A DNA stretch of 64,000 nt, taken from contig JBIOXD010000050.1 of assembly GCA_044869265.1 (NCBI GenBank), forward strand, positions 42,369-106,368, in the 5' to 3' direction. Below the pieces are notes generated by a model, which saw nothing but the letters and a program-made list of their open reading frames with translations, ran no database searches and had not been told where the DNA came from. Origin of the DNA: Gemmatimonadales bacterium. GTDB taxonomy: Bacteria > Gemmatimonadota > Gemmatimonadetes > Gemmatimonadales > GWC2-71-9. Position numbers and translations under genes: made by a program. Within the stretch, counting starts at the first letter, position 1. Every line of letters begins with the position of its first letter. Positions 1 to 64,000 of this stretch are shown here, one piece after another.

Positions 1-2
1 TG

Positions 3-554
3 GACATCGACCTCATCATCCGCGGCACCTGCTGCCTGCGCGCCGGGCTTCCAGGCGTCTCCGAGCGGATCCGTGTGATGAGCATCGTCGACCGCTTTCT
101 GGAGCACAGTCGGGTCTTCTACTTCAGCAATGCCGGCAACCCCGAGGTTTTTCTCGCGAGCGCGGACTGGATGCCGCGCAACTTCGTGCGACGCATCGAA
201 GTGATGTTCCCCATCGAGGATGCGCAGCTGAAGGCGCGCATCGTGGACCGCATCCTGCCAACAATTCTCGGCGACAACGTCAAGGCGCGGTTGCAGAACC
301 CCGACGGCTCCTATCGCCGCGTCACGCCCGGGGAAGCGCAAGCGACCATTCGATCACAGACCGTGCTCCACAGCCTGGCGCGCGGCTCCGCGCAGATCGT
401 CGGCCATGCAGCCCACCGTTTGTTCGTTCCCGTACCGCGGCGCAACGGGAAGAAGGGGAAGGGCGAATCGCGTCGGGCCACCGCGACGCAACGCGTCCGG
501 CGCGGCGCCAAGGGCTCGTCGGGGCGAAAAGTGCCGGATGACGGATCGACCTAG
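3..554 (+). CDS. ppk: Polyphosphate kinase 1, C-terminal fragment (5' end lies outside the window)
   Basis: Frame-3 translation from nt 3 reads [45 protein letters not shown]...[20 protein letters not shown]. This is the conserved C-terminal catalytic region of PPK1. ORF-track entry 75..554 is only the part after an internal Met. Confidence 0.9.
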
Positions 555-1507
555 GCGGGGACGCGCGACCGGCGGCGTGCCGGCCGGCGCCGCTCCGGAG
601 TGGGGCCTGGTCGCGTTGGCTGCAGCTGGCGGATAGCTGCGCCAACCTCCTGCTCGAGCTCGACTCCCGCTGTCGACCAATCCGCACGCAGGGCCGTCAG
701 TAAGCCGGTAACGTCGGCCTCCAGCACCTTCGTCGCGGCCGCTATGCCCACCGGCTGGTCCAGCTCGGCGGCCCTACGCAGCTCGGCACCCAGCTCGTGA
801 GCATCCGTCAACCCGCCGAGCAAATCCTGCAGCCGTTTCAGCTGGTCGATCAACCGCGCTCCACGCGCGATGTCACGCTCGACGGGCTCGAGCAGATAGC
901 GCAGGCGCTTGGCCGCGATGCGGGTCGCATGCAGATCTGCGGCGCTGGTGGCCCCGCGATCGTCGAAGCGTTTGCGCAGGTCCATCACGTACTTCACCAA
1001 CGCCGCTGCGGCGATCGTCCGAAACGGAGGCTCGTGCGGGCCGGCATTGGATTGCAGTGAGGTGAGCGCGTTTCGGATCTTGGGCTCGAGCTTAGCGAAG
1101 CGGCGCTGGAGCTTCGCATGGCAGTGCGCCTGCGCACGGCGGCGTCGTGCGCGCAGACGTGCCCGGAGCGCGCCGAGCGCCGCGCGCTGCGACGGGGTGA
1201 AACGCGCGGAGCGGTCGCGAAACCACGTGAGCTGTGCCTCCGCGTCGCGAATCGTATTCGTCGCGCGGGCCAGCTTGCGCAGGCGGCGGCGATGTTTTCT
1301 GGGCACGCCTTCGTGCAAGCCGGGATAGGCGCGCAGCGTCACCCTCAACCGGCGGACGGCTACGCGGAAGTCGTGGAGCGCCTCGGCGTCGGCGCGATCG
1401 CTCAATCGCGCGGCGGCCGCCACTGCGTCGTCGAGGTAGTGCGACGCGAGCACGATGGCGGCGTCCACGGCGGGACGATCGAGGAGATCAGGGGGGAGGG
1501 TGCGCAT
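551..1507 (-). CDS. CHAD domain-containing protein
   Basis: ORF 551..1546 (-). Helical protein with [17 protein letters not shown] and [14 protein letters not shown] motifs typical of CHAD, in the usual genomic context next to ppk. Start set to the ATG at 1507 (MRTLPPDLL), which overlaps the sixA stop as TGATG. An upstream start at 1546 is possible. Confidence 0.75.
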
Positions 1508-2004
1508 CACCCCAATGCACGCAAATGGCTCGGGCGCAGCACCCATTCGATCATCGCCTCGCCCGCGTCAATGCGCTCCCCAAGATCGAGCAGGCAGGCG
1601 CCGCCTTTGCCAAGCTCGACGAACGACTGCTCCACCCCCGCGGCGAGCCAGCTGACGATAGTGCCGAGCGACGGCTCGTGGCCCACGACGGCGACCGTCT
1701 TGCGTGCCGCCTGGCTGCGCAGCCACGCGGCCAATGCCGACGGATGTTGACCGGGTGTTAGCGCATCCACCTTCAGCGGTTCGCCTTTGTCGAACACCTT
1801 GGCCAGGATCAGCGCCGTCTGCATCGCGCGAGTCAGTGGGCTGCTGGCCAGGACGTCGAGTTTCGGTACCAGCGAACGCAGTCCCTTCGCTGCTTCCTTC
1901 ATCTTCTTCTTGCCGTCGGCGGTCAGGGGGCGGGTATCGTCGTCGCGCGGCGCCCACGCTTCGCGATCTTCCGCAATGCCGTGACGCACGATAAGCAGTT
2001 GCAT
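1507..2004 (-). CDS. sixA: SixA-type phosphohistidine phosphatase (histidine phosphatase superfamily)
   Basis: N-terminus MQLLIVRHGIAEDRE with the RHG catalytic motif, about 165 aa, and a later GHEP motif (VAVVGHEPSL). This is the typical SixA architecture. Confidence 0.8.
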   Translation of the reverse strand: MQLLIVRHGIAEDREAWAPRDDDTRPLTADGKKKMKEAAKGLRSLVPKLDVLASSPLTRAMQTALILAKVFDKGEPLKVDALTPGQHPSALAAWLRSQAARKTVAVVGHEPSLGTIVSWLAAGVEQSFVELGKGGACLLDLGERIDAGEAMIEWVLRPSHLRALG

Positions 2005-2054
2005 GCTGCGGAAAGTGGCGCACCGTGCGGCGGTTTGGCAACTTTGAGCCCACT

Positions 2055-5000
2055 ATGATTCTGCTCTCGGCCCTCCTTTTCGTCGTCCAAAATCCGCCAG
2101 CTTCCGCACCCCCAGCCGCCCAGCGCGACACCGCGCACATCGTCATTGTCGCCACGACCGATATCCACGGCAGGGTCCTGGGGTGGGACTACGTCAAGGA
2201 CATGCCAGCGCCGGGCGGGCTGTCCCGCGTCGCGACCGCGCTCGAAACGCTACGGGCGCGCTATCCCGCCAACCTGATCCTCGTCGATGCGGGCGATCTG
2301 TTGCAGGGCAACCCCTTTGCAGCCTATTTCGGCCGTTACGACAAGCGGCAGCCGCATCCGATCGTCGACGCGCTGAACGTGCTGCAATACGACGTCGTGA
2401 CGCCAGGAAACCACGACTTCGACTTCGGCGTCGACTTCCTGCGTACCGCGGCCAAACAGGCCACCTACCGCTACGTCTCGGCGAACATCGAGGACTCGAC
2501 CGGCGCGCCATTCTTTCCCCAAACGGTGATCTTGGCGCGCGGGCCGGTGAAGGTGGGAATCACTGGCTTCACCACGCCGGGCGTGATGCTGTGGGATCGG
2601 ACGCAGCTGGGGGTGGGGGGGCGGGCGCGCGTTCGGCGCATCGCGGGCGCTGCGGGACCAGCCCTCGCGCGGCTCGAAGGTGAAGGCGCCGATCTGAAGA
2701 TCGCGCTGATCCACAGCGGGTTCGGTGAGTCGTCCTATGATACGACCGGCGTTGGTCCGGAAAACGAAGCCGCGGCGCTCGCCAGCGCGACGCCGAAGCC
2801 GGATCTCGTCATCGTCGGACATACGCATCGCGAGGTTCGCGATACCGTGATCAACGGCGTGCATTTTGTCCAGCCGAAGAATTGGGCGCAGAGCCTCGCG
2901 GTCGTGCACGTCTCGTTGGGCAAGGAGCCGGGAACAGACAGATGGCGGGTGACCAAGGTGCACGCGGACCTGCAACCGCTGGCGGCCGTGGCCGAGCAGC
3001 AGCGTTTTACCCGGCGTGTCGACGCCGCACACCAGGCCGCGCGACAGTGGGCCGGGACGCCGGTGGGCACCGCGGGGCCCGGCTTCGACGCCCGCTACGC
3101 GCGCGCACAGGACACCCCACTGCTCGACTTCATCAATGAAGTGCAGCGGCGCAAAGCCGGCGCGCAGCTGTCGGCGACCGCCGCCTTCGAGGTCCAGGGG
3201 GGGGGCCTCCCCGAAGGCACCGTCCACCAGCGCGATCTCTCGGGGATCTATCCCTACGAAAACACGCTGCGCGCCGTGAAGATCTCGGGCCAGCAGCTGC
3301 GCCAATTTCTCGAGCATTCCGCCCGCTACTTCCGTACCTACGAACCGAATCAGCCAGTCATCAACGACAGCGTCCCGGGCTACAACTACGATGTGGTGAG
3401 CGGTGTGGTCTACAACATCGACCTCTCGCGGCCGGTCGGTCAGCGCATTCGCGGCTTGGCTTATGAAGGAAAGATCGTTCAGCCGACCGACACTTTTACG
3501 ATGGCGCTGAACAGCTATCGCCAGTCAGGTGGCGGTGGCTACACGATGGTGGCGCGGGCCCCGATCGTATACGACGGCGGTGAGGACATTCGGGAGCTGC
3601 TGGTCGAGGAGGTCCGGCGGGCCCGGACGCTGCAGGCCGCGAGCTATCTGCGGTCCAGCTGGGCCGTCATTCCGGACCCGGCGCGCGCCGCGGCCCGGGC
3701 CGCGTTTGCGGCGGCCATCACCGTGCGTGTTCCGGACAGCACAATCCTTCGGGTTTTGGCGCTCTCGGACCTGCACGGCCAGCTGGAATCGCGGACCTGG
3801 GATTGGTCGGAGGGGCGGCCCGTCGGGGGTATGGCGGCGCTTAAACCATGGTTTGATAGTCTGGCTCGCGCGTGCGCCTGTACGACGGTGCGTCTCGACG
3901 CGGGGGATCAGATGCAGGGCACCGCGCTCTCGAACCTGACGCACGGTCGCACAACGGTCGATGCCTTGAACACACTGGGCCTCGATGCCGCCGCCATCGG
4001 CAATCACGAGTTTGACTGGTCGGTGGATACGCTGCGCGCCCGGATGCGGGAGGCCAAGTACGCGTTTGTTTCTGCGAACATCACGAACACGGCAGCGAAC
4101 GCACGTCCCGACTGGGTGACGCCGTGGACGCTGATCACGAAGTACGGCCTGCGCATCGCGGTGATGGGATTGACGACCAGCGCGACGCCGACCAGCACGG
4201 CCGCTCGCAACATACGCGGCCTGGCGTTCGGCGATGGCGCGCAGGCGATCAAGCGTTATCTCCCGGAGGCGCGCGCGGCCGCCGACTTCGTCATCGTCGT
4301 GGCGCATGCCGGCGCAATCTGTGAAGAGACCTGTCGCGGCGAGATCATCGAAGTCGCGCGCCAGCTCGACTCCGGCGCCGTCGATCTGATTGTCGCCGGC
4401 CACACGCACTGGGGTGTCAATACCGTCGTGAACGGCATCCCGATCATCGAGGCGCAATCGAACGGTCGGGCGATCGGTGTCGCCGATTTCGTTCGAGTCG
4501 GTGGCAGGAGTCGAGAAGTGCGGATGCAGCTGATCACACCGTACGCCGACCAGGTACACCCCGATCCTGCGCTCGTGGCGACACTGGCACGCCAGCAGGA
4601 GGCCGTGCGGGTGGCAACGGAGCGCCCCGTCGCGCGATTGAAGTTTCCGTTGAAACGTGAAGGCGACGAGTACGGGTTGGGCCGGCTGATCGCCGACGCG
4701 CAGCGGAGCGCGGGGCGTGCGGATGTAGCGATCATGAACAACGGCGGCATCCGGTCGGATTTGCGCGAGGGTGTCGTCACGTGGGGCAACCTCTACCAGG
4801 TGCAGCCCTTTCAGAATCGGCTGCAGCGGCTCACCGCATCGAGTGCGGCTCTGCTCGCCGCGCTGGAGCATTGTGTCACAGGGGGTGGCCGGCTGCCCGA
4901 TTGCCACATCGCGGGCGTGGAGGTCTGGTACGACGCGCGCAAGGAGTCGGGCAAGCGCATCGTCCGGACCCGGCTGGCCAACGGCAGGAGCATCGAGAAG

Positions 5001-5204
5001 GATCGCACCTACACCCTCGTCGTCAGCGACTTCATGGCGACCGGCGGCTCGGGGTTTGCCATGCTGAACGCCGTCCCGCGAGAGGACATCGACGTCGTGG
5101 ATCTCGACGCGCTGATCCGCTACCTGAGTGTGCTGCCGTCCCCTGTCGAGGCTCCGGCCGAGCCGCGATTCCACCGCATCGATCAACCCGGAACCCGCCG
5201 CTGA
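2055..5204 (+). CDS. Secreted tandem-module metallophosphoesterase/nucleotidase (CpdB-like 2',3'-cyclic phosphodiesterase/3'-nucleotidase module plus UshA-like 5'-nucleotidase module; YfkN-like)
   Basis: ORF 2025..5204. Two complete repeats of calcineurin-like metallophosphoesterase motifs plus a 5'-nucleotidase C-terminal domain. Module 1: TTDIHGR, DAGDLLQGNP, GNHDFDFG, GHTH. Module 2: LSDLHGQ, DAGDQMQGT, GNHEFDW, AGHTHWG. Hydrophobic N-terminus MILLSALLFVV from the ATG at 2055 looks like a signal peptide. Confidence 0.85.
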   Translation: MILLSALLFVVQNPPASAPPAAQRDTAHIVIVATTDIHGRVLGWDYVKDMPAPGGLSRVATALETLRARYPANLILVDAGDLLQGNPFAAYFGRYDKRQPHPIVDALNVLQYDVVTPGNHDFDFGVDFLRTAAKQATYRYVSANIEDSTGAPFFPQTVILARGPVKVGITGFTTPGVMLWDRTQLGVGGRARVRRIAGAAGPALARLEGEGADLKIALIHSGFGESSYDTTGVGPENEAAALASATPKPDLVIVGHTHREVRDTVINGVHFVQPKNWAQSLAVVHVSLGKEPGTDRWRVTKVHADLQPLAAVAEQQRFTRRVDAAHQAARQWAGTPVGTAGPGFDARYARAQDTPLLDFINEVQRRKAGAQLSATAAFEVQGGGLPEGTVHQRDLSGIYPYENTLRAVKISGQQLRQFLEHSARYFRTYEPNQPVINDSVPGYNYDVVSGVVYNIDLSRPVGQRIRGLAYEGKIVQPTDTFTMALNSYRQSGGGGYTMVARAPIVYDGGEDIRELLVEEVRRARTLQAASYLRSSWAVIPDPARAAARAAFAAAITVRVPDSTILRVLALSDLHGQLESRTWDWSEGRPVGGMAALKPWFDSLARACACTTVRLDAGDQMQGTALSNLTHGRTTVDALNTLGLDAAAIGNHEFDWSVDTLRARMREAKYAFVSANITNTAANARPDWVTPWTLITKYGLRIAVMGLTTSATPTSTAARNIRGLAFGDGAQAIKRYLPEARAAADFVIVVAHAGAICEETCRGEIIEVARQLDSGAVDLIVAGHTHWGVNTVVNGIPIIEAQSNGRAIGVADFVRVGGRSREVRMQLITPYADQVHPDPALVATLARQQEAVRVATERPVARLKFPLKREGDEYGLGRLIADAQRSAGRADVAIMNNGGIRSDLREGVVTWGNLYQVQPFQNRLQRLTASSAALLAALEHCVTGGGRLPDCHIAGVEVWYDARKESGKRIVRTRLANGRSIEKDRTYTLVVSDFMATGGSGFAMLNAVPREDIDVVDLDALIRYLSVLPSPVEAPAEPRFHRIDQPGTRR

Positions 5205-6457
5205 TGCGGGTTTTCATCAACGACAAAGCGGTCGATGTCCCGCGTGGCGCCCGAGTGCGCGACGCGGTTGCGCAGGCGGATGACGGCCTCGCGCGCCTGC
5301 TCGACACCGCCGCGTATGTGACGGATGCCGCCGGTCGTCCGATCGATTCGGGCGATCCGATCGCCGAAGCGGGCGCGGTGTTCCGCGTCGTGGTCTCCGC
5401 CAAACGGGAAGGGAAGCCCCCCCCCCGGCTGACCAAGGAGGCATTGCGCCGCTGGCCCAAGGCCGAGCTGCACGTGCACCTCGATGGCGCGCTGCGACCG
5501 GCGACGATGCTCGAGCTGGCGCGCGAGCAGGGGGGGGGGATTCGCCTTCCAGCCGACACACCGGATGGACTGGCGAAGGCGATGCTCGTGCGCGGCGCGC
5601 AGAGCCTCGAGGAGTACCTCGAGAAGTACATGATCACGCTGTCGGTTCTCCAAACGGCGCCTGCACTCGAACGCGTGGCGTACGAGTTCGTGCTAGATAA
5701 GGCGGCGGAGAATGTGCGCTACGTCGAAGTGCGGTACTCGCCGCTGCTGCATCGTCCCGCGTTGACCTTGGCGCAGGCCATTGAAGCGCCCCTCGCCGGG
5801 ATTCGGCGGGCGTCGGCGGAAACGGGAACGAAAGTGGGCCTCATCGTTTGCGCGATGCGCACCAAGCCGCCGGCCGAATCGCTCGAGCTCGCGCGAGTGG
5901 CCGCGGAGTATCACGGCGCCGGGGTGACCGCGTTCGATCTCGCGGGAGCCGAGCGCGGCCATCCAGCCCGGGATCATCGCGCGGCGTTCGAGTATGCGGC
6001 GTCGCACGGCATGGCCTGCACCTGTCATGCTGGTGAGGGCGATGGCCCACACTCGATCCATCAGGCGCTCTACGAGTGCGGCGCTCAACGCGTCGGTCAT
6101 GGAACACGCCTTCTTGAAGACCCGGTGTTGCTCGACGAGGTCGTTCAACGCCGTATCCCGCTTGAAATGTGTCTCACGAGCAACCTGCACACGCATGTCG
6201 TGTCGGCGGTGGCGGAACATCCCTTTCGACGCTATTTCGAGCAGGGCGTCGTGGTCACGCTGAACACCGACGGCCCGCTGACCGACGGCATCACGCTGAC
6301 CGACGAGTATTATCTCGCGCACACCGCATTGGGACTCGGTCCCGCCGAGCTGACGCGCGTGGTCCTCAATGCGTGCGAGAGCGCCTTTCTCCCGGAATAC
6401 GAAAAGGTCGCGCTGGTCGCACGGGTGCAGAGTGAGCTCGAGGGGGGGACTACTTGA
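5204..6457 (+). CDS. add: Adenosine deaminase with a ~75-aa N-terminal extension
   Basis: WPKAELHVHLDGALRP, CHAGE and TLNTDGP motifs of adenosine deaminase. The ATG at 5204 overlaps the upstream TGA (cTGATG). The longer ORF-track entry 4781..6457 overlaps the nucleotidase gene and is not used. Confidence 0.9.
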   Translation: MRVFINDKAVDVPRGARVRDAVAQADDGLARLLDTAAYVTDAAGRPIDSGDPIAEAGAVFRVVVSAKREGKPPPRLTKEALRRWPKAELHVHLDGALRPATMLELAREQGGGIRLPADTPDGLAKAMLVRGAQSLEEYLEKYMITLSVLQTAPALERVAYEFVLDKAAENVRYVEVRYSPLLHRPALTLAQAIEAPLAGIRRASAETGTKVGLIVCAMRTKPPAESLELARVAAEYHGAGVTAFDLAGAERGHPARDHRAAFEYAASHGMACTCHAGEGDGPHSIHQALYECGAQRVGHGTRLLEDPVLLDEVVQRRIPLEMCLTSNLHTHVVSAVAEHPFRRYFEQGVVVTLNTDGPLTDGITLTDEYYLAHTALGLGPAELTRVVLNACESAFLPEYEKVALVARVQSELEGGTT

Positions 6458-7881
6458 TGTCCTGGCGCCGCGTTGCGTGGGCGTTTGCCATTACGTTCGT
6501 GTGTACCCTGACCGTTATTACCGTGCCGCAGCTGTTATGGAAGACCGTCACCGGTGCGGTAGCGCAGAGCCCAGCGCAGGACACGACGAAAGCGCAACCC
6601 GCTCCAACCGCGCCGCTCGCCCAGGAGCCAGCCGCTCCACAGCCAACGACCCCGCGCTCCATCGGATCGCGTTTGACCGGCTTTTTTGGACTGGTCGTGA
6701 TCTTGGGGATCGCGATCGCCTTCTCACGCAACCGCCGTGCGATCAGCTGGCGCGTCGTGGCGTGGGGCGTCGGGCTGCAGCTTCTCTTTGCGATTTTCGT
6801 GCTGCGCGTCCCCTTTGGGCAGGAGGCATTCCGGTGGCTCGGCGCCACCGTCACGACGATTCTGAACTTCTCCTACGCCGGCTCGGAGTTCGTGTTCGGG
6901 GAAATCGGCAAGCAAAGATCGAGCATCGGCGTCGTGTTCGCGTTTCAAATCATGCCGGCGATCATCTTCGTCTCCGCGCTGTTCGCGATCATGTACTACC
7001 TCGGCATCATGCAGGTCGTGGTGAAGGCGTTGGCGGTGGCGATGAACAAGATCATGGGCGCGAGTGGCGCGGAGAGCCTCAACGTCGCGGCGTCGATCTT
7101 CATGGGGCAGACGGAGGCACCGCTCACGATTCGGCCGTTCCTGCCACGCATGACGATCTCCGAGCTGATGACGGTGATGACGGCGGGCATGGCGCACGTA
7201 TCGGGATCGATCATGGCGGCCTACATCGCCTTCGGCATCGAAGCGCGCCACCTGCTCACGGCGGTGATCATGACGGCGCCGGGGACGATCATGATGGCCA
7301 AGGTCCTGGAGCCTGAAACGCAAGTCCCCGAAACGCGCGGCACGGTGACGGTCAACATCCCGCGCACCGATGTAAACGTGCTCGACGCCGCGGCGCGCGG
7401 AACCAGTGAAGGCTTGCACCTCATGCTCAACGTGATCGCGATGCTGATTTCGTTTATCGCACTCATCGCGCTCGTCAACGGATTGTTCGGTTGGATCCAT
7501 GGTTTTGTGCCGTGGTTCCCTGAGACACTCCAGACCGTGCTCGGCTGGATCTTCCGTCCAATTGCATGGGTGATGGGTGTGCCGTGGCACGACAGCGGAG
7601 CTGTCGGCGCATTGCTGGGCGAGCGCATGGTTATCAACGAGTTCATCGCCTACGCGCATCTCGGACCGATGAAAGGCACGCTCGATCCGGTCTCGTTCAC
7701 GATCGCCACATTCGCGCTGTGCGGTTTTGCGAACCTGAGCTCAGTGGGGATTCAAATCGGCGGCATCGGCGCACTCGCGCCGGAGCGCAAGCACGACCTG
7801 GCGCGTCTGGGCTTCCGGGCGATGATCGCCGGGACTCTGGCCAATTTCCTCTCGGCGACGCTGGCGGGAATTCTTTTGTAA
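6457..7881 (+). CDS. nupC: NupC/CNT family concentrative nucleoside transporter
   Basis: Polytopic membrane protein with CNT-family blocks: GLVVILGIAIAFSRNRRAISWRVV, FAFQIMPAIIFVSAL, ESLNVAASIFMGQTEAPL and FALCGFANLSSVGIQIGG. The ATG at 6457 overlaps the add stop (TGATG). Confidence 0.85.
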   Translation: MSWRRVAWAFAITFVCTLTVITVPQLLWKTVTGAVAQSPAQDTTKAQPAPTAPLAQEPAAPQPTTPRSIGSRLTGFFGLVVILGIAIAFSRNRRAISWRVVAWGVGLQLLFAIFVLRVPFGQEAFRWLGATVTTILNFSYAGSEFVFGEIGKQRSSIGVVFAFQIMPAIIFVSALFAIMYYLGIMQVVVKALAVAMNKIMGASGAESLNVAASIFMGQTEAPLTIRPFLPRMTISELMTVMTAGMAHVSGSIMAAYIAFGIEARHLLTAVIMTAPGTIMMAKVLEPETQVPETRGTVTVNIPRTDVNVLDAAARGTSEGLHLMLNVIAMLISFIALIALVNGLFGWIHGFVPWFPETLQTVLGWIFRPIAWVMGVPWHDSGAVGALLGERMVINEFIAYAHLGPMKGTLDPVSFTIATFALCGFANLSSVGIQIGGIGALAPERKHDLARLGFRAMIAGTLANFLSATLAGILL

Positions 7882-8726
7882 TGGGGCCTGGGGCCTGGGG
7901 CCTAGGGCCTGGGGATGTGAGTGACGCTTCGGCTGCGGTCCGAATGCATCTGGGGAAGCACAAACCGCGGGTCGCGATCGTCCTCGGCTCCGGCCTGGGA
8001 TTCCTCGCTGATGAAGTAGAAAAGCCGATCCGCATCACGTACAGCGCGATTCCCGGTTTTCCAGAGCCTGGAGTCGCTGGTCACAAAGGCGAGCTGGTTG
8101 CCGGGACGCTCGAGAAGGTCCCGGTGATCGTCCAGGCCGGACGCTTTCACCTTTATGAGGGCCATTCAGCCGCAACGGCGGGGCTACCCGCCCGCGTGTT
8201 TGGCGAGCTCGGCGTCGAGATCCTGATCGTGACCAACGCCGCGGGAGGCGTGCGGCGCACGTTCCAGGGCGGGACACTGATGCTCATCGCCGATCACATC
8301 AATCTCATGTGGCGCAATCCACTCGCCGGCCCGGCGCAGCCCGGCGAACAGCGCTTCCCTATCATGCACGATCCATACGACCGCGACCTGCGCGACCTCG
8401 CCCGAACCGTCGCCCGCGACCAGGGGATCGCGCTCGAAGAGGGTGTGTACGCCGCCCTGCTCGGCCCCTCCTATGAGACGCCTACCGAGGTTCGGATGCT
8501 CGAGCGACTGGGGGCGGATGCGGTCGGAATGTCCACCGTGCCGGAGGTGCTCGTGGCGCGCTCGCGGGGCATGCGCTGCCTGGGCTTCTCCATTATTACA
8601 AACCCCGGGGCAGGAATCACCAGCGAGGCCCTGTCCCACGAAGATGTCCTGGCGGTGAGCCAACAAGTGGCCCGCCGCTTGTCCGTCCTACTAAGAGGAA
8701 TCCTGGGCCGGTTGATCTTGGGTTAA
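7881..8726 (+). CDS. punA: Purine nucleoside phosphorylase (trimeric PNP / inosine-guanosine phosphorylase family)
   Basis: VAIVLGSGLG, GHKGELVAG, GRFHLYEGH, NAAGG and MSTVPEV motifs. The ATG at 7881 overlaps the nupC TAA (TAATG). The true start could instead be the GTG at 7917, downstream of the GGGGCCT repeat. Confidence 0.88.
   Translation: MGPGAWGLGPGDVSDASAAVRMHLGKHKPRVAIVLGSGLGFLADEVEKPIRITYSAIPGFPEPGVAGHKGELVAGTLEKVPVIVQAGRFHLYEGHSAATAGLPARVFGELGVEILIVTNAAGGVRRTFQGGTLMLIADHINLMWRNPLAGPAQPGEQRFPIMHDPYDRDLRDLARTVARDQGIALEEGVYAALLGPSYETPTEVRMLERLGADAVGMSTVPEVLVARSRGMRCLGFSIITNPGAGITSEALSHEDVLAVSQQVARRLSVLLRGILGRLILG
7883..7914. repeat. Heptanucleotide tandem repeat (GGGGCCT)x4 plus a terminal GGGG
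   Basis: Direct reading: ggggcct ggggcct ggggcct agggcct gggg, located exactly at the nupC|punA junction. Confidence 0.95.
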
Positions 8727-8877
8727 TCCCTCTAGTCGGTATCTCCGCCATTAGTTCCTGACCGTTCTTTTGCAACCTTTTTTCAACTTGTCCTGTCATA
8801 TCAATCGTTAACCGCCGCGCGCTCGCCGTCAGCGTTCGCGACCGGGGTCCACCGTCAAACTTCAGCTCCGGACGCAT

Positions 8878-11469
8878 ATGACGACGACGCTCGCACTGTT
8901 ACTCGTCCTGGCGGGAAATACTCCGCCTCTTGTTGCAATCGATTCACCACCGCCGCCGCTGCCCGCGCCCCAGCAGGTTCGTGCTGTTCGTTTGAATGGC
9001 GGGCAGGCTGTAGCCATAGATGGCCAGCTGCAGGAAGCGCTGTGGCGGACCGCCGAGCGGATCACCGGATTCACGCAGCGTGACCCAGTTGAAGGGGCCG
9101 CGGCCAGCGAGAGCACGGTGGTGTACATCGCGTATGATGACGCGGCGCTCTACGTTGGCGCCCGGCTGCACGACGCCCACCCCGACTCGATCATCGCACG
9201 CCTCGCCCGGCGCGATCAGAGCACGAGCTCCGACCGATTCCAGGTGTTCATCGACCCCTATCACGACAAGCGCAGCGGCTTCTACTTCGGCGTGACGGCC
9301 GCCGGCACGCTGCACGACGGCACGTTGTACAACGACGAATGGGATGACGACAGCTGGGACGGCGTGTGGGAAGCCAAAGTCACGCGCGACGAAATGGGCT
9401 GGACGGCGGAGATGCGGATCCCGTACTCCCAGCTTCGCTTTGTCCGACAGAGTGCGTACGTCTGGGGGATAAATTTCCGGCGGGACATCGCGCGGAAGAA
9501 CGAGTTCGCCTATCTCGTGTTCACGCCGAAGAACGGCAGCGGCTTCGTTTCGCGCTTCCCCGATCTCGTCGGCATTGAGCGCATCGAGCCGCCGCGGCGG
9601 CTCGAGCTGATGCCCTACGTGACGACACGCGCGGCGTTCGCGCCGCATTCACCCCGTGACCCATTCAATGACGGCTCGCAGTTCGACCCGGGGGTTGGGG
9701 CGGACGCCCGCATCGGCCTGGGTTCGAACTTGACGCTGAACGCGACCGTGAACCCGGACTTCGGCCAGGTCGAAGTCGATCCCGCGGTGGTCAATCTCAG
9801 CGACGTCGAGACGATCTTCAACGAAAAGCGGCCCTTCTTCGTCGACGGCTCGTCGATCTTCAGTTTTGGATATGGCGGCCAGAAGAATTTCTGGGGCTTC
9901 AACTGGTCGGGACCGAATTTCTTCTACAGCCGGCGCATTGGCCGTTCACTGGGTGCCTCTGCACCGGCGAACGGCTACGTCGACTTCCCGAGCGGGGCAC
10001 ACATCCTCGGCGCCGTGAAGCTCACGGGCAAAGTGGCCGGGAGCTGGAACGTCGGCGGGCTGACGGCGGTGACCGCGCGCGAACATGCGACGTTCGTCGA
10101 CAGCATGGGCACCCGATGGGACCAGGAGATCGAGCCGCTGGCGGGGTGGGGCGTCTACCGCGCGCAGAAAGAGTTTCATCAGGGACGGCAAGGCCTCGGG
10201 TTCATGTCGACGATCACCGCCCGCGCCTTCGATGATCCGGCGCTCGCGGGCTTCCGCAACAGCAGTGCGCTCATGGTCGGATCGGACGGCTGGGTTTTCC
10301 TCGATTCCAGCAAGACCTGGGTCGCGACCGCGTGGGTGGCGGGATCGCGGATCGCCGGCACGCCCAAACAGATCACCGATGTGCAGCGCAACTCGACCCA
10401 CTATTTCCAGCAGCCCGATAACCAGCATGTCACCGTCGATACGCTCGCGACCTCGCTGACCGGCGGCGCGGCTCGTTTCACGCTCGCCAAACAGCGCGGC
10501 AACATCTTCGTCAACTCCGCGTTTGGCGTCATCTCGCCGGGATTCGAGGTGAACGACCTGGGTGCCCTGTCGCGCGCGGGCTACGTCAATATGCATTTCG
10601 GCGCCGGTCGCACCTGGACCAAGCCCGGCAAGCTGTTCCGCTATGCCGAGGCCGGTGGCGCGGTGTTCCGCAACTACGACTGGGATGGCAACATCATCTG
10701 GTCGGGCCTGTTCCAGTTCGGGTACGTGCAGCTGCGCAATTACTGGGGCATGAGCTGGAACCTCGCCTACAATCCGTGGACGGTTTCCAACCGCCTCACC
10801 CGCGGCGGGCCGTTGGCGCTCATCCCGCCGGGATATCAGGCCGGTCTCGACTTCAACAGCGACAGCCGCAAACAGTTCTCGGTGAGCGGCGGAGGCGGGA
10901 CGTACTACCGCGGGAGCGCCGATTACGACTGGTATTCATACGTCAATCTGCAGTTCCTGCCGGCCCCGAACCTGTCCCTCAGCGTTGGGCCGAATTTGTC
11001 GGGTGGGCATTATCCACGACAGTACGTCGATGCCGTCCCCGACTCAACGGCCACGGCGACCTATGGGACCAGTTATGTCTTTGGCCATCTGGAGCAGACT
11101 GAGCTGTCCGCCGGGGTTCGGGTGAATTGGACCTACAGTCCGACGCTGTCGCTGCAAGTCTACGCCCAGCCGCTGATCTCCGCCGGGAAGTACGACGACT
11201 TTAGGCGCCTGGCGACGCCGCGTAGCAATGAGTACGAGCCGACGACGGCGCCGTACAATCCGGATTTCAGTTTCAAGTCCCTGCGCGGCAATGCAGTGCT
11301 CCGGTGGGAGTACATGCCGGGCTCCACGCTGTTCTTCGTGTGGACGCAGGCGCGCCAGGCGTGGGACGACACAGGGGAGTTCCAGTTCGGGCAGTCGATG
11401 GAGAAAATGTGGCAGGCGCCCGCGACGAACATCTTCATGATCAAGGCGACGTACTGGTGGAATCCGTAA
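8878..11469 (+). CDS. DUF5916 / carbohydrate-binding family 9-like outer-membrane protein
   Basis: 863 aa. N-terminal signal-like segment, then a CBM9/DOMON-like region (VRLNGGQAVAIDGQLQEALW...GFTQRDPVEG...VYIAYDDAALYVGARLHD), followed by a long beta-rich C-terminal region ending in an aromatic-rich tail (ATYWWNP). Confidence 0.7.
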   Translation: MTTTLALLLVLAGNTPPLVAIDSPPPPLPAPQQVRAVRLNGGQAVAIDGQLQEALWRTAERITGFTQRDPVEGAAASESTVVYIAYDDAALYVGARLHDAHPDSIIARLARRDQSTSSDRFQVFIDPYHDKRSGFYFGVTAAGTLHDGTLYNDEWDDDSWDGVWEAKVTRDEMGWTAEMRIPYSQLRFVRQSAYVWGINFRRDIARKNEFAYLVFTPKNGSGFVSRFPDLVGIERIEPPRRLELMPYVTTRAAFAPHSPRDPFNDGSQFDPGVGADARIGLGSNLTLNATVNPDFGQVEVDPAVVNLSDVETIFNEKRPFFVDGSSIFSFGYGGQKNFWGFNWSGPNFFYSRRIGRSLGASAPANGYVDFPSGAHILGAVKLTGKVAGSWNVGGLTAVTAREHATFVDSMGTRWDQEIEPLAGWGVYRAQKEFHQGRQGLGFMSTITARAFDDPALAGFRNSSALMVGSDGWVFLDSSKTWVATAWVAGSRIAGTPKQITDVQRNSTHYFQQPDNQHVTVDTLATSLTGGAARFTLAKQRGNIFVNSAFGVISPGFEVNDLGALSRAGYVNMHFGAGRTWTKPGKLFRYAEAGGAVFRNYDWDGNIIWSGLFQFGYVQLRNYWGMSWNLAYNPWTVSNRLTRGGPLALIPPGYQAGLDFNSDSRKQFSVSGGGGTYYRGSADYDWYSYVNLQFLPAPNLSLSVGPNLSGGHYPRQYVDAVPDSTATATYGTSYVFGHLEQTELSAGVRVNWTYSPTLSLQVYAQPLISAGKYDDFRRLATPRSNEYEPTTAPYNPDFSFKSLRGNAVLRWEYMPGSTLFFVWTQARQAWDDTGEFQFGQSMEKMWQAPATNIFMIKATYWWNP

Positions 11470-11477
11470 CGTAGTCG

Positions 11478-12038
11478 TCACTTCAGGCCAAGCTTCCTGC
11501 CGCCCGCGAGCAGCGCGATCGACTCACGAATGCGCTTTTCTCGCGTCTCGGGTCGCTTCGCCATGTGAATCCACACCACGAAATCCCGTCGGTACGTGCG
11601 GGCGAGCTGCCGAAAAAATTCCCAAGCCTTGACGTTCGTCTTGATTGCTTTCGCGACGTAGGCGGGTAGCTCCGGGATCGGCGGATGCGCCGCGTAGCGG
11701 TTTGCCGTTGGAGCCGCAGCGAGGCCCGCGGCTGCGAGCAGGCCGGCGGTTTGAAGCTCCTTCCAGCGTCTCCGGTTGATGTCCGACCATTTGCTCGTCG
11801 CCTTCCGTGGCGTGACCTTGATGGCGTAGCGATTGTTGTCCAGGCGTTTGACCAGACTGTCGACCCATCCAAAACAGAGCGCCTCGCGCACGAGTTCTTC
11901 GTACGGCATCGAAAGGACGCCGGTGGGCTGCTTGTGGCGGACGAGCCACGCGCCAGAACTCGAGGCGTGGTGCTTCAGAAGCCACTGGCGCCAGTCTTTC
12001 CGCGTCCGAAGGTCGAGCGTCATTAGGCGCTTCGACAT
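11478..12038 (-). CDS. YdeI/OmpD-associated family protein (DUF1801-related)
   Basis: ORF 11478..12119. Conserved WRQWLLKHH...PYEELVREALCFGWVDSLVKRLD...KWSDINRRRWKEL pattern of the YdeI family. Start set to MSKRLMTL (ATG at 12038). Confidence 0.7.
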   Translation of the reverse strand: MSKRLMTLDLRTRKDWRQWLLKHHASSSGAWLVRHKQPTGVLSMPYEELVREALCFGWVDSLVKRLDNNRYAIKVTPRKATSKWSDINRRRWKELQTAGLLAAAGLAAAPTANRYAAHPPIPELPAYVAKAIKTNVKAWEFFRQLARTYRRDFVVWIHMAKRPETREKRIRESIALLAGGRKLGLK

Positions 12039-12218
12039 CGTGAGCACCCTGCGAGTGCGAATGTGATGGAGCGTGGCACGTTCACATTCTACCCCCGCGA
12101 CCTTCCCCGGAGCGTTCACGACCGACGGGTTGCAGTGGACTTCGGTCTCGGAGCCAGACTATTTTGTCGCGGGCACCACGACGTTCCAGACGGCGAACGC
12201 AGGTCACCGGGGGGGCAA

Positions 12219-12920
12219 ATGCATCGAGCGCTCGGGTTCATGGTTGGCATCAGTGTGTTGGCGGCCGCGGCGTGCAGCTCCGGCAGCGGGGCTCCACCGC
12301 AAGCGCAGGCGACACGGTTCGCGATCGCCACCGTTCATTTCGAACAGAACGCCACGGACGGCGACGTGGAAGTCGTGTTCGAGGTCAAGGGCGGCAACGA
12401 CGGGCTGACCAGCTTGACCGTCACGGCACCGGACGGGCGCACCGTGATGTCGGCCACGTCGGCCGATACGTCCACCATGGGTCTGCGCCAATATCGCTTT
12501 GAGTCCCCAGAGCCGACCGACGTCCCGCGCCTCCAGAAAGCCTACCCGGAGGGCGTGTATCGGTTCGCCGGGACCACCGCGCGAGGGGTGCGATACAACA
12601 GCGAGGCGACGCTGAGCCACCGGCTCCCGGCCGGCGTTACCGGCATTACGCCGGCGGACGAGGCCGCGAATGTCCCAGTTCGTGGATTGCGGATCAACTG
12701 GACCGCCGTTCCCGACGTCGCATCCTACGTCCTCATTATCGAGCAGCCGACGCTCGGCTTCGAACTGTCGATCACCCTCCCGCGCTCCGCGACGTCATTC
12801 GCCGTGCCCGATGGGGTGTTGCGAGCCGGCCAGTCGTACACGCTCGCGATCGGGGCCGTCGCCGGAGGGGGCAACGCGTCGTACGTGGAGACCTCGTTCG
12901 CCACGGCGGCCGGCAACTGA
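12219..12920 (+). CDS. Hypothetical lipoprotein (possible FN3/Ig-like beta domains)
   Basis: ORF 12063..12920. The internal ATG at 12219 gives MHRALGFMVGISVLAAAAC|SSG, a lipoprotein signal with lipobox. No family recognised. Confidence 0.55.
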   Translation: MHRALGFMVGISVLAAAACSSGSGAPPQAQATRFAIATVHFEQNATDGDVEVVFEVKGGNDGLTSLTVTAPDGRTVMSATSADTSTMGLRQYRFESPEPTDVPRLQKAYPEGVYRFAGTTARGVRYNSEATLSHRLPAGVTGITPADEAANVPVRGLRINWTAVPDVASYVLIIEQPTLGFELSITLPRSATSFAVPDGVLRAGQSYTLAIGAVAGGGNASYVETSFATAAGN

Positions 12921-12927
12921 CCAAGCA

Positions 12928-13749
12928 TCACAGCCCCTCGCTCGGTGGCCTTGGCGGCGCCGGAACGAAATGATTGAGTGGTCCGTGGCCGCCGCTGCTC
13001 TGTCCAAGCCCGGGCGCGGCTGCGATCGCGCGATGGACGAAGCCCAGAGCGTCGCTGACAGATTGTTCGAGCGAGCGCCCCAACGCGAGACCCGCGACAA
13101 TGCCCGCCGACAGCGTGCAACCGGTGCCGTGTGTCGAGGTGGTATCGATCCGCTCGTGCGTGAAGCGACGCGCCGCGCTCTTTTGGACCAGCACGTCGAC
13201 GATGCTATCGGTGTTCGCAAGATGGCCGCCCTTGATCAGCGCGGCACGCGCGCCGAGGTCGACGAGCGCGCGACCGGCGCGTTCCATCTGATCCGGTGTC
13301 CGCACTTGGTCCTCGACCAGAATCTCCGCCTCGTTGAGATTCGGCGTGACGAGCATAGCCAGCGGCACCAGTCGCCGAGCAGTCAGCGTCTCCGCGTCGC
13401 GATCGAGTAGCCGGTCTCCCGACGTCGCTACCATCACGGGATCGAGCACGTAGTTGCGCAGGCTGTGCTCGGCGATCCGCTGCGCCACCGTTTGGACGAT
13501 GTCCGCTGAGCCGAGCATTCCTGTTTTGAATGCCGCGGGTGGCAGATCCGCCGCGAGCGCGTCGATCTGGCGGCCAACGAGGGCAGCGGGGAGAGCCTGC
13601 CAATCGAGCACTCCGACGGTATTCTGCGCGGTAACGGCGGTAACCGCGCTGGTGCCGAAAACGCCGAACTGGTGAAACGTCTTCAGATCAGCCTGAATCC
13701 CTGCGCCGCCGCCTGAATCGGACCCTGCAATGGTGAGGGCAATCCTCAT
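12928..13749 (-). CDS. thiD: Hydroxymethylpyrimidine/phosphomethylpyrimidine kinase
   Basis: MRIALTIAGSDSGGGAGIQADLKTF...TAVTAQNT N-terminus and GTGCTLS motif of ThiD. Confidence 0.92.
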   Translation of the reverse strand: MRIALTIAGSDSGGGAGIQADLKTFHQFGVFGTSAVTAVTAQNTVGVLDWQALPAALVGRQIDALAADLPPAAFKTGMLGSADIVQTVAQRIAEHSLRNYVLDPVMVATSGDRLLDRDAETLTARRLVPLAMLVTPNLNEAEILVEDQVRTPDQMERAGRALVDLGARAALIKGGHLANTDSIVDVLVQKSAARRFTHERIDTTSTHGTGCTLSAGIVAGLALGRSLEQSVSDALGFVHRAIAAAPGLGQSSGGHGPLNHFVPAPPRPPSEGL

Positions 13750-13803
13750 GAAGACACTCGCGCCTTGGCGAAAGCAAGGAGGCAGGCAATTTTAGGAGCA
13801 CCC

Positions 13804-14601
13804 ATGGCCGGGACGAGAACGCACATCGCCAATAATCTGCAGACGACCGTTCGCGATCTCCAACGGCGCAAGGCGCGCGGACGTCGCGGCCTCGCCGTCG
13901 TCGAAGGCGTGCGCCTCGTGGAGGAAGCGCTCGCGGCCGGACTCGAGTTCCGGGGCGCTCTCGTGGCTCCCGAGCTCGCGCGCACCACGCGTGGCCAGGC
14001 CCTCGCCGCCGAGCTGGCAAGCCACGCGGTGACGGTCGAAGAGGTCGGCACGCGCACGTTCTCGGAGCTCGCCGGGACCGAGACGCCGCAGGGCATCCTC
14101 GCAATCGTGCAGCCGCGAGCGTGGACCCTCACCGAGGTGACGAGCGGTCCGATTCTCGTCGTCGACGGGGTACAGGATCCGGGAAACGTCGGCACGCTGA
14201 TTCGCACGGCGCATGCGCTGGGCGCGGCCGCGAGTCTGCTGTTACGCGGCAGCGCCGATCCCATGAACGCGAAGGCGCTGCGGGCCGCGATGGGCGCGAC
14301 GTTCCGCCATCCGGTGGTCCAGCTGGACGACGGGCCGTTCATTGCCTGGGCCCGCGAGCACGACATCGTGCTCTGGGCCGCGGCCGCCGACGGTGTGCCG
14401 CTGGGCCGCGCGCTGGAATTGCGACGGACCCAGCAGGAGCTGATTGCGGTGTTGGTCGGGAACGAAGGGGCCGGCATCCGGCCGCACCTGAATGCAATCG
14501 CCGCGCAGCGCGTGGCCATTCCCCTGGCCGGCGGCGCGGAATCGCTCAATGTCGCCGTCGCCGCGGGTATCCTGCTCTACGAGGTGTTGCGTGGGCGTTG
14601 A
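13804..14601 (+). CDS. TrmH/SpoU family RNA 2'-O-methyltransferase
   Basis: DGVQDPGNVGTLIRTA, LVGNEGAGI and ESLNVAVAAGILLYE SpoU motifs. The ATG at 13804 is preceded by AGGAG (13794-13798). The ORF track starts at the TTG at 13765. Confidence 0.85.
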   Translation: MAGTRTHIANNLQTTVRDLQRRKARGRRGLAVVEGVRLVEEALAAGLEFRGALVAPELARTTRGQALAAELASHAVTVEEVGTRTFSELAGTETPQGILAIVQPRAWTLTEVTSGPILVVDGVQDPGNVGTLIRTAHALGAAASLLLRGSADPMNAKALRAAMGATFRHPVVQLDDGPFIAWAREHDIVLWAAAADGVPLGRALELRRTQQELIAVLVGNEGAGIRPHLNAIAAQRVAIPLAGGAESLNVAVAAGILLYEVLRGR

Positions 14602-15361
14602 CCCACTGATCATCGCCGGCGCGGTGGTCCTTGGCCTCTGCGTCGGCAGTTTCCTCAACGTTTGCATCCTCCGGCTCCCGCGCGATCAGTCGTTAGTGCG
14701 GCCCCGATCGACATGCCCACACTGCAAGCAGCCGATCGCTTTGCGTGACAACATTCCGCTCTTTTCCTGGCTTTGGCTGCGCGGCAAATGCCGTTGGTGT
14801 CACAAGCCGATCTCGAAACAGTATCCCCTCATCGAAGCGCTGGTCGGTGTGTTGTTCGGCGTGTCGGTGCTCGTCTACGGATTGACATTGCACGCCGTAG
14901 CTGCCGCGTTGCTCGGAACGATCCTGCTCGGCATCGCGATCACCGACGCCCGTCACTACATCATCCCCGACGAATTCACCTGGGGCGGGCTCGTGATCGG
15001 CCTGCTGATCGCGCTCGGCGGGGGCGCGCAGGGATTCCTGCAGGCACTGCTCGGCGCCGCGGTCGGATTCGTGCTGCTCTGGCTCGTCGGCGTGGTGGGC
15101 GCCTGGGTGTTCAAGGAAGAAGCGATGGGCGGCGGCGACATCAAGATGATGGCCATGGTCGGCAGCTTCGTTCATTGGCATGGGGTGTTGATCACCGTCT
15201 TCGCGGGCGCCTTGCTGGGCTCGCTGATCTTCGTGCCGCTCTCGCTGAAGAGAAAGCGTCTCGTGCCGTTCGGGGTATTCCTCGCTGTCGGTGCGGTGGT
15301 CGCCTTCGTGTTTGGAGAGGCGATCATCACCTGGTATGGGCATTTTCTCAGAGGTGAATGA
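14591..15361 (+). CDS. pilD: Prepilin peptidase (A24 family, PilD-like)
   Basis: CGSFLNV..., CPHC...CRWC zinc-ribbon and GGGDIKMMAMVG catalytic Asp motif. In-frame GTG at 14591 (VGVDPLII) chosen; it overlaps the upstream gene by 11 nt. Confidence 0.85.
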   Translation: MGVDPLIIAGAVVLGLCVGSFLNVCILRLPRDQSLVRPRSTCPHCKQPIALRDNIPLFSWLWLRGKCRWCHKPISKQYPLIEALVGVLFGVSVLVYGLTLHAVAAALLGTILLGIAITDARHYIIPDEFTWGGLVIGLLIALGGGAQGFLQALLGAAVGFVLLWLVGVVGAWVFKEEAMGGGDIKMMAMVGSFVHWHGVLITVFAGALLGSLIFVPLSLKRKRLVPFGVFLAVGAVVAFVFGEAIITWYGHFLRGE

Positions 15362-15366
15362 CATAG

Positions 15367-16530
15367 ATGGCTAACCCCTTCGAAGGCCTCTTCGATTCCG
15401 GCGACGTGCTCGAGCGCGTCGGTATCGACCTCACGGCGCAGGCGCGTCGCGGCGACCTCGAGCCGGTGCGCTGCCGGGACGCCGAGATCGCGCGCGTCAT
15501 TGATATCCTGCTGCGGCAGGGAAAAAACAACGCCGCGTTGGTGGGGCGCGCCGGCGTCGGCAAGACCGCGGTGGTCGAGGGATTGGCGCAGCGGATCGCT
15601 TCGGGCAACGTCCCGCCGGCATTGAAGGACGCTCGCGTGCTGGGGCTGGACCACGTGTCGATGCTCGCGGGAACGTCGTTCCGTGGGCAGTACGAGGACC
15701 GCATCCGGCGGCTGGTGCAGGCACTGCAGGCCGATCGCAATCTCATCCTCTTTGTCGACGAGCTCCACAACCTCATCGGGCAGGGGACTGCGATGGGGGC
15801 GGCGATGGACGCCGCCAACATGCTGAAGCCCGCTCTCGTGCGCGGAGACATTCGCGTCATCGGCGCGACCACCGGCGAGGAATACAACAAGTGGGTCAAG
15901 TCCGATCCCGCACTCGAGCGTCGCTTTCAGCCCGTCACCATCGAGGAGCTGGACGCCATTCAGACCTGGGAGGTGCTGGTCGCGCGGAGACCACGCTTCG
16001 AGCGCCATCACGCCGTGGCGATCTCGGACGACGCGCTCAAAGCGGCGATTGTGTTGACTGACCGGTTCGTTCCGGAGCGCGCTCGCCCCGACAAAGCGAT
16101 CGACGTGCTGGACGAAGCCTGCGCACACGCCCAGGCCACGGCGCAGGTATCGCCGGAGCTCGACAAGCTGATTCGCGACCGCAAGAAGCTCGAAGCGATG
16201 ATTCGGCGCGGGGCGACAGAAGAAGAGACGCGTGCTCCCGACGAGCCTTTGCCCGATCTTGCAACGGTGTTGCAGCGGTTTGGGGAAGAGATCGAAGAGC
16301 TGTTGGGCGGGCGGAAGCGGTCGAGGGCGGACGAAGGCGGTCCTGAGGTTCCGTCCTCGCCCGCCTCCGACCGCCCTCGTCCGCCTCCGACCGCCCTCGA
16401 CGAGCAGCGCGCCGACCTCGACGGCCGCCTCCGCGCCGAGCTCGAACGCCAGGGCATTGTGGTTACCGGCAAGGAAATCGCTCGGGTGGTCGCCGCAGCG
16501 GTGGGGAAGGGCATCGAGTGGGCCGGCTGA
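15367..16530 (+). CDS. Clp/Hsp100 D1-only AAA+ ATPase (no N-domain, no D2)
   Basis: Starts just before D1 (DLTAQARRGDLEPVRCRDAEIARVIDILLRQGKNNAALVG). Walker A GRAGVGKTAVVEGLA, Walker B LILFVDELHNL, VIGATT, ERRFQPV. Ends with VTGKEIARVVAAAVGKGIEW, which resembles the D1/D2 junction motif of ClpA/B/C. Confidence 0.8.
   Translation: MANPFEGLFDSGDVLERVGIDLTAQARRGDLEPVRCRDAEIARVIDILLRQGKNNAALVGRAGVGKTAVVEGLAQRIASGNVPPALKDARVLGLDHVSMLAGTSFRGQYEDRIRRLVQALQADRNLILFVDELHNLIGQGTAMGAAMDAANMLKPALVRGDIRVIGATTGEEYNKWVKSDPALERRFQPVTIEELDAIQTWEVLVARRPRFERHHAVAISDDALKAAIVLTDRFVPERARPDKAIDVLDEACAHAQATAQVSPELDKLIRDRKKLEAMIRRGATEEETRAPDEPLPDLATVLQRFGEEIEELLGGRKRSRADEGGPEVPSSPASDRPRPPPTALDEQRADLDGRLRAELERQGIVVTGKEIARVVAAAVGKGIEWAG
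16322..16400. repeat. Decamer array: 2 x CGAGGGCGGN-type units, ~20-nt spacer, then 4 inverted units including a 20-nt tandem duplication. Lies inside a CDS.
   Basis: cgagggcgga cgaaggcggt ... ccgcctccga ccgccctcgt ccgcctccga ccgccctcga. Positions 16361-16380 and 16381-16400 are 19/20 identical. Confidence 0.9.
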
Positions 16531-17762
16531 TCCGTCTTGCATCGCTCAGCGGCATGCTCGTCGCGATGGGTGCCGCGGGCGGCTGTCGCGAGCGCGCTCA
16601 AGCGGTGCAGAGCGAGGCGGAATTGAAGGACATGGTGCGCCGCATGATGCCGCGCGTCGGTCAGGCGGCGGGCCTTCCCTTCAAGCGTGAACCGACCGTG
16701 TTGCGGCGCTCGCGAGCGCAGGTGCGCGACTACGTCATTCACAAGTTCGATGAAGATCTGCCTCCCGCCGAACTCGCGGGACTCGAATCGTCGCTTCGCT
16801 TGTTCGGCCTGATTCCGGATTCTCTGCAGCTGCGCTCGACGATGATCGATCTCCTGACCGAGCAGATTGCCGGCTACTACGATCCCGATTCGAGCGCGCT
16901 CTACATCCCGGCGGATATCGAGCCGTCTCAGCTGCGCATCGTCGTGTCGCACGAGCTGGTGCACGCGCTGCAGGATCAATACGTGAAGCTCGATTCCATC
17001 ATCACGCAGCGACGCCGCAACGATCGGCGCTCGGCGGCGCAGGCAATTCTCGAAGGGCAGGCAACCGTCGCGCAGATTCCCGTCCTCATGCCTGAGCAGA
17101 ACCCCGACACATTCCCCCCGGGGTGGTTTTGGAAGCAGCGCGAGGTGATGGCACAGCAGCAGGCGCGCATGCAGGAGTTTTCGCGTGCGCCGCTGTGGCT
17201 GCGGGAAGGGCTGGTTTTTCCCTATCTGGGTGGTGCGGACTTCATCGTGTGGTACCGGCGCAAATACTTCGATGTATCGATACTGGACCCACGCCGGATG
17301 CCCACGTCGACCGAGCAGGTTCTGCATCCCGACCGCTACGCCGCCAAGGACGCGCCGACGGACGTCATCTTCACCGGCGCGAGCGTCGACACGGTGCAGT
17401 ACGAAGACAATCTCGGCGCGTTCGAAACACGACTGCTCTTCCAGCAGCATTTGAACAATGAGGCCGAGGCCGAGCAGCTCTCCGAGGGGTGGGACGGCGA
17501 TCGGTATCAAGTGCTCGGCCCCAAGGCGGACGTGCTGGTGTGGTATAGCGTCTGGGATGACGGCGCTGCGGCGTCGCGATTCGCGCGCGGCCTCGAGCGC
17601 GCTTGGGCCAAACGCCGGTCAGGCGATCGGTCGGACGGACGGTCGGAAATAAAGCAGCTGACGATCGACGGGCGGCCCGTTGTACGACTCGTCGATGCGC
17701 CGGCGAGTTGGAAGGGATGGCGCGCGCTGCCGGCCGTTCGACTTAGTGCAGCAAGCGACTGA
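16518..17762 (+). CDS. Putative zinc metalloprotease lipoprotein (HExxH, gluzincin-like)
   Basis: The GTG at 16518 gives a lipoprotein-like signal (LVAMGAAGGC). VVSHELVHALQDQ HExxH motif with a downstream ILEGQAT. Overlaps the AAA+ gene by 13 nt. Family not recognised. Confidence 0.6.
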   Translation: MGRLIRLASLSGMLVAMGAAGGCRERAQAVQSEAELKDMVRRMMPRVGQAAGLPFKREPTVLRRSRAQVRDYVIHKFDEDLPPAELAGLESSLRLFGLIPDSLQLRSTMIDLLTEQIAGYYDPDSSALYIPADIEPSQLRIVVSHELVHALQDQYVKLDSIITQRRRNDRRSAAQAILEGQATVAQIPVLMPEQNPDTFPPGWFWKQREVMAQQQARMQEFSRAPLWLREGLVFPYLGGADFIVWYRRKYFDVSILDPRRMPTSTEQVLHPDRYAAKDAPTDVIFTGASVDTVQYEDNLGAFETRLLFQQHLNNEAEAEQLSEGWDGDRYQVLGPKADVLVWYSVWDDGAAASRFARGLERAWAKRRSGDRSDGRSEIKQLTIDGRPVVRLVDAPASWKGWRALPAVRLSAASD

Positions 17763-19062
17763 TCGTGTAGATGGCGAGTCCGACGAGGCCGCCCACCAGC
17801 GTGCCGTTGATCCGTACAAATTGCAGATCTCTTCCCACCGCCAGCTCGAACCGCTTCGACGTCGCCTCCGGATCCCAACCCGCCACCGTCTGCGCAATCA
17901 AATCACCAATCTCGACCCGGTATTTCTCGACCACGCCGGCCGTGAGGTCGATCAGCAGATCGTCGATTTCGGCGAGGATGGCCGGATTCGACTGTAACGC
18001 GCGCCCGAACTCACTCAACCCATTGTCGAGCGGTGTTGAGGTGCCGGCGGGGGCGGTGCGGGCCGCCCCGTCGGCAAATTGTGTGACGGCCTCTTGAATG
18101 CCGTCCCACAACCGCTTGGACAGCTCCGCCGTGCCTTCGTCCATCAACCACTCTTCCTTCAGCGCTTCGGCGCGGGCAATCACTTCGGGCGAGTGCTGCA
18201 GGCGATCGATAAAGTCCTTGATCGCGTCGTCGAACGCGGTGCGCAGGGGATGTGATGGGTCCATGACCATATCCCCCAGCAGCCGTTCGACCGCCCCGAT
18301 GATCTTCTGATAGATCTTGTCATCCACCACCGGCGGAACCCACCAGGGCGTTTCCTCGCGGACGCGATCACGAATCACGTCGCGATTGTTCCGCACCGCG
18401 TCCGCGGCCAGCCGCACCGCAGCGTTGAGCAGCTCTTCCTGCCGGTTATCGGCGAGGGCCAGGGCGAGCGTCTTGCCCAGCGCGGGCGCGACCCGGAACG
18501 AGCGCACCCGGTTGCGCACAACCTGCCCCACCAGCTCCTGCACTTCGGCGCGGGGCAACGCTTCCAGGGTTTTCGCCAGCCCGCTGGCAAACTGCCGCGC
18601 GATCTGGCGCGCGTGGTCGCGGTCGGACAGCCAATGTGCCGCGCGCTCGGCGGGGTGGACGCGGCGCAGGTTCACGCTGATGACCTCGCGCGACAGGAAG
18701 TGCTTTTGCACGAACGTCCCGAGGATCTGCCCAATCCGCTCCTTGCGAGTGGCAACGATAGCGGTGTGGGGAATGGGAATGCCGAGCGGGTGTTTGAAGA
18801 GGGCGGTCACCGCGAACCAGTCAGCGAGGCCGCCCACGAGCGAGGCCTCCGCGGTCGCGCGCACGTAGCCGAGCCAGGGATACTGCGGCTCGAAGATCAT
18901 CGCCACGATGAAGACCACCAGCGCGACGCCCAGCAATCCGGTCGCCCGCAATTTCATCGCGTCTAAGCGGGCTTGGCGCTCCGCATCGTCGGGTCGGGAC
19001 CACTGCGGCGTCACCGCGCCTACCTGTTGCGCCTGTGGCGTCTCGCCGATCTGCTCAGGCAT
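17743..19062 (-). CDS. DUF445 family membrane protein
   Basis: ORF 17743..19506. The conserved region starts at MPEQIGE (ATG at 19062). GGLADWFAVTALFKHPLGIPIPHTAIV is the DUF445 hallmark. C-terminal INGTLVGGLVG transmembrane segment. Confidence 0.75.
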   Translation of the reverse strand: MPEQIGETPQAQQVGAVTPQWSRPDDAERQARLDAMKLRATGLLGVALVVFIVAMIFEPQYPWLGYVRATAEASLVGGLADWFAVTALFKHPLGIPIPHTAIVATRKERIGQILGTFVQKHFLSREVISVNLRRVHPAERAAHWLSDRDHARQIARQFASGLAKTLEALPRAEVQELVGQVVRNRVRSFRVAPALGKTLALALADNRQEELLNAAVRLAADAVRNNRDVIRDRVREETPWWVPPVVDDKIYQKIIGAVERLLGDMVMDPSHPLRTAFDDAIKDFIDRLQHSPEVIARAEALKEEWLMDEGTAELSKRLWDGIQEAVTQFADGAARTAPAGTSTPLDNGLSEFGRALQSNPAILAEIDDLLIDLTAGVVEKYRVEIGDLIAQTVAGWDPEATSKRFELAVGRDLQFVRINGTLVGGLVGLAIYTISRLLH

Positions 19063-19123
19063 AGACGGCAAGATAAAGCCCCCACTTGGTTTCAGGGTAT
19101 TCGCCATGTAGCTTGCTACGCTT

Positions 19124-20476
19124 ATGTTTACGGCCCTTTCCGAGGATCTGACCGGCGTACTGAACCGGCTCAGGGGCCGCGGGGTGCTCTCGGAAGGCGA
19201 CGTCACCGACGCGCTGCGTGAGATCCGTCGCCACCTGCTCGAAGCCGACGTGAGCTTCGAGGTCACGCGCGGATTCGTCGACAGAGTTCGCGAGAAGGCG
19301 ACCGGCGCGCTCCAGGTCAAGGCCGTCAGCCCCGGCCAACAGATCACCAAGCTCGTGCATGACGAGCTCGCGCGTATGCTCGGCGCGACGGATGAGTCTT
19401 TGGCGCGCGGAGTGGGGGTCCAGAACGCTGCACCTCTGCAATTCGCGACTGTAGGCCCAACGGTAGTTCTGCTCGTGGGGTTGCAGGGATCGGGAAAAAC
19501 GACCACCGCGGCGAAGCTCGCGCGGCGGCTGAAGCTGGAACAGAAAGCACCTGCGCTGGTCGCGGCTGATATCTATCGGCCCGCGGCCGCGGAGCAGCTG
19601 CGGCAGCTCGGGCAGCAGATTGGGGTGCCGGTTCTGGGCGCCCGACCGGAGAATGTAGGCGCGCAGCATGCTGCGCCCGTACCAAGCCTGGTCAAGGACG
19701 CGCTGCGTGAAGCCGAGTCGGCGCGCGCACGCACAGTGATCGTCGACACCGCCGGCCGGCTGCAGATCGACGCTGAGATGATGGATGAGCTGCGCGCGGT
19801 GAGGGACGCGGTGAAGCCGCGCGAAATCCTGCTCGTCGCCGACGGCATGACGGGGCAGGACGCGGTCAAGATCGCCAAGGGGTTTCACGACGGTGTCGGA
19901 CTGACCGGCGTGATCCTGACGAAGCTCGACGGCGATACGCGTGGCGGCGCCGCGTTGTCCATTCACGGCGTGACGGCGGTGCCGATCAAGTACATCGGCG
20001 TCGGGGAAAAGACCGACGCGCTGGAGCCGTTCGATCCCGTTCGCATGGCGGGACGGATTCTGGGGCAGGGGGACGTCGTCGCGCTGGTGGAAAAGGCTGT
20101 TGCGAACGTCGATGCGGAAGCTGCCAAGCGCCTGGAACAGAAGGTCAAGTCCAAGAAGGGCATGGACCTTCAGGATTTTCTGGTGGCGCTGAAGCAGATG
20201 CAGAACATGGGACCGCTCAAGCAGGTGCTCGGACTCCTGCCGGGGATCAACGCGAAGGCGTTGCAGGGCGTTTCGATGGACGACAAGCGTCTCAAGCATG
20301 TCGAGGCCATCGTCCTCTCGATGACCCCTGCGGAACGGGCCGATCCGAGCATGCTGAACGGCAATCGCAAGCTGCGGATCGCCAAAGGATCGGGACGGAC
20401 AGTCCAGGACGTGAATCGGCTGCTGGAACAGTTCCAGCAGATGCGCAAGCTCAGCAAGTTCATGAAAAGGATGTAG
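19124..20476 (+). CDS. ffh: Signal recognition particle protein Ffh
   Basis: MFTALSEDLTGVLNRLRG, GLQGSGKTTT, DTAGR, TKLDGD and a Met-rich M-domain tail. Confidence 0.97.
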   Translation: MFTALSEDLTGVLNRLRGRGVLSEGDVTDALREIRRHLLEADVSFEVTRGFVDRVREKATGALQVKAVSPGQQITKLVHDELARMLGATDESLARGVGVQNAAPLQFATVGPTVVLLVGLQGSGKTTTAAKLARRLKLEQKAPALVAADIYRPAAAEQLRQLGQQIGVPVLGARPENVGAQHAAPVPSLVKDALREAESARARTVIVDTAGRLQIDAEMMDELRAVRDAVKPREILLVADGMTGQDAVKIAKGFHDGVGLTGVILTKLDGDTRGGAALSIHGVTAVPIKYIGVGEKTDALEPFDPVRMAGRILGQGDVVALVEKAVANVDAEAAKRLEQKVKSKKGMDLQDFLVALKQMQNMGPLKQVLGLLPGINAKALQGVSMDDKRLKHVEAIVLSMTPAERADPSMLNGNRKLRIAKGSGRTVQDVNRLLEQFQQMRKLSKFMKRM

Positions 20477-20485
20477 GGACACGTT

Positions 20486-20749
20486 ATGGCAACTCGTATT
20501 CGTCTGCGTCGGGTGGGTCGGAAGGGGCAGGCCTTTTTCCGCATCGTGGTCGCCGACTCGAGATCGCCGCGCGATGGGCGGTTCGTGGCCACGATCGGCA
20601 ACTACAACCCCAAGGCCAAGCCGGCGGTGATCGAAGTGAACGCCGAGCAGGCGCGGGCCTGGCTCGAGAAGGGCGCGATGCCGACCGACACGGTGCGCTC
20701 GCTCCTGAAGAAGGCCGGCGTACTGGGCAAACGGGCGCCCGCCGCGTAG
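20486..20749 (+). CDS. rpsP: 30S ribosomal protein S16
   Basis: MATRIRLRRVGRKGQAFFRIVVADSRSPRDGRF. Confidence 0.97.
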   Translation: MATRIRLRRVGRKGQAFFRIVVADSRSPRDGRFVATIGNYNPKAKPAVIEVNAEQARAWLEKGAMPTDTVRSLLKKAGVLGKRAPAA

Positions 20750-21003
20750 TCGGGCGGCTGCGCAAGCCGCACGGCCAGCAGGGGGAAGTCGCGGTGATCC
20801 CCCTCGTGGAGAACCCGGGAACGGTGTTCGTGCCCAAGGCGCGGCTGTACATCGTGAACGAGGCGCGGGACGTGGTGGCGGGTCCGCTCGTGGTAACGCG
20901 CCGCCGCGCTTATCACCGCGAGTGGCTGCTGGGATTCGAAGGCGTGACGTCGCGGGCCGCGGTCGATAGCTGGCGCGATCAACTCGTGGCGGTGGACGAA
21001 TAG
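20749..21003 (+). CDS. rimM: RimM-like 16S rRNA processing protein: N-terminal domain only, start codon unresolved
   Basis: The frame reads VGRLRKPHGQQGEVAVIPLVENPG...WLLGFEGVTSRAAVDSWRDQLVAV, matching the RimM N-domain, in the expected rpsP-rimM-trmD position. The first canonical start is the GTG at 20794, after the conserved VGR..HG..GEV block. No PRC-barrel domain is encoded. Confidence 0.6.
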   Translation, partial: VGRLRKPHGQQGEVAVIPLVENPGTVFVPKARLYIVNEARDVVAGPLVVTRRRAYHREWLLGFEGVTSRAAVDSWRDQLVAVDE

Positions 21004-21684
21004 ATGTTGCGGATCAATGTGGTGACCCTGTTTCCCGAATGGTTCGCGGCACCGCTGGGCTCGAGCATTCTGGGAAGAGCGGCGAAGGCAAAGCTTGTGA
21101 CGTATCGGGTCGTGCAGCTACGTGATTACACGCACGACAGGCACCAGACGGTGGACGACACGCCGTACGGTGGCGGCGCTGGAATGGTGCTAAAACCTGA
21201 ACCGTTCTTTGAAGCCGTGGAGGATTTGCGAGCCAAACCGCCGATCGTGTTGCTCTCGGCGCGCGGCACCCCGTTCACGCACGAGCGTGCGGTCCGGTAC
21301 GCGGTCGGCGCGGAGCTGACGTTGTTGTGCGGGCATTACAAGGACGTCGATCAGCGCGTGGCGGACGGGTTGGGCGCGGACGAAATGTCGATCGGCGATT
21401 TCGTGCTGTCGGGCGGTGAGCCCGCCGCGCTGTGTGTCATCGATGCGGTGGTGCGGCTCCTCCCTGGCGCGATCGGAGATCATGAATCGGCGTCGACCGA
21501 TTCGCATTATGAAGGACTCCTGGCGCCGCCCAGCTACACGCGGCCACCCAGCTATCGCGGGCTCGACGTCCCGGACGTATTGTTGAGCGGCGACCACGAC
21601 AAGATCGCGGCATGGCGGGAGGCGCAAGCCGAACGCCTGACGCGCGAACGGCGGCCGGATCTCTGGTCGCAACATGGAGAGTAG
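21004..21684 (+). CDS. trmD: tRNA (guanine37-N1)-methyltransferase
   Basis: [44 protein letters not shown]. Confidence 0.96.
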
Positions 21685-21686
21685 TT

Positions 21687-22094
21687 ATGGAGAAGTTACG
21701 GGCAGTCGAGCGTGAAGGGCTCAAGACCGACATCCCAGCTTTTGCTCCTGGCGACACGCTGCGCGTCATGGTGCGCGTGCGCGAGGGTGAGAAAGAGCGG
21801 CTCCAGGCGTTTGAAGGCATTTGCATCGCGCGGCGGGGCGGCGGCATCAACGAGACCTTCACGGTGCGGAAGATCTCGGCCGGCGTCGGCGTCGAGCGGA
21901 TTTTCCCGCTGCATGCGCCGTCGATCGCCGAGATCGGCCTCACCCGTAAGGGTCGCGTCCGGCGCGCCAAGCTGTATTTCCTGCGCCGTCTGGCCGGCAA
22001 AGCCGCCCGCATCCGCGAGAAGCGGGGCGCTGCTGGGGGAGCGCAAGGGATCACCGTCCCCGAGACGCCGGAACAGGAGCAGTCGCAGGCGTGA
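21687..22094 (+). CDS. rplS: 50S ribosomal protein L19
   Basis: The ATG at 21687 gives MEKLRAVE...[38 protein letters not shown]. The ORF-track start at 21612 overlaps trmD. Confidence 0.95.
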
Positions 22095-22732
22095 GACGCC
22101 GCCGCCCGTCGTTGAAACGCGAGGCGGCGTTGTGGAGTGAAGGACGAATCAGCGTCGCCGGGATTGACGAAGTCGGCCGCGGTCCACTGGCCGGTCCAGT
22201 GGTCGCCGCGGCCGTCGTGTTTCCGATGGGCGTCAAGCCGATTCGCGGTCTCAACGACTCGAAGGTACTCAGCGCGGCGCAGCGCGAACGGTTCGTCCCG
22301 AAGATCCGCGAGCGGGCGTTTGCCGTCGCCGTCGGCGCCGCGAGCGTGCGTGAAATCGATCGCCTGAACATTCGCCGGGCGTCGATCCTCGCCATGGAGC
22401 GCGCGTTGGGTCGGCTCGGCTTCGCGCCGGCGTACGTCCTCATCGACGGATTGCCATGTCCCGAGCTGGGCTGCGAGCACGAGGCCATCGTGGACGGAGA
22501 CGCGCGCTGCCATTCGATCGCGGCGGCCTCGATCATCGCCAAGGTGCTGCGCGACTACCTCATGGACCGCCTGGCCGTGCGGCATCCCGGCTATTGCTGG
22601 GAAACCAACAAAGGGTACGCGACACCCGAGCATCTCGAAGCGATTCAGCGGCTCGGACCCACGCGCCATCACCGCTTCAGCTTCGAGCCGGTCTCGCAGA
22701 TCGAGCTGTTAGCGGTTTCGAGCGCGACGTAG
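22091..22732 (+). CDS. rnhB: Ribonuclease HII
   Basis: [33 protein letters not shown] motifs. GTGA overlap with rplS. Confidence 0.92.
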
Positions 22733-24436
22733 ACCCTTCAGAAAGTCCGGCAGCGGCCGCGTATTGAGGATGTCGGCCGCGGTCAGCCACGCGCGCCGCG
22801 CGTTCCCGACGGCAAACCGCATGAAGCCGAGCTCGCGCGTGTTGTGCGCGTCGGTCGAGAGCACGAACCGCACACCGTGCGATTTGGCAGCCGCCGCCAG
22901 GGTATCGGGCAAGTCGAGCCGCTCGCTGCCGTTGATCTCCAGCAGGCACTTCGCCTTTGCCGCGGCTTTCGCTACCACGTCGAAGTCGAGCGGGTAGGAA
23001 GGCCGGTTCGGAAGGATTCTCCCCGTCGGATGGCCGATCGCGTCCACCCAGCGATTCGCGATGGCCGCGAGCAGGCGATCGGTCAACTGTCGCTCCGTCT
23101 GTTTCAGGCCGTAGTGAATCGTCGCCACCACGTAGTCGGCCTCGGCGAGCACATCGTCGGGGAGATCGAGCTTGCCGCTCTCCAGGATGTCCATTTCGAC
23201 GCTTTTCAGAACCCGAAACCCGCGCATGCCCTTGTTCAATCGATCGATCACCTTCCATTGGGCGCGCAGCTCGGCTGGGCTTTGACCAGCCATCGCTGTC
23301 CGCGGCGAATGATCGGTGATCGCGATGTACGCAAGCCCGAGTGACCGCGCGGCCTCGACCATCTCGCCGAGAGTCGCTTTGCCGTCGCTCGCGTCGGTAT
23401 GCATCTGCAGATCACCGCGGATATCGTCGAGCACCACGAGTTCGGGCAGCCGGTGCTCCTTGGCGAGCGCGATTTCGCCGCGGTTCTCGCGCATCTCGGG
23501 TGGGATCCAATCGAGTCCCAGGGCCGCGTACACCTCTTGTTCGGTCCGGCCAGAAATGGATTTCGCGCCCTTGAACACGCCGTACTCGTTGAGCTTGAGA
23601 TCCTTGCTCTGGGCGATCTTGCGCAGCTCGATGTTGTGCGCCTGAGAGCCGGTGAAGTATTGCATCGCGGCGCCGAAGCAGCCGGGCTCGACAACGCGAA
23701 GATCGACCTGCAGTCCGCCCGAAAGGCGTACCGTGGACCGGGTGTCGCCCTGGGACGCGACCTGCGTGACGTCGCCGAACCTCCCGAACCGCTCGATGAC
23801 CGCTGCTGGCTTGGTGCAGCTGACGACGATATCGAGGTCCCCGATAGTTTCCTTGCGCCGCCGGAAGCTGCCCGCGACATCGATGTCGGTAATCCCGCCC
23901 CCTGCCTGCAAATGCTCCACGATCGCGCGCGCATACTGCTCCGCCACGTGCAGGACGATTCGCTTCGGGCCCTCTCCCGCGGCGGCACTGGCGACGCCCT
24001 CGCGAAGCTTGTCCAGCAGCTTCGGTCCGAATCCGCCCAGCTTGGCGATCTTGCCCTGCTCGAGCGCTGCCTTGAGATCGGCGACGCTGTTCACCTTCAA
24101 CTGGTCATGAAACAGTTTGACGCGTTTGGGGCCGAGACCGGGGATCCGGAGCAGATCGAGGAGTCCAGGTGGTATCGTCGCGACGAGCTGTTGGCGTTGC
24201 GGGAGCGTGCCGGTCACGACGAGCGCAGTAATCTCTTTCGCGATGCCCCCCCCGATCCCCGGCAGGTCCGTCAAATCGAACTCGCCGCCTTTCACCAGCT
24301 CCGCGAGCGGATCGGGGTGATCCGCGACGGTGCGCGCGGCGTTACGGTACGCACGAACCTTGAAGGGATTTCCCTCCGAGATCTCCAACAGGTCGGCGAC
24401 TTCTCCCAGCAAACGAGCGATGTCGGCGTTCTGCAT
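22709..24436 (-). CDS. polX: Family X DNA polymerase with C-terminal PHP domain (PolX)
   Basis: MQNADIARLLGEVADLLEISEGNPFKVRAYRNAAR N-terminus, HhH motifs, GSFRRRKETIGDLDIVV, and PHP-domain motifs (LQMHTDASDG, DHSP, STDAH). Confidence 0.92.
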   Translation of the reverse strand: MQNADIARLLGEVADLLEISEGNPFKVRAYRNAARTVADHPDPLAELVKGGEFDLTDLPGIGGGIAKEITALVVTGTLPQRQQLVATIPPGLLDLLRIPGLGPKRVKLFHDQLKVNSVADLKAALEQGKIAKLGGFGPKLLDKLREGVASAAAGEGPKRIVLHVAEQYARAIVEHLQAGGGITDIDVAGSFRRRKETIGDLDIVVSCTKPAAVIERFGRFGDVTQVASQGDTRSTVRLSGGLQVDLRVVEPGCFGAAMQYFTGSQAHNIELRKIAQSKDLKLNEYGVFKGAKSISGRTEQEVYAALGLDWIPPEMRENRGEIALAKEHRLPELVVLDDIRGDLQMHTDASDGKATLGEMVEAARSLGLAYIAITDHSPRTAMAGQSPAELRAQWKVIDRLNKGMRGFRVLKSVEMDILESGKLDLPDDVLAEADYVVATIHYGLKQTERQLTDRLLAAIANRWVDAIGHPTGRILPNRPSYPLDFDVVAKAAAKAKCLLEINGSERLDLPDTLAAAAKSHGVRFVLSTDAHNTRELGFMRFAVGNARRAWLTAADILNTRPLPDFLKGLRRARNR

Positions 24437-24441
24437 CTAAT

Positions 24442-24540
24442 CGAGGGCGGTCGAGGGCGGACGATGGCGGGCGAGGGTGTCAAGCAGCACATAGAAAGCT
24501 ACCGCCGTTGACCGCCTTCTACCGCCCTTGACCGCCCATT
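24442..24540. repeat. Two facing arrays of four 10-bp units (CGAGGGCGGN x4, ~20-bp centre, then ACCGCCNTTG-type x4)
   Basis: tcgagggcgg tcgagggcgg acgatggcgg gcgagggtgt ... accgccgttg accgccttct accgcccttg accgcccatt, in the polX / TonB-receptor divergent intergenic region. Confidence 0.9.
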
Positions 24541-24600
24541 TCTCCAGTGATACGCTAGCCCCTCCCGAAAACCACACCTCAACCCGTCGGAGGCCGACGC

Positions 24601-27600
24601 ATGCTGCGCAAGCTTCTGGGGCCGGTGTTCCTGGCTCTCGCGTTTCCCGTCGTTCTCGCCGCGCAATCGCAGGCTACGACCGGTGTCGTTCGCGGTACGG
24701 TCACGGATCCAGGCGGCGCGCCGGTTGCGGGCGCTACAGTGAGTCTGCGCGAAACGCAAACCGGCTTTCAACGGCAGGTCACGAGCAACGAGCGTGGCAT
24801 CTTCATCGCTTCGCTCCTTCCGCTCGGCACGTACGAGATCACGGCACGCGCTGTCGGCTTCGGCGAGTCGCGCCGTACTGGGGTTCGAGTAGGCGTCGGC
24901 GAGACCCTGAATCTGAACCTTCAGCTCGCGGCGGTGACGCTGCAGGCGGTGGTCGTCGAAGCGACGCAGCCGATCGTCGAGGTGACCAAGGTGGAGAGCT
25001 CGACCCGCCTGCCCGAGGAAGCGGTGGCGCGTCTGCCCAATAACGGGCGTAACTACCTGAACCTCACGCTCTTGACGCCCGGCGTGGCGGTCGTGCAAGG
25101 GCCGGACGGCGACGAGATCTCCATCGCCGGCCAGAAGGGAATCCATAACAACGTGTCGGTCGATGGGGCCGACTTCAACAATCCGTTCTTCGGCGAGCAG
25201 CGCGGAGGTCAACGTCCGCCATTCACATTCAACCTGGACGCTGTCGAGGAGATGGTGGTCACTGCGAACGGTGCCAACGCCGAGTTCGGGCGCTCGGGCG
25301 GCGGGTTCGTGAACGTGGTGACCAAGTCGGGGACCAACGAGCTCCATGGATCGTTGCACTATTACGGCAAGGACGGCGCGCTCTCGGGCCAGCCGCATTT
25401 CCAGGACGTGACGTTGCCGGCGCCCGACTTCACGCAGCACCAATTCGGATTCACACTCGGCGGACCGATCAAGCGCGACAAGGCTTTCTTCTTTGTCGCG
25501 TACGATCAGCAGATCTTCGACGAGGTGAAGCAGACCGATCCCAACCGCATCGATCCCGCGTTGCGTGCCTGGATGGACACAGCGTTCGGCGGCGCGCTGG
25601 CGGGCGATTACGGTCCGATTTCACGAACCAACGATGCACGCGCGCTACTGGCAAAGCTCGATTTCAACCTCTCGGATCGGCACCGTGCATCGCTGAAGTA
25701 CAACTACAGCTGGTCGGAGCAGGTGAACGGCACATTCGACGTCGACAGCTGGGCTCGCAGCGCGAATGGGTTGGAGCGGGATCACTCGAACGCAATCAAT
25801 GGCAGCCTCATGTCGATCCTGTCGCCGCGCGTCTCGAACGAGTTCCGCTTCCAGTTTTCGCGTGAAGACCGGCCGCGTCCGTACGGCGGTCCCCGGAGCA
25901 CGCTGCTGGGGGCTGACCCGACCGGCACAGGCGATCGGCCGTTCCCCGACGTCGCAATGGACTTCGCGAACGGGTATCGGTTCGGCCTGCCGTTCTTCCT
26001 GCCGATCGACTACTACGACACGCGGATCCAGGTCCTGGACAACATCTCGTTTCAGAAAGGGGACCACTTCTTCAAGGTGGGTGCCGAGTACAACCGGGTG
26101 AACTCGGTGCAGACGTTCATCGGGTTCTCGAACAGCCGCTACATCTTCAGCTCGGTGCAGGGATTCCTGAATTATGTCGGGAGCGACTCCCTCTACGTCG
26201 AATGCTCCGACGGCTCGTCGAACTTTACCGGCGCCTGCCCCGGCACCACCACGATCACCGGCCCCGTGCTGCTATATCTGCAACAGGCCGGCGTGGACCG
26301 GTCGGTGCGCGAGGCCGGCACGCAGGAAATCCCGCAGACCGAGCTCGCAATCTACATCCAGGACACGTGGAAGCCCAATTCCAAGTGGCTGTTCAACTAC
26401 GGGTTCCGTTGGGAAGCACAGATCCAGCCGGGCTTGTTGTCGCCGCGCGACTCAGTGTATTACGCCGTCTACTACGATTCGACTGTGACCAACTCAAACG
26501 GAACGTTCCGCTTCCCGTCGGACGGCACAATCCCGTCTGACAAGAAGATGTTCCAACCGCGGCTGGGCGTCACGTTTGACCCCAAAGGGGACGGCCGTCA
26601 GGTGTGGCGGGCCAACGCGGGGATCTACTACGCACGCATACCAGGGTTGAACCTGGCATCCACGCGATCGACGGACGGTTACCGCGGCGTCACGCTGTTC
26701 GGCTCGAGCGCGACGGTGGGATTTCTCCCGCCGCCATCCTTCCCGAACCTGTTCCCGTCGAACGTGCCGCTGGCGTCAGTCGCATTCCCTTCGGTGTTCG
26801 TGTTCGATCGCAACTTCTCAAACCCGCGTACCATCACCGCGACGCTGGGCTACGAGCGGCAGATCGGGGGCGATCTCGGGCTGCTGCTCAGCTACACGCA
26901 TGCGAAGACCGATCACAACACGCGCTTCATCGACCGCAACGCGGCGGTCTTCGGCGCCCCGTTCGGCACCGGGCCGCGTGCGCTGTCGACCCTGACGACG
27001 GTTGAGGCAAGCGCCAAGTCCAACTACAACGGCGTCACCGTGGGTCTGCGGCGCGTGCTCGACCCCAACTTCCAATTCCAGGCGAACTACACGCTGTCGT
27101 GGGACAAGTCGGACGACGACAACGAGCGGGATCCGTTCACCTTCCGGTACGCGCGCGCGGATAACCTGGCTCCAGAATACAACTGGAGCGATCGCGACCA
27201 GCGGCACCGGTTCAATGGCTGGGTGCTCAAGCACATCGGCGGCGGCCTGTTCCTCAACAGCCGCCTGAGCATCTACTCGGCACAGCCCACCTCGGAGAGC
27301 TGCGGCCCCAGCCCCTTCAGCCCCTTCGCGCCGCCGAGGGGCCAGCGCGCGACCTCTCCCGCCGATCGCAATTGTGCCGACGGCTCCGTCCTGACGCGCA
27401 ACACGATGCGCAAGGACAACGACTATCTCTCACTGGACCTGGGTCTGACGTGGCCATTCAGCATCGGTCGCGGCCGTATGGAAGTGATCGCGCAGATGTT
27501 CAACGTGACTGGCTCGGCCAACTTCAAGGATCCCGCGGCGACGAGCTTGCTGTTCAACTTCGACGGCACGCTGCGCAGCGGGTACGGTGATCCGCAACAG

Positions 27601-27630
27601 GCGCAGCTCGGGGTGCATTACGTGTTCTGA
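24601..27630 (+). CDS. TonB-dependent receptor, Oar-like (carboxypeptidase-regulatory N-domain, plug, large beta-barrel)
   Basis: Signal peptide. TTGVVRGTVTDPGGAPVAGATVSLRETQTG (CarboxypepD_reg), then NYLNLTLLTPGV...QKGIHNNVSVDGADFNN plug-like region. 1009 aa, C-terminal ...LGVHYVF. Confidence 0.85.
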   Translation: MLRKLLGPVFLALAFPVVLAAQSQATTGVVRGTVTDPGGAPVAGATVSLRETQTGFQRQVTSNERGIFIASLLPLGTYEITARAVGFGESRRTGVRVGVGETLNLNLQLAAVTLQAVVVEATQPIVEVTKVESSTRLPEEAVARLPNNGRNYLNLTLLTPGVAVVQGPDGDEISIAGQKGIHNNVSVDGADFNNPFFGEQRGGQRPPFTFNLDAVEEMVVTANGANAEFGRSGGGFVNVVTKSGTNELHGSLHYYGKDGALSGQPHFQDVTLPAPDFTQHQFGFTLGGPIKRDKAFFFVAYDQQIFDEVKQTDPNRIDPALRAWMDTAFGGALAGDYGPISRTNDARALLAKLDFNLSDRHRASLKYNYSWSEQVNGTFDVDSWARSANGLERDHSNAINGSLMSILSPRVSNEFRFQFSREDRPRPYGGPRSTLLGADPTGTGDRPFPDVAMDFANGYRFGLPFFLPIDYYDTRIQVLDNISFQKGDHFFKVGAEYNRVNSVQTFIGFSNSRYIFSSVQGFLNYVGSDSLYVECSDGSSNFTGACPGTTTITGPVLLYLQQAGVDRSVREAGTQEIPQTELAIYIQDTWKPNSKWLFNYGFRWEAQIQPGLLSPRDSVYYAVYYDSTVTNSNGTFRFPSDGTIPSDKKMFQPRLGVTFDPKGDGRQVWRANAGIYYARIPGLNLASTRSTDGYRGVTLFGSSATVGFLPPPSFPNLFPSNVPLASVAFPSVFVFDRNFSNPRTITATLGYERQIGGDLGLLLSYTHAKTDHNTRFIDRNAAVFGAPFGTGPRALSTLTTVEASAKSNYNGVTVGLRRVLDPNFQFQANYTLSWDKSDDDNERDPFTFRYARADNLAPEYNWSDRDQRHRFNGWVLKHIGGGLFLNSRLSIYSAQPTSESCGPSPFSPFAPPRGQRATSPADRNCADGSVLTRNTMRKDNDYLSLDLGLTWPFSIGRGRMEVIAQMFNVTGSANFKDPAATSLLFNFDGTLRSGYGDPQQAQLGVHYVF

Positions 27631-27633
27631 TAC

Positions 27634-27725
27634 GGCGACGCTACGATAAGGCGACGCTATAAAAGAGCGACGCTAGGAGAAGGCGAGTTCGTTCCTCCTA
27701 GCGTCGCTTTTTTCCTACCGTCGCC
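27634..27725. repeat. GGCGACGCTA-type units: three direct, then two inverted copies
   Basis: ggcgacgcta (27634), ggcgacgcta (27650), agcgacgcta (27666), tagcgtcgc (27699), taccgtcgcc (27716). Confidence 0.85.
27667..27713 (+). terminator. Rho-independent terminator (13-bp stem plus T6), probably bidirectional
   Basis: GCGACGCTAGGAG (27667-27679) pairs with CTCCTAGCGTCGC (27695-27707), followed by TTTTTT. On the opposite strand the hairpin is followed by CTCTTTTAT. It lies between two convergent genes. Confidence 0.8.
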
Positions 27726-28558
27726 TAGCTTACAGTTACCTGTTTCACCATCCCGTGCACAAAATGCGGTGCGCCGTCATTCGTGTCGGGCACGTAGCAG
27801 AGGAAGAGATAGTTGCCCGGGGTGAAGGTCAGCGTCACCCAGCCCACTTTGCCCTTATCGGGCCCGGCGAAGCCCCCGACGGGCACTGAGACCGGCTCGC
27901 CCTTCATTCCTCCGGACATCCAGCGCCGCCAGTCAGCAAGTGTCTTGCCCGGCGCCAGGCGTTCGATCGTGAGCTCATGGAGCTGCGGCCCCGTGTTCTC
28001 CACCCGGATCGTCCGCGTTCCCGCGGTGAGCGGGGTCGATTGTTCGAACGCGAAGTCGGAGAGGGTCACCGTGAGGTCGGCCTTGGGCTCGGCAGCGGCC
28101 GCGCGCGAGGGCGGAGCAATTACGACCAGTCGACGGAACATTCCCTTTTTCACGTGCTCCGTTCCGTCCGGGCTCGGAATGAAACACACAATTTCGTAGT
28201 TGCCCGGCTTCAGATTCGCCGTGATGATCGAGCTATCGCCGCCCAGCACGACACCGGGGCCGCCGGGAAAGGTCGGTTCGATCTTGAGGAACGCCTGCCA
28301 CCATTCCGCCTGGGACGGCCTCGGGGCCGCGGCAGCCTCCAACTCCTCGAATGTCTTCCCTGGCGCCCCGAAGATCACCGCCTGGTGCGGCTCGCGGCCG
28401 TGATTCACCATCCGAAACGTCGTGAGTCCCGCCACGATCGTGTCGGGGGCACCGAAGGCGAAGTCGGTTGCGGTTATCGTCACGACGGCTGGCGGCCTGG
28501 CTGGCTTGGGAGAACACGCGATAGAAAAGAGAGCTAATAGTGTGATTGCTCGGGACAA
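27725..28558 (-). CDS. Lipoprotein with two tandem cupredoxin-like domains (putative type-1 copper sites)
   Basis: Signal LLALFSIAC. Two internally similar halves, each ending GNYEIVCFIPSPDGTEHVKKGMF / GNYLFLCYVPDTNDGAPHFVHGMV, with an upstream His (NHGREPHQ / GPQLHEL). Confidence 0.6.
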   Translation of the reverse strand: MSRAITLLALFSIACSPKPARPPAVVTITATDFAFGAPDTIVAGLTTFRMVNHGREPHQAVIFGAPGKTFEELEAAAAPRPSQAEWWQAFLKIEPTFPGGPGVVLGGDSSIITANLKPGNYEIVCFIPSPDGTEHVKKGMFRRLVVIAPPSRAAAAEPKADLTVTLSDFAFEQSTPLTAGTRTIRVENTGPQLHELTIERLAPGKTLADWRRWMSGGMKGEPVSVPVGGFAGPDKGKVGWVTLTFTPGNYLFLCYVPDTNDGAPHFVHGMVKQVTVS

Positions 28559-28678
28559 GGCATCTCCTGGTAAGTAGAGGCGTTGATTGAACGGCGTTTA
28601 ATGAACGGCGTCGAAGGGAATACGTCAAAATCGAAGACGTCGCAAGAGACGTCGAGAAAAAGACGTGTTGACGACGTA

Positions 28679-29047
28679 TCAGCGGTCCGGAGGAGGATGG
28701 TGGTAGAGACGGGTGAGCATCTTGAGAGTGAGCACGGTACCGCTCTGCAGAGAACGAATTGTTGACCGTTGCTCCTCGGATGTGGGAGCGATGATTCGGA
28801 GCAGAGCAAGCGTTTCCTGGGCTGATCCCCGCGCGTGAAGCATGAAACGTCGAAAGTCAGGAACCGTGCCCCGTCCACAGCCCTCCGCGATGTTCAGACC
28901 GATTGACGTCGAGGCGCGGACGAGCTGATCAGCCCGTGCCAGTGCGCCCGGTCCGCGGAGGCTATGAGCCAGGACGGCGCAGCCCTTCGCGACATGCTCA
29001 GCGACCTGTACAACTCGAAGCCTGGCGGGGTTGGCGCGCAGCACCAT
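28679..29047 (-). CDS. Four-helix-bundle protein (23S rRNA intervening-sequence protein / Avd-like family)
   Basis: QLVRASTSIGLNIAEGCGRGTVPDFRRFMLHARGSAQETLALL matches the conserved core of the TIGR02436 / PF05635-type family. About 120 aa. Confidence 0.8.
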   Translation of the reverse strand: MVLRANPARLRVVQVAEHVAKGCAVLAHSLRGPGALARADQLVRASTSIGLNIAEGCGRGTVPDFRRFMLHARGSAQETLALLRIIAPTSEEQRSTIRSLQSGTVLTLKMLTRLYHHPPPDR

Positions 29048-29090
29048 CCGGCCATGATTGTGCCAGCGAGCGCCGCAGCATCACCTTTGT

Positions 29091-29198
29091 TACGCCTTTA
29101 CGGTGTTTTTCTACGCCTCCTGCGACGCCTTTTGCTTTGACGCCTTTCCTTTGACGCCGTCTTTCGACGGTTTAAGTTTGACGAGTTTGTAGTTGACA
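29091..29198. repeat. Array of about 8 (T)TTGACGCC-like units spaced 12-21 bp, immediately upstream of tRNA-Lys
   Basis: tacgcc 29091, tacgcc 29112, gacgcc 29124, ttgacgcc 29137, ttgacgcc 29151, tcgacgg 29164, ttgacga 29178, ttgacag 29193. Confidence 0.8.
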
Positions 29199-29199
29199 G

Positions 29200-29272
<73 letters not shown>

Positions 29273-29344
29273 TAAGCGCGCTTTCGCCTCGGCTTCACGC
29301 CCCCCCGGTTGTCAGGGCGTGCCATCCGAGACAAATTGCGTAAG

Positions 29345-30208
29345 ATGTCCTCCCTCGTCTGGGTAGATGGGAAGTGGTACGACCGCGGCGCTGCGGTCGT
29401 TTCTGTATTCGACCACGGGCTCCTCTACGGCGACGGCGTGTTCGAAGGCATCCGGTCATATGGCGGCCGCGTTTTCCGCCTCGATGCGCACCTCGATCGG
29501 CTGTACGGATCCGCCAAGGCAATCTGGCTCGAGATTCCCATGGCGAAGGACGCCATGGGCCGGATGGTGGAGGAAGGGGTCGCGAAGAGCGGGCTGAAGG
29601 ACACCTACATCCGGCTGGTCGTGACGCGCGGCGTCGGCGACCTCGGCCTCGACCCGCGGAAGTGTGCCAAGCCGACCATCTTCTGCATCTTCGACAAGAT
29701 CCAGCTCTGGCCGCAGGACCGGTATGAAAAGGGGCTGACGGCGGTGACGGCGGCGACGCCGATCCATCATCGCGAAGCGTTGTCGCCGCGCGTGAAATCT
29801 CTCAATTATCTCTCGCACATTCTCGCCAAAATCGAAGGCATCGCCGCCGGCGTTGATGAAGTGATCATGCTGGACGCGGCGGGCTATGTGGCCGAGGCGA
29901 GCGGGATGAATCTGTTCGCGGTCACAAACAGCACGTTGCGCACGCCGCCGCCCTATGCCGGCATCCTGCGCGGCGTAACGCGGGACACGGTGATCGAGTT
30001 GGGACGCGAGGCCGGCTACACGACCGAAGAGTTGCCGATGAATCGCTACGATCTCTATACCGCGGACGAAGTGTTTCTCACCGGCACGGCCGCCGAGGTC
30101 GTCGCCATTTCGAAGCTCGATGGCCGCGCCATCGGGTGCGGTGCGTCCGGTCCCGTCACGCGCGATCTCGCCACTCGCTTCAAGGCTTTCGTGAGCCGCG
30201 ACGACTGA
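29345..30208 (+). CDS. ilvE: Branched-chain amino acid aminotransferase (class IV)
   Basis: MSSLVWVDGKWYDRGAAVVSVFDHGLLYGDGVFEGIRSY...RLDAHLDRL, and KSLNYL (catalytic Lys region). ATG at 29345 within ORF 29309..30208. Confidence 0.9.
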   Translation: MSSLVWVDGKWYDRGAAVVSVFDHGLLYGDGVFEGIRSYGGRVFRLDAHLDRLYGSAKAIWLEIPMAKDAMGRMVEEGVAKSGLKDTYIRLVVTRGVGDLGLDPRKCAKPTIFCIFDKIQLWPQDRYEKGLTAVTAATPIHHREALSPRVKSLNYLSHILAKIEGIAAGVDEVIMLDAAGYVAEASGMNLFAVTNSTLRTPPPYAGILRGVTRDTVIELGREAGYTTEELPMNRYDLYTADEVFLTGTAAEVVAISKLDGRAIGCGASGPVTRDLATRFKAFVSRDD

Positions 30209-30317
30209 TCGCAGTTTTCCACCCACAATTGTTGAAAATAGGGCTAACCCATTGACCGGGAAGGAGCTAAGCCTCATATTGAGGGCCCTTTGCCGCCGTC
30301 CGGCGTTGAGGTGAGCC

Positions 30318-30560
30318 ATGTCATGGCGGGTGATCGCGCACGGGAATCAGGTTTGGCACGTCGACGCGGTCGCCGAGCGACGCGCGAACACGGCCGCATG
30401 GCAGCTGGTGTTGGCGTTTCGCTCGGCCTCTGAAGGCCGCCGCTTGTCGTTCTGGACCGCGTATCCGCTGGAGGCCACTTCCAAATCGTCGCTGTTCATC
30501 CAGGCCGAGCGCATTCCGGACGCGGCCTTGTCCAAAGTACTTACTGAGCGTCTCGCGTGA
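30318..30560 (+). CDS. Hypothetical protein (80 aa)
   Basis: ATG preceded by GAGGTGA (30308-30314). High GC3. GTGA overlap with the next ORF. No family recognised. Confidence 0.45.
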   Translation: MSWRVIAHGNQVWHVDAVAERRANTAAWQLVLAFRSASEGRRLSFWTAYPLEATSKSSLFIQAERIPDAALSKVLTERLA

Positions 30561-31012
30561 GCACTGCACATTTGCAGGAACCGAACTCCGGTTCCACTGA
30601 CGCGCCGCGCGCCACCGACGAGCGCCTGCGATTTCACGAGTTCGGGTTTCAGCGGCTCGCCAATGGTCGCTGTCGCGCCAAGGTGGTCCTGACGTGGTCG
30701 GACGGCCGTCGGTTCGAAGGAAATTCGGACGGCGTGTCCTCGCAAACCGGCGAGCTGCGCTGCTGCGCGACGGCAGCCGTGCACGCGTTGGAGCAAGCGG
30801 TGCAGCCGCGTCTCACGTTCGAGCTGTTGGGTGTCAAGGCGGTGCGGGCATTCGATGCGACGGTCCTGATCGTCTCGTTGACGGCCCGGGCGGAGCAAAC
30901 GATCCGCCTGATCGGATCGTGCCTCACGGAAACCGATCCGCAGCGCGGCGCGGCGCTTGCGGTCTTGAACGCCACGAACCGTTTACTGGGGAATTATCTG
31001 GCAACCCGATGA
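30557..31012 (+). CDS. Hypothetical protein (151 aa) with two internally similar beta-beta-beta-alpha-like halves
   Basis: GTG start overlaps the upstream stop, and the stop overlaps the downstream ATG (ATGA). High GC3. No family recognised. Confidence 0.5.
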   Translation: MSTAHLQEPNSGSTDAPRATDERLRFHEFGFQRLANGRCRAKVVLTWSDGRRFEGNSDGVSSQTGELRCCATAAVHALEQAVQPRLTFELLGVKAVRAFDATVLIVSLTARAEQTIRLIGSCLTETDPQRGAALAVLNATNRLLGNYLATR

Positions 31013-32565
31013 CGCGACGCATCAAAGTTGTGGGACTTGTGCTACTCAGTGCACCGGTGCTCTTCGCCGGGTGCGGGGGTGGGGGCACACGCATCCCCTC
31101 GCCTGTACCCGTCACTGCAGCCTCTGCTTCCCCCGTGAAGACCGACAGCTCCGCGGTACAGCTCGGAACGGCGCTCGCGACAGTCGCGCAGGACTCCGCC
31201 GCCGATCAGTCGGCGCTCGATAGCCTGCACGGCCGCTCTGCCGACACGCTGTCGACGCCGAGGACCAATCAGCCCCTCGCCGGTGACGATGTGCGTCAGG
31301 AGGCCGAGCAGCTGTTTGGCGCCGCCGAAACGGCGACATTCGATATCGATGTGACGACGTACGCCGGCCACCGCCGCGTCCTCGAGTACCTCGAGTTCTT
31401 TCAGCTCGACTCTCGCGATCGATTCGCCATTTGGCTCTCGCGGCTCGGTCGGTACGAGGGCATGGTGCGCGCTCGACTGCGTGCGCGTGGCTTGCCCGAG
31501 GATCTGGTCTATCTCTCCCTGATCGAAAGTGGCTACTCGAACACGGCCGTGAGCCGTGCTCGCGCCGTCGGCATGTGGCAGTTCATGGCAGGAACCGCCC
31601 GGGCGTACGGGTTGCAGATCGATCCGTGGATCGACGAGCGGCGGGACCCATTCAAGGCCACCGATGCCGCCGTGGCGCATTTGGCGGACTTGGTCGACCG
31701 CCTCGGTAGCGTCTACCTCGCCGCCGCTGCGTACAACGCCGGTGCGGGGCGAATCGAGCGCGCAATCCGTCGTCTCCCGGGGGCCGAACCGGATTCCGTG
31801 GATGACCAGACCTTCTTTGACATCGCGAATCATCGGCGCAACCTGCGACGCGAGACGCGCGATTACGTACCGAAACTGATCGCCGCCGCGCTCATCGCCA
31901 AGCAGCCCGCGCAGTATGGCTTCACCGACATCCAGCGCCTCTCACCCCTGGTATTCGACGAAGTGTCGATTTCCGATGCGACCGGTCTTGATGTTCTGGC
32001 TCGCCTCGCCGATACGACCGTGGCGGCAATGCTGGAGCTGAATCCGCAGTTCGTGCGTGGCATCACCCCCCCAGGCCGGGCGGTCGTCGTCCGCGTGCCG
32101 CGCGCGACCGGCGCGCTGGTGGCCGAGCGCTATGCCGAGCTGCCGATCAACGAGCGGGTAACGTTCGTGGATCATTACGTGAGTCGCGGCCAGACACTCT
32201 CCGAGATCGCGCAACGCTACCAGGTCACCGTCACGATGCTCCAGGCGGCAAACCCGCATGTGCGGGCGCGCTCGCTGCGCGTCGGGCAACGCATCATCGT
32301 TCCAATGAGTGGGCGCGTCGTACCGCGCGCCGCTTGGAGCAATCCGCCGGAACCCAAGATCCGTCGGATCTCAAACCGCTATCGGCCCCCCCCTCCCGCG
32401 GGCACGGTGAGTGGCGCTACCCAGCACCGGGTAGCCGCCGGCGAGACGGCGAGCGGTATCGCCCGCCGGCACGGCGTCGGTTTGATGGCGCTGCTGGAAG
32501 CGAACGACTTGACGATGCGGAGTGTGATCCGGCCCGGTGACGTGCTGCTTATTCCGGGCCGGTAA
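31009..32565 (+). CDS. MltD-like lytic transglycosylase lipoprotein with two LysM domains
   Basis: The ATG at 31009 gives MTRRIKVVGLVLLSAPVLFAGC. SLT motif YLSLIESGYSNTAVSRARAVGMWQFM. Two LysM repeats (YVSRGQTLSEIAQRY..., HRVAAGETASGIARRH...). Confidence 0.85.
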   Translation: MTRRIKVVGLVLLSAPVLFAGCGGGGTRIPSPVPVTAASASPVKTDSSAVQLGTALATVAQDSAADQSALDSLHGRSADTLSTPRTNQPLAGDDVRQEAEQLFGAAETATFDIDVTTYAGHRRVLEYLEFFQLDSRDRFAIWLSRLGRYEGMVRARLRARGLPEDLVYLSLIESGYSNTAVSRARAVGMWQFMAGTARAYGLQIDPWIDERRDPFKATDAAVAHLADLVDRLGSVYLAAAAYNAGAGRIERAIRRLPGAEPDSVDDQTFFDIANHRRNLRRETRDYVPKLIAAALIAKQPAQYGFTDIQRLSPLVFDEVSISDATGLDVLARLADTTVAAMLELNPQFVRGITPPGRAVVVRVPRATGALVAERYAELPINERVTFVDHYVSRGQTLSEIAQRYQVTVTMLQAANPHVRARSLRVGQRIIVPMSGRVVPRAAWSNPPEPKIRRISNRYRPPPPAGTVSGATQHRVAAGETASGIARRHGVGLMALLEANDLTMRSVIRPGDVLLIPGR

Positions 32566-32581
32566 CGACCGGCACCCGAGG

Positions 32582-33229
32582 TTAGTGGTGCCGGAATCCC
32601 TTCATGACTTCCGTTTCATAGCCGTTCGCAGGGTTGCGACCAGCGCCCAGCAGCTGCTCCACCTTGGCCGGGCCACGGTTATAGGCGAGTAACGCCAACT
32701 CGATATTGGCCGGATAACGGTCGAGCAGGTCGCGCAGGTAACGGAACCCAATCCGCAGGTTCGTGTCCCGATCGTACAGCTGCTTCGTCGTCAGGCCGGG
32801 CTCATAGAGCCGTGCCGTGCTCGGCAACACCTGCGTCAGGCCCACTGCGCCGACGTGGCTGGTTGCACGCTGGTTGAAGCCCGACTCGACCTTGACCAGA
32901 CGGAACGCCAGGCCGGGGTCGATCCCCTCGCTGAGCGCGACGTCATAGACGGCCGTCGCCAAGTCGGCAGGCAGCCGGTAATGGGTGGAGTACTGCATGA
33001 TGGCGTCCACTCGATCGAGCTGCAGCCGGGCGACCTCGAGCTCGCCCTGCTTCGCGTCGAGTTGCTGGCGAAGGCCCCGCAGCTCGCTGATGAGCTCGGT
33101 GCCGGATGCCGGCACGCGCTCGGAGTCCGTGGTCGTGCTACCGGCCCAACCGCCCACGGTACTGACGAGCAGAGCAGCCAGGACGACCATTCCCCCGCGC
33201 AGTATCAAACGTTGAGTTCTCGTATGCAT
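32582..33229 (-). CDS. SLT-domain lytic transglycosylase, membrane-anchored
   Basis: [32 protein letters not shown]-terminal TM segment and coiled coil. Start set to MHTRTQRL (33229). Confidence 0.8.
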
Positions 33230-33291
33230 ACCCCTCCCCTGTCCCGCGTCCATTTCGTGAATCACCATGCACTAGCAGCTTCAAGCGCCCC

Positions 33292-33753
33292 TCAACCATT
33301 CAACGGCGCCTTTTTCTTCTCGACGAGCTTCACTTCATCAATCACCATGGCCGCGTCGACCGCTTTCACCATGTCATACACAGTCAGCAATCCGACCGTC
33401 ACCGCGGTGAGCGCCTCCATCTCGACGCCAGTGCGTCCCACGCTCCGTACGTTTGCCCGCATCCGCACCCCAGGCAGCGAATCGTCCAGACTCGCCTCGA
33501 CCTCGACCAGGTCGAGTCCAAGCGGGTGGCAGAGCGGGATCAGCTCCGCCGTCCGTTTGGCCGCCAGCGTCCCAGCAACCTCGCTCACCGCCAGCACATC
33601 GCCCTTGGCGATGACCTGATCGGAGACCTGCCGAAACGCTTCCTGCGACATCCGAATCGAACCCGAAGCGACGGCCGTCCGATCCATCAGCGGCTTGTCG
33701 CCGACATCCACCATCCGAGCCCGGCCCGATTCGTCCAGGTGTGACAGTTTCAC
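33292..33753 (-). CDS. moaC: Cyclic pyranopterin monophosphate synthase
   Basis: [20 protein letters not shown]..., [30 protein letters not shown]. The GTG at 33753 overlaps the holB stop (GTGA). Confidence 0.9.
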
Positions 33754-34787
33754 AGTGCCTCGGCCAATACGGCAGCGAGGAGCTGCGGGTTCACGTTGCC
33801 CTGCGCCAGGTCTCGCGCGTCCATCACCTGCGCGATCGCCTCGACGAGTTTCTCCGTATCGTGACCCAGCCTCGCTTCGGCCCGCAGCCGTTCCGCCAGC
33901 GAATCCAGCATGTCGGTGAAGCCACCGCGCGCCTGAAATGGCACCTGACCAAGCGCGTACAGCAAGGGGGCTTCGGTGAAACGCGTCGCCAAATCCAGCT
34001 TGCCGGAACGGCCCCCATCGTATGCAAAGAGCTTGCCAATGCACCCATCTGCAGCGCTAACTCGTTGTGCCAACTCATCTTTGTCTTTGACACCGAGCGC
34101 TTGCTGCGCGAATGCTGTCACGTCACTGTCGGCGATTCGCGCCACACGAACCAGCACAACACGAGAAAGAACCGTCGGGAGCAGGGCATTGGGATCTGCG
34201 GCAGTGAGAATGATCACCGAGTCCGCAGGCGGCTCCTCAAGCGCCTTAAGCAGCGCATTGGCCGCGACTTCCGTCCCCAACTGCGGAATCAGACGCTCCG
34301 CGTCACCCACTATGAAGACCTTGCGCGTGCCGACAGCCGGCGTCAGCGCAAGCCGACTCAACAGCAGCCGTACCGCAGCGATCGGGTAGCTGGCCAGGCC
34401 AGCTACGGGCGCGTACAGCGGCTCCTCGCGCCTTGCTGCCATCTCTACTGCCAATGCGTCTGCGGCGAGATCGATCTGCTTATCGACATCGCCACTGCTC
34501 CCGGACCCACCCCGTTTGCCCAGCTCAATCGGCACAAACCAATGCACGTCCGGATGCTGCAACGTCAGCACCATACGGCAGGAGCGGCATTCGCCGCAGG
34601 GCTCCAGCGAGGGCCCCTCCCTAGGTGCTTGGCATTGGATCAGTTGGGCCAGCCACAGCGCGAGACGCTGCTTACCGACTCCACGAGGTCCGGTTAGCAA
34701 CAACGCTTGAGGCAGCTTTCCGGAGGCGTGGGCGCCCGCCAGTCTGGTCTTGACCCCTTCGTGCCCCATGAGGGGCGGTAAAGGCAT
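33750..34787 (-). CDS. holB: DNA polymerase III subunit delta'
   Basis: LPQALLLTGPRGVGKQRLALWLAQLIQCQ...CGECRSCRMV...HPDVHWF and KALEEPP motifs. Start set to MPLPPLMGHE (34787). Confidence 0.8.
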   Translation of the reverse strand: MPLPPLMGHEGVKTRLAGAHASGKLPQALLLTGPRGVGKQRLALWLAQLIQCQAPREGPSLEPCGECRSCRMVLTLQHPDVHWFVPIELGKRGGSGSSGDVDKQIDLAADALAVEMAARREEPLYAPVAGLASYPIAAVRLLLSRLALTPAVGTRKVFIVGDAERLIPQLGTEVAANALLKALEEPPADSVIILTAADPNALLPTVLSRVVLVRVARIADSDVTAFAQQALGVKDKDELAQRVSAADGCIGKLFAYDGGRSGKLDLATRFTEAPLLYALGQVPFQARGGFTDMLDSLAERLRAEARLGHDTEKLVEAIAQVMDARDLAQGNVNPQLLAAVLAEAL

Positions 34788-35065
34788 GGGGGAATGTACT
34801 TCCAAAATCGGTGCGCTGCACCACGTTATCGCCGTAAATATCGACAGGACAACGTGATAGCGATCCGGCGAGGGGCTTGCCAGGCTTAATCCCATTGTGA
34901 GCATGTGGTTACAAGATTGAGCTAGCGCGTGATCACAACTGATGCAAGGCTGTTACAGATCTGCGGGATCAGTGCTTTGGTGTCTGTTCGGGTTGGCGAC
35001 AGTGGAACCAGTGGATGGGTGTCCTGATGCCAGAATGTGCCAAATATGTTGCAGGACCGAAGCGG

Positions 35066-37927
35066 TCAGCTGTCTAAGACATCGCGAACCTTTCGGGCCA
35101 GCCCGTCCGGCGAGAACGGCTTCTGTACAAAAGCACTGCCGATCGGAAGCGAGCCGCGCTGCACGACAGCGTCCCCCGCATACCCGGACATGTAAAGCAC
35201 CCGCAATTCAGGGCTTCGTGCGGACAGCCGATCGGCGAGCTCGCGGCCCGACCGCCCCGGCATCACAACGTCCGTGAGAAGGAGGTGGATCGTCCCGCCA
35301 TGGCGCTCGACCACGCGCATGGCATCCGCGGGGTTGGCGGCGGCGAGCACCACATACCCGTGGGCCTCCAAGGCGCGCCGGATCAACGTGAGCACGGCCG
35401 CTTCGTCTTCGACAACCAGAATCGTTTCGGTGCCGCGCTCTGGCCGGTCCTTGGTGGCCGGCGGCGTCGTTGCCTGGGCGGGCTGGATACGGGGCAGATA
35501 GATCTTGAAATTCGCGCCCCGCCCGGGCGCCGAGTCGACGGCAATGTAGCCGTCGCTCTGCTTCACAATGCCATACACGGTGGCAAGCCCGAGACCGGTT
35601 CCTTTTCCGACTTCCTTCGTCGTGAAGAACGGTTCGAAGAGATGCGCTCGAACGCTGGCGTCCATCCCCACCCCGGTGTCGGTCACCGAGATCATGGCGT
35701 ATGAGCCGGTGACGGAGCCCAGGTGCCGCTGCGTGAACGCTTCGTCGAGCTCAACGTTGGCCGTCTCGATCGTCAACTTACCGCCGTCGGGCATCGCGTC
35801 ACGCGCGTTGACAGCGAGATTCACCAGCACCTGCTCGATCTGGTTGGGATCGGCCCGAACCGGGCCGAGATCGGGTGCGAGGACAGTGACGAGCGCGATG
35901 TGCTCGCCGATCAGCCGCCGCAGCATCCGCTCCATATCGGCCACGACGACGTTGAGATCGAGGGTCTCCGGCTGCAGCATCTGTCGGCGGCTGTAGGCGA
36001 GGAGCTGGCGGGTGAGCGAGGCGGCGCGCTCGGACGCCTTGCGAATCTCTTCGACATCCTGTCGTTTCTCGTCCCCCGGCGGGAGCTCGCGCAGGAGCAG
36101 CTGGGTGTTGCCGAGAATAGCGGTGAGCAGGTTGTTGAAGTCGTGCGCGATGCCGCCGGCCAGTTGCCCCACGGCTTCCATCTTTTGGGCTTGCCGGAAC
36201 TGCTCCTCGAGGTGCCGTTGCTCGCTGATGTCGCGCTGCGTTCCCCACACCCGCACGAGGTGTCCGTCCTCCAGGAAGCCCACCACGTTATTAAGGAAGA
36301 CGCGCGGCCGACCGTCCCGTGCGCGCTCCCGCGTCTCGGAACTCGACAGCCGGTAGCCGGAACGGATGAAGCTGCGAATCTGATCCCGGTTTGCAGCGTC
36401 CGCGACGTCGTGCAGATCGGCGAGTCGTGTGCCGAGCAGCTCGCTGGCTTCGTGGTAACCATACATGCGAGCCATGGCATCGTTGCACTCGGCGATTCGC
36501 GCACGTTCGTACACGAGGTTGATCTGCGCATCCTCCGGCAACGTCACCGCCACGGGGGGATCGATCTCAATACGTGACACGCCCTCGGAGCTTTGCGCGA
36601 TGAATGCGCGGTACCGCTCTTCCGATCGCTTCCGCTCCGTGACGTCCACGCCAATGCCGAGCCACTCGCCGTCGCCCAACGGAGCGTTCGCCCAGATCGT
36701 ATCCAGGACGGTGCCCTGCTTGGTACGGGTGCGGAAGTCGGTCCAGACGCCGGTGGGCGCGCCGATCGAATCGCGGACGCGCTGTCGATCGACGGGGTCG
36801 GGATAGAGGTCGGCGAAGATGTCGCGCTGCGTCGCCTCGACCACGGTGTACCCGAGGGTCCGCGACCATTCCCGATTTCCCCACTTGATCCGACCTGTCT
36901 GATCCAGCGAGACGAGCATGACGGGGATGTTGTCCACGATCTGTTGCAACAGTCCGGTTTGCTCTCTCAAGGCGTCCTCGATGCGCTTCCGCTCGACCGC
37001 CATGGCCATCTGTGACGACACGAAGGTGAGGATGTCGAGCTCGCTTTGCCCGTAGCGCACGCCCTGGGAGTAGGTCTGCATCACGACGACGCCGATGCTG
37101 CGGTCTTTGACCCTCAGCGGCACGCCGAGCCAGTCGATCGACGGCGCCCCGATCAGCTCGACTTCGCCCGCCTCCACGAGCTGCTCGTAGACTTCAGGAG
37201 TGGCGAGCAGCGGACGCCCCGTCCGCAGCACGTACTCGGTAAGCCCTTTGCGGAGCTTGCGCGGCCGGACGTCGCAGGTGAGATCGATCTCATCGACGAA
37301 ATACGGGAACTCGAGCTGATCCTTGTCGGAATCGTGCAAGGACACATAGAAATTCTTGGCCGGCATCAGCTCGCCCACGATTTCATGAATTGCGCGCAGC
37401 AGCTCGAGCAGATTCTCCGCCGTGTGCGCCGTATGCGAAATGCGGTACACCGCCTCCTGCACGCATTCGGCACGACGGCGCGCCGTCACGTCGCGGAAAC
37501 TCCACACGCGACCGACGGAACGGCCGTTCAGTCGAAGTGGGATCGAATACCGCTCGAGAACACGACCGTCTTTGAAGTTGAGAATATCGAAGCTGTCGGA
37601 CTCGGGCTCCGCGTAGCGCTCCTCGATCCCGTCGACGAAGTACTCCGGATTCCGGAGCTGATCCTGAAGGTGCTGGATCAGGCCACGGCGACTGGTCGCG
37701 TCACCGTTCGCCGCAATCAGCGCCGACGGAAGCCTCCACATCTCCTCGAAGCGCCGGTTGTGGGACACGATCTTGCCCTCGACATCGACCACGAGAATCC
37801 CATCGGCCGTCGATTCGAGGGCGGCTTGGAGGACGGAAACCGTGAGGGAGTCCACTACCCTACGGGGTTTATTTGCTCTCTTCTTGCGCTTCGTCGTCTT
37901 TTCCGCGTTAACCCGAGGTGTCGCCAT
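35066..37927 (-). CDS. Cytoplasmic hybrid sensor histidine kinase (multiple PAS, GAF, HisKA, HATPase_c, receiver)
   Basis: Several PAS-like blocks. HisKA box AGGIAHDFNNLLTAILG. N/G boxes (NLAVNARDAM, DTGVGM, GTGLGLATV). C-terminal receiver ILVVEDEAAV...LLLTDVVMPGRSG. No TM segment seen. Confidence 0.9.
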   Translation of the reverse strand: MATPRVNAEKTTKRKKRANKPRRVVDSLTVSVLQAALESTADGILVVDVEGKIVSHNRRFEEMWRLPSALIAANGDATSRRGLIQHLQDQLRNPEYFVDGIEERYAEPESDSFDILNFKDGRVLERYSIPLRLNGRSVGRVWSFRDVTARRRAECVQEAVYRISHTAHTAENLLELLRAIHEIVGELMPAKNFYVSLHDSDKDQLEFPYFVDEIDLTCDVRPRKLRKGLTEYVLRTGRPLLATPEVYEQLVEAGEVELIGAPSIDWLGVPLRVKDRSIGVVVMQTYSQGVRYGQSELDILTFVSSQMAMAVERKRIEDALREQTGLLQQIVDNIPVMLVSLDQTGRIKWGNREWSRTLGYTVVEATQRDIFADLYPDPVDRQRVRDSIGAPTGVWTDFRTRTKQGTVLDTIWANAPLGDGEWLGIGVDVTERKRSEERYRAFIAQSSEGVSRIEIDPPVAVTLPEDAQINLVYERARIAECNDAMARMYGYHEASELLGTRLADLHDVADAANRDQIRSFIRSGYRLSSSETRERARDGRPRVFLNNVVGFLEDGHLVRVWGTQRDISEQRHLEEQFRQAQKMEAVGQLAGGIAHDFNNLLTAILGNTQLLLRELPPGDEKRQDVEEIRKASERAASLTRQLLAYSRRQMLQPETLDLNVVVADMERMLRRLIGEHIALVTVLAPDLGPVRADPNQIEQVLVNLAVNARDAMPDGGKLTIETANVELDEAFTQRHLGSVTGSYAMISVTDTGVGMDASVRAHLFEPFFTTKEVGKGTGLGLATVYGIVKQSDGYIAVDSAPGRGANFKIYLPRIQPAQATTPPATKDRPERGTETILVVEDEAAVLTLIRRALEAHGYVVLAAANPADAMRVVERHGGTIHLLLTDVVMPGRSGRELADRLSARSPELRVLYMSGYAGDAVVQRGSLPIGSAFVQKPFSPDGLARKVRDVLDS

Positions 37928-38082
37928 GACCCGAATTTAGGGATTCACGAGTTCTTGGCCACGAAGCCTCCCAAGCGATTCTGGTAGCTGGGGATACACA
38001 GCTCGAGATCTCTGGTTCGGGCGAGCGGGCTGTAATCGCCCACCGGGGAAAAAGTGGGATCACCGATTTTGGGGCGGGAGAA

Positions 38083-38155
38083 CTCCCGAGGCAGGACTCG
38101 AACCTGCGACCCGCCGGTTAACAGCCGGCTGCTCTACCAACTGAGCTACTCGGGA
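38083..38155 (-). tRNA. tRNA-Asn (anticodon GUU)
   Basis: The reverse complement reads TCCCGAG TA GCTC AGTTGGTA GAGC A GCCGG CTGTTAA CCGGC GGGTC GCAGG TTCGAGT CCTGC CTCGGGA G. Confidence 0.96.
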
Positions 38156-38176
38156 ATGAGGCGCGAAATATAGAGG

Positions 38177-39025
38177 CTAAGGAGCTTTAGCATCTAGTCC
38201 CTTAGCCTCTCCCCAAACGGCGAGCATCATCGCGCACAGAATCGTCACAGCACCTGCGGCTTGGCTCAGCGTAAATGTTTCTCCCCAGTACAGCCATGAC
38301 GTCACGGCCGCGAACACGGGTTCTAGGCAGAGTAACAAGGACGCCCGTGCTGAGGACATGTGTCGCTGTGCGCGCATCTGCCAGAGGAGTGCCGCTGCGG
38401 TCGCAATGAGGCCCGTGAATACCAGCGCGGCAATCAAGGTCGGGGACCACGCCATTCGGATGTCCTCGAGGACAATCGCCGCGATCGTGACGCCCACGGT
38501 TGTTCCCGCGATCTGTAGCCAAACCAGACGACGCGCATTGTATCCTCTCGACAGCTCGGTGACCGCGACGATATGCCCGCCAAAGACGACCGCCGTGATC
38601 ATCGTCCAGAGATCACCGCGATTCAGCCCTCCGGCTTCGGGTGAAGTCAGGAAATAGATGCCGACACCTGCGATCGCCAGCGCCACCAGTACCATCCAAC
38701 CCGTGCGATGGCGCAAGGCAACCAGCGCAACCAACGGGGCGAGCACGGACGACAGCGCCACGATGAACGCGGAGCGCGCCGGCGTTGTGTATTGCAGTCC
38801 GACGGCCTGGCAGGCAAAACCGCTTGCGAGCAACACAGTCAGCAGCAAGCCACCGCGAATTTCGCCACGCGACCATGGGGTGCGGAAATCGACGAACGGC
38901 GCCAGTACGAGCGTGGCGAGCGCGAAGCGGACACTGAGGAACGCCAGCGGCGTACTGGCGCTGAGGGCCTTTTTAACGATGACGAAGCTCACGCCCCAAG
39001 TGAGCGTGGCGGCGATCAACAGCAA
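38177..39025 (-). CDS. DMT superfamily (EamA-like) transporter
   Basis: About 10 predicted TM helices in two EamA-like halves (WGVSFVIVK...). 282 aa. Confidence 0.8.
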   Translation of the reverse strand: MLLIAATLTWGVSFVIVKKALSASTPLAFLSVRFALATLVLAPFVDFRTPWSRGEIRGGLLLTVLLASGFACQAVGLQYTTPARSAFIVALSSVLAPLVALVALRHRTGWMVLVALAIAGVGIYFLTSPEAGGLNRGDLWTMITAVVFGGHIVAVTELSRGYNARRLVWLQIAGTTVGVTIAAIVLEDIRMAWSPTLIAALVFTGLIATAAALLWQMRAQRHMSSARASLLLCLEPVFAAVTSWLYWGETFTLSQAAGAVTILCAMMLAVWGEAKGLDAKAP

Positions 39026-39066
39026 GTCAGCCTGACGGACGGAAGGTCGGACGGCCGGTGACCCGG

Positions 39067-41886
39067 TCAGGATCCACCTGCCCGCGTCAAATCCCGGAGG
39101 TAGCGGCCCGTGATCGACTCGGTGGCGGCAACCTCCTCGGGTGTGCCCGTGGCGACCACGCGGCCGCCCTGGTCTCCTGCGCCGGGGCCGAGATCGATGA
39201 TCCAGTCCGCGCGCTTGATCACGTCGAGGTTGTGTTCGATCACGACGACGGTATGGCCCGCGTCGACCAGCCGATCGAGTACGCGACAGAGAACCCGGAC
39301 GTCGTCGAGATGCAGCCCCGTTGTCGGCTCATCGAGAAGGTAGAGCTTGCGCTTGCCCGCCGAGCGCCTGGTGCTCCCCGCGTGCGCCAGCTCGCGCGCG
39401 ATCTTCAGTCGTTGTGCTTCGCCGCCCGACAAAGTCGTCGCGGACTGCCCCAAACGCAGGTATCCGAGTCCCACCTGTTGCAAATACCAGAGACACCGCG
39501 CGAGACGAGGGTGCCGATGAAGTTTTTGGATTGCCTGATCCACCGTCCACTCGAGCGCCTGCGCGATGTTGACGCCTTGCATCTTGACGTCCAACACCTC
39601 GCGCTTGAAGCGGCTGCCGCCACAGACCTCGCACGGGACGAAGACGTTGGCCAGGAACACCATCTCGATGATCACGTGACCCGCGCCTTCACACGCTTCG
39701 CACCGCCCGCCTGCCACGTTGAAGGAAAACGTGCTCGGGGCGTACCCACGCGCCCGCGCCAGCGCTTCGTTCGCGAATAACGCCCGCAGCTCGTCGAACG
39801 CCTTGACGTACGTCACCGGATTCGAGCGCGGGGTGCGGCCAATGGGCGCCTGGTCGATGCACACCACGTCTTCCAGGGTCTCCCACCCCTTCACGTTGCT
39901 GATCTCACCGACCGGCTCCCCGAGGTGTCGCTTGGCCGTGTGCTCGCCTCTGAGCCGGGATTCGAGCTGGCGATACAGAACGTCGTGGACGAGCGTTGAT
40001 TTTCCCGAGCCCGATACGCCGGTCACAGCGGTGAAGGTGCCGAGGGGAATGCGCACGTCCACGCCGGCGAGGTTGTGGAGCCGCGCTCCTTTGATGTCGA
40101 GCCACCGTACCGCCGGCCGGCGTGCCGACGGCACGCCGATCGACTTCTCGCCCGAGATGTATTGACCGGTGAGCGTACCGGCCTCGCGCACCCCAGCCGC
40201 GGGTCCTTGATAGACGAGCTGGCCACCGGCGGCCCCGCTCGCGGGGCCAAGCTCTACCATCCAATCGGCAGCGCGCATGGCGGCAGGATCGTGCTCCACC
40301 ACGACCACGGTATTGCCACCGACCGACAATCTCCGCAGAAGCCCCAGCAATCGGTCGACGTCGGCGGGGTGCAAACCGATCGACGGCTCATCGAGCACGT
40401 AGAGGGTATCGACCAGATGAGAGCCGAGCGCATTGGACAGCGCGATGCGCTGCGCCTCCCCGCCGGAGAGAGTGCGCGTCTGTCGGTCCAGCGTGAGGTA
40501 GCCCAGTCCGACATCGTTCACAAACCCGACGCGTGCCCGCAGCTCGCCGAGAATGTGGTCAGCCACGGTCTGCTGGAACGCCGGCAACTTCAGCCGATCC
40601 AGCCAGACAGCGAGGTCGGCGGCCGTGAGCGCCGCCACTTCAGCAATCGTCTTCCCAGCGACTCGGACTGCCAGTGACTCAGGCTTGAGACGGGAACCGC
40701 CGCATCCAGGGCACGTCTTGGCGAGTTGGTACCGCCGCAGGAAAACGCGGATGTACTGCTTGTACCGCTTCTCTTCAAGCCGCTCCAAGAAAGGGAAAAT
40801 ACCGAGATAGCGGCCGCCCTTGTTGTGGAGCAGGAAGTGTCGCTCGCGTGGCGGGAGGTCACGCCACGGCGCGTCGAACGCGATGCCTCTGGCACGGGCC
40901 GTCTCCCGCAACAGTCTGCGCCGCCCCTCATAGCGAGGCATCGTCCATGGATCGAGTGCGCCGCGGGCAAGCGAGCGGTCCGGATGGGGGACAATGAGCG
41001 ACTCGTCGTATTCAAGGACAGCGCCAAACCCATTGCACGTGCCGCACGCGCCCCGCGGATTGTTGAAGGAAAAGAGCGTAGGCGTGAGCAATGGTGCCGC
41101 AGCGCCGCAAGCTGAGCAAGCGGGATGCTCGGAAAAGCGCCGGCGGTCGCCATTGTTCAGGGCGAGAGCAACACCTTCACCTTCGCTGAAGGCTGTCGCT
41201 ATCGCGTCGGCGAGGCGGTTCCGGTTCTCCGGAGTGGGCGCAATCCGATCTACGAGCACCAGCACATCCGTTCCGGCTCGGACGCTAGTCTCCGCCCCGT
41301 CCTCGTCCAGACGGACGACCGTCCCATCTACCTGGGCCCTGACAAAGCCGGCGGCACGGAGCTGCGCGGCGATCTCGACATCGGGGCGCTGGGCAGACTG
41401 CGGCAGGGGGAATGCGACCACCACATTCTCGGTTTCCCGTTTCCCGTTTCCCGATAGCACGTCGTCCACGGCCTCCTGCACCGTGTCGCGTTTCACCTGG
41501 CACCCGCATTGGAGGCATGTCTGTGTCCCGGCACGGGCCCACAATAGGCGCAGGAAATCGGCGATTTCCGTGGCCGTGCCGACGGTCGACCGGCTGGACG
41601 TCGTGGGGTTCTTTTGCTCGATCGCGACAGCCGGGGACAAGCCCTCCATCGAGTCGACCAATGGCTTGGGCATCCGTTCGAGGAACTGCTTGGCATAGGT
41701 CGATAACGATTCGATGTAGCGGCGCTGACCTTCCGCGTAGAGCGTATCGAAGGCAAGCGAACTCTTGCCCGACCCGGATGGGCCGGTAACGACCGAGAGC
41801 GCCCGGCGGGGGAACTCGACGGTGATGCCTTTCAGATTATGCTGGCGTACGTTGCGAAGCACGACGCGTTGCGGGGGCGCACGCAT
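39067..41886 (-). CDS. uvrA: Excinuclease ABC subunit A
   Basis: [37 protein letters not shown], zinc modules (CxxC pairs), LSGGEAQR signature twice, second Walker [11 protein letters not shown]. 939 aa. Confidence 0.92.
41432..41453. repeat. Heptanucleotide repeat (GTTTCCC)x3 on the + strand, read as GGGAAAC on the coding strand; inside uvrA
   Basis: gtttccc gtttccc gtttccc g. Encodes SGNGKRE in UvrA. Confidence 0.9.
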
Positions 41887-41960
41887 AACCGGTAAAGATA
41901 GCGCTTCGGCTACCCGGTAGCCTTCTGGCCAGACCTCCCGATCCTCTCTACTTTCGCCCC

Positions 41961-43043
41961 GTGGCCCTAGCGCTCACGCCGCGCCTCCTCCGCCGAGGTC
42001 TCGAGCTTTTCGCCCTCATCTCCCTCGGCGGCGTCGCAATACTCGTTGCCTATTACCTGGTTCGTTTCGGTGATCGGGTTGACGTATTTCTCGCGCCGTT
42101 CTTGCGCCTCCATTGGGGATGGGTGGCGGTCGGCCTGGTGCTCGCTTCAATGGACTGGTTCGGTGGCGGACTCCGGCTGTGGGTCTGTACGCGCCACGTC
42201 TACCCGGCCGTCAGGTTGGGCGATATGTTCCTGGCTGGTGGGTTCGGCGCCTATGGTGCCTATCTCACCCCGTTTCAATCAGGCTCGGCGCCGATGGCGA
42301 TGTGGGTGATGAAACGCGCCGGCGTGCCCGTTCCGGTAGCTCTCAGCTCGATTTTCGTGACATTCATTTCGACAGTTGGGTTCTTCGCCATCGCCGGACC
42401 CATCGCCGTCTGGCTTGGCGCGGGCAGGTCGTTAGCTCAGCATGGCCTCATCCTGGGCATCACACTGTACGACCTCTTCAAGACCAGTCTGACGATCTTC
42501 GGCATCTTGGGGGTGCTGATGATCATGGCCGTTGTGTTCCCCGGCGTGGTGAAGCGCTTCATTCAGCGGCTCGCGGCCCGGATCGGACGCCGCAACCCGC
42601 GTGCTGCGGAGCGCATGGAGAAGCTCTCCGTGGGCGTGGATCGGGCGCACGACTGCATGGTTGCTTTTGGATCGCCCAGAGGTCTGTTCACGCTGTTCCT
42701 GGCCGTCATCATCTCGGCACCGTCTCATGCCAACAAGCTGCTGGCCGGCTACGTCACCATGCGCGTGCTGGGGCTGCCTGCGGATTTCACCGAGATTCTC
42801 CTGCTACAGACCCTCATTTCGTTCCTCCTTTACTTCGCACCCACCCCCGGGGCTTCGGGCCTCGCGGAATTGACCTCGGCAGCCGTCATGTCGATCTACG
42901 TGCCACGCGAGTTGACGCCGAGCTACACGCTGATCTGGCGATTCATCAACAGCTACGCAACGGTGATCGTCGGATCACTGATCTTTTGGTACTGGTTGCG
43001 CCGCGGACTGATTGGACGCGAGGAAGCCGTCGGCATCACCTAA
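41961..43043 (+). CDS. Flippase-like / lysylphosphatidylglycerol-synthase TM-region family (UPF0104) membrane protein
   Basis: About 8 TM helices. Pattern of conserved Arg/Gly-rich loops (WVCTRHV..., LTPFQSGSAPM..., APTPGASGLAE) as in the LPG_synthase_TM family. GTG start. Confidence 0.65.
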   Translation: MALALTPRLLRRGLELFALISLGGVAILVAYYLVRFGDRVDVFLAPFLRLHWGWVAVGLVLASMDWFGGGLRLWVCTRHVYPAVRLGDMFLAGGFGAYGAYLTPFQSGSAPMAMWVMKRAGVPVPVALSSIFVTFISTVGFFAIAGPIAVWLGAGRSLAQHGLILGITLYDLFKTSLTIFGILGVLMIMAVVFPGVVKRFIQRLAARIGRRNPRAAERMEKLSVGVDRAHDCMVAFGSPRGLFTLFLAVIISAPSHANKLLAGYVTMRVLGLPADFTEILLLQTLISFLLYFAPTPGASGLAELTSAAVMSIYVPRELTPSYTLIWRFINSYATVIVGSLIFWYWLRRGLIGREEAVGIT

Positions 43044-43140
43044 CTTTTTGTTAGGGGTGCTGTAACTTCTAGTTGCTTGCCGAGTTATACGCTCGCACGT
43101 AACTTCTCGGACCTGGCCACCGACACGGGAGTGCCTTTGC

Positions 43141-44571
43141 ATGGCGTTGCTTGAGCTGGGAGGGCGGGGGGGGCAACGGTATTCCCTCCCGCAGGGCGAG
43201 GTGCTCCTCGGTGCAGATCCATCCTGCGCCATCTCCCTAGCTTCTCCCGGCGTCCTCCCACTTCACGCGAAAATCAAGACAGCAGGCGACGGCGAAGTCG
43301 TAATCAGCAAGGCCGTCCCTGAAGCAGAGGTTCTGATCAATGGGGTGCGCTTGGGCGCCGAGCCCACGCCACTGCTGCACGGCGACAAGGTCGAGGTCGC
43401 AGGGCAGGAGCTGACGTTCGTCGACGAGCGACGCAGCGGCAGCACTCAATACATGCACGCGATAACGCCCCAAGCTGCGTCGCAGGCCCAGGAAAGCAAA
43501 AGTGCCAAGGCGACGGCCAATACAGGCGGTCGCGTCGTATCACTGACAGACGGCCGCGAATACGCGGTCGCCGGATCCTCACTCGTGTTCGGGCGGGATG
43601 CGTCCTGCGATGTCGTCGTTCCGGGCAAGGACGTGTCTCGCCGCCACGCCGAAATCGTGCAAACACCGAAAGGGTACTTGATCGTCGATTCGAGCACGAA
43701 CGGGACTTCCGTCAATGACGCGCGGGTCGAAGGGCAGCGGCTGCTCGCCCGTGCCGATGTGATCACGATTGGTGAAGAGAAATTCCGCTTCTACGCTGAC
43801 ACGCCGGCTCCGGCGCCGGCGCCGCCCCCGCCTCCTCAGAAAGCAGAGGCTGGTGGTGGGGTGACGGGCGCGCGTCTGCGAGAGACGGTTCACGGAATGC
43901 CGGCGGCACGCCCCCCTGGCACGTCTGCGCCGCCCCCGCCCCCGCCCCAAGCCCCGGCCCCTCGGCCGTCTGGGGGCGGGGGCGCCCTCGCCGCGTTCAT
44001 CGTTCGCAGCGGTGCGCTGAAAGGGCAGCGGTTGGTGGTGAAAACGCCGGTCGTCAACATCGGCCGGGCCGAGTACAACGATCTGGTTTTGACGGATGAG
44101 TCGGTATCTACTGCGCACGCCAAACTGCAACGTCGTGAAGGCGTATGGGTATTGATAGACCTCGACTCGACTAATGGAACATTCGTCGATGGCGATCAGA
44201 TAAAGGGGGAAATCCCGCTCGCGCCAGGCGCGAATGTCCGCTTCGGGGAAATCGGGCTGGTCTTCGAGCCGACGGATGATGCGGCGGCGGTCGCCAAGGG
44301 CGGTGCGACGCGCATGATGGAGAAGATGACGATGGAGCCCGCCCCGGCGCCGAAACCGGCGCCGAAGCCTCCACCGCCCAAGCCCGCGGCTCAGCCCCCG
44401 AAGCCCGTCGGTGCGAAACCCGTGGGTGCGAAACCCGTGGCTGCGAAACCCGTGGCCGCAAGACCCAAGGGAGCAAAACCTCCGGCCGCGCAGCAGAAAG
44501 CGAAGGGCTGCGGCGCGAGTGCGGTGATTCTCCTGGTGGTCGTTGGATTGGTTTACTGGGTGTTCATCTAG
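43141..44571 (+). CDS. Tail-anchored protein with three FHA domains and Pro-rich linkers
   Basis: Three FHA-like blocks: LGADPSCAISL...INGVRL...GDKVEVAG; FGRDASCDVVVPGKDVSRRHAEI...DSSTNGTSVND; IGRAEYNDLVLTDESVSTAHAKL...DLDSTNGTFVDG. C-terminal TM segment AVILLVVVGLVYWVFI. Confidence 0.8.
   Translation: MALLELGGRGGQRYSLPQGEVLLGADPSCAISLASPGVLPLHAKIKTAGDGEVVISKAVPEAEVLINGVRLGAEPTPLLHGDKVEVAGQELTFVDERRSGSTQYMHAITPQAASQAQESKSAKATANTGGRVVSLTDGREYAVAGSSLVFGRDASCDVVVPGKDVSRRHAEIVQTPKGYLIVDSSTNGTSVNDARVEGQRLLARADVITIGEEKFRFYADTPAPAPAPPPPPQKAEAGGGVTGARLRETVHGMPAARPPGTSAPPPPPPQAPAPRPSGGGGALAAFIVRSGALKGQRLVVKTPVVNIGRAEYNDLVLTDESVSTAHAKLQRREGVWVLIDLDSTNGTFVDGDQIKGEIPLAPGANVRFGEIGLVFEPTDDAAAVAKGGATRMMEKMTMEPAPAPKPAPKPPPPKPAAQPPKPVGAKPVGAKPVAAKPVAARPKGAKPPAAQQKAKGCGASAVILLVVVGLVYWVFI
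44410..44469. repeat. 15-bp tandem repeat x4 (GGTGCGAAACCCGTG) encoding (G/A)AKPV pentapeptides
   Basis: ggtgcgaaacccgtg ggtgcgaaacccgtg gctgcgaaacccgtg gccgcaagacccaag. Confidence 0.9.
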
Positions 44572-44578
44572 GCATCAC

Positions 44579-45367
44579 GTGCACATCACATCAGCTGGCC
44601 GCACCGATGTCGGCGTCATCCGGTCGGGGAATGAGGATAGTCTCATCCTGGTGCCCGACCGGGGCATCTTTGTCGTCGCCGATGGCATGGGTGGCCATGC
44701 CGCCGGCGAAGTCGCGAGTGAGATGGCGGTCCGCTTTGTGGCGCGGGAGCTCGAATCGCTGCGCGGACTCAACGACGAGCAGGTAGCCGATCGGATGCGT
44801 GGCGCGATCCGCACGGCCAACGGCGCAATCTTTCAGCGAACTCTCACCGAGCATGACAAGCGCGGCATGGGGACGACCGTGACCGCGCTGACACTGTTTG
44901 GGACGCGCTTCCTCATCGGGCAGGTGGGCGATAGCCGCGCCTATCTCCTGCGCGACAACCGCCTGAGCCAGCTCACGAAAGATCATTCCTACGTCCAAGA
45001 GCAGGTGGACGCCGGATACCTCACGCCCGAGCAGGCGCGTACCCATCCGTACAGCAACGTGATCACGCGGTGTGTGGGCGCGAACAGCGATGTCATGCCG
45101 GACATCTACGTCGGGACAGTGAAGGCGAGCGACGTCTTCCTGCTGGCATCCGACGGTCTCACGGGAATGCTCGAGGACTACCAGCTGCAGGAGCTGCTTT
45201 CTCCCGACAGAATGCCACAGGAGGAGGTGGACGCGCTGATCGCCGAAGCCAATCGCCATGGCGGGCTCGATAACATCACGGCGATCATCGTGCGCGTCGA
45301 TTCAGTCGATGCGCCGACGCCGGAAGACGACGTCAGGACTCAGCCGAACGCGCAGCGGCCCCGCTGA
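44579..45367 (+). CDS. PP2C-family Ser/Thr protein phosphatase
   Basis: GRTDVGVIRSGNEDS, VADGMGGHAAGEVAS, GTTVTAL, ASDGLT, GGLDNITAIIV. GTG at 44579 chosen (VHITSAGRTD). Confidence 0.87.
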   Translation: MHITSAGRTDVGVIRSGNEDSLILVPDRGIFVVADGMGGHAAGEVASEMAVRFVARELESLRGLNDEQVADRMRGAIRTANGAIFQRTLTEHDKRGMGTTVTALTLFGTRFLIGQVGDSRAYLLRDNRLSQLTKDHSYVQEQVDAGYLTPEQARTHPYSNVITRCVGANSDVMPDIYVGTVKASDVFLLASDGLTGMLEDYQLQELLSPDRMPQEEVDALIAEANRHGGLDNITAIIVRVDSVDAPTPEDDVRTQPNAQRPR

Positions 45368-45369
45368 TC

Positions 45370-46593
45370 TCACCCCTTGACCTCCTCTCCTCGATGAGGA
45401 GAAGGGGAACTCTTCAGGAGGGGCCGATCCGCACCTAGCCGAGCCTCGACCTCCTCGCGCGGCCACGTCACCAGCTCCACGATCGCCCGGGCCGGAATTT
45501 CGGCCGGTGCGAGCACGAACACGCGCAGGCGCTGCGCGGAGCGATGGAGCTCATCGGCGACGCGCGGCAGACCCAGGTGTTGCGTGGCGCTTCCCGACCG
45601 TCCCACGACCGGCACCGCGACGTCCAGCATGTGCGGCTTTGCAGGAAAATCGAGAAACAGCTGATCGGCACTGAGGCCGAGCTCGCGGGCGAGGCGCATC
45701 TCCACCCGCTCCAGTAGATCGGGATCCCGCGACGGCCAGTCCGCGGTTTCGGCGGGGAGCTCGGTCGCTGGGATGTCGAGTCCGCGCTTCGCCAGGCGGC
45801 GCTCGCGCAGCGCGCGCGCTAGTCCGGTCTGATCCTTGGCCTGCAGCTCGTGGCTGAGCCCGTCGTCGGTGGCGGTCGCGACGTCATCGGGAGAGACGTG
45901 GCCCGCGGCAATCGCGCGGCGGACGAGACGCTTGAACATCGCGGTCGCACTGCGGACGGCGTGATGCCAGTAGACATTCCTGTACATCTGATACTTCGCG
46001 AACAGCAGCGACTCGAGAGCGGCGAGTCCTTTTGCATGCAGAGCGACGCCTTGCGGTGTGAGCGTCAACGACGTGAGGAGTCGGTCGACGTCGATTACGC
46101 CATAGGGGACGCCGCACATCGTCGCGTCCCGTGAGAGGTAATCGAGCTTATCGACGTCGAGCGAGCCGGCGACGATGCCGGCGAGTGGTGAGGTGCTGGT
46201 TCCCTGAATCAGCTGAAGCAGCCGTTCGACCGAGACCCCGGCGTCTTCGAGGACGGTGGCCAGCGCCCCGCTCCGCAGGTGCCGGCTCCCCAGACTTTCG
46301 TGCCGGGGTAGCCCCGCCTCCTCGAGCGCGTGTGAAAACGGATAGTGCCCGATATCGTGGAGCAATGCGGCGAGTCGAATGTCGCGGTCTTGGGTCAGGC
46401 GGCCGGCCAGGTGATACGTGCCGAGCGCATGCTCGAACCGGGTATGCGTGGCCCCGGGGTAGACGAGGAAAGCGTGCCCGAGTTGCCGCACGTAGCGCAG
46501 GCGTTGAAACGCCGGCGTGTCGATCACGGCCAGAGCCTCGGGCTCGAGGCGGATGTTATTCCAGAGCGGGTCGCGAACGACCTCGAAAGACAA
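45370..46593 (-). CDS. HD-domain phosphohydrolase, SAMHD1-like (putative dNTP triphosphohydrolase)
   Basis: VRDPLWNNIRLEPEALAVIDTPAFQRLRYVRQLGHAFLVYPGATHTRFEHALGTYHLAG and LLHDIGHYPFSHALEE closely parallel the SAMHD1/EF1143-type HD core. TTG start at 46593. Confidence 0.8.
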   Translation of the reverse strand: MSFEVVRDPLWNNIRLEPEALAVIDTPAFQRLRYVRQLGHAFLVYPGATHTRFEHALGTYHLAGRLTQDRDIRLAALLHDIGHYPFSHALEEAGLPRHESLGSRHLRSGALATVLEDAGVSVERLLQLIQGTSTSPLAGIVAGSLDVDKLDYLSRDATMCGVPYGVIDVDRLLTSLTLTPQGVALHAKGLAALESLLFAKYQMYRNVYWHHAVRSATAMFKRLVRRAIAAGHVSPDDVATATDDGLSHELQAKDQTGLARALRERRLAKRGLDIPATELPAETADWPSRDPDLLERVEMRLARELGLSADQLFLDFPAKPHMLDVAVPVVGRSGSATQHLGLPRVADELHRSAQRLRVFVLAPAEIPARAIVELVTWPREEVEARLGADRPLLKSSPSPHRGEEVKG

Positions 46594-46611
46594 GAGGCTG
46601 GGGCCTAGGGC

Positions 46612-48170
<1,559 letters not shown>

Positions 48171-48174
<4 letters not shown>

Positions 48175-50450
48175 GATCGCTCGGGTGTTGGCCGCGCGTG
48201 GCGGCGATGCTCTAAGGCGTCCACGGCGGCTATCACCGCCATGTTCACGATATCGGGAACTTCCGACAACCTTTGCAAGACATGGACCGGTTGGTCCATC
48301 CCCACAAGGATGGGGCCAATCGCCTGGGCGTCGCCAAGGCGGGCAAGCAGCTTGTAAGCGATATTTGCGGCGTCTAAGTCTGGGAATATCAAAACATTAG
48401 CTGGCCCCCGCAGCTTGGCAAATGGGTACACGCGCGTCAGGATGCGCTCTACCACGGCTGTGTCGGCTTGCATTTCGCCATCCAGCTGCAGCTCGGGCTC
48501 ACGCTCGTGCATCAGTGCGACGGCGCGCTGCACTTTTGCTGCAGCAGCGTGCTTGACCGACCCGAAGTTCGAGAAAGACAGCATCGCAACCCGCGGCTCG
48601 ATGCCGAGCCGGCTGACGAACTTGGCGGTCGCGGAGGCGATCTCGGCCAGCGTCTCGGCGTCCGGTTCGATGTTCACCGTGGTGTCGGCGAAGAAAAACG
48701 TCTGCTGGCGGACGATCATCATATAGATGCCGCTGGCGTGCTTGCGGCCGGGCTCCACGCCGATCACTTCGAGGGCAGGGCGTACCGCATCGGGATAATC
48801 GATCTCCTCTCCAGCGACCAGCGCATCGGCGCGGCCGCCCCGCAGCATCAGCAGACCGTAATACATCGGATCGAGCACGCGACGCTGGGCTTCGCGCAAC
48901 GTGATGCCACGCCGCTGCCGCCGCTCCCACAGCTCGCGTCCCAGTTGCTCACGATCGGCGGCGGTGGCGGGATTGACCAGCTCGAGTTCCTCGAGGGTGA
49001 GCGAGGCGTCATCAGCCTGGCGGCGGATCGCGTCGAGGTCGCCCAGGAGGATGGGTCGCGCGATGCCGTCATCGGCCAATATGCGCGCCGCGCGCAGGAT
49101 TCGGGGATCGTCGCCTTCCGGAAACACGATCCGTGGGGGGTCCTGCTGCGCCCGGCTGATGAGCCCGCGCATGACCTGTCGCTCGGGTCCCAGCCGCGCT
49201 TCCAGCTCGGCGCGATATTCCTCCACGTCGACAATGCGTCCCGCGATGCCGGTCGCGACCGCCGCCCACGCCACCGCCGGCGCCACCCAGAGCAGCACCC
49301 GCGGATCGAAGGGTTTGGGAATCAGGTAGTCGGGGCCGAACTTGAGCTTCTCGATCCCGTACGCCCGGGTGACGGACTCCGGGACCTCTTCTTTGGCGAG
49401 CGCGGCCAGCGCCCGCGTCGCCGCCATCTCCATCTCTTCGTTGATCTTTTTCGCCCGGACATCGAGCGCGCCGCGGAAGATGAAGGGGAAGCCCAGGACG
49501 TTGTTCACCTGGTTGGGGAAATCGGAGCGGCCCGTCGCCACAATTGCGTCAGGCCGAGCCTTCTTCGCCTCGTCGGGCATGATCTCGGGAGTCGGATTGG
49601 CCAGTGCGAAGACGACGGGACGTTTCGCCATGCCTTGCAGCATGTCGCCCGTCACGATCCCGCCGACCGACAATCCCACGAACACGTCCGCACCCTGCAA
49701 TGCCTCCGCCAGGGAGCGTGCTTTCGTCTCGCTCGCGAAGCGCTGCTTGAACTCGTCGAGGTCCTCGCGGCCCTTGTAGATCACGCCCTTGTGATCGCAC
49801 ATCACGATGTTGTCGCGCACGACGCCGAGCCGCACGTAATGCTCGGCGGTGGCGATCGCGGCTGCACCTGCGCCGGCGAACACAATCTTGATCTTGGCGA
49901 GATCCTTCTTGACCAGAATCAAAGCGTTGAGCAACGCCGCGCCGGAGATGATCGCGGTGCCGTGCTGATCGTCGTGAAAGACGGGAATGCTCAGCGTGGC
50001 GCGCAGCTTCTGTTCGATGTAGAAGCAGTCGGGGGAGCGGATGTCCTCGAGATTGATGCCGCCGACCGTTGGCTCCAGCAGCTGGCAGAACCGGATCATG
50101 TCCTCGGGTTTCTCCGATCCGACCTCGAGGTCGAATACGTCGATGTCCGCGAAGGTCTTGAAGAGAATCCCTTTGCCTTCCATGACCGGCTTGCCGGCCA
50201 GCGCGCCGATGTTTCCGAGTCCGAGGACCGCCGTCCCGTTAGTGACGACAGCCACGAGGTTGCCCTTGGCGGTGTAGACGTAGGCGTCCTCGGGGCGCTT
50301 GGCGATCTCCAGGCACGGCTCCGCCACGCCTGGCGTGTAAGCGAGGGAAAGGTCCCGCTGGTCCTTGAACGGCTTTGTTGGCGTGACCTGGATCTTCCCA
50401 GGGCGGCCCCGCGCGTGATAGTCGAGGGCCTCCTGGCGGCGGCTAGACAA
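48171..50450 (-). CDS. maeB: NADP-dependent malic enzyme (malic enzyme domain plus PTA-like C-terminal domain)
   Basis: ALDYHARGRPGKIQVTPTKP...LSLAYTPGVAEPC...VVTNGTAVLGLGNIGALAGKPVMEGK. 759 aa with a phosphotransacetylase-like C-terminal half. Confidence 0.95.
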
Positions 50451-50530
50451 GGACAGAAGTCCTTTCTTGGGAAGGGGTTATGCTAAGGCGGCGTGACTTG
50501 GGCTGTCAAGATGGAGGCTCGAATTGTAAT

Positions 50531-50881
50531 ATGCCGCCAATGCGCAAACGCCGGTTGATGGTGCGTGGCCCGCTTCTCCTGCTGGCGCTGCTGCAGCTCG
50601 GCGTGCCTTCAGCGGCAGCTTGGGCGGACGCTCGCGCGGGCGCAGAACAAGCGGGACCGGCACACGTCGAATCGCTTTCCGCGAGCGGATGCGCCCGCAT
50701 CCACCCGCCCGACTGTGCCTTCCACCGCTTCCTCACCGCACCACGCGCACTGTCGCGCACGGTTGCCTTCGGAGTACGGCTTGCCCTCCGTGTCCGGTGG
50801 ACGCCGAGTGCGCCCGCGGCTGCGCCATCATGGTTCAAGCTTAGTCTCCCGGATTCCCGCGCCCCTCCCTCGCCCGCCTGA
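50531..50881 (+). CDS. Small secreted Cys/His-motif protein (paralog of 57677..58018)
   Basis: ORF 50480..50881. MPPMRKRRLMVRGPLLLLALLQLGVPSAAAWA signal. Motif VE-x6-C-x3-H-x3-C-A-x-H-x-F-L-T and a C-terminal SRAPP tail. Lies directly upstream of a TonB-dependent receptor. Confidence 0.45.
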   Translation: MPPMRKRRLMVRGPLLLLALLQLGVPSAAAWADARAGAEQAGPAHVESLSASGCARIHPPDCAFHRFLTAPRALSRTVAFGVRLALRVRWTPSAPAAAPSWFKLSLPDSRAPPSPA

Positions 50882-50984
50882 GTGACGGCGCCGCGACCCG
50901 CGGCGACCCAATCCCAAATGATCTGACTGGCGCCACGCGCTCTCAAGCAGCGTGGGCGCCTGGGACTATCACCAGGAGAGTGCC

Positions 50985-53210
50985 ATGTACGCTCTTGTAT
51001 TGATCGCGGCATTGGTGGGCCCAAGCACTGGAGTTGTGTCCGGGCGTGTGACCACGCCTGCCGGTGCGCCCATCGCCGAGGTCCAGGTGACCGTGCCCGA
51101 GCTGCGTCGATCAACGACGACAGACAGCACAGGTCGTTACACCATCACCGATGTTCCGGCCGGTTCGTTCACCCTCACGTTCCAACGCATCGGCTACGCA
51201 CCGGCTGTGCGGCGCTTTACTACCTCGGGCGGTGATGTGACGGCTGACGTCACGATGAGGGAGTCGGTCGTCGAGTTGACGGGCATTCAGGTGACCGCCA
51301 GCGCCAACGCCACGAGCGCGCTCAACTCGCCGCAACCCACCAGCATCGTGGCTGGTGACGACCTCCGCCGGGCTCAGTCCCCAACCCTGGGCGAAACGTT
51401 GCAAGGCGTCGCCGGCGTGCACAGCTGGAGCACGGGTGTCGGTATCGGCAAGCCGGTCATTCGTGGTCTCACCTCGAATCGCGTGCTCGTGCTCGATGAC
51501 GGGCAGCGGCTGGAAACGGCTCAGTGGGGCGACGAGCACAGTCCGAACGTCGAGACGGCAACCGCTGAGCGGATCGAGGTCATTCGTGGGCCGGCGAGTG
51601 TGCTCTATGGGTCCGATGCCTTGGGCGGAGTGGTGAATGTCGTTCAGAAGGATCTGCCGGATGCAGCGGGAAGTCGCGGCTTCGTACGTGGGTCCGTGAG
51701 TGCCGCTTATGGTTCGGCGAACGCGATGAAAGATGGATCCCTCGATCTCGAAGGCGCGAGCGGTAAGTTGGGTTTCCGTGGCGCCTTCAGCGGCCGCAGC
51801 AGCACCAACGTTCGTACGCCCTATTACACGTTGTGGAACAGCGGCAACGAGGCTGTCGCGGGCAGTGGGACCGTCGGCACACGCAGTTCCTGGGGATCAG
51901 TCTCGGCGTCGTTCTCCCAACGCAACGAGAAAGTCGAGCTGACCGACGAGGAGCCAGCGGCCACGCCGCTGCAGCGCATTGAGACGAGCCACGGCCGGAC
52001 GGATCTGACCCTACCGGTCGGCAGCGCCCGACTGGAGGTCTCGGCGGGCTACGCACGCAATCGGCGCCGCGAATTCGAGGACAAAGCAGATCCCACGGTT
52101 GCGCTCGGCCTGCTGACGCAGACCTACCTCGCGGACGTGCATTACCATCACGCGCCGGTCGGTGCGTTCTCCGGGTTGATCGGCTTCTCAGGTGTCCGCA
52201 ACGTGTTCGATAAGTTTGGCGCGGAAACGCTCATCCCTCCGAGCACCGCGAACAACGCCGCCGTGTACGCATTCGAGCAGACCGAAGGTCGGCGCGTCAA
52301 CGTCTCGATCGGCGCGCGCTATGACTACCGGCAACTGTCGGTGGACGCGGACACGGTTCTGGGAGTGGCGACGCAGGACAAGAATTGGAGCTCGGTGACC
52401 GGCAACCTCGGTCTGCTGCTGCACTTGAGCGAGCCGGCGGCGCTGGTGCTGAATATCGGGCGTGGATACCGCGCCCCATCGTCGTTCGATCTCTACACAA
52501 ACGGCGTGCATGAAGGCACCACAGCGTTCGAGCGCGGTAACCCCAACCTCACGACGGAAAAATCCCTCAATACGGACCTCGCGCTGCGGGCGCAAACCGC
52601 GCGGCTGTCGTTTGAGGTGGGGACGTTCCTCAACCTGATTCAGGATTACATCTATACGGTGCCGAGCGGCACCATCGATAGCGCGTCTGGTTTCGAGATC
52701 TTCGACGTGACGCAAGGCGACGCGCGCTTGACGGGGGTCGAGACCGCACTGCAATGGCACCCAATGGACTATCTGCACCTCCAGGGGACAGCAGACTATG
52801 TCCAAGGGCAGAACACCAGCACCGATGACCCGCTTCCGAACATGCCGCCCTTCCGGGCGACCTGGCTGGTCCGTCTGGAGGGCGGCCAACGGTCTCAGAG
52901 CACCTTGCAGAATCCCTACTTCTCCATTGGTGGCGAGGTGAATGCGCGCCAAACGCGCATGGATCCGGCCGAAGAGCAGTTCTACGCGGGTGCCCTTGGA
53001 GGATCGGGGTATCAATCTCGTGCCTATACGCTCGTGAATTTCGGCGCCGGTGTGGCGTGGGTCATCGGGTCACACACACTCCTGATGGATCTCTCGCTGC
53101 GCAATGCCTTCAACGAGCGCTACGCGGATTACATGAGTCGCATCAAGACCAACGCGCTCGATCCGGGGATGGGCCGTTCATTCCTCGTGCGGGTAACCGC
53201 CGAGTTTTAA
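50985..53210 (+). CDS. TonB-dependent receptor with carboxypeptidase-regulatory N-domain (metal uptake inferred from context)
   Basis: ATG at 50985 after AGGAGAG. GVVSGRVTTPAGAPIAEVQVTV (CarboxypepD_reg), plug (GKPVIRGL...VLVLDDGQRLE...IEVIRGPASVLYGSDALGGVVNVV), barrel ending FLVRVTAEF. Confidence 0.85.
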   Translation: MYALVLIAALVGPSTGVVSGRVTTPAGAPIAEVQVTVPELRRSTTTDSTGRYTITDVPAGSFTLTFQRIGYAPAVRRFTTSGGDVTADVTMRESVVELTGIQVTASANATSALNSPQPTSIVAGDDLRRAQSPTLGETLQGVAGVHSWSTGVGIGKPVIRGLTSNRVLVLDDGQRLETAQWGDEHSPNVETATAERIEVIRGPASVLYGSDALGGVVNVVQKDLPDAAGSRGFVRGSVSAAYGSANAMKDGSLDLEGASGKLGFRGAFSGRSSTNVRTPYYTLWNSGNEAVAGSGTVGTRSSWGSVSASFSQRNEKVELTDEEPAATPLQRIETSHGRTDLTLPVGSARLEVSAGYARNRRREFEDKADPTVALGLLTQTYLADVHYHHAPVGAFSGLIGFSGVRNVFDKFGAETLIPPSTANNAAVYAFEQTEGRRVNVSIGARYDYRQLSVDADTVLGVATQDKNWSSVTGNLGLLLHLSEPAALVLNIGRGYRAPSSFDLYTNGVHEGTTAFERGNPNLTTEKSLNTDLALRAQTARLSFEVGTFLNLIQDYIYTVPSGTIDSASGFEIFDVTQGDARLTGVETALQWHPMDYLHLQGTADYVQGQNTSTDDPLPNMPPFRATWLVRLEGGQRSQSTLQNPYFSIGGEVNARQTRMDPAEEQFYAGALGGSGYQSRAYTLVNFGAGVAWVIGSHTLLMDLSLRNAFNERYADYMSRIKTNALDPGMGRSFLVRVTAEF

Positions 53211-53213
53211 CAT

Positions 53214-53837
53214 CTAGCGCGGCGGGGGTGCGATCGTCGGCGGAGTGTGATACAGGACCTGCACCGTCTGACGATCGCGCCCACTTGGCACCGTCACCTG
53301 CACCGTGGAGTACATAACGTCTTCCGGAGCGGGACTTTCCTGCAACAATCCCAGTGTGTGACCCAACTCGTGGACCGTGACGCGCTTCACACAAGCAGCG
53401 ACTTGCTCCGGGGTATAGCCTTGGGCCGTGGTGATGCGGATCTGCATACGGATCGGTTCGGCGAGCGACGTGCCCGCGCTATCGAACAGCAACGTCGTGA
53501 CGCCGTCGCAGGCGAATACCGCTGCGCCTGAATCGGGAGGGACATCCGGCGGCACGCTGTCGTACCAGGTGACGATGACGTCCGCGACATTTGAATCGGA
53601 TACCAGCTCTCCCGTGAACTCACCATACAGCAGTTGTGTCTCCCAAATGCCTATTCCCTTCGTCACGAGGTCGCGCATGTGACCGCGTGAGTCCGCGTAG
53701 TAGCGCACCGGTAGCCGGTTTCGCGGCCAGCGGAACACATCGCCGGCATTGTCGAAACCATACCACGCGGTTCGGTCCGGTATGGTTGCTTCAGTGCACG
53801 CGACCATGAGCACGGCTCCCATGAGTGCGCGTCTCAT
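53214..53837 (-). CDS. Putative zinc-metalloprotease-like lipoprotein (HELGHTLGL)
   Basis: Signal MGAVLMVAC. Metzincin-like VTVHELGHTLGLLQ motif. ATGA overlap with the upstream gene. Confidence 0.55.
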   Translation of the reverse strand: MRRALMGAVLMVACTEATIPDRTAWYGFDNAGDVFRWPRNRLPVRYYADSRGHMRDLVTKGIGIWETQLLYGEFTGELVSDSNVADVIVTWYDSVPPDVPPDSGAAVFACDGVTTLLFDSAGTSLAEPIRMQIRITTAQGYTPEQVAACVKRVTVHELGHTLGLLQESPAPEDVMYSTVQVTVPSGRDRQTVQVLYHTPPTIAPPPR

Positions 53838-54484
53838 GGCGCGCTTCGTCCCTTGCCGAGAATCCGCGCTCCAAACCCCAGCGTCACGCGATGTACCAGC
53901 TGCGCGGATGTGAAGCCGTCGGCATGCAGCGCGGGAGTCGAAAACCGATGCAAGTCATAGCGCAGCGACACCCCGAAGTCGTGGGCGGGCCCTCCCAGCT
54001 TGGTCGGGGACCAGTAGAGACCGGCCGTGCCGACGGCCCAGAGCCCGGAGCCGCCTCGAAACAATCCGGTTTCATCAGCGGGCAGATACTTGATGCCACC
54101 GATCCCCACGCGCGCCGCCAGACTGGGACTGACTTCACGACGCGCCCCGACCGTGAAGGCGATCACCGTCACAGAGTTGAATTTCGCCGCCTCACCGCTC
54201 TCGTGGCGCTGTAATGCCGCCCACGACACGTCGAGAACGGCTTCGGGTGTCCAGGGGCCGTTCGTGCGCTCGCCGATGCTCAGCGCGAGCACCGGCCCGA
54301 TAGCGGGCTTCGCATCGACGGGCTCGACGATCACGTCGTGCACGAGAGCCGTCGTATAGCGAGCGCCGACGGTTGCGTGAACGGAAGCCTGGGCGGCCGG
54401 ACGGCCCGACGGCCAGACGGCCAGGGCGGTCAGCAGAATGAGCGTGTGTGCGGCCGTCCGGCCGTCCGACCGTTCGACCGTCAA
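53834..54484 (-). CDS. Small outer-membrane beta-barrel protein (OmpW/porin-like, family not resolved)
   Basis: TTG start overlapping the znuB-like stop (TTGA). Signal LILLTALAVWPSGRPAAQA. Alternating beta-strand pattern. Confidence 0.5.
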   Translation of the reverse strand: MTVERSDGRTAAHTLILLTALAVWPSGRPAAQASVHATVGARYTTALVHDVIVEPVDAKPAIGPVLALSIGERTNGPWTPEAVLDVSWAALQRHESGEAAKFNSVTVIAFTVGARREVSPSLAARVGIGGIKYLPADETGLFRGGSGLWAVGTAGLYWSPTKLGGPAHDFGVSLRYDLHRFSTPALHADGFTSAQLVHRVTLGFGARILGKGRSAP

Positions 54485-55311
54485 GGGATCACCGCCTTCT
54501 CACCCACGCCGAGTTTTCGCAAGACTCCCGCGCCGACGAGCACCAGGGCGTACATACAGACAATCAGCGGGCCGGTTGGAAAGTTGCCGACGTAGGAGAC
54601 GTAGAGGCCGAGCAGTGATGCCAGGGCACCGGTGCCCCATGAAATCAGCACCATCTTACGAATATCTCTGGTGAACAGGAATGCGACGACTGCCGGTACG
54701 ACCAGCATCGTAAAGACCAGCAGCACGCCCGCGACCGGGACCGAAATCGTGACAGCGACGCCGAAGGATAGGTAGAACAGAAAGTCCCAGGCACGGATGC
54801 GCCAGCCTGCGCGCTCAGCCTCCTCGGGACGGAACGAGATCATCAGGAACTGCTTGCGCAAGGCAAAATGGAGCAGTCCCAGCGCCGCATAGGCTGCCCC
54901 TTTCTTGAGAATGGTGGGCCACGTGATCCAAATGATCGAGCCTTCCAGTACGTCGTGGAGTGCTTCGGCGCCGCGGGGCGCCTTGTCGGCGACGAGGATC
55001 GCCGCGGCCGAAGCCGCGACGTAGACGATGCCAATGATCGCCTCGTGTGGCACGCGGCCCTTGCCGCGCGTGCGGGTAATCGCGAACAACGCCGCGCCGA
55101 TGCAGGTGAACACGAGAGAAAAGATGAATGCCGTTTGCGAGTCGGGAGCGACATGGTAGAGCAGCGCCACGACGCTCCCCAATCCCGCCATCTGTGCCAG
55201 GGAGAGGTCCACGAAGATGACCTCGCGTGCGATCACATGCAGGCCGAGGTACGAGTGGATGGCGACCAGCACCATACACGCGACAAACGGCGCGAACATG
55301 AATTCCAACAC
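54481..55311 (-). CDS. znuB: Metal ABC transporter permease (ABC-3 family, ZnuB/TroC-like)
   Basis: MLEFMFAPFVACMVLVAIHSYLGLHVIAREVIFVDLSLAQMAGLG, typical ABC-3 N-terminus. About 8 TM segments. Confidence 0.85.
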   Translation of the reverse strand: MLEFMFAPFVACMVLVAIHSYLGLHVIAREVIFVDLSLAQMAGLGSVVALLYHVAPDSQTAFIFSLVFTCIGAALFAITRTRGKGRVPHEAIIGIVYVAASAAAILVADKAPRGAEALHDVLEGSIIWITWPTILKKGAAYAALGLLHFALRKQFLMISFRPEEAERAGWRIRAWDFLFYLSFGVAVTISVPVAGVLLVFTMLVVPAVVAFLFTRDIRKMVLISWGTGALASLLGLYVSYVGNFPTGPLIVCMYALVLVGAGVLRKLGVGEKAVIP

Positions 55312-55332
55312 CGTGGTGTCTCCTGCGTTGGT

Positions 55333-56376
55333 TTAGCGACCCGTGCTGGCCGTCTCTGTAAACGCCCGCGCGAGCGAGCCGACCAGATTGTCGATCAGTT
55401 CGAAGAACGTGTTCACGCCCGGCGCGCCTCCGGCCTGGGACGGTACGATGACCGCCTTCGCGCCGGTGCGCTCAGCGACCTGGCGAATCTGGTTGTGATC
55501 GAAATACCCGGGCGACAACAAGACTCGCACCTGCCGCTGGCGCATCAGCTCGATTACCTCGCGCACGTGCTTCGGCGTCGGCGGAATCCCCGGCTTGGGC
55601 TCGATGTAGTCGACGCATCGGATCCCGAACTCCCGCGAGAAGTAGTCCCACTCCTTGTGGTAGCAGGCCATCTCTTTGCTGCGATACACGAATCCCTGCT
55701 TGAGCCAGCCTCCCAGGCGATCAAACAGGGGGCTGCCTCTATAGCGCCGCTGATTTAGAAAGTCGAACAACTTTCCTTGGCGGTCGAGATCGGCCAGTGT
55801 CTGCCCGCCCAGAATTGTGACGAGCTCCTCGCCGTACAACGCACGATAGATACGCTCCTCAAAATCCTTTTCGCGGGCTGTAAAGTATTCGGCGTTCTCG
55901 GGCGACACACGCTTCAAACCGGTGAGAATGTTCCGAGCGATTTGGACGCCGTTGAGCGGCTCCGTCCAGATATGTGGATTGCCGTACACGTGGATGTCAC
56001 CCTGTGTTCGGGAGTAACTCGCGGGCACATCGAGGAGCGGGATCCCAGTGTATGCGGCAACGTAGCCCGGACCACCTTCCGTGACTCGCGGATTGCCGGC
56101 TTTATCGAGCAGGGCAGGGACCCACAGCTCGAGATCGAGACCGGTGGTAACGAAAACGTCGGCTTCCGCGAGTAATGGCACGAAGCTGGGCTTCGGCTGT
56201 ACGTAGTGCGGGTTCTCGTCGCCCCTGGCAATCGAGTTGACCGTGCCGCGCTCTCCGACGATCTCACGGGCGATAGCGGCATAGGTCGTCAGCGAGGTGA
56301 CGACTCTTACTGGAGCTGCGCGCGGCGGCGTTCCACCGCCGGACAGCCCAAGGAGAAACGGAATGATGTATAGCAT
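55333..56376 (-). CDS. znuA: Metal ABC transporter substrate-binding protein (TroA/ZnuA cluster)
   Basis: VVTSLTTYAAIAREIVG...ENPHYVQPKPS...ADVFVTTGLDLELW...GNPHIW. The ATG at 56376 overlaps the upstream stop (TGATG). Confidence 0.85.
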   Translation of the reverse strand: MLYIIPFLLGLSGGGTPPRAAPVRVVTSLTTYAAIAREIVGERGTVNSIARGDENPHYVQPKPSFVPLLAEADVFVTTGLDLELWVPALLDKAGNPRVTEGGPGYVAAYTGIPLLDVPASYSRTQGDIHVYGNPHIWTEPLNGVQIARNILTGLKRVSPENAEYFTAREKDFEERIYRALYGEELVTILGGQTLADLDRQGKLFDFLNQRRYRGSPLFDRLGGWLKQGFVYRSKEMACYHKEWDYFSREFGIRCVDYIEPKPGIPPTPKHVREVIELMRQRQVRVLLSPGYFDHNQIRQVAERTGAKAVIVPSQAGGAPGVNTFFELIDNLVGSLARAFTETASTGR

Positions 56377-57620
56377 CAGTAGGTCTCGTGTTTGTGTGGA
56401 CCGATGGCCCAGACTGCCTGGAGCAGCAGCCGATCGCGACCGGCGCCTGTCGGGGTGAGCCGTCGAGTGTATTCCGCGCGCAGGAACACCCACTCGCTCT
56501 GCCACCAAGTGAGGGTGGGAACAATCTGGCGGGTGATGTCATTCGGCCCTTCAGGGGCCTCGACGTAGTCGTAACGCGCGCCGAGGATCCAGCTCTGCCC
56601 TAAGCGGTACGTCGTACCGACGTAGGCACCGAGGCGGGTGTCACCGGTGCCCGCACGCTCCTTCTTGAGCCCGTAGAGCTCCGCGCGAACTGTCCAGTCG
56701 CGGTAGAGCGCGCGGTCGGGCGGCCGCCACGTGAATCGGAAATCGACTCCGCCCATGGTCGTCTTGAGTGCAGTATCGGGATTGGTTCCGTAGATCCCCG
56801 TCGCCCCAATCTGCATGTAGGTCGACCTGCTCAACTGCCAGAAATTGTTCAAATGCAACAGGTAGGAGGGGCGGTTTCCGCCCTCGAACAGAGCGTCATT
56901 GGAGCCGGCGGTCACCTGAGCGTACAGCTCGTGCGTTCCGAGGCCGCCGAACGCGCGGTACAGCGCTGCGCCTGCCCCCGCCAACCCTTCCTCGCCCAGA
57001 AAGGTCGTCAAGACCAGCGGATACTCCGTCTCCGGAACCGCATGCAGATGCCAGCGATTGAGTTCCCCCAATTGCTGGCGGAAGACGCCGAGATCGAGCC
57101 TGAGCCGGGCCGGGAGGCCGGTATAGTAGAAGTAGCCCTCTTCGATTTCGATCCCGCCTTCATGTACCCCAGCGAAGATCTTGGTGTGTGAGTAGGGGTC
57201 GAGCGCAGCCTGAAACGAAAACTCGACTTCATGCAGCTCGAAGTTGTCGCGCTGCTCTCCGTCGGTTTGAATGGCGGCGTGGAGATCGCCTGTCACGCTG
57301 ATCTCCGGATTGAGCTGCGACTGGCTTCGTTCCCGCCCCACAAACCGCTGGCCGGCGGTATCGACCGCCGCCGTCGTGTCCCGGCCGATGACGCCGGCCG
57401 CTGCCGCGCGTAGAGCGGCGATGTCTTCGTCCTGTGCCCGAGTGCTATCCGGACGTGCGCCTGCACGTGCCAGTGCCGCACGAAGCGAATCCAACCGAGC
57501 GCGGAGCGCACGCAGCTCAGCGTCGAGCGAGTCGAGCTGTCGCTGCGAGGGTTGCTGCGCGTCCAGACGCAACGTCAAGCACGCGGCTGCAAGGAGCAGC
57601 ATGCAAAGAGTGCGTGTCAT
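56376..57620 (-). CDS. Porin-like outer-membrane beta-barrel with N-terminal coiled coil
   Basis: Signal MTRTLCMLLLAAACLTLRLDA. Coiled coil QLDSLDAELRALRARLDSLRAAL. Beta-rich remainder ending ...PHKHETY. Family not recognised. Confidence 0.55.
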   Translation of the reverse strand: MTRTLCMLLLAAACLTLRLDAQQPSQRQLDSLDAELRALRARLDSLRAALARAGARPDSTRAQDEDIAALRAAAAGVIGRDTTAAVDTAGQRFVGRERSQSQLNPEISVTGDLHAAIQTDGEQRDNFELHEVEFSFQAALDPYSHTKIFAGVHEGGIEIEEGYFYYTGLPARLRLDLGVFRQQLGELNRWHLHAVPETEYPLVLTTFLGEEGLAGAGAALYRAFGGLGTHELYAQVTAGSNDALFEGGNRPSYLLHLNNFWQLSRSTYMQIGATGIYGTNPDTALKTTMGGVDFRFTWRPPDRALYRDWTVRAELYGLKKERAGTGDTRLGAYVGTTYRLGQSWILGARYDYVEAPEGPNDITRQIVPTLTWWQSEWVFLRAEYTRRLTPTGAGRDRLLLQAVWAIGPHKHETY

Positions 57621-57676
57621 AATCAGTGTCCTCTCCTGTTGAGACCGAGGAGCGTCGAAGGTCAACTACAACGACG

Positions 57677-58018
57677 TCAGGAAAGGGCGAGGGGTGGGGC
57701 TCGGGGGGCTCGGGCGGGTGTCAGCCGGACGATGGGTGGGACCGATACAACCGGTTGCGGATGCGTGAGGTGCCCGCCGGCAACGGGCGTTTCGATAATG
57801 ACGACGTGCTGGGGAACCACCCGCGTGGTCATGTAGTTGCACAGCGCGCAGCGCAGCTCGTCATGGAGGACCGGACAGCGCCCAGTGTGATTCGCTTCAA
57901 CACCGGCTTGCGCCACCACCACGTCGCGCGCGTGCGCGAGCGTGACGGCACCGCCGCCAAGCACCTGAAGAGCCAGGAGGATCGCCAGCAGCACGCGCGT
58001 CAGCATGGTCTCCTTCAT
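57677..58018 (-). CDS. Small secreted Cys/His-motif protein (paralog of 50531..50881)
   Basis: Signal MLTRVLLAILLALQVLGGGAVTLAHA. Motif VE-x6-C-x3-H-x4-C-A-x-C-x-Y-M-T and a C-terminal ARAPRAPP tail. The ATG overlaps the nfo stop (ATGA). Confidence 0.45.
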   Translation of the reverse strand: MKETMLTRVLLAILLALQVLGGGAVTLAHARDVVVAQAGVEANHTGRCPVLHDELRCALCNYMTTRVVPQHVVIIETPVAGGHLTHPQPVVSVPPIVRLTPARAPRAPPLALS

Positions 58019-58881
58019 ACGCCAACCACTGCGCGGCTGTTGCCACGGGCGTAGGCGCGCAGCCGCCGCAACATGCGGCGGTCGTGCCGCAGCGGGTCAT
58101 CCCGCTTGGGCGTCTCGATAATCTTAACAACATCCTGCAGCGCGGCGTCCCGCATGATGCGCCGAAAGGGTTCCGGCCCGATCCTGCCGTCGCCAATCCA
58201 TTCATGGCGATCGACGCGCGATCCGGCAGCCGCGCGCGAGTCGTTGAGATGCAAGCACTTAAGTAGATCGAACCCGATCACACGATCGAATTCTTCCCAG
58301 ATCGCCTCCACACGCGTGAGATCGTACCCCACAGCGTGCAAGTGCGCCGTGTCGAGGCAAAACCCGACCCGCGTCCGAATCTCGTCAGGCAACGCGTTGC
58401 GGAGATCGCGGAGCTGCTCGAACGTCGCACCGAGCGCGGTCCCCGATCCGGCCGTGCCTTCAATCCACACCTGCAGATCGCCGGGCATGGAGGCCAAACA
58501 CACGGCGTATGCGCCGGCGTTGCGCTCCAATCCGGCATCCCGATCGTCCATGTAGTTGCCGGGATGCGATACCACGGCGCGCAACCCGAGCGCGCGCGAT
58601 CGCTCCAGCTCGTTCTTGAAGCTCCGCATGCTGCGCGCGCGCAGCACGGGATCGGGTGACGCCAGATTGATCAAGTAGCTATCGTGTGCGATAACCGCTT
58701 CGAGGCGATGACGGGTCACCTCGGTGCGGAAGCGCTCGACCATGGTCGTCTCGAGCGCCGGCTCGCGCCACTGATTGGGCGTCTTGGTAAACAGCTGGAT
58801 GGCGGTCGCGCGCAGCGCCCGGCCGCGCTGGGGTGCGGTCGCCACACCGCCTTGACTCGACACGTGCGCACCGAGGATCAC
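58015..58881 (-). CDS. nfo: Deoxyribonuclease IV (endonuclease IV)
   Basis: ILGAHVSSQGG, AIQLFTKTPNQW, HDSYLINLAS, VSHPGN, CLDTAHL, LHLNDS motifs. The GTG at 58881 overlaps the pcm stop (GTGA). The remainder of the 472-aa ORF is a frame artefact. Confidence 0.9.
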   Translation of the reverse strand: MILGAHVSSQGGVATAPQRGRALRATAIQLFTKTPNQWREPALETTMVERFRTEVTRHRLEAVIAHDSYLINLASPDPVLRARSMRSFKNELERSRALGLRAVVSHPGNYMDDRDAGLERNAGAYAVCLASMPGDLQVWIEGTAGSGTALGATFEQLRDLRNALPDEIRTRVGFCLDTAHLHAVGYDLTRVEAIWEEFDRVIGFDLLKCLHLNDSRAAAGSRVDRHEWIGDGRIGPEPFRRIMRDAALQDVVKIIETPKRDDPLRHDRRMLRRLRAYARGNSRAVVGV

Positions 58882-59561
58882 AACTCTTCCGTAAACGCCA
58901 GACGGGAGATCAGGGGAACGAACCGCACACCGCCCGCGCGGCGGTGTTTGATGGGGCCGCCGTTCATCGGCCGCTCCAGAACCACCAACTCTTGTGATGC
59001 TAGGTTGCCCACCGGGATCACCAGACGCCCTCCAGGGGCTAGTTGACCCAGGAGGGGCTCGGGAATGCGCGGCGCGGCGGCCGCGACGATGATGCCGTCG
59101 AAGGGCGCTGCGTCGGGCCATCCCGGCGCGCCGTCGCCGAGCTGCGTTTCGATATTGTCGAGACCGAGCCTGCGAAACCGCTCTTCCGCTTCGACGAGCA
59201 AATCGGGAAGCCGTTCGATCGTGAAGATCCTGCCGGCAGATACGAGCCGTGCCAGCACGGCCGTCTGATATCCCGAGCCTGTGCCGATTTCGAGAATGCG
59301 ATCCGCGCGTCGCGGTTGCAGCTCCTGGATCATGAGCGCGACGACGAAGGGCTGTGAAATTGTTTGCCCGCTGCCAATGGGCAGCGGCGCGTCGTTGTAG
59401 GCGTCGGCGGCGAGATGCGGCGGCAGAAACCACTCACGCGGCACCCAGCGCATCGCCGCAAGCAGCCGTTCATTGCGAATGCCGCGGCTGGCGAGCTGGC
59501 GCACGACCATGCGCGTGCGTGCGGCGAGTGTGTCCGCGGCTGGATGTGCTTGCCCGGGCAT
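58878..59561 (-). CDS. pcm: Protein-L-isoaspartate O-methyltransferase
   Basis: AMRWVPREWF, GQTISQPFVVALM, ILEIGTGSGYQTAVLA, DGIIVAAAAP. Start set to MPGQAHP (59561). Confidence 0.9.
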   Translation of the reverse strand: MPGQAHPAADTLAARTRMVVRQLASRGIRNERLLAAMRWVPREWFLPPHLAADAYNDAPLPIGSGQTISQPFVVALMIQELQPRRADRILEIGTGSGYQTAVLARLVSAGRIFTIERLPDLLVEAEERFRRLGLDNIETQLGDGAPGWPDAAPFDGIIVAAAAPRIPEPLLGQLAPGGRLVIPVGNLASQELVVLERPMNGGPIKHRRAGGVRFVPLISRLAFTEEL

Positions 59562-59580
59562 GGGATGAACTATAGCCGCG

Positions 59581-59728
59581 TGCGCCGTGCGCCGTGAGCC
59601 GTACGCCGTTGCCATTCCGGCGCACTGCGCACGGCTCACACCGCACGTTTTAGGGCGGCGCACTGCGGACGGCGCACGGCGCGCGTTTTAGTCCGGCGCA
59701 CTGCGCACGGCTCACGGCGCACGTTTAG
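59581..59728. repeat. ~37-bp tandem repeat x3 (built from GCGCAC-type heptads, each ending CGTTTTAG) preceded by one inverted partial copy
   Basis: Units at 59617-59653, 59654-59691 and 59692-59728 (ccggcgcactgcgcacggctcacaccgcacgttttag and variants). An inverted copy gcgtgcgccgtgcgccgtgagccgtacgcc lies at about 59579-59608. Confidence 0.9.
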
Positions 59729-60834
59729 TCAAGCGTCTTCTGGAATCGCCGCACCGAAAGCGCAATCAGAAGCAGCGCGAAGGCCAGCAGGATTGCCATT
59801 TCCCGCCACAGCTCGGGCACGCCGACTCCTTTCAGCAGGATGCCGCGCAGCACCTTGAGGAAATGCGTCAGCGGCAGGAACGCCCCGATCCATTGGAACA
59901 GCGCGGGCATCGCCTGCCGGGGAAACATGAAGCCCGAGAGCAGAATGTTGGGGAGTACGAAAAAGAAGCTTGCCTGCATCGCCTGCTGCTGGGTACGCAC
60001 GAGCGTCGAAATGAACAGGCCCATCGCCAGGCTGGCCACGATGAACAGGAGCGCGATCCCGTAGAACAACAACACGTTGCCGGTGAGCGGCACGTCGAAC
60101 ACAAACCGGCCGAGCAGCAGCACGGTGGTCATTTGGACGAGGCCGACGCCCACGTAGGGCGCGATCTTGCCGAGCATGAGCTCGGTTTTCGTGATCGGTG
60201 TGACGATGAGCTGCTCGAGCGTGCCCCGCTCGCGCTCGCGCACGATCGCCATCGCGGTCACCAGCACCATGGTCATCGTGAGGATGACGCCCACGAGGCC
60301 CGGCACGATGTAATTGGGGCTACGTAAACCGGGGTTGTAGCGCGGTCGCACCCGCGCTTCCAGCGGAAGCGCGGTGCGATGCGCCGCGGCAGACAGAATC
60401 GCGAGGTTGCGCATCTGCGCGACGCCCGCCGCGGCCGCAAGTGCGGCCTGGGACGACAGGGGATCGGACGCATCGACGATGACCTGGACCAGCGCGGTCG
60501 TGCCGCGGGCCAGGTCGCGCGGGAAGTCATACGGGATCGCGATTCCCGCCTGGGCGTCGCCCTTGGCGATCCATTCGTCCAGCGCCTCGCGGCTATCGAC
60601 GTGCGCCACGATGCGAAAGTTGCCCGTGTTCTCGAAGTCAGCGATCAGGTCCCGGCTCGTCGGCGTGCGCGATTCATCGAAGACGACGGTGGGGATGTGG
60701 CGCACGTCCGTCTGGATTGCGAACCCGAACAGCAGCAGCTGGATGACGGGGACGCCAACCATAATTCCCAACGTGAGGCGGTCCCGGCGCATCTGAATGA
60801 ATTCCTTGCGGAACATCGGGATGAAGAGCTTCAC
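59725..60834 (-). CDS. ABC-2 type exporter permease
   Basis: FRKEFIQMRRDRLTLGIMVGVPVIQLLLFGFAI, a large extracytoplasmic loop, then 5 C-terminal TM segments. The GTG at 60834 overlaps the ATPase stop (GTGA). Confidence 0.85.
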   Translation of the reverse strand: MKLFIPMFRKEFIQMRRDRLTLGIMVGVPVIQLLLFGFAIQTDVRHIPTVVFDESRTPTSRDLIADFENTGNFRIVAHVDSREALDEWIAKGDAQAGIAIPYDFPRDLARGTTALVQVIVDASDPLSSQAALAAAAGVAQMRNLAILSAAAHRTALPLEARVRPRYNPGLRSPNYIVPGLVGVILTMTMVLVTAMAIVRERERGTLEQLIVTPITKTELMLGKIAPYVGVGLVQMTTVLLLGRFVFDVPLTGNVLLFYGIALLFIVASLAMGLFISTLVRTQQQAMQASFFFVLPNILLSGFMFPRQAMPALFQWIGAFLPLTHFLKVLRGILLKGVGVPELWREMAILLAFALLLIALSVRRFQKTLD

Positions 60835-61577
60835 AGGCCCTGCTCCTGCTCGTCCCGCTGCTGCAGGATGATGAACGCGTCTTCGAGGTCTGCGCCGCCC
60901 ACCTGCCTGGCGACCTCGTCTGGTGTCCCCAGGGCGATGAGATGGCCGTGGCTGAGGAGCGCGAGTCGGCCGCACCGTCCCGCCTCATCCATGTAGTGCG
61001 TCGTGACGATGACGGTCGTGCCACGCTCCCCCAACTGTTTGATCGTCTGCCAGAACCCCCGTCGCGCAGCCGGGTCCACGCCAGCGGTGGGCTCATCGAG
61101 AAACAACACGCGAGGTTGGTGCATCAGGGCGCACGCAAGACCGAGCCGCTGTTTCCAGCCGCCCGACAACGTTCCGGCGAGCTGGTTGAGCCGCCGGTCC
61201 AGCCCCAAGAACGCGACGACTTCGGCAATGCGGCCGCGGCGACTGGGTCCCTCCAGCCCGTAGATCCCGCCGTAGAAATCCATGTTCTCGGCGACCGTCA
61301 GATCCTCGTACAAGCCGAACCGCTGCGACATGTAGCCGATCAGCTCTTTGATCTTGTCGGGTGATTCGCGCACGTCGACGCCCGCGACGATGGCCGTTCC
61401 TTCGGTTGGAGCGATCAACCCACACAGCATCCGGATCGTGGTGGTCTTGCCCGAACCATTCGGACCGAGCAACCCAAAGACTTCACCCGTGGCAATGGTG
61501 AGGTTGAGATCGCGCACCGCGACGATCGGGCCGAAGTGCCGGGTGAGGTGGCGCGTTTCGACAGCGACGGCGCTCAC
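60831..61577 (-). CDS. ABC transporter ATP-binding protein (ABC-2 exporter partner)
   Basis: GLLGPNGSGKTTT, LSGGWKQRL, LLFLDEPTAGVD. Confidence 0.92.
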   Translation of the reverse strand: MSAVAVETRHLTRHFGPIVAVRDLNLTIATGEVFGLLGPNGSGKTTTIRMLCGLIAPTEGTAIVAGVDVRESPDKIKELIGYMSQRFGLYEDLTVAENMDFYGGIYGLEGPSRRGRIAEVVAFLGLDRRLNQLAGTLSGGWKQRLGLACALMHQPRVLFLDEPTAGVDPAARRGFWQTIKQLGERGTTVIVTTHYMDEAGRCGRLALLSHGHLIALGTPDEVARQVGGADLEDAFIILQQRDEQEQGL

Positions 61578-62467
61578 GGCAACAACGGTATCTCGACCCG
61601 CACCGGCAGACCGGCCTTCAGGCGTCCTTCATTGTCATCAATCGCGACCTTGATTCCAAAGACGAGATCCGCCCGCTCGCGCTCGGTTAGGGCCGCCCGA
61701 GGCGTGAATTCGGCGCGGGGCGCGATCTCCGTCACGTGTCCGCTGAACGCCTGCGAATAGCCATCGACCTGGATCTTCACAGCCAAACCGACCTTGAGCC
61801 GCGCCACGAACCGTTCCCCGACGTAGGCGCGGATCCAGGGCGCGCGCACCAGGCCGATCGAAACGACCGGTACGCCGACGGCGATCATCTCCCCCCGCTC
61901 GGCGAAACGCGTCAGGACGATCCCGTCCGCCGGCGCGATCAAGACCAATTGATCGCGGATCGCCTCGGTAACCTGGACGGCCGCACGGGCCGCCTGCGAT
62001 TCGCGGACCGCGGCCCGGACCGATTGAAGCCGCGCGGCGGCCGCCGACGCGGAAGTCTGCGCGCGGTCCAGATCCTGAGGGGAATTAATGCCCTGCGCCC
62101 GCAGCACGCGGGCGCGCGCGAGATCGTTGGCGGCGCGTTCACTGTCGGCTACAGCGGCACGGATCTCTGCGGTGCGGGCCGACGCCGCTTCCGCGAGGGC
62201 GCGGCGTTGTTCGATCATCGCCTCGAGCCCCGGCTGTTCGAGCACCGCCACGGTATCACCGGCGCGCACCGAGTCGCCCTCATCCTTGAGCAGGCGCTCC
62301 AAACGCCCCGACGCCAGCGGGCTGAGGCGGACTTCGCGGATTTCGACCGTGCCGGCAACGGTGAGGGTGTTGCCCGAGCTACCGCATGCCGCCAGGAGCG
62401 CCGCGGTCGCGAGCGCTACCGTGGCGTCGAGGGCCGAGTGGCGCGGGGACGCGGTGCGCGTAGCCAA
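61574..62467 (-). CDS. HlyD-family membrane fusion (periplasmic adaptor) lipoprotein
   Basis: Lipobox LLAAC. Barrel-sandwich and coiled-coil pattern (VAGTVEIREVRLSP..., LIAPADGIV). TTG start at 62467. Confidence 0.8.
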   Translation of the reverse strand: MATRTASPRHSALDATVALATAALLAACGSSGNTLTVAGTVEIREVRLSPLASGRLERLLKDEGDSVRAGDTVAVLEQPGLEAMIEQRRALAEAASARTAEIRAAVADSERAANDLARARVLRAQGINSPQDLDRAQTSASAAAARLQSVRAAVRESQAARAAVQVTEAIRDQLVLIAPADGIVLTRFAERGEMIAVGVPVVSIGLVRAPWIRAYVGERFVARLKVGLAVKIQVDGYSQAFSGHVTEIAPRAEFTPRAALTERERADLVFGIKVAIDDNEGRLKAGLPVRVEIPLLP

Positions 62468-63669
62468 TTGCCCGGATCCAGCGCGATGCCGCCCTGGCCC
62501 CGGATCTCGAAGTGCAGGTGCGGACCCTCGTCGCTCGATTCACCACCCACGTGGCCGATTACCTGTCCACGGATCACACGTTCTCCCTGCCTGACCGTCG
62601 CATCGTTGAGATAGGCGTACACCGTGTAATAGCCGCCGCCGTGGTCGATGAGCACCGACGTGAGATACAGTCCGAGGCTTCCCGCGAGACTGACCGTCCC
62701 GGGCGCGACGGCGCGAACCGCGGTTCCCACCGGCGCCTTGATGCCGATCCCATGGCGCGGAATGCGCGTGTTGTTGGGCCCCGTCGTCGTCCCAAACGGG
62801 TAGATGATCTGCCCCTCGACCGGCCAATCGAGGGCGCCGAGATCCGCCGTGGTAATCGATCCCGTCGCTGCGGTAGTGCCGCGCGACTCGGCTTCGCGCC
62901 GCGCCCGTTCCAGCGCTTCGATCCGGTCGTTGAGCGTGCGCTCGTCCCGCTCGAGTCGTGTGAGCCGCTGCTGCGCCTGACGGGCGCTGCGTCGTGTTTC
63001 GCGAAGGCTGCTCTCGCGCGCCTGCTCGAGCGAGACGTAGCGCCCGAGCTCGTCGGTCCGCTCGCGCCGGCGGCGGGCCAGCGTTTCGCGCGAGTCGACC
63101 AACAGCTGTCGCTGGCGTGCCACGCGGTCGCGCAGCTTTTCAACATCGTTGGCAAGCAGGCGGTCCTGGCGACTCACCAGACTGAGATACTTATACCGCG
63201 AGAGGAGGTCCCCGAAGCTCTCGGCCGCGAAGTAGACCTGCCAGCTGTAGAGCGGCCCGCGCTTGTAAATCTCGACGAAGCGCCGTTCCAGTACGGCGCG
63301 CTTTTCGAGCAGTGCATCTTGCGCGATCAGCAGATCGACCGTGATCTGATCGATCTGCCCGCCAAGCCCCGTGATCTGGCGGTCCAACTCGTTGACGATG
63401 CGATTCGTGCTTTGCCTCTGACGCTCGATATTCGAGATCTCGTCAGTGAGCGAGTGTGCCTGAGTGCGCAACCGGGCCAGCTCCTGCTCTACTTGCGACC
63501 GCTCGCGCCGGATGTCCTCGAGTCGGCGCTGGTTGTCCTGCATTTGCTGGTGGTAGGTCGGGCGCTGGGCGTGCAACGGGACACGGGAAACGGGAAACGT
63601 GAAAAGCACGAGACAAGTGACAAGCAGCCCCGTGTCCCGTTTCCCGTTTCCCGCTTCCCGTGACTTCAT
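62416..63669 (-). CDS. envC: EnvC-like coiled-coil M23 peptidase-domain protein
   Basis: Long coiled coil, then an M23/LytM domain (HGIGIKAPVGTAVRAVAPGTV...IDHGGGYYTVYAYL...GPHLHFEI). ATGA overlap with ftsX. Confidence 0.85.
   Translation of the reverse strand: MKSREAGNGKRDTGLLVTCLVLFTFPVSRVPLHAQRPTYHQQMQDNQRRLEDIRRERSQVEQELARLRTQAHSLTDEISNIERQRQSTNRIVNELDRQITGLGGQIDQITVDLLIAQDALLEKRAVLERRFVEIYKRGPLYSWQVYFAAESFGDLLSRYKYLSLVSRQDRLLANDVEKLRDRVARQRQLLVDSRETLARRRRERTDELGRYVSLEQARESSLRETRRSARQAQQRLTRLERDERTLNDRIEALERARREAESRGTTAATGSITTADLGALDWPVEGQIIYPFGTTTGPNNTRIPRHGIGIKAPVGTAVRAVAPGTVSLAGSLGLYLTSVLIDHGGGYYTVYAYLNDATVRQGERVIRGQVIGHVGGESSDEGPHLHFEIRGQGGIALDPGNWLRAPRPRATRPSTPR
63578..63660. repeat. 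Inverted heptad arrays: GGGACAC GGGAAAC GGGAAAC, 32-nt spacer, GTGTCCC GTTTCCC GTTTCCC GCTTCCC
   Basis: Direct reading of 63578-63599 and 63632-63660. The arms can pair over 21 nt with 2 mismatches. They lie in codons 4-31 of envC. Confidence 0.9.
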
Positions 63670-64000
63670 ACGCGCTTGAGATGTCGTCCCACGCTCGTCG
63701 CGCTTCCAAGGAGTCCGATGAGGGCTCCGAATCCGACGATGGCGGCTGCCTGTTCCTTGGTAAAGAAAGCCGACTGCAGGAGGTAGCGGTTGATGAGCAC
63801 GTAGGCGACAAACGACAGGCCGACCGCCACCGCGCCGCCGAGCAATCCCTTGATTGCGCCCTGGAGCAGGAACGGCCGCCGGATGAACCCGTCGGTGGCG
63901 CCGACCAGTCGCATGATCGCGATCTCTCGGCTGCGCTGCAGGACCGCCATGCGGATCGTGGTGCCGATGATGATGATCGCGACCACCGCGAAGGCCGCGC
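63666..64000 (-). CDS. ftsX: Cell division ABC-transporter-like permease FtsX, C-terminal part (5' end outside the window)
   Basis: EIAIMRLVGATDGFIRRPFLLQGAIKGLLGG and the two final TM segments. The frame stays open to the window edge. Confidence 0.88.
   Translation of the reverse strand, partial: AAFAVVAIIIIGTTIRMAVLQRSREIAIMRLVGATDGFIRRPFLLQGAIKGLLGGAVAVGLSFVAYVLINRYLLQSAFFTKEQAAAIVGFGALIGLLGSATSVGRHLKRV

What the first reader, a model, noticed from the sequence alone, without database searches (positions are those of the whole stretch)
16322..63660. Recurrent architecture: direct array of short tandem units, spacer, inverted array of the same units, at six or more loci
Six loci share one construction with different unit sequences.
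- 16322-16400: 10-mers, inside a CDS.
- 24442-24540: 10-mers, intergenic.
- 27634-27725: about 10-mers, between convergent genes.
- 28593-28678 facing 29091-29198: GGCGTC/GACGTC versus GACGCC units, flanking a whole small gene.
- 59579-59728: GCGCAC-type heptads in ~37-bp units.
- 63578-63660: GGGAAAC heptads, inside a CDS.
Two unit families recur at distant loci. The decamer pair at 16322-16340 and 24452-24470 is 18/19 identical. The core CGGGAAACGGGAAACGGGA is shared by uvrA (41432-41453) and envC. I do not recognise this as a described element class such as REP/BIME, ERIC, RPE or cyanobacterial STRR, although it has features of each: heptad tandem units like STRR, and in-frame residence in genes like RPE.
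Basis: partly seen in the sequence, partly recalled or inferred. Interest (0 to 1): 0.62.

Follow-up and report, generated by a model that had tools for sequence, protein, structure and literature searches.

The report
Hairpins built from short tandem repeats
This soil bacterium (order Gemmatimonadales) and its relatives carry many long DNA hairpins whose two arms are each about four copies of a 7-10-base unit, always G-rich arm first, lying between genes and also in frame inside genes; they are real and lineage-wide, only one paper (on Xanthomonas) describes the like, and how they form is unknown.

Summary
All six loci have the stated construction, and a seventh lies at 54394-54482. Long hairpins: 6 in the window against 0.57 in shuffles; five of the six are built from tandem units.

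The window is core chromosome of a Gemmatimonadales soil bacterium. About 115 related loci show the same sites carrying:
- no array;
- a plain one-unit hairpin;
- a one-arm array;
- a full paired array.

Units differ between genomes at one site. They are often shared between different sites of one genome.

Two rules hold. The G-rich arm is always 5' (37 of 37). Each arm has about four units whatever the period.

The arrays fold at -42 to -74 kcal/mol. The one in the EnvC signal-peptide codons shows compensatory changes. No Rfam family matches, and the 52 ORFs scanned hold no transposase.

Best reading: self-complementary short-tandem-repeat hairpins that grow and turn over by slippage, arm-to-arm template switching and some copying between loci. 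They persist at transcript ends, at promoter spacers and in tolerant coding segments.

The closest precedent is the convergent GGGAATC heptamer pairs of Xanthomonas (Rehm 2015). This is a new variant of a known kind. Mechanism, polarity and the four-unit rule remain unexplained.

The parts
16305..16401 (.). S1: paired array of 10-mers (GAGGGCGGWC). 5' arm 16305-16342, spacer, 3' arm 16351-16401. It is translated in frame as the linker ...GGRKRSRADEGGPEVPSSPASDRPRPPPTALDE... of the AAA/Clp-type ATPase 15367-16530(+).
   Evidence: (I2: 36 nt, 86% complementary). Fold -73.8 kcal/mol, z -6.2. All 23 orthologues keep the ORF; most carry a paired array here, with unit families that differ between genomes.
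24441..24537 (.). S2: paired array of 10-mers of the same unit family as S1. It lies between the PolX start (24436, minus strand) and the TonB-receptor promoter. The outermost unit of the 3' arm supplies TTGACC 17 nt upstream of the conserved TACGCT.
   Evidence: Fold -62.7 kcal/mol, z -7.3. Absent in the nearest relatives L003 and L004; different units in L016, L020, L033, L036, L030 and L031. Identical in two other assemblies.
27634..27729 (.). S3: three direct GGCGACGCTA cores at 16-17-nt spacing, a loop, then two inverted cores. TTTTTT follows the inner stem. It lies between the stop codons of convergent genes (27630 and 27725).
   Evidence: Folds -50.6 and -50.3 kcal/mol on the two strands, z -5.2. 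Orthologous sites show a one-unit plain hairpin (L018, L035), one-arm forms (L010) and full 8- or 10-mer arrays (L008, L009, L014, L016, L022, L033).
28579..28678 (.). S4, left arm: GGCGTY/GACGTC cores about every 14 nt. On the minus strand these read TTGACGCC-like, pointing at the gene that starts at 28563.
   Evidence: (I1).
28679..29047 (-). Small gene enclosed by the S4 arms: 23S-rRNA-intervening-sequence / four-helix-bundle protein (PF05635).
   Evidence: E 3.5e-17. Among relatives the cassette is present or absent between the neighbouring gene and tRNA-Lys. L036 keeps the arms without the gene.
29091..29198 (.). S4, right arm: TTGACGCC-like cores, inverted relative to the left arm, ending 2 nt before tRNA-Lys (29200-29272).
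   Evidence: (I1: 55 nt, 76% complementary, 446 nt apart).
54394..54482 (.). S7 (new): paired array of 8-mers (GACGGCCN), about four per arm. It lies in codons 1-30 (signal peptide) of ORF 53834-54484(-), whose TTG start overlaps the stop of the upstream ABC-3 permease gene.
   Evidence: Fold -64.2 kcal/mol, z -5.4. Relatives have 8-mer paired arrays, with other units, about 3.6-5 kb downstream of the anchor gene; their orthology to S7 was inferred from position and was not anchored by a protein match.
59579..59726 (.). S5: one arm of GTGCGCC-type heptads (59579-59609) faces three tandem 38-bp copies of the complementary arm, each ending GTTTTAG. It lies between the ABC-2 gene stop (59725) and the -10-like TATAGT (59574-59569, minus strand) of the next gene.
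   Evidence: Folds -50.4 kcal/mol (minus strand) and -41.9 (plus strand). A 1+1 version of the same hairpin is in L105 and L106; relatives with another upstream gene have none.
63575..63661 (.). S6: paired array of GGGAAAC heptads, about four per arm. It lies in codons 3-31 of EnvC (62416-63669, minus strand). The 5' arm encodes the charged n-region, the loop the hydrophobic core, and the 3' arm FPVSRVP.
   Evidence: Fold -57.8 kcal/mol, z -6.6. Orthologues have no array, a direct-only array, or paired arrays with other heptads. Consensus hairpin of 29 pairs, 12 with changes on both sides.
41432..41453 (-). Solo direct array (GGGAAAC)3 in frame in uvrA, encoding ...[10 protein letters not shown].... 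No inverted partner.
7882..7914 (+). Solo direct array (GGGGCCT)x4.7, directly after the stop codon of the nucleoside-transporter gene.
46601..46633 (+). Solo direct array of the same GGGGCCT/AGGGCCT heptad, between the pckA and HD-domain genes.

Best explanation
These are self-complementary short-tandem-repeat hairpins, that is, paired inverted arrays of simple repeats. They are an endogenous repeat class of the lineage, not genes and not autonomous mobile elements. A unit of 7, 8 or 10 nt (14-16 nt in looser cases) stands about four times on one arm. Its complement stands about four times on the other arm, with the G-rich arm 5'.

Proposed life cycle:
1. A short ordinary inverted repeat, for example a terminator stem, has one stem-length unit duplicated.
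2. Replication slippage then changes unit number within an arm.
3. Hairpin-templated synthesis (quasi-palindrome template switching) copies changes to the other arm. The arms therefore stay complementary while the unit sequence drifts.
4. Arrays occasionally seed or overwrite arrays at other loci of the same genome, by ectopic copying.

They survive where a 30-40-bp stem is useful or harmless:
- transcript ends in tightly packed gene rows (S3, S5);
- spacers next to promoters (S2, S4);
- coding segments that tolerate almost any sequence: signal peptides (S6, S7), an inter-domain linker (S1), and surface loops of UvrA and Ffh.

Shown: the anatomy, the excess over chance, the predicted stability, presence/absence and the intermediate forms at orthologous sites, unit turnover with arm complementarity kept, sharing of unit families within a genome, the polarity, and about four units per arm.

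Inferred: slippage, template switching and ectopic copying as the processes, and a terminator or insulator role at S3 and S5.
For: - Graded series at one orthologous site (S3). L018 has GGGACGGTA-gatgt-TTACCGTCCC-TTTT, a one-unit terminator-like hairpin. L035 has one GGCGACGCTAGG unit per arm. L010 has four units on the 5' arm and one on the 3' arm. L016, L022 and L033 have 3-6 units per arm. The window's S5 is 1 arm against 3; L105 and L106 have 1 against 1.
- One-arm arrays exist at S1 (L013), S2 (L015, L023, L026) and S6 (L084, L085, L117, L140, L150).
- The arms stay 84-100% complementary although units differ between orthologues. L107 has TGGGGAG units with 22/22 pairing. At S6, 12 of 29 pairs show changes on both sides.
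- Loops are unrelated between sites. At S6 the loop appears to be the pre-existing hydrophobic core of the signal peptide: array-free orthologues read MKALLLLLIAAPVVAQ.
- No target-site duplication appears at the S2 junction when it is compared with the empty L003 and L004.
- Within-genome sharing. In 5 of 6 genomes with two arrays among S1-S3 (window, L009, L016, L019, L030), both arrays use one unit family, while each site carries 3-6 families across genomes. Mean 6-mer Jaccard is 0.167 within a genome against 0.054 across genomes. The window's S1 and S2 share 24 of 25 nt.
- No transposase, integrase or reverse transcriptase among the 52 ORFs scanned.
- No Rfam family.
- Quasi-palindrome template switching and slippage are established mutational processes in E. 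coli (work of Ripley and of Lovett; my own knowledge, not checked here).
Against: - Nothing in this model predicts the strict polarity (37 of 37 G-first).
- Nothing in it predicts the narrow copy number (median 4.0 units, IQR 3.6-4.2, for periods 7, 8 and 10). Free slippage should give a broad length distribution.
- The same unit family occurs at non-orthologous sites in different genomes: GACGGCCG at S1, S3 and S7; GGGAAAC in uvrA, envC and ffh. An identical 28-mer, (GGGAAAC)3 followed by GTGGTGC, occurs in ffh of L008 and in envC of L103. That fits a dispersing element or a biased generator better than purely local growth.
- The window's S2 array is absent from its closest relatives. This looks like a recent gain of a ready-made array.
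- Unit variants are not mirrored position by position between the arms, for example in L116 and the window at S6. Arm-to-arm copying is therefore imperfect or rare.
- The test of G:U against A:C mismatches gave opposite biases at S1 and at S6/S7. It gives no clear sign of selection on the sense RNA.
Confidence: 0.5

Rival explanations
1. They are non-autonomous mobile elements, like MITEs, REPINs or RPEs, whose ends are arrays of short units. An enzyme encoded elsewhere in the genome copies them into new sites, including in frame into genes.
For: - Presence/absence at S2, S4, S5 and S6, patchy on the PolX tree.
- The window's S2 array is absent in relatives with 94% identical PolX, yet matches S1 of the same genome at 24 of 25 nt.
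- A limited vocabulary of units recurs at unrelated sites and genes.
- The S4 arms enclose a whole gene next to a tRNA gene.
- The Ffh loop that holds (GGGAAAC)3 in some relatives holds a GTAG-type REP-like palindrome in others and in the window. REPs can lie within coding regions and many are associated with RAYT transposases (PMC3733652).
Against: - No target-site duplication.
- Loops are unrelated between copies and include host sequence (the hydrophobic core of a signal peptide).
- One-unit and one-arm intermediates occur at the same sites.
- There are at least six unit families within 64 kb.
- No transposase among the 52 ORFs scanned. The rest of the genome was not seen.
Confidence: 0.2
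2. They are G-quadruplex / hairpin switch elements. Four G-runs on the first-made arm can fold into a quadruplex before the C-rich arm appears. The pair would then act as a kinetic or ion-dependent regulator of transcription, RNA stability or translation.
For: - About four units per arm.
- The G-rich arm is always made first, on either strand.
- Every family except S5 has a GG or GGG run in each unit.
- A quadruplex is predicted for the S6 5' arm on its own (-12.8 kcal/mol) and for (GGGGACG)4 (-32.5 kcal/mol).
- (GGGAATC)n of Xanthomonas forms G4 in vitro, and most arrays there have four units (PMC4692102).
Against: - No quadruplex is predicted for the 8- and 10-mer families, and none for S5, which has no GG run.
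- With both arms present the hairpin wins by 40 kcal/mol or more.
- The contexts are too mixed (coding sequence, terminator, promoter spacer) for a single regulatory role.
Confidence: 0.12
3. They are arrays of binding sites (iterons) for DNA-binding proteins, as in plasmid centromeres (ParR-parC, omega-protein heptads) or phased regulator sites. The two inverted arrays would hold two protein filaments.
For: - Direct arrays facing inverted arrays are the typical layout of centromere-like sites (my own knowledge).
- The 10-bp period at S1 and S2 matches one helical turn.
- Units are shared between sites of one genome.
- Some units resemble TTGAC, the -35 promoter element.
Against: - At least six unrelated units and three periods occur within 64 kb.
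- Units change between close relatives at the same site.
- Three loci lie inside coding sequence.
- Periods of 7 and 8 bp are not in helical phase.
Confidence: 0.05
4. They are scars of double-strand-break repair. Both 3' ends were extended by iterative, telomerase-like synthesis of a G-rich unit and then joined, giving the layout of a head-to-head telomere fusion.
For: This is the only model considered that predicts the G-first polarity on both strands together with a non-homologous spacer.
Against: - The spacer often holds pre-existing functional sequence, or a whole gene.
- Arrays sit at the same sites across a family-level clade.
- One-unit plain hairpins occupy the same sites.
- No reverse transcriptase was seen.
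Confidence: 0.03

Closest known systems
Convergent pairs of tandem GGGAATC heptamers in Xanthomonas campestris and X. axonopodis (Rehm et al. 2015, PLoS One, PMC4692102)
   Same: - Tandem short G-rich units, mostly four per array.
- 70-75 sites per genome where one array on the plus strand faces one on the minus strand in convergent orientation, i.e. G-rich arm first.
- Mostly at the same gene neighbourhoods in related species, but with length and sequence variation.
- Not linked to IS elements.
- Function unknown.
   Different: - Xanthomonas has one dominant heptamer per genome and about 90% of its arrays are intergenic.
- Here there are at least six unit families, with periods of 7, 8, 10 and 14-16, within 64 kb.
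- Three of seven paired loci here are translated.
- Here units turn over between genomes and are shared between sites of one genome.
- The paper stressed G-quadruplexes. Most units here are not predicted to form one.
REP / BIME / REPIN elements and their RAYT transposases, including GTAG- and CGTC-tagged palindromes (PMC3116915, PMC3733652)
   Same: - Dispersed short elements that form hairpins.
- Head-to-head dimers form larger hairpins.
- Some are intragenic and in frame.
- Proposed roles in termination and mRNA stability.
   Different: - A REP is itself a conserved palindrome of 20-40 nt. The units here are not palindromic and are not conserved between loci.
- No GTAG-tagged consensus and no RAYT gene were seen.
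- A true REP-like palindrome does occur in the window, in ffh, and looks quite different.
Rickettsia palindromic elements (RPE)
   Same: Palindromic DNA that sits in frame inside protein-coding genes, including essential ones, and is translated (my own knowledge; see also PMC3733652).
   Different: - RPEs are families of about 100-150 bp with a conserved consensus.
- They are not built of tandem units.
- They are confined to Rickettsia.
Cyanobacterial STRR heptamers, and TAACTGA direct repeats of Beggiatoaceae (PMC4679880)
   Same: Abundant tandem heptanucleotide arrays of unknown origin, with 2-6 or more copies, mostly near gene ends.
   Different: - Those are almost all direct arrays: 169 direct sets against one indirect set in the Beggiatoa genome.
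- They have one or a few units per genome.
- Inverted pairing is the defining feature here.
Intrinsic (Rho-independent) terminators
   Same: - S3 is a GC-rich stem followed by T6, between convergent genes.
- The one-unit forms at the same site in L018 and L010 look like ordinary terminators.
   Different: - The stems are 3-4 times longer than needed and are periodic.
- S1, S6 and S7 lie inside coding sequence with no T-tract.
- The simple terminator scan did not flag any array.
Quasi-palindrome template-switch mutagenesis and replication slippage (processes, not elements)
   Same: They provide the two operations needed: changing the unit number, and copying one arm from the other.
   Different: They are known as point-mutation hot spots in E. 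coli. They are not known to build and maintain a genome-wide class of periodic hairpins. They predict neither the polarity nor the four-unit rule.

Membership tests
Xanthomonas-type convergent SSR pairs (Rehm 2015) | Two tandem arrays of one short unit close together, one on each strand, in convergent (G-rich first) orientation | tested here: met
   Seven loci in the window. 37 of 37 strictly periodic hairpins in the Gemmatimonadota data are G-first.
Xanthomonas-type convergent SSR pairs (Rehm 2015) | Arrays mostly about four units long | tested here: met
   Median 4.0 units per arm, IQR 3.6-4.2, over 90 arms.
Xanthomonas-type convergent SSR pairs (Rehm 2015) | One dominant heptamer (GGGAATC) across the genome | tested here: not met
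   At least six unit families, with periods 7, 8, 10 and 14-16, in 64 kb.
Xanthomonas-type convergent SSR pairs (Rehm 2015) | About 90% intergenic | tested here: not met
   S1, S6 and S7 (three of seven) are translated in frame. Orthologues keep the ORFs.
REP / REPIN | Each repeat is itself a conserved imperfect palindrome of 20-40 nt (often GTAG-tagged) present in many near-identical copies | tested here: not met
   The units are 7-10 nt, are not palindromic, and differ between loci.
REP / REPIN | An associated RAYT (IS200/IS605-like Y1 transposase) gene in the genome | not testable with these tools
   None among the 52 ORFs scanned in the window. The rest of the genome is not available.
MITE | Target-site duplication flanking the terminal inverted repeats | tested here: not met
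   Comparison by eye of the filled S2 site (window) with the empty L003 and L004 shows replacement of about 28 nt and no duplication.
MITE | Copies share internal sequence as well as ends | tested here: not met
   The S1 and S2 loops are unrelated, although the arms match at 24 of 25 nt. Loops at S2 differ among L016, L020, L033 and L036.
RPE | In-frame residence in protein-coding genes | tested here: met
   S1, S6, S7 and the uvrA and ffh arrays.
RPE | A conserved consensus of about 100-150 bp | tested here: not met
   No consensus beyond the unit.
Intrinsic terminator | A GC-rich stem-loop directly followed by a T-tract, downstream of a gene | tested here: inconclusive
   By eye S3 qualifies (T6 after the inner stem). 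At S5 the 3'-arm copies end in GTTTTAG, but on the strand opposite to the flanking genes. The consensus scan flags no array. S1, S6 and S7 have no T-tract.
Iteron / centromere-like binding-site arrays | One unit sequence recognised by a cognate protein and conserved among relatives | tested here: not met
   Units change between close relatives at every site. Protein binding itself cannot be tested here.
G-quadruplex motif | Four runs of at least three G within one arm | tested here: inconclusive
   Met by the S6-type heptads (G4 predicted). Partly met by GAGGGCGGTC and GGGACGGTAA (one GGG per unit, no G4 predicted). Not met by GACGGCCN or GTGCGCC.
Any Rfam RNA family | A match at the gathering threshold | tested here: not met
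   Only the two tRNAs match in the window.

The most novel reading that the evidence does not exclude
The arrays are the product of a dedicated, polar, length-limited copying system that has not been described. A trans-acting enzyme would recognise the periodic hairpin, set about four units per arm, always lay down the G-rich arm 5', and copy arrays between loci, even in frame into essential genes (envC, ffh, uvrA). Candidates are a structure-specific nuclease or transposase, or a templated polymerase. That would make them a new class of self-propagating bacterial DNA, shared by Gemmatimonadota, some Chloroflexota and Xanthomonas.
Probability: 0.15. Interest if true: 0.8.

Novelty: new variant of a known kind. 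Interest (0 to 1): 0.58.

Why it matters
These hairpins account for nearly all long hairpins in this lineage (five of six in the window). They lie at the ends of many genes, where classical hairpin-plus-T-tract terminators are scarce. They may therefore be a main way these poorly studied soil bacteria mark transcript ends and separate tightly packed genes.

They also write protein sequence. The linker of a Clp-type ATPase and the signal peptides of EnvC and another exported protein are dictated by whichever unit family occupies the site. A DNA-level repeat process is thus driving protein evolution.

The strict G-first polarity and the four-unit arm length are shared with Xanthomonas. They point to a rule of repeat formation or selection that current models of slippage and palindrome maintenance do not explain.

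In practice, such arrays can mislead gene-start prediction, signal-peptide prediction and assembly.

Tried and rejected
- **Chance or composition.** Rejected by shuffles.
- **Assembly artefact.** Rejected. S2 is identical in two other assemblies. Arrays occur at orthologous sites in dozens of independent MAGs and metagenome contigs and keep ORFs intact.
- **Known RNA family.** None.
- **Exact 6-mer cluster detector.** Too strict: it found only 2-8 loci. I replaced it with TRF pairs and an inverted-repeat-plus-periodicity detector.
- **Sense-strand RNA selection from G:U against A:C mismatches.** The biases are opposite at S1 (A:C in the sense strand) and at S6/S7 (G:U 23 against A:C 8). They are probably set by coding constraints. 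Uninformative.
- **Polarity inherited from ordinary terminators.** Canonical terminators are too few to tell: 19 hits, mostly one orthologous site, and not G-first.
- **More four-helix-bundle genes flanked by arrays.** Only the S4 orthologues are present in the data.
- **Period fixed per site.** True for S6 (7) and S7 (8). False for S1 and S3, where 8- and 10-mer families replace one another.
- **Literature.** No paper on such repeats in Gemmatimonadetes. Searches for 'inverted tandem repeats' and for STRR hairpins gave nothing relevant. Elhai 2008 on very small mobile repeats is not held.
- **Simple promoter and terminator scans.** No array was flagged.

Full report
**What is in the window**

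The repeat tools confirm it.
- The inverted-repeat finder ranks S4, S1, S5, S2 and S6 among its eight longest pairs. It reports several pairings shifted by one unit, as expected when both arms are periodic.
- Tandem Repeats Finder reports both arms of S1, S2, S5 and S6 with periods of 10, 10, 7 and 7.

Two details need adjusting.
- S3 is a 10-nt core (GGCGACGCTA) recurring every 16-17 nt.
- S4 has GRCGTC cores about every 14 nt.

The 18/19 match between S1 and S2 is right, and it extends to 24 of 25 nt. The heptad core shared by uvrA and envC is right.

I found a seventh locus of the same build at 54394-54482, made of GACGGCCN 8-mers. There are also two solo arrays of one heptad (GGGGCCT) at 7882 and 46601.

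**More than chance**

- A detector that pairs TRF arrays whose sequences are reverse complements finds 5 pairs in the window and none in 60 dinucleotide shuffles.
- A second detector looks for hairpins with arms of at least 20 nt, at least 78% complementary. It finds 6 in the window against 0.57 per shuffle, and no periodic hairpin in any shuffle. Five of the six are built from tandem units.
- All arrays fold as single long hairpins of -42 to -74 kcal/mol, with z-scores of -2.5 to -7.3.
- No Rfam family matches them.

**Organism and context**

PolX (22709-24436) is 83-94% identical to proteins of about 35 Gemmatimonadales MAGs. The window is ordinary core chromosome: ppk, ffh, trmD, rnhB, polX, uvrA, pckA, a znu-like operon, ftsX-envC and two TonB-dependent receptors. 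None of the 52 ORFs scanned hits a transposase, integrase or reverse-transcriptase family.

| Site | Context |
|---|---|
| S1 | Linker of a Clp-type AAA ATPase, about 120 nt before the next gene |
| S2 | Between the divergent PolX and TonB-receptor genes |
| S3 | Between convergent stop codons |
| S4 | Encloses a four-helix-bundle (23S rRNA IVS protein) gene next to tRNA-Lys |
| S5 | Between a stop codon and a TATAGT box 7 nt upstream of the next ATG |
| S6 | Signal-peptide codons of EnvC; the start overlaps the upstream stop (ATGA) |
| S7 | Signal-peptide codons of ORF 53834-54484; the start overlaps the upstream stop (TTGA) |

Sources for S6 and S7.

**Comparative evidence**

I fetched about 35 genome loci around PolX and 80 metagenome loci around the gene next to S5. 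Each site shows a range of states.

- **S2.** Many relatives have a compact spacer with no array. Others carry GGGACGGTAA arrays (L016, L020, L033, L036), GACCGCC-type arrays (window, L023, L026, L030) or GGGGACG-type arrays (L031). Some have single-unit relics. On a PolX tree these states are patchy, and the window's nearest relatives have none.
- **S3.** There is a graded series: a plain one-unit hairpin with a T-tract (L018), four units against one (L010), and full arrays of 8- or 10-mers.
- **S1.** All 23 orthologues keep the ORF. Most have a paired array in the same linker, with five or six different unit families. The amino-acid sequence of the linker follows the unit.
- **S6.** Some orthologues have a short signal peptide and no array (MKALLLLLIAAPVVAQ). 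Some have a direct-only GTGGTGC array. Twelve have paired heptad arrays with at least five different units. The loop encodes the hydrophobic core. An alignment of eleven of them gives a consensus hairpin of 29 pairs, 12 of which show changes on both sides.
- **S7.** Relatives carry 8-mer paired arrays, with four unit families, 3.6-5 kb downstream of the anchor gene. I took these as S7 orthologues from their position; I did not anchor them with a protein match.
- **S4.** The arms-plus-gene cassette is present or absent at one site. L036 keeps the arms without the gene.
- **S5.** L105 and L106 carry the same hairpin with one copy of each arm. Relatives with another upstream gene have no array.

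The same architecture appears in unrelated control loci from Anaerolineae: four heptad hairpins in 22 kb of L076, and one in L075.

**Rules that emerged**

1. *Polarity.* All 37 strictly periodic hairpins in the Gemmatimonadota data have the G-rich arm 5'. This property is the same on both strands. Non-periodic hairpins in other phyla are G-first in 12 of 33 cases (Fisher p = 9e-10). The 37 are not independent. A fair count is at least seven sites and ten unit families. S5 has no G/C skew.
2. *Length.* Paired arms have a median of 4.0 units (IQR 3.6-4.2) whatever the period. Solo arrays pile up at the detection floor.
3. *Unit families.* At one site the unit differs between genomes. Within one genome, different sites often share a family: 5 of 6 genomes with two arrays among S1-S3.
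4. *Recurrence.* The same family recurs at non-orthologous sites and genes. GACGGCCG occurs at S1, S3 and S7. GGGAAAC occurs in uvrA, envC and ffh, including an identical 28-mer in ffh of L008 and envC of L103.

**Most likely explanation**

The graded series at S3 and S5, the one-arm forms, the unrelated loops, the host sequence in loops and the lack of target-site duplications point one way. The arrays grow in place from ordinary short inverted repeats. They grow by duplication of a stem-length unit and by slippage.

The arms stay 84-100% complementary while the unit changes. L107 has a private unit and 22/22 pairing. Point-by-point compensatory mutation could hardly achieve this. It calls for copying of one arm from the other. 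Template switching at quasi-palindromes is the established process of this kind (my own knowledge).

Sharing of families between sites of one genome, and the apparently recent gain of S2 in the window with S1's units, require some copying between loci.

The consequences I infer are these.
- Termination or insulation at S3 and S5, where the one-unit ancestors look like terminators and classical terminators are otherwise scarce.
- Reshaping of promoter spacers at S2 and S4, where the outer unit of S2 provides TTGACC 17 nt upstream of a conserved TACGCT.
- Translated filler in tolerant protein segments.

I give this account a confidence of 0.5. The processes are inferred, not observed.

**What it does not explain**

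Neither the strict polarity nor the four-unit length follows from slippage and template switching. The limited unit vocabulary across unrelated genes fits a dispersing element or a biased generator better.
- The mobile-element rival (0.2) gains from the Ffh hot spot. One surface loop holds (GGGAAAC)3 in six relatives and a GTAG-type REP-like palindrome in the window, L009 and L016.
- The quadruplex/hairpin-switch rival (0.12) would account for four units and for the G-arm being made first. But a quadruplex is predicted only for the S6-type heptads.
- Binding-site arrays (0.05) and break-repair scars (0.03) fit poorly.
- One idea of mine is untested: C-first hairpins might expose a C-rich, unpaired RNA stretch to Rho, and so be selected against.

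**Comparison with what is known**

The nearest description is of Xanthomonas. Of about 186 GGGAATC arrays per genome, mostly four units long, 70-75 sites per genome are convergent inverted pairs. They vary between species at the same gene neighbourhoods and have no known function (PMC4692102).

This case shares the pairing, the polarity and the four units. It differs in four ways:
- many unit families and periods in one genome;
- a large translated fraction;
- unit turnover between genomes;
- sharing of units between sites of one genome.

It is not REP/REPIN, MITE, RPE or STRR by their defining features (see the membership table). I rate it a new variant of a known kind.

**Limits**

- Only 64 kb of this genome and about 1.3 Mb of related fragments were seen.
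- Orthologous sites inflate the counts.
- Gene starts and promoters are inferred from sequence alone.
- There is no expression or population data.
- The detectors miss loose arrays such as S3 and S4.

Noticed in passing
window 19656-19683 (inside ffh, 19124-20476 +): An in-frame GTAG-type REP-like palindrome, GTAGGCGCGCAGCATGCTGCGCCCGTAC, encodes ...VGAQHAAPV... in a loop of Ffh. Its core GGCGCAGCATGCTGCGCC occurs at 9 places in 6 relatives, including the same ffh position in L009 and L016. L003, L004, L008, L011, L014 and L034 carry a GGGAAAC heptad array there instead. This loop is a hot spot for small repeats in an essential gene.
   Followed up: partly
window 59559-59574 (minus strand): TATAGT lies 7 nt upstream of an ATG (59561-59559). 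The arrangement is conserved in the roughly 25 related loci inspected and looks like a promoter for a leaderless mRNA. The ORF listed as 58015-59433 therefore probably starts at 59561. A similar TAnnnT box lies 5-7 nt before the PolX ATG in array-free relatives.
   Followed up: partly
window 28579-29198; L006, L016, L017, L019, L024, L035 (empty); L036 (arms only); L011 (gene internally deleted): The cassette of a four-helix-bundle (23S rRNA IVS protein, PF05635) gene plus flanking arrays is present or absent at one site next to tRNA-Lys. A transcript across it could form a 55-nt long-range stem around the ORF, as in rRNA intervening sequences.
   Followed up: partly
window 5417-5426 and 5530-5539: Homopolymer runs C10 and G10, about 100 nt apart, lie inside the ORF 4781-6457 around the start of its adenosine-deaminase domain. 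They encode KPPPR and QGGGI. Such runs are prone to frameshift.
   Followed up: no
window 44399-44455: An in-frame 15-nt tandem repeat (3.8 copies, 92% matches) encodes a repeated five-residue motif in the proline-rich tail of the FHA-domain protein 43141-44571.
   Followed up: no
window 29379-29400 and orthologous positions in 14 relatives: One conserved classical terminator (ACGACCGCG-loop-CGCGGTCGT-TTCTGT) lies downstream of tRNA-Lys. Otherwise stem-plus-T-tract terminators are very scarce in 1.37 Mb of this clade: 19 hits, 14 of them at this one orthologous site.
   Followed up: partly
L076 3100-3185, 6724-6775, 8394-8456, 9623-9681; L075 6969-7029 (Anaerolineae MAGs): Hairpins built of tandem heptads (GCGCAGA, GCGTGAT, GCAAGTG, CGTATTC) occur at high density in control loci from another phylum, mostly G-first. 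The architecture is not confined to Gemmatimonadota.
   Followed up: partly

Follow-up and report, generated by a model that had tools for sequence, protein, structure and literature searches.

The AAA+ ATPase gene described here is located at 15367..16530 on the plus strand of the window, which is the whole stretch of 64,000 nt that was analysed. It encodes a single-domain, ClpB/ClpC-D1-like protein of 387 aa, with a remnant of the middle-domain coiled-coil. Pfam analysis revealed AAA and AAA_lid_9, and the best PDB matches were ClpB (4hse and 1qvr; E 1e-78) and ClpC, covering residues 13-319. In the host protein, the D1 AAA+ module of the ClpB/ClpC type, including AAA_lid_9, precedes a coiled-coil insertion; a second ATPase domain is absent from the 387 residues. 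At the C-terminal end, the alignment showed a conserved tail of 44 aa (16397..16527, plus strand; LDEQRADLDGRLRAELERQGIVVTGKEIARVVAAAVGKGIEWAG), which presumably resembles the ClpB/ClpC D1-D2 junction. The next ORF (16518..17762, plus strand) has a 13-nt overlap with the AAA+ stop and encodes a putative, lipoprotein-like metallopeptidase with a HELVH motif; the Pfam match of its product to DUF6782 was weak and under the cut-off.

The first-pass annotation had pointed to a 20-nt tandem duplication in the linker of the AAA+ gene, and its coordinates were confirmed: 16361-16380 (ccgcctccgaccgccctcgt) and 16381-16400 (ccgcctccgaccgccctcga) are identical at 19/20 bases. The key feature is not the duplication, which makes up one arm, but the two facing arrays of 10-base units that act as the arms of one long hairpin of 92 bases (16305-16396). 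The G-rich 5' arm (16305..16340, plus strand) contains about 3.7 units of GGCGGNCGAR and is itself a 10-nt array (16306-16342, x3.7). The C-rich 3' arm (16361..16396, plus strand) is complementary to it, and the two 20-nt copies (16361..16400) represent units 2-5 of the C-rich array. The TRF results for this array were a 10-nt period x5.1 (16351-16401) and a 20-nt period x2.5 with 93% matches (16351-16399). Each arm has 36 nt, the arms are 86% complementary, and the loop of 20 nt (16341..16360, plus strand) contains a small inner stem and encodes PEVPSSP. The inverted form that had been noticed at 16322-16340 is indeed the reverse complement, with 2 mismatches, within a longer arm. As read from the sequence, the stem begins with GGGCGG (16305) and ends with CCGCCC (16396).

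This inverted repeat ranks first among all those in the window. With up to 3 mismatches allowed, 6 matches to the 19-mer were counted across the window where chance predicts 0.14, and none of 100 shuffles reached that number. The RNA fold of the hairpin region has -78.9 kcal/mol, compared with -54.4 +/- 3.6 for dinucleotide shuffles (z -6.8, 0/200); the DNA fold has -44.5 kcal/mol (z -5.9). The antisense strand folds slightly better than the sense strand (-82.7 vs -78.9 kcal/mol). No terminator-like sites were found on either strand at 15900-16900, and a promoter scan around the hairpin was likewise empty; the stem is followed by TCGACGAGCAG rather than by a T run. The Rfam 15 search of the whole window at the gathering score returned two tRNAs only, with the hairpin unmatched. 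Neither GTAG nor CGTC was read at the ends of the hairpin. The attC sites of integrons carry the core sites R''/R' (RYYYAAC ... GTTRRRY) around an imperfect palindrome; here GTTGGGC occurs at 16302-16308 by chance, and no RYYYAAC partner was read on the 3' side (CCGCCCTCGACGAG).

Within the AAA+ gene, the hairpin is in frame between two conserved helices and codes for residues ~313-344 of the protein. In the AlphaFold model, which is poor (shallow alignment, mean pLDDT 40), residues 313-343 have no secondary structure and are flanked by helices 298-312 and 344-361. Successive copies of the 10-nt unit fall in each of the three frames and yield no peptide repeat. For example, GGC GGG CGG AAG CGG TCG AGG GCG GAC GAA GGC GG in the 5' arm is translated as GGRKRSRADEGG. 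The two 20-nt copies had been said to encode different peptides, and the translations are (P)ASDRPR for copy 1 and PPPTAL(D) for copy 2. The observation that the ORF stays open into the conserved tail also holds more widely: frame 0 is preserved through the arrays in 148/148 full-length orthologs, although the retrieval favoured intact genes and out-of-frame copies would rank low. The linker lengths are all multiples of 3 among the 137 unique linkers. Since the C-terminal tail is conserved, the reading frame appears to be enforced across the arrays.

More than 100 AAA+ orthologs with 85-92% identity were named as Gemmatimonadales. Counts were made over the 148 full-length orthologs and their 137 unique linker sequences, and 67 genome orthologs were used for folding. 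The ortholog proteins have 378-392 aa, and the LL..QR segment has 78-135 nt; the linker is variable in length, as the first-pass annotation had suspected, and also in sequence. Of the 137 unique linkers, 64 have ungapped arms that are 20 nt or longer and pair at 80% or more; in 31, the arms reach 30 nt or more. The period was the same in both halves of the linker in all cases (38/38). Folding of the 67 genome orthologs placed the lowest MFE of the gene in the linker in 69% of them, with a mean of -61 kcal/mol compared with about -49 elsewhere. A hairpin of at least 20 pairs was found in 37/67 of them, and z was below -3 in 28/67 against shuffles preserving the composition of each half. Perfect stems reach 26 bp in L001 and 17 bp in L014. 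More than 130 independent assemblies show this architecture, among them contigs of 1.2-1.8 Mb (L015 and L067). Weak or decayed hairpins occur in about 40-50% of orthologs, and decayed linkers were found in L006, L011, L033, L068 and L098. No empty site was found in the AAA+ gene among the Gemmatimonadales orthologs, in which the hairpin-poor members keep a degenerate linker of 78-105 nt. By eye, neither flanking direct repeats (target-site duplications) nor terminal inverted repeats distinct from the arrays were seen. These sequence comparisons show that the presence of the hairpin, and not its sequence, recurs at this codon position across soil Gemmatimonadales.

The arm units vary among the orthologs (GGCGGNCGAA, GGCGGCGAAR, GGACGGCC, GGCGGATC and GGGGAGGTYG), with periods of 8, 10 and 11, and the linker peptide is therefore hypervariable. 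The 5' arm is in every case the G-rich one. The arms of the same ortholog pair at -43.8 kcal/mol, whereas arms mixed from different orthologs pair at -34.4, and the diagonal dominates in the type-by-type pairing matrix. Composition accounts for part of the stability, since arms of different orthologs still pair. The type-A stems are nearly invariant, with compensatory double changes in 3/24 pairs, and a G-C to C-G swap was read between L010 and L030. Covariation within type A was thus nearly uninformative, and per-sequence folding with half-preserving shuffles and cross-ortholog arm pairing were used instead. The mismatches on the sense strand are mostly A(5')·C(3') (65, vs 23 G·U), an excess that argues against an optimised sense-RNA helix. 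It fits the retention of Lys/Glu codons in the 5' arm and the avoidance of Leu/Phe codons in the 3' arm; the comparison of G·U with A·C is compatible with both codon-level selection and an antisense-RNA reading.

Unrelated arm types were observed in AAA+ genes that are otherwise 97-98.5% identical. The arm types are exchanged on patches of roughly 200 nt, two independent recombination patches centre on the hairpin, and the alleles are mosaics. Unit dimers of types A and B (up to 2 mismatches) were not found outside the linker in ~1.5 Mb of related DNA. When up to 2 mismatches were allowed, the pattern GGCCGTCCGGCCGTCC matched many GC-rich places and was judged uninformative. Two related unit families recur beyond a single site: GGCGGATN was found both in the linker of L055 and in L038 (21010), and GGAGGTTGG both in the linkers of L042/L049 and in L040 (21085).

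The linker of the window has 114 nt, vs 111 nt in the type-A relatives; its 3' array is longer by 6-9 nt and its loop shorter by 3 nt. Because the net difference is only +3 nt, a simple recent insertion of 20 nt, as the first-pass annotation had considered, cannot be reconstructed. Linker length also argues against an insertion origin: the linkers of L103 and L115 are equal in length with unrelated arrays, and the hairpin-poor L006, L033 and L098 keep linkers of similar length. The two alternatives that had been offered are each supported in part. The arrays at this site are old, as they are found in orthologs down to ~72% aa identity, which agrees with an old and tolerated array; the compensating changes are represented by the balancing indels of the window copy.

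In simulation, a change of -20 nt or +10 nt in the array fuses the AAA+ ORF with the ORF at 16518..17762, giving 791 aa after deletion of 16361-16380 and 801 aa after +10 nt. The idea that an alternative frame opens on unit removal is thus correct for the window copy, but in the orthologs this openness is that of the background: the fusion frame is open in 89/144 orthologs (62%) vs 66% of control windows in the same gene, and the other alternative frame in 40% vs 38%. Frameshift fusion as a conserved feature was rejected on this basis. In one ortholog (L064), a frameshifting deletion that ends at the hairpin centre fuses the two ORFs.

Facing arrays were also found at other sites. The unit family had been reported to recur upstream of polX, where 24441-24477 (TCGAGGGCGG x3.7) does face 24501-24537 (ACCGCCCTTG x3.7). 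This intergenic pair (24441..24537; z -7.3 on the plus strand) is flanked on one side by the polX start codon (24436, on the minus strand) and on the other by the promoter-like region that belongs to a TonB-dependent-receptor-like gene (24601). Facing 8-mer arrays (CGGCCAGA / CCGTCCGA; 54394..54482) adjoin the stop codon of a minus-strand gene for an ABC-3 permease (54481-55311). At 59579..59726, between two minus-strand genes, a CGTGCGC heptamer array (x4.4) faces CGGCGCA-type repeats arranged as a 38-nt unit x2.9. The facing heptamer arrays AACGGGA / CCCGTTT (63570..63661; z -6.6 on the minus strand) extend over the first ~33 codons of an M23-peptidase ORF (62416-63669, minus strand). Each locus has its own unit, and the facing-array hairpins fold on both strands with z from -3.6 to -7.3, neither strand being consistently favoured.

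In the relatives, the intergenic facing arrays are present or absent and sit beside start or stop codons. The closest relatives L001 and L002, with an 89-nt spacer, lack the polX-upstream hairpin, which is present with three different units in other relatives. Half-arrays occur at this site in L012, L019 and L022, and a single-unit quasi-palindrome in L003. Facing arrays constitute a class: the 310 short-period arrays in 1.19 Mb include 29 facing pairs, and 48 long inverted repeats were counted vs 2 in shuffled DNA. A 'coding-through' classifier based on GC at codon positions was discarded, as it missed known coding hairpins.

With confidence that is evenly balanced, we favour a translated palindromic minisatellite that grew in place by slippage and template switching, is tolerated in a loop, and is kept in frame via the C-terminal tail. 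Its seed would be a small quasi-palindrome, in which the Gly-Gly codons GGCGG and the Pro-Pro codons CCGCC close the stem. Facing arrays with a non-multiple-of-3 unit, one G-rich and the other its C-rich complement, could fold in single-stranded DNA and in mRNA. Replication slippage would alter and homogenise the units inside an arm, and template switching between the arms would maintain their complementarity and common period. Breaks or recombination at the hairpin might then swap whole arm sets between strains. The site would be tolerant as the encoded segment is an unstructured loop that links two helices in the coiled-coil remnant of a ClpB/ClpC-D1-like ATPase, and purifying selection may be limited to the frame, which must reach the conserved 44-aa tail, and to hydrophilicity. 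The peptide, which is rich in Gly/Arg/Glu/Lys and then in Pro/Ser/Ala, would therefore be a by-product of the three-frame translation of the arrays. The hairpin looks dispensable because decayed linkers exist, and a required function is probably absent. Growth in place rather than transposition is suggested by the confinement of types A and B to the linker and by the half-arrays, the seed and the absence at the polX-upstream site.

According to published work (PMC8794818), perfect stems can arise and be repaired through template switching during replication, and 5'-base-directed correction can favour G-C over C-G pairs. The polarity of the G-rich 5' arm matches the latter prediction, but the published argument presumes G·U tolerance, which is itself an RNA-level constraint. 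Other observations also speak against the minisatellite. A hairpin that stays at one codon position down to ~72% protein identity while its sequence is completely turned over is also expected from selection on structure, and neutral arrays of 3-5 units would be expected to decay or to disappear by deletion. In bacteria, instability is the rule for long palindromes; with five in 64 kb, either a permissive repair background or a benefit would be needed. The two hairpin-centred recombination patches could instead mean that either the loop peptide or the structure is under selection.

Selection on the hairpin itself is the leading alternative, although we regard it as rather unlikely. The hairpin would be a sequence-independent cis element within the coding region, and the intergenic arrays would belong to the same functional class. 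The double-stranded RNA could direct RNase III-type processing or mRNA stability, or could act as a ribosome brake on the AAA+ gene and the coupled peptidase; a DNA hairpin or cruciform could also be bound by a structure-specific protein. The order-wide recurrence of the structure at one position with free sequence is in agreement with such selection, and so are the arms that co-vary by type (with the 3 compensatory pairs and the L010/L030 swap), the position of the intergenic members next to start or stop codons, the folding of all members on both strands, and the exchange of alleles between lineages. Moreover, the strict G-rich-5' polarity would fit a masking of C-rich RNA from Rho. However, the weak or decayed state of so many orthologs and the lack of the polX-upstream copy in the closest relatives suggest that the hairpin is dispensable; the sense-strand excess of A·C over G·U mismatches and the absence of an Rfam family, of a terminator or promoter signature and of a consistently favoured strand also speak against such selection. 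It is rather unlikely that these loci represent a lineage-wide Gemmatimonadales class of facing-array hairpins, kept regardless of sequence by selection or by a dedicated hairpin-directed process, with the AAA+ copy as an order-wide coding hairpin and its peptide incidental. In such a class, the AAA+ hairpin would control the AAA+/metallopeptidase pair, or would be a break-and-repair hotspot that swaps loop cassettes.

The palindromic shape, the length of ~90-100 nt, the in-frame translation and the tolerant loop recall a mobile palindromic element of the Rickettsia palindromic element, REP/REPIN or MITE type, which would have been inserted in frame and be undergoing domestication. Unit families that are related across loci (16305 and 24441 in the window; GGCGGATN; GGAGGTTGG) and the presence or absence at the polX-upstream site also favour this, but it is very unlikely: each locus has its own unit, the hairpin-poor orthologs show a degenerate linker of similar length and no empty site, and the half-arrays and single-unit seeds fit growth in place. 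The sequence was also read as lacking separate terminal inverted repeats, a target-site duplication and a GTAG/CGTC head. A dispersed mobile family was rejected for types A and B, which are linker-only in ~1.5 Mb. We give still less credence to a contingency locus, in which gain or loss of 10-nt units would give a normal, truncated or peptidase-fused product, or to hairpin-driven frameshifting or bypassing. The units are not multiples of 3 (10 nt, and 8 or 11 nt in other orthologs), the fusion ORFs of 791 or 801 aa exist, and the L064 deletion fuses both ORFs; however, all 148 orthologs are in frame 0, with the retrieval bias mentioned above, the openness of the fusion frame does not exceed that of the control windows, 3-5 units are few for efficient slippage, and no slippery site came to notice, outside any systematic search. 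The least credible explanation is that no feature exists at the nucleic-acid level, so that a Gly/Arg-rich and then Pro-rich linker pairs by its composition, or that the assembly is wrong. Although the cross-ortholog arms do pair at -34 kcal/mol, half-composition shuffles are beaten, the 10-nt units give no peptide repeat, the stems of L001 and L014 are perfect, and the same architecture is found in non-coding DNA. These controls and the independent assemblies refute this explanation. Transposition, programmed frameshifting and assembly artefact were each without support.

The locus represents a natural case in which a nucleic-acid structure rather than a protein sequence recurs within a conserved bacterial gene, and in which peptides arise as three-frame read-outs of non-triplet repeats. 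If slippage and template switching are true, such loci record an ongoing mutational process, its 5'-to-3' polarity and its interplay with codon selection. If the hairpins are selected, they would be sequence-free cis elements of a class not yet described, in a soil phylum that is abundant and poorly studied. Protein alignments are also led astray by the arrays, since genes with 98% identity elsewhere carry three linker types that look unrelated, and the facing-array segments are likely recombination and deletion hotspots in MAG assemblies. An incomplete literature search, which leaves novelty unproven, found no description of facing tandem arrays as a class in Gemmatimonadetes or other bacteria.

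Among the known systems, the Rickettsia palindromic elements (RPEs), reportedly described in 2000 by Ogata and colleagues, are palindromic repeats located in frame in protein-coding genes. The AAA+ hairpin is similar in being a palindrome of ~100 nt that is translated in a structurally tolerant part of a conserved functional protein, with the peptide as a by-product of the DNA. The RPEs are dispersed multi-copy families of similar sequence with empty-site orthologs; whereas the arms of the AAA+ hairpin are locus-specific, consist of short tandem units and vary among orthologs, and no empty site was found. PARCELs are also intragenic tandem repeats of DNA with dyad symmetry. They encode a defined 25-residue motif (75-nt unit, in frame) and are horizontally spread, whereas the AAA+ array units have 8-11 nt, are out of frame and encode no protein motif.

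REP, BIME and REPIN sequences are abundant GC-rich hairpins between operon genes and by stop codons, like those at 54394 and 59579. REPs are extragenic, conserved in sequence and RAYT-linked, with a GTAG/CGTC head; none of these traits was seen here, where the DNA covered comprised the 64-kb window and flanks of up to 21 kb from relatives, and types A and B are linker-only in ~1.5 Mb. Papers on these elements include PMC3116915, PMC3733652 and PMC8266576. Template switching makes reverse-complement copies and repairs stems in single events (PMC8794818), and hairpins from replication template switching and quasi-palindrome correction are also the subject of PMC8604942. The predicted excess of G-C over C-G (PMC8794818) matches the arm co-evolution and the G-rich 5' arm observed here. 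These studies concern short stems in RNA genes or yeast coding sequences, and are not known to describe tandem units in both arms or order-wide persistence in a bacterial coding region. The coding palindromes of Nematomorpha mitochondria are a compromise between stem complementarity and amino-acid selection (PMC6649704). They are likewise long inverted repeats within transcribed and translated genes; however, both of their arms encode conserved protein regions, with perfect repeats of up to 284 bp, whereas the AAA+ arms have 20-45 nt, consist of tandem units with codon-biased mismatches, and encode a hypervariable loop.

The AAA+ gene at 15367-16530 (+) contains facing arrays of 10-nt units (16305-16401), which are translated inside a variable linker between two conserved helices. 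The C-rich array was detected by Tandem Repeats Finder as a period of 20 nt in 2.5 copies (16351-16399, 93% matches), and equally as a period of 10 nt in 5.1 copies (16351-16401, consensus CCGCCCTCGA); the second array, GGCGGTCGAA in 3.7 copies, lies at 16306-16342. The two 20-nt copies described in the first-pass annotation were correctly placed and read, with 16361-16380 and 16381-16400 identical at 19 of 20 positions. The arrays are mutually reverse-complementary: their arms (16305-16340 and 16361-16396) are 36 nt each, 86% complementary and 20 nt apart, and form the top-ranked inverted repeat of the 64-kb window. With up to 3 mismatches allowed, a 19-mer of the linker array matches the window six times, where 0.14 matches would be expected. 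The hairpin folds at -78.9 kcal/mol as RNA (z -6.8 against dinucleotide shuffles) and at -44.5 kcal/mol as DNA (z -5.9); the antisense strand, at -82.7 kcal/mol, is slightly better than the sense strand.

The encoded single-domain protein (387 aa; Pfam AAA and AAA_lid_9) is strongly conserved in soil Gemmatimonadales (>100 clusters, 84-92% identity), and its nearest solved structures are the first ATPase domains of ClpB and ClpC, together with the beginning of the coiled coil of the middle domain. The arrays correspond to residues ~313-344, flanked by two conserved segments, ...FGEEIEELLGG before them and the tail L(D/E)EQR...GIVVTGKEIARVV...GKGIEWAG after them. A low-confidence structure model predicts no secondary structure at residues 313-343 and helices on either side (298-312 and 344-361); with a mean pLDDT of only 40, it lends weak support to a loop between helices. 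Because the unit is 10 nt long, three units make one 30-nt super-period in which all three frames are read. Three copies of GGCGGNCGAR thus give G-G-R-(R/K)-R-S-(K/R)-A-D-E, which equals the type A linker peptide GGR(R/K)RS(K/R)ADEGG exactly.

The related loci (L numbers) used for the orthologs comprise 69 from Gemmatimonadales genomes and 80 from metagenomes, which yielded 148 full-length genes with 137 different linker DNAs. The linker ORF is open in 148/148 of these genes, and the linker lengths (78-135 nt) are all multiples of 3. The ortholog alignment revealed linker peptides that look unrelated, including type A (RRRSKADEGG...PSPAxDRPRPP), type B (GEGRRKAAKEAAA...PPPxADVRRP), type C (RPAGRTAETA...PSGRQAVRPS) and many others. 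In DNA, every type is a facing array pair with a different unit: GGCGGNCGAA in type A, to which the window linker belongs; GGCGGCGAAR in type B; the 8-mer GGACGGCC in type C; the 8-mer GGCGGATC in L055 and L058; GGGGAGGTYG in L042, L046, L049 and L054; GGCGGTGGAC in L040; and the 11-mer GGACGGTCAAG in L145. Perfect stems reach 26 bp in L001 and 17 bp in L014.

The first-pass annotation had also considered a recent duplication of 20 nt, and suggested a check for an alternative frame that is open when one unit is removed. The window linker is 114 nt long, only 3 nt longer than the 111 nt of most of its 16 type-A relatives, and a clean 20-nt insertion could not be reconstructed. In the MAFFT alignment the 3' array is extended at its end by 6-9 nt and the loop is shorter by 3 nt. 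With 5.1 units against ~3.8-4 in the relatives, the window has one 10-nt unit more than they do, offset by other indels. Deletion of 16361-16380 in silico, or addition of one 10-nt unit, joins the AAA+ ORF with that of the downstream peptidase (791 or 801 aa). From the linker on, 62% of orthologs have the fusion frame open, compared with 66% for control windows of the same gene; being no more open than the controls, it gives no sign of a maintained switch. The downstream gene, whose GTG start overlaps the AAA+ stop by 13 nt (16518-16530), encodes a lipoprotein-like putative metallopeptidase with an HELVH (HExxH) motif and a weak DUF6782 match below cut-off. The order of the two genes resembles a split FtsH-like pair, and an array losing 20 nt or gaining 10 nt would join them. 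In the metagenome-assembled genome L064 (3970-4030), a deletion of ~220 nt with one breakpoint at the hairpin centre has removed the 5' arm and fused the two ORFs in frame (933 aa); this is either a genuine deletion associated with the hairpin or a fault of the assembly.

Folding the AAA+ genes of 67 orthologs in sliding 120-nt segments placed the MFE minimum of the gene in the linker in 69% of them (mean -61 kcal/mol, against ~-49 elsewhere). Of these 67, 37 fold into an unbranched hairpin with 20 or more pairs; even when the shuffles held the composition of each half, G-rich and C-rich, constant, z was below -3 in 28/67 and below -2 in 45/67. Of the 137 unique linkers, 64 carry ungapped arms of ≥20 nt at ≥80%, and 31 carry arms of ≥30 nt. 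The period was equal in both halves in 38/38 cases. Own arms pair at -43.8 kcal/mol, against -34.4 for arms drawn from different orthologs, and the diagonal dominates the pairing matrix of types A, B and C. Because the stems hardly vary within one type, classical covariation is weak there (3/24 pairs). Controls refuted both composition alone and assembly artefact as the source of the hairpin.

The linker types are scattered together across the gene tree, and among the 25 pairs with ≥97% identity outside the linker, 8 differ in type. For example, L103, of type C, matches L115, of type B, at 98-99% identity over 2.36 kb, without gaps, outside a patch consisting of the ~95-nt hairpin and ~60 nt of raised divergence on each side. 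The linker of L115 shares 93% identity with its counterparts in L116 and L020; elsewhere, the genes of these two are only 88-90% identical to that of L115. L021 (compared with L098, L033 and L101) shows the same imported-linker pattern in another clade. Unrelated hairpin alleles occur in genes 97-98.5% identical, in patches of ~200 nt with source lineages 10-15% divergent. The L103/L115 and L021 patches are short tracts of recombination with the hairpin at their centre. Two such patches in comparisons of ~2.4 kb hint at, but do not prove, a hotspot or selection.

The site between polX and a TonB-dependent-receptor-like gene (24436-24601), with facing 10-mer arrays at 24441-24537, has the hairpin present or absent among close relatives. 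The closest relatives, L001 and L002, have an 89-nt spacer and no hairpin. The unit is GGGCGGTCGA in the window, GGACGGTAAG in L004, L016, L023, L026 and L067, and GGTAGAGGAC in L040 and L042; L012, L019 and L022 have the C-rich half only, and L003 has a quasi-palindrome of a single unit, GACGGTAAGAGG|CCTTCTTGCC. Judged from sequence comparison, the arrays seem to grow from local seeds and to decay in situ rather than to transpose. A search of ~1.5 Mb of related DNA found no type A or B arrays outside the linker, which agrees with growth in place. The last C-rich unit in the window gives TTGACC, 17 nt upstream of a conserved TACGCT; the hairpin-less relatives have CTTGCC at that position.

The polX site is one of four further facing-array sites in the window; the others include 8-mers at 54394-54482 and 7-mers at 59579-59726, directly after the stop codons of the minus-strand ABC-3 (54481-55311) and ABC-2 (59725-60975) permease genes, respectively. 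The C-side of the latter is built as a 38-nt unit in 2.9 copies (59617-59726). Further 7-mers (63570-63661) overlap the first ~33 codons of the minus-strand M23-peptidase ORF (62416-63669); translated from the annotated ATG, the two arms and the loop between them would yield an N-terminus resembling a signal peptide, MKSREAGNGKRDTGLLVTCLVLFTFPVSRVPLHA. Given that start, 63570-63669 (minus) may be a second coding hairpin. Short tandem arrays also occur at 44399-44455, 27629-27686, 28579-28615 and 29124-29158, the units being a 15-mer (CGAAACCCGTGGGTG, 3.8 copies) and 14-16-mers near the tRNA gene at 29200-29272. The heptamer GGGGCCT forms unpaired arrays of ~4.7-4.9 copies at 7882-7914 and 46601-46633, 39 kb apart, without a facing complement. 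At 5406-5550, runs of 10 C (~5418-5427) and 10 G (~5531-5540), 100 nt apart, belong to a 25-nt, 80% inverted repeat within coding-looking sequence.

In 1.19 Mb of Gemmatimonadales DNA, 29 facing pairs account for 58 of the 310 short-period arrays; a separate scan found 48 long inverted repeats in 1.34 Mb, against 2 in shuffled sequence. The 5' arm is the G-rich array in every periodic facing pair, which by symmetry is true of both strands. This polarity was observed in 15/16 non-linker cases (one neutral) and 64/64 strong linker hairpins, and in none of the ~80 strong hairpins in the window and L001-L160 does the C-rich arm come first.

The evidence best supports a palindromic minisatellite, for which we infer slippage within the arms and template switching between them. 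Together, these two processes would generate and homogenise it; the minisatellite would sit in a loop-coding segment tolerating almost any hydrophilic peptide, its sole constraints being the reading frame and the avoidance of hydrophobic codons. Template switching is reported to create and repair perfect stems, with a 5'-base-directed correction that favours G-C over C-G pairs (PMC8794818). If G·U pairs are tolerated, this correction offers a possible reason for the G-rich 5' arm; avoidance of an exposed C-rich RNA segment is another candidate.

In the main rival, selection acts on the hairpin itself, as an RNA or DNA element independent of sequence; this would equally explain why it persists at one position while its sequence varies freely. 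Against this still plausible reading stand the dispensability of the element in many lineages, the lack of a recognisable signal among the features searched, and the A·C-rich mismatch spectrum. The commonest mismatch in ungapped arms is an A of the 5' arm facing a C of the 3' arm, and A·C plus C·A mismatches number 65 against 23 G·U, the opposite of the pattern from an optimised sense-strand helix. Such a bias would be expected if the 5' arm keeps Lys/Glu codons (AAG, GAA) and the 3' arm avoids their complements CTT and TTC (Leu/Phe). The slightly better folding of the antisense strand follows from this bias; with both strands folded, the other hairpins of the window showed no consistent strand preference. 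An in-frame mobile element of the Rickettsia type, REP/REPIN, an attC site, a terminator, contingency switching and a recoding site each fail at least one tested defining feature.

A literature search of incomplete coverage found no description of such a facing-array class. Among the closest precedents are the Rickettsia palindromic elements, which occur in coding regions. The others are the coding palindromes of Nematomorpha mitochondria (PMC6649704), the PARCELs (PMC2996958) and the hairpins made by template switching (PMC8794818). None of the four is known to unite the traits of the linker hairpin: facing tandem arrays of non-triplet units that persist at one codon position across the order while unit and period turn over, alleles exchanged like cassettes, and a strict polarity with the G-rich arm 5'.

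Follow-up and report, generated by a model that had tools for sequence, protein, structure and literature searches.

A gene for a 122-aa protein of the PF05635/TIGR02436 family is nested in a long imperfect palindrome made of short repeats in the genome of a Gemmatimonadales bacterium. The window, by which we mean the whole 64-kb stretch of DNA that was analysed, is high in GC (64.5%), and the 55-nt inverted repeat around the gene is the longest that it contains. Gene and repeats together make up a cassette of ~620 bp with one small non-enzymatic ORF. They occur as a unit in related genomes, the same architecture is found throughout the protein family, the cassette is present at its site in some close relatives and absent from it in others, and its arms are conserved. 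In our judgement there is about an even chance that this is a free-standing, long-resident hairpin cassette of the intervening sequence (IVS) type, with the PF05635 gene nested in a mirrored-repeat palindrome.

Mirrored repeat arrays flank the gene

The arms consist of units of 12–15 nt with the core ACG[TC]C, mirrored one for one between the two sides (Table 1). Read on the plus strand, the left arm carries GGCGTT, GGCGTT, GGCGTC, TACGTC, GACGTC, GACGTC, GACGTG, and GACGAC at a spacing of 8–15 nt; on the coding (minus) strand it is rich in pyrimidine, with more C than G. The right-arm units have the form (T)TTGACGCC on the plus strand, which on the coding strand is GGCGTCAAA plus a purine-rich spacer. 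In a unit-by-unit reading, each arm has eight mirrored units with an identical spacing pattern, and traits of individual units are mirrored in both arms, for example those of the ...CGTCGCA(A/G)GAG unit and of the ...GAAAAA unit. When the upstream flank was aligned locally with the reverse-complemented downstream flank, the score was 48, compared with 16.8 for shuffled sequences (z = 13.6), and the arms pair in the minimum-free-energy folds of both strands. The distinctive feature of the units is their local clustering and mirror symmetry, not their abundance across the window, where the 9-mer TTTGACGCC showed no enrichment (20 matches vs 19 expected).

An earlier note on this DNA had described the gene as framed by facing arrays of such units. 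Every unit that it named is present and the mirror symmetry was confirmed, although its list for the left arm missed the unit at 28579. The lower-GC pocket in which it had placed the gene proved to be confined to the flanks (0.49 and 0.53); the gene itself, with a GC content of 0.63, is near the value of the window (0.645).

Table 1. Features of the cassette and its surroundings (positions in the 64-kb window)
Feature	Position	Strand	Remarks
Left arm (3′ flank of gene)	28579-28678		about 100 nt, eight units
Right arm (5′ flank of gene)	29086-29198		113 nt, eight or nine units
Best inverted repeat, left half	28605-28659		55 nt ungapped, 76% complementary
Best inverted repeat, right half	29106-29160		55 nt ungapped, 76% complementary
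GGCGT units	28579, 28593, 28607	+ reading	left arm
TACGTC unit	28621	+ reading	left arm
GACGTC units	28636, 28648	+ reading	left arm
GACG units	28662, 28670, 28673	+ reading	left arm
ACGCC units	29092, 29113, 29125, 29140, 29154	+ reading	right arm
GACGG unit	29166	+ reading	right arm
GACGA unit	29180	+ reading	right arm
TTGACA	29193-29198	+ reading	right arm
PF05635/TIGR02436 gene, 122 aa	28679-29047	-	ORF call
tRNA-Lys(UUU)	29200-29272	+	tRNA search
Candidate gene promoter	29057-29085	-	GGTGAT 29085-29080, 17-nt spacer, CACAAT 29062-29057
Terminator-like hairpin, GACGTCtcttgcGACGTC then TTCGATTTT	28636-28653	-	consensus scan only
Likely tRNA-Lys promoter	29151-29178	+	TTGACG 29151-29156, 16-nt spacer, TAAGTT 29173-29178

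The encoded protein

The 122-aa protein belongs to the PF05635/TIGR02436 family, matching the two profiles with 63 and 66 bits (cut-offs 33.8 and 24, respectively), and has a fold like that of 2GSC and 2RLD. Its AlphaFold (AF2) model has four helices and a pLDDT of 93, and the top structural match found by Foldseek was 2GSC (TM 0.82–0.89); the TM scores were 0.72–0.80 for 2RLD and about 0.65–0.74 for the DGR Avd structures 4DWL/8UB7. 2GSC is XCC0516 and 2RLD is BT_0352. A profile of the orthologues (n = 32) matched these two structural-genomics entries only, with an E-value of 5.7e-10 for 2GSC. The motif (G)xxRxxxSxxxNxxE has been described for the PF05635 family (PMC3936711). In the A1 alignment, conservation of its residues R44, S48, N52, and E55 is complete or at least 90%, and the leading G of the motif is absent from the 122-aa protein. 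The protein has a pI of 11.4, and the dN/dS of the gene against its orthologues (0.08–0.16) points to strong purifying selection.

An exact-sequence look-up of the protein returned no record, and Gemmatimonadetes MAGs and soil metagenomes supplied the nearest homologues both of this gene and of ilvE beside it. There is no second copy of the gene within the 64-kb window; a candidate second family member at 7730–7882 was rejected as a weak tblastn match inside a NupC-like transporter gene. On the minus strand the ORF is followed by the gene for a cupredoxin-like lipoprotein, and no reverse transcriptase is encoded among the adjacent genes (cupredoxin-like lipoprotein, tRNA-Lys, and IlvE). Inspection of ORFs and profile matches revealed no transposase or integrase gene adjoining the cassette, and no defence-family match was found at the locus with PADLOC.

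The arms accompany the gene in related Gemmatimonadales

A genome scan yielded 24 Gemmatimonadales loci (L001–L024) with orthologues 45–80% identical. Most of them have CGTC-type units upstream and inverted units downstream, with no clear upstream array in L003 and L023. The flank alignment score was at least 28 in 17 of the 23 scorable loci and lower in L003, L005, L013, L018, and L023. Only three of the 24 loci adjoin a tRNA-Lys, and orthologues 64–80% identical are found in at least five genomic contexts, most of them without a tRNA: tRNA-Lys, a glutamine-synthetase-like gene/divergent lipoprotein gene, gatB, PIN/sigma-70, and DUF1611/ABC/cysS. The arms are to be assigned to the gene and not to the tRNA, since their unit type follows the gene into new surroundings, and the proposal that gene and arrays form one unit is borne out by the arrays that accompany the gene to places without a tRNA. 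Among the matches listed, the subfamily occurs once per genome.

The bases that flank the core differ between clades yet change in step on both sides of the gene, giving matched upstream and downstream unit pairs (GGCGTCAAA with TTTGACGCC, GGCGTAAGG with CCTTACGCC, and GACGTTGCAC with GTGCTACGTC), and the unit type tracks the protein clade. Downstream arrays comprise 3–10 units in the related loci, some of them as near-perfect tandem repeats. When the type-A loci (n = 8) were aligned, 91% of the arm-to-arm cells were complementary, compared with 27–54% in slid controls, and 9 of 50 pairs had changed on both sides. The covariation score was 0.160, against 0.124 after shuffling, and none of 500 shuffles reached it, in a set of only eight related sequences; arm identity was 0.83 within a locus vs 0.78 between loci. 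This slightly greater likeness within a locus is moderate evidence that the arms of one locus evolve in concert. In the type-A window, L001, and L024, the units of the upstream arms correspond one to one in the alignment, their number and spacing being kept, and dS exceeds 1 between the window and most of the type-A orthologues compared. An invertible segment (inverton) was considered and rejected, as the loci within context A, and likewise those within context B, share one orientation.

Filled, empty, and ORF-less sites beside tRNA-Lys

Comparison of the tRNA-Lys locus among relatives, which the earlier note had proposed as a search for empty sites, revealed both array-free empty sites and ORF-less array remnants. 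In the sample of 80 metagenomic ilvE loci (73–98% identity), the site beside tRNA-Lys thus exists in three states, the third being filled sites that resemble the window, for example L081, whose protein is 97% identical. At empty sites, the methyltransferase gene starts about 45 nt from the tRNA and no arrays are present. Of two ORF-less loci, L114 has the four outermost units left in both arms, and L109 keeps the downstream arm, a stop-codon remnant, and the outer upstream units, for which reason it is regarded as a deletion derivative. The three states are interleaved among relatives with an IlvE about 85% or more identical to that of the window, and a more distant clade (IlvE about 76%) has no filled locus, its loci being empty or unscorable. 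Both clades have an identical empty arrangement; we therefore regard it as the original state and filled sites as the product of insertion. No target-site duplication was seen when filled and empty loci were compared. Insertion of the gene into a pre-existing hairpin was rejected, since the unit type follows the gene to new contexts and the ORF-less forms keep ORF remnants.

L081 differs from the window at 16% of synonymous sites; its upstream (right) arm is 99% identical to that of the window, and its downstream (left) arm has an identity of 0.85, compared with about 0.84 at synonymous sites. By this comparison the upstream arm, which holds two predicted promoters, is strongly constrained, and the downstream arm not clearly so over short distances. 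Synteny around the cassette is conserved.

Predicted promoters and terminator

The tRNA-Lys gene is the divergent upstream neighbour of the PF05635 gene and abuts the right arm. In an Rfam search of 27500–30500 the tRNA was the only match, with no rRNA gene; a sub-threshold mir-5881 match at 27653–27722, on both strands, is just another palindrome.

Across 23 aligned loci, a promoter-like block keeps its position within the 80 nt upstream of the ATG. The innermost unit, AGGCGTnAAAA, is followed directly by G(G/A)TGAC and, 16–18 nt after it, by TAnnnT or CAnnAT, which ends 5–9 nt before the ATG; the candidate CACAAT box of the window ends 9 nt before it. In all orthologues, the innermost unit GGCGTAAAAA lies directly upstream of the –35-like element. 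This conservation of position suggests a promoter belonging to the gene itself, and since the block is situated between right arm and ATG, the upstream arm would be outside the mRNA in this clade. There is no Shine–Dalgarno sequence before the ATG, and the mRNA made from such a promoter would be leaderless or nearly so. A strict sigma-70 consensus scan found no promoter at the locus, and promoters were called solely by positional conservation. About 25 nt past the stop codon, two palindromic GACGTC units compose the terminator-like hairpin.

The spacer of the likely tRNA-Lys promoter contains a CCGTCtttcGACGG hairpin. The block TTGAC[GC]-ccgtctttcgacggtt-TA[AC][GC]TT, with 16 nt between its two elements, is conserved among the filled loci, always equally far from the tRNA, and the outer TTGACG unit of the right arm is therefore the likely –35 element of tRNA-Lys. 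Empty loci have another tRNA promoter (..TATCTT; ...TATCTTtcggccacc). Of the suggestion that the TTGAC units act as –35 boxes of the tRNA, what stands is one well-placed, outward-facing TTGACG in a block conserved only in filled loci. A pure tRNA-promoter reading of the arrays is excluded by the array-free empty sites and by cassettes with no tRNA nearby.

Flanking inverted repeats are widespread in the PF05635 family

Inverted repeats scoring at least 28 flank 44 of the 77 PF05635 loci (57%), which come from many phyla, compared with 2 of the 411 displaced controls (0.5%), that is, same-size segments of related loci shifted by 0.8–1.9 kb. Outside the Gemmatimonadales clade, the arms are plain tandem 7–10-mers, with units such as GGGTCAGA, TGGTTTG, GGTATTA, TCAGCTA, and GGTAATT, and the unit period across the family is 7–16 nt. 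Unit sequences are unrelated between unrelated loci, and the unit type is common to close orthologues. Two paralogues of one MAG, with proteins 74% identical and in different contexts, share their unit type, which implies that the arms move with the gene. PF05635 ORFs have been reported inside cas operons (PMC3936711); they are also known from insertions in the rRNA of candidate phyla radiation bacteria, in a study that described the family as functionally uncharacterised (PMC11270868). Beyond the Coxiella heptamers, we found no description in the literature of flanking arrays of non-rRNA PF05635 genes.

The G-rich arm comes first in 39 loci, compared with 3 of the opposite order. This polarity characterises the hairpin irrespective of gene orientation; its use as a clue to gene direction was rejected, because an inverted repeat shows the same polarity on both strands. 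Periodic hairpins with the G-rich arm first are also frequent in intergenic DNA of the Gemmatimonadales clade, and ORF-less periodic hairpins with other units persist there with no gene in cis.

Among 48 loci from outside the Gemmatimonadales, the ORF lies in sense orientation between co-directional genes in 33 and in antisense in 8, and in 19 of the 33 sense-oriented loci the upstream gene ends at most 60 nt away. An ORF in such a sense position must be co-transcribed with its neighbours, placing both arms on one RNA, and in L075 the predicted stem encloses the whole ORF. Mismatches between the arms, as a test for the transcribed strand, comprised 43 sense-strand wobbles, 33 antisense-strand wobbles, and 66 transversions (28, 30, and 52, respectively, in other phyla). 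Because neither strand shows an excess of G–U, RNA pairing of the arms is not specifically supported, nor does the test count against it.

Proposed mechanism and alternative explanations

For an IVS-type hairpin cassette, we propose that the arms on one strand pair and loop out the gene, so that their working form would be paired RNA or paired DNA. In co-transcribed cassettes, which are most of the relatives, the ORF would be enclosed by a long stem of RNA made from the two arms. If this stem behaves like those of rRNA IVSs, it would be a substrate of RNase III, and the host transcript could then tolerate the insertion. This RNA-stem/RNase III mechanism is suggested by the rRNA IVSs and by the operon-embedded majority of relatives. 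At the window locus, no plausible transcript would hold both arms, as the predicted promoter lies on the gene side of the right arm and the divergent tRNA abuts that arm. In this lineage, the cassette may have inserted between the methyltransferase/cupredoxin gene block and tRNA-Lys, replacing the –35 region of the tRNA promoter, the role of which the outer TTGACG unit would have taken over. Expression of the gene would start at a promoter of its own, which lies between its ATG and the right arm, and terminator-like hairpins would come from the left arm. Such a cassette would be inherited mostly vertically, relocating occasionally and decaying by internal deletion to ORF-less arrays. We infer mobility only from the contexts and empty sites, because no recombinase, target duplication, or near-identical second copy was found.

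The foremost alternative treats the arrays as operator- or iteron-like sites to which the basic four-helix-bundle protein, pentameric in its structurally solved relatives, would bind. With both arrays covered by it, the protein could control the divergent tRNA promoter as well as its own, and might also link one arm to the other; small plasmid centromere-binding proteins act in a similar way on arrays around their own operon. We consider this possible, if on the unlikely side. The pI of the protein and the strong purifying selection on it would suit such binding, as would the innermost GGCGTAAAAA unit next to the –35-like element in all orthologues, a right arm far more conserved than synonymous sites, and mismatches of a DNA-like spectrum. 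The unit type that tracks the protein clade, and that the paralogues of one MAG share in different contexts, fits as well. Avd relatives bind nucleic acid and reverse transcriptase, and the fold matches that of the 8UB7 complex. However, it is hard to see how one conserved fold could read unrelated units with periods of 7–16 nt in double-stranded DNA, and independent sites would have no need of unit-by-unit mirroring that includes the spacing. Moreover, ORF-less hairpins with other units persist where the gene is missing in cis, and the PF05635 family has no known DNA-binding motif. Rather doubtful, in our view, is a wider proposal, by which PF05635 genes with mirrored arms would constitute a widespread, previously undescribed intergenic "gene-in-a-hairpin" class across phyla and the free-living source of ORF-bearing rRNA IVSs and many ORF-less hairpins; the basic pentameric protein would recognise the arms as RNA or ssDNA and be needed for maintenance or spread, perhaps via an RNA intermediate given its kinship with Avd.

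It seems improbable that the cassette is a non-autonomous transposable element, with the arms as terminal inverted repeats in which a transposase from another locus would recognise multiple sub-terminal sites, and with its place beside the tRNA due to target choice. Outward-facing –35-like hexamers are a feature of many insertion sequences and occur here at both ends, together with long terminal inverted repeats that have internal sub-repeats. The contexts of the 64–80% identical orthologues, at least five in number, the existence of empty sites, and the PF05635 genes within cas operons (PMC3936711) would also agree with transposition. Yet the arm sequences differ at nearly every locus, leaving no common site for a transposase, which also weakens the likeness to the multi-site subterminal repeats of transposons seen by the earlier note, as units and period (7–16 nt) vary from locus to locus. 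Also unfavourable are the conserved synteny, the host-like GC, the single occurrence of the subfamily per genome among the matches listed, with no second copy in the window, and the lack of an adjacent transposase or integrase gene. With no target-site duplication between filled and empty sites and no end sequence common to the copies, a classical transposon is not supported. Neither is an integrative element targeting the tRNA, which the earlier note had called a classic integration site: the cassette lies on the 5′, promoter side of the tRNA and not at its 3′ end, no integrase and no att-like direct repeat of the tRNA 3′ end were found, and most related cassettes have no neighbouring tRNA. 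Little credence can be given to the idea that the arrays are functionless, either by-products of replication slippage and palindrome homogenisation around a gene or unusually long terminator or promoter DNA of the neighbours, including stacked –35/UP elements for tRNA-Lys. It would explain the downstream copy number of 3–10 units with near-perfect tandem repeats in places, a left arm evolving at about the synonymous rate over short distances, G-rich-first periodic hairpins being common in the intergenic DNA of the clade, and the probable use of one unit as the –35 of the tRNA. It does not sit well with an association specific to PF05635 (57% vs 0.5% in controls) across phyla with unrelated neighbours, with empty tRNA-Lys sites that have no arrays at all, with the strong polarity bias (39 vs 3), or with the upstream arms of the type-A window, L001, and L024, which align unit for unit despite a dS mostly above 1.

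For the hairpin cassette of the IVS type, which we prefer, the mobile origin put forward earlier can be kept in so far as there are several contexts and empty sites. A recent horizontal arrival is unlikely, because of the host-like GC, the dN/dS of 0.08–0.16, and the conserved synteny, and active mobility machinery was not found at the locus.

To our knowledge, where rRNA intervening sequences come from, and what the protein does that some of them encode, have been open questions since the early 1990s, and we know of no function for the PF05635 family, despite its very large size and its dispersal among operons, cas loci included. The architecture described here is general for this large family. 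Wherever the gene is located, a mirrored repeat hairpin typically surrounds it, which brings the IVS question within reach of tests outside the ribosome. Since this hairpin follows the gene, decays to ORF-less forms, and is missing from empty sites, the arms can serve as defined substrates and the basic protein as a candidate ligand, and filled, empty, and relic sites provide natural alleles. A practical point is that the arrays rebuild neighbouring promoters and may pass for CRISPR-like or regulatory repeats.

Comparison with known systems

Plasmid partition centromeres (R1 parC; pB171 parC1/parC2) are repeat arrays around the par operon. The cassette resembles them in having short-repeat arrays on both sides of a small gene, the product of which could bind them, and in the array that abuts a promoter. 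It differs in being chromosomal and single-copy, with no partner NTPase, and in that its arrays are inverted mirror images instead of independent direct-repeat sets. Non-autonomous transposons with arrays of sub-terminal repeats (Tn7/Mu-type ends, CACTA elements, and passenger-gene MITEs) share with it the empty-site polymorphism, the outward-facing –35-like hexamers, and inverted ends with several short sub-repeats. Unlike them, the family of the window cassette has no common end sequence, no target duplication, and no cognate transposase nearby, occurs in one copy per genome among the matches listed, and has a long vertical inheritance.

DGR Avd works on structured RNA together with a reverse transcriptase. 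The window protein has the same four-helix-bundle fold (TM about 0.65–0.74), and both are small and basic; however, the window locus has no adjacent reverse transcriptase, and the protein is nearer in sequence to the non-DGR proteins 2GSC and 2RLD.

The closest known system is the ORF-bearing 23S rRNA intervening sequence of Coxiella burnetii and Leptospira. In C. burnetii, the IVS carries an S23p ORF and terminal inverted repeats that form a 28-bp stem, in which RNase III cuts, along with GACAGAT heptamers present two to three times, in a copy number that varies between strains (PMC4990558). The kinship with rRNA intervening sequences that had been suggested for the gene is thus well founded, the Coxiella IVS combining the same family with inverted repeats and tandem heptamers. 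In both systems, a PF05635 ORF lies in the loop between terminal inverted repeats, the stem consists partly of short tandem repeats (eight units per arm here, heptamers in Coxiella), ORF-less versions occur, and the distribution is sporadic, with presence or absence among relatives (PMC4990558; PMC11270868). The window cassette shares this architecture but not the defining location inside an rRNA gene, being intergenic between a lipoprotein gene and a tRNA, and its arms of about 100–113 nt, made of 12–15-nt units, are ~four times as long as the 28 bp of Coxiella. Finally, the ORF of the Coxiella IVS is apparently decaying and untranslated, whereas the window gene has a predicted promoter of its own and is under strong purifying selection.

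Periodic hairpins without an ORF

Intergenic hairpins built like the cassette arms, and without the four-helix-bundle ORF that the cassette arms enclose, are found at six sites in the window. Their design sets a tandem array of 7–16-nt units against its reverse complement across a loop of 20–85 nt, and the unit itself differs from hairpin to hairpin (GGGCGGnCGA, TCGAGGGCGG, GGCGACGCTA, CGTGCGC, AACGGGA, and others). Scanning 564 kb of Gemmatimonadales DNA gave 22 periodic hairpins, with the G-rich arm first in 18 versus 3. Copies of the GACGGTAA 10-mers recur across a dozen related loci. At L098, L109, L117, and L119, among the homologous loci compared, the hairpin is found directly 3' of the stop codon of the TonB-receptor gene. 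The ORF-less hairpins may be relics of cassettes like this one, or else a separate class of terminators.

ORF-less periodic hairpins in the window
Feature	Position
ORF-less hairpin	16305-16396
ORF-less hairpin	24441-24537
ORF-less hairpin	27629-27722
ORF-less hairpin	54394-54482
ORF-less hairpin	59579-59726
ORF-less hairpin	63570-63660

A sub-threshold Rfam match to the microRNA mir-5881, obtained on both strands at 27653-27722, was dropped as an artefact. Its source is the palindromic repeat hairpin that lies between the TonB-receptor gene and the cupredoxin gene, which are convergent. An array of the heptamer TGGGGCC (4.7 copies, 7882-7914) was observed immediately 3' of the stop codon of a NupC-like transporter gene. 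The family member suggested beside it by a weak tblastn match was rejected as spurious, the match falling within the transporter gene.

Arm variants in related loci

At L008 (around 2372-2470), the signal peptide of the divergent lipoprotein gene (...RRFCSTLLLFLCLAC) appears to be encoded by the upstream arm, read as its reverse complement, and the same overlap seems to occur at other type-B loci (L004-L022), which carry the orthologous cassette in another context. In that case, the arm's outward, pyrimidine-rich strand would also serve as coding sequence at these loci. Three-arm variants, with, in this order, a G-type arm, the ORF, a second G-type arm, and a C-type arm, were observed at L029 and L033 (both in one MAG) and at L163. 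The C-type arm thus has two alternative partners, and can form either a short terminator-like hairpin downstream of the ORF or the long-range stem that encloses it.

The tRNA-Lys and ilvE locus in relatives

The gene block adjoining the cassette is itself variable. In a relative, locus L161 (GCA_041499375.1) has a fuller order (tRNA-Lys / four-helix-bundle gene > LCM methyltransferase > cupredoxin > < TonB receptor); the LCM methyltransferase gene is missing from the window (block at 27725-28558), and the cupredoxin gene from some relatives. In the MAG AG14 (L024, 2495-2893), the orthologue next to tRNA-Lys is split over two reading frames, which accounts for its apparent 48% identity; it is a frameshifted pseudogene, or else the split comes from an error of assembly. 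In a metagenomic ilvE locus (L108, 1896-2414), the tRNA-Lys is on the opposite strand and a partial four-helix-bundle gene lies between it and ilvE, so that the cassette region is locally rearranged there. The probable start codon of ilvE in the window is the ATG at 29345 (MSSLVWVDG...), not the TTG at 29309; the alignments of many homologues begin only at residue 13.
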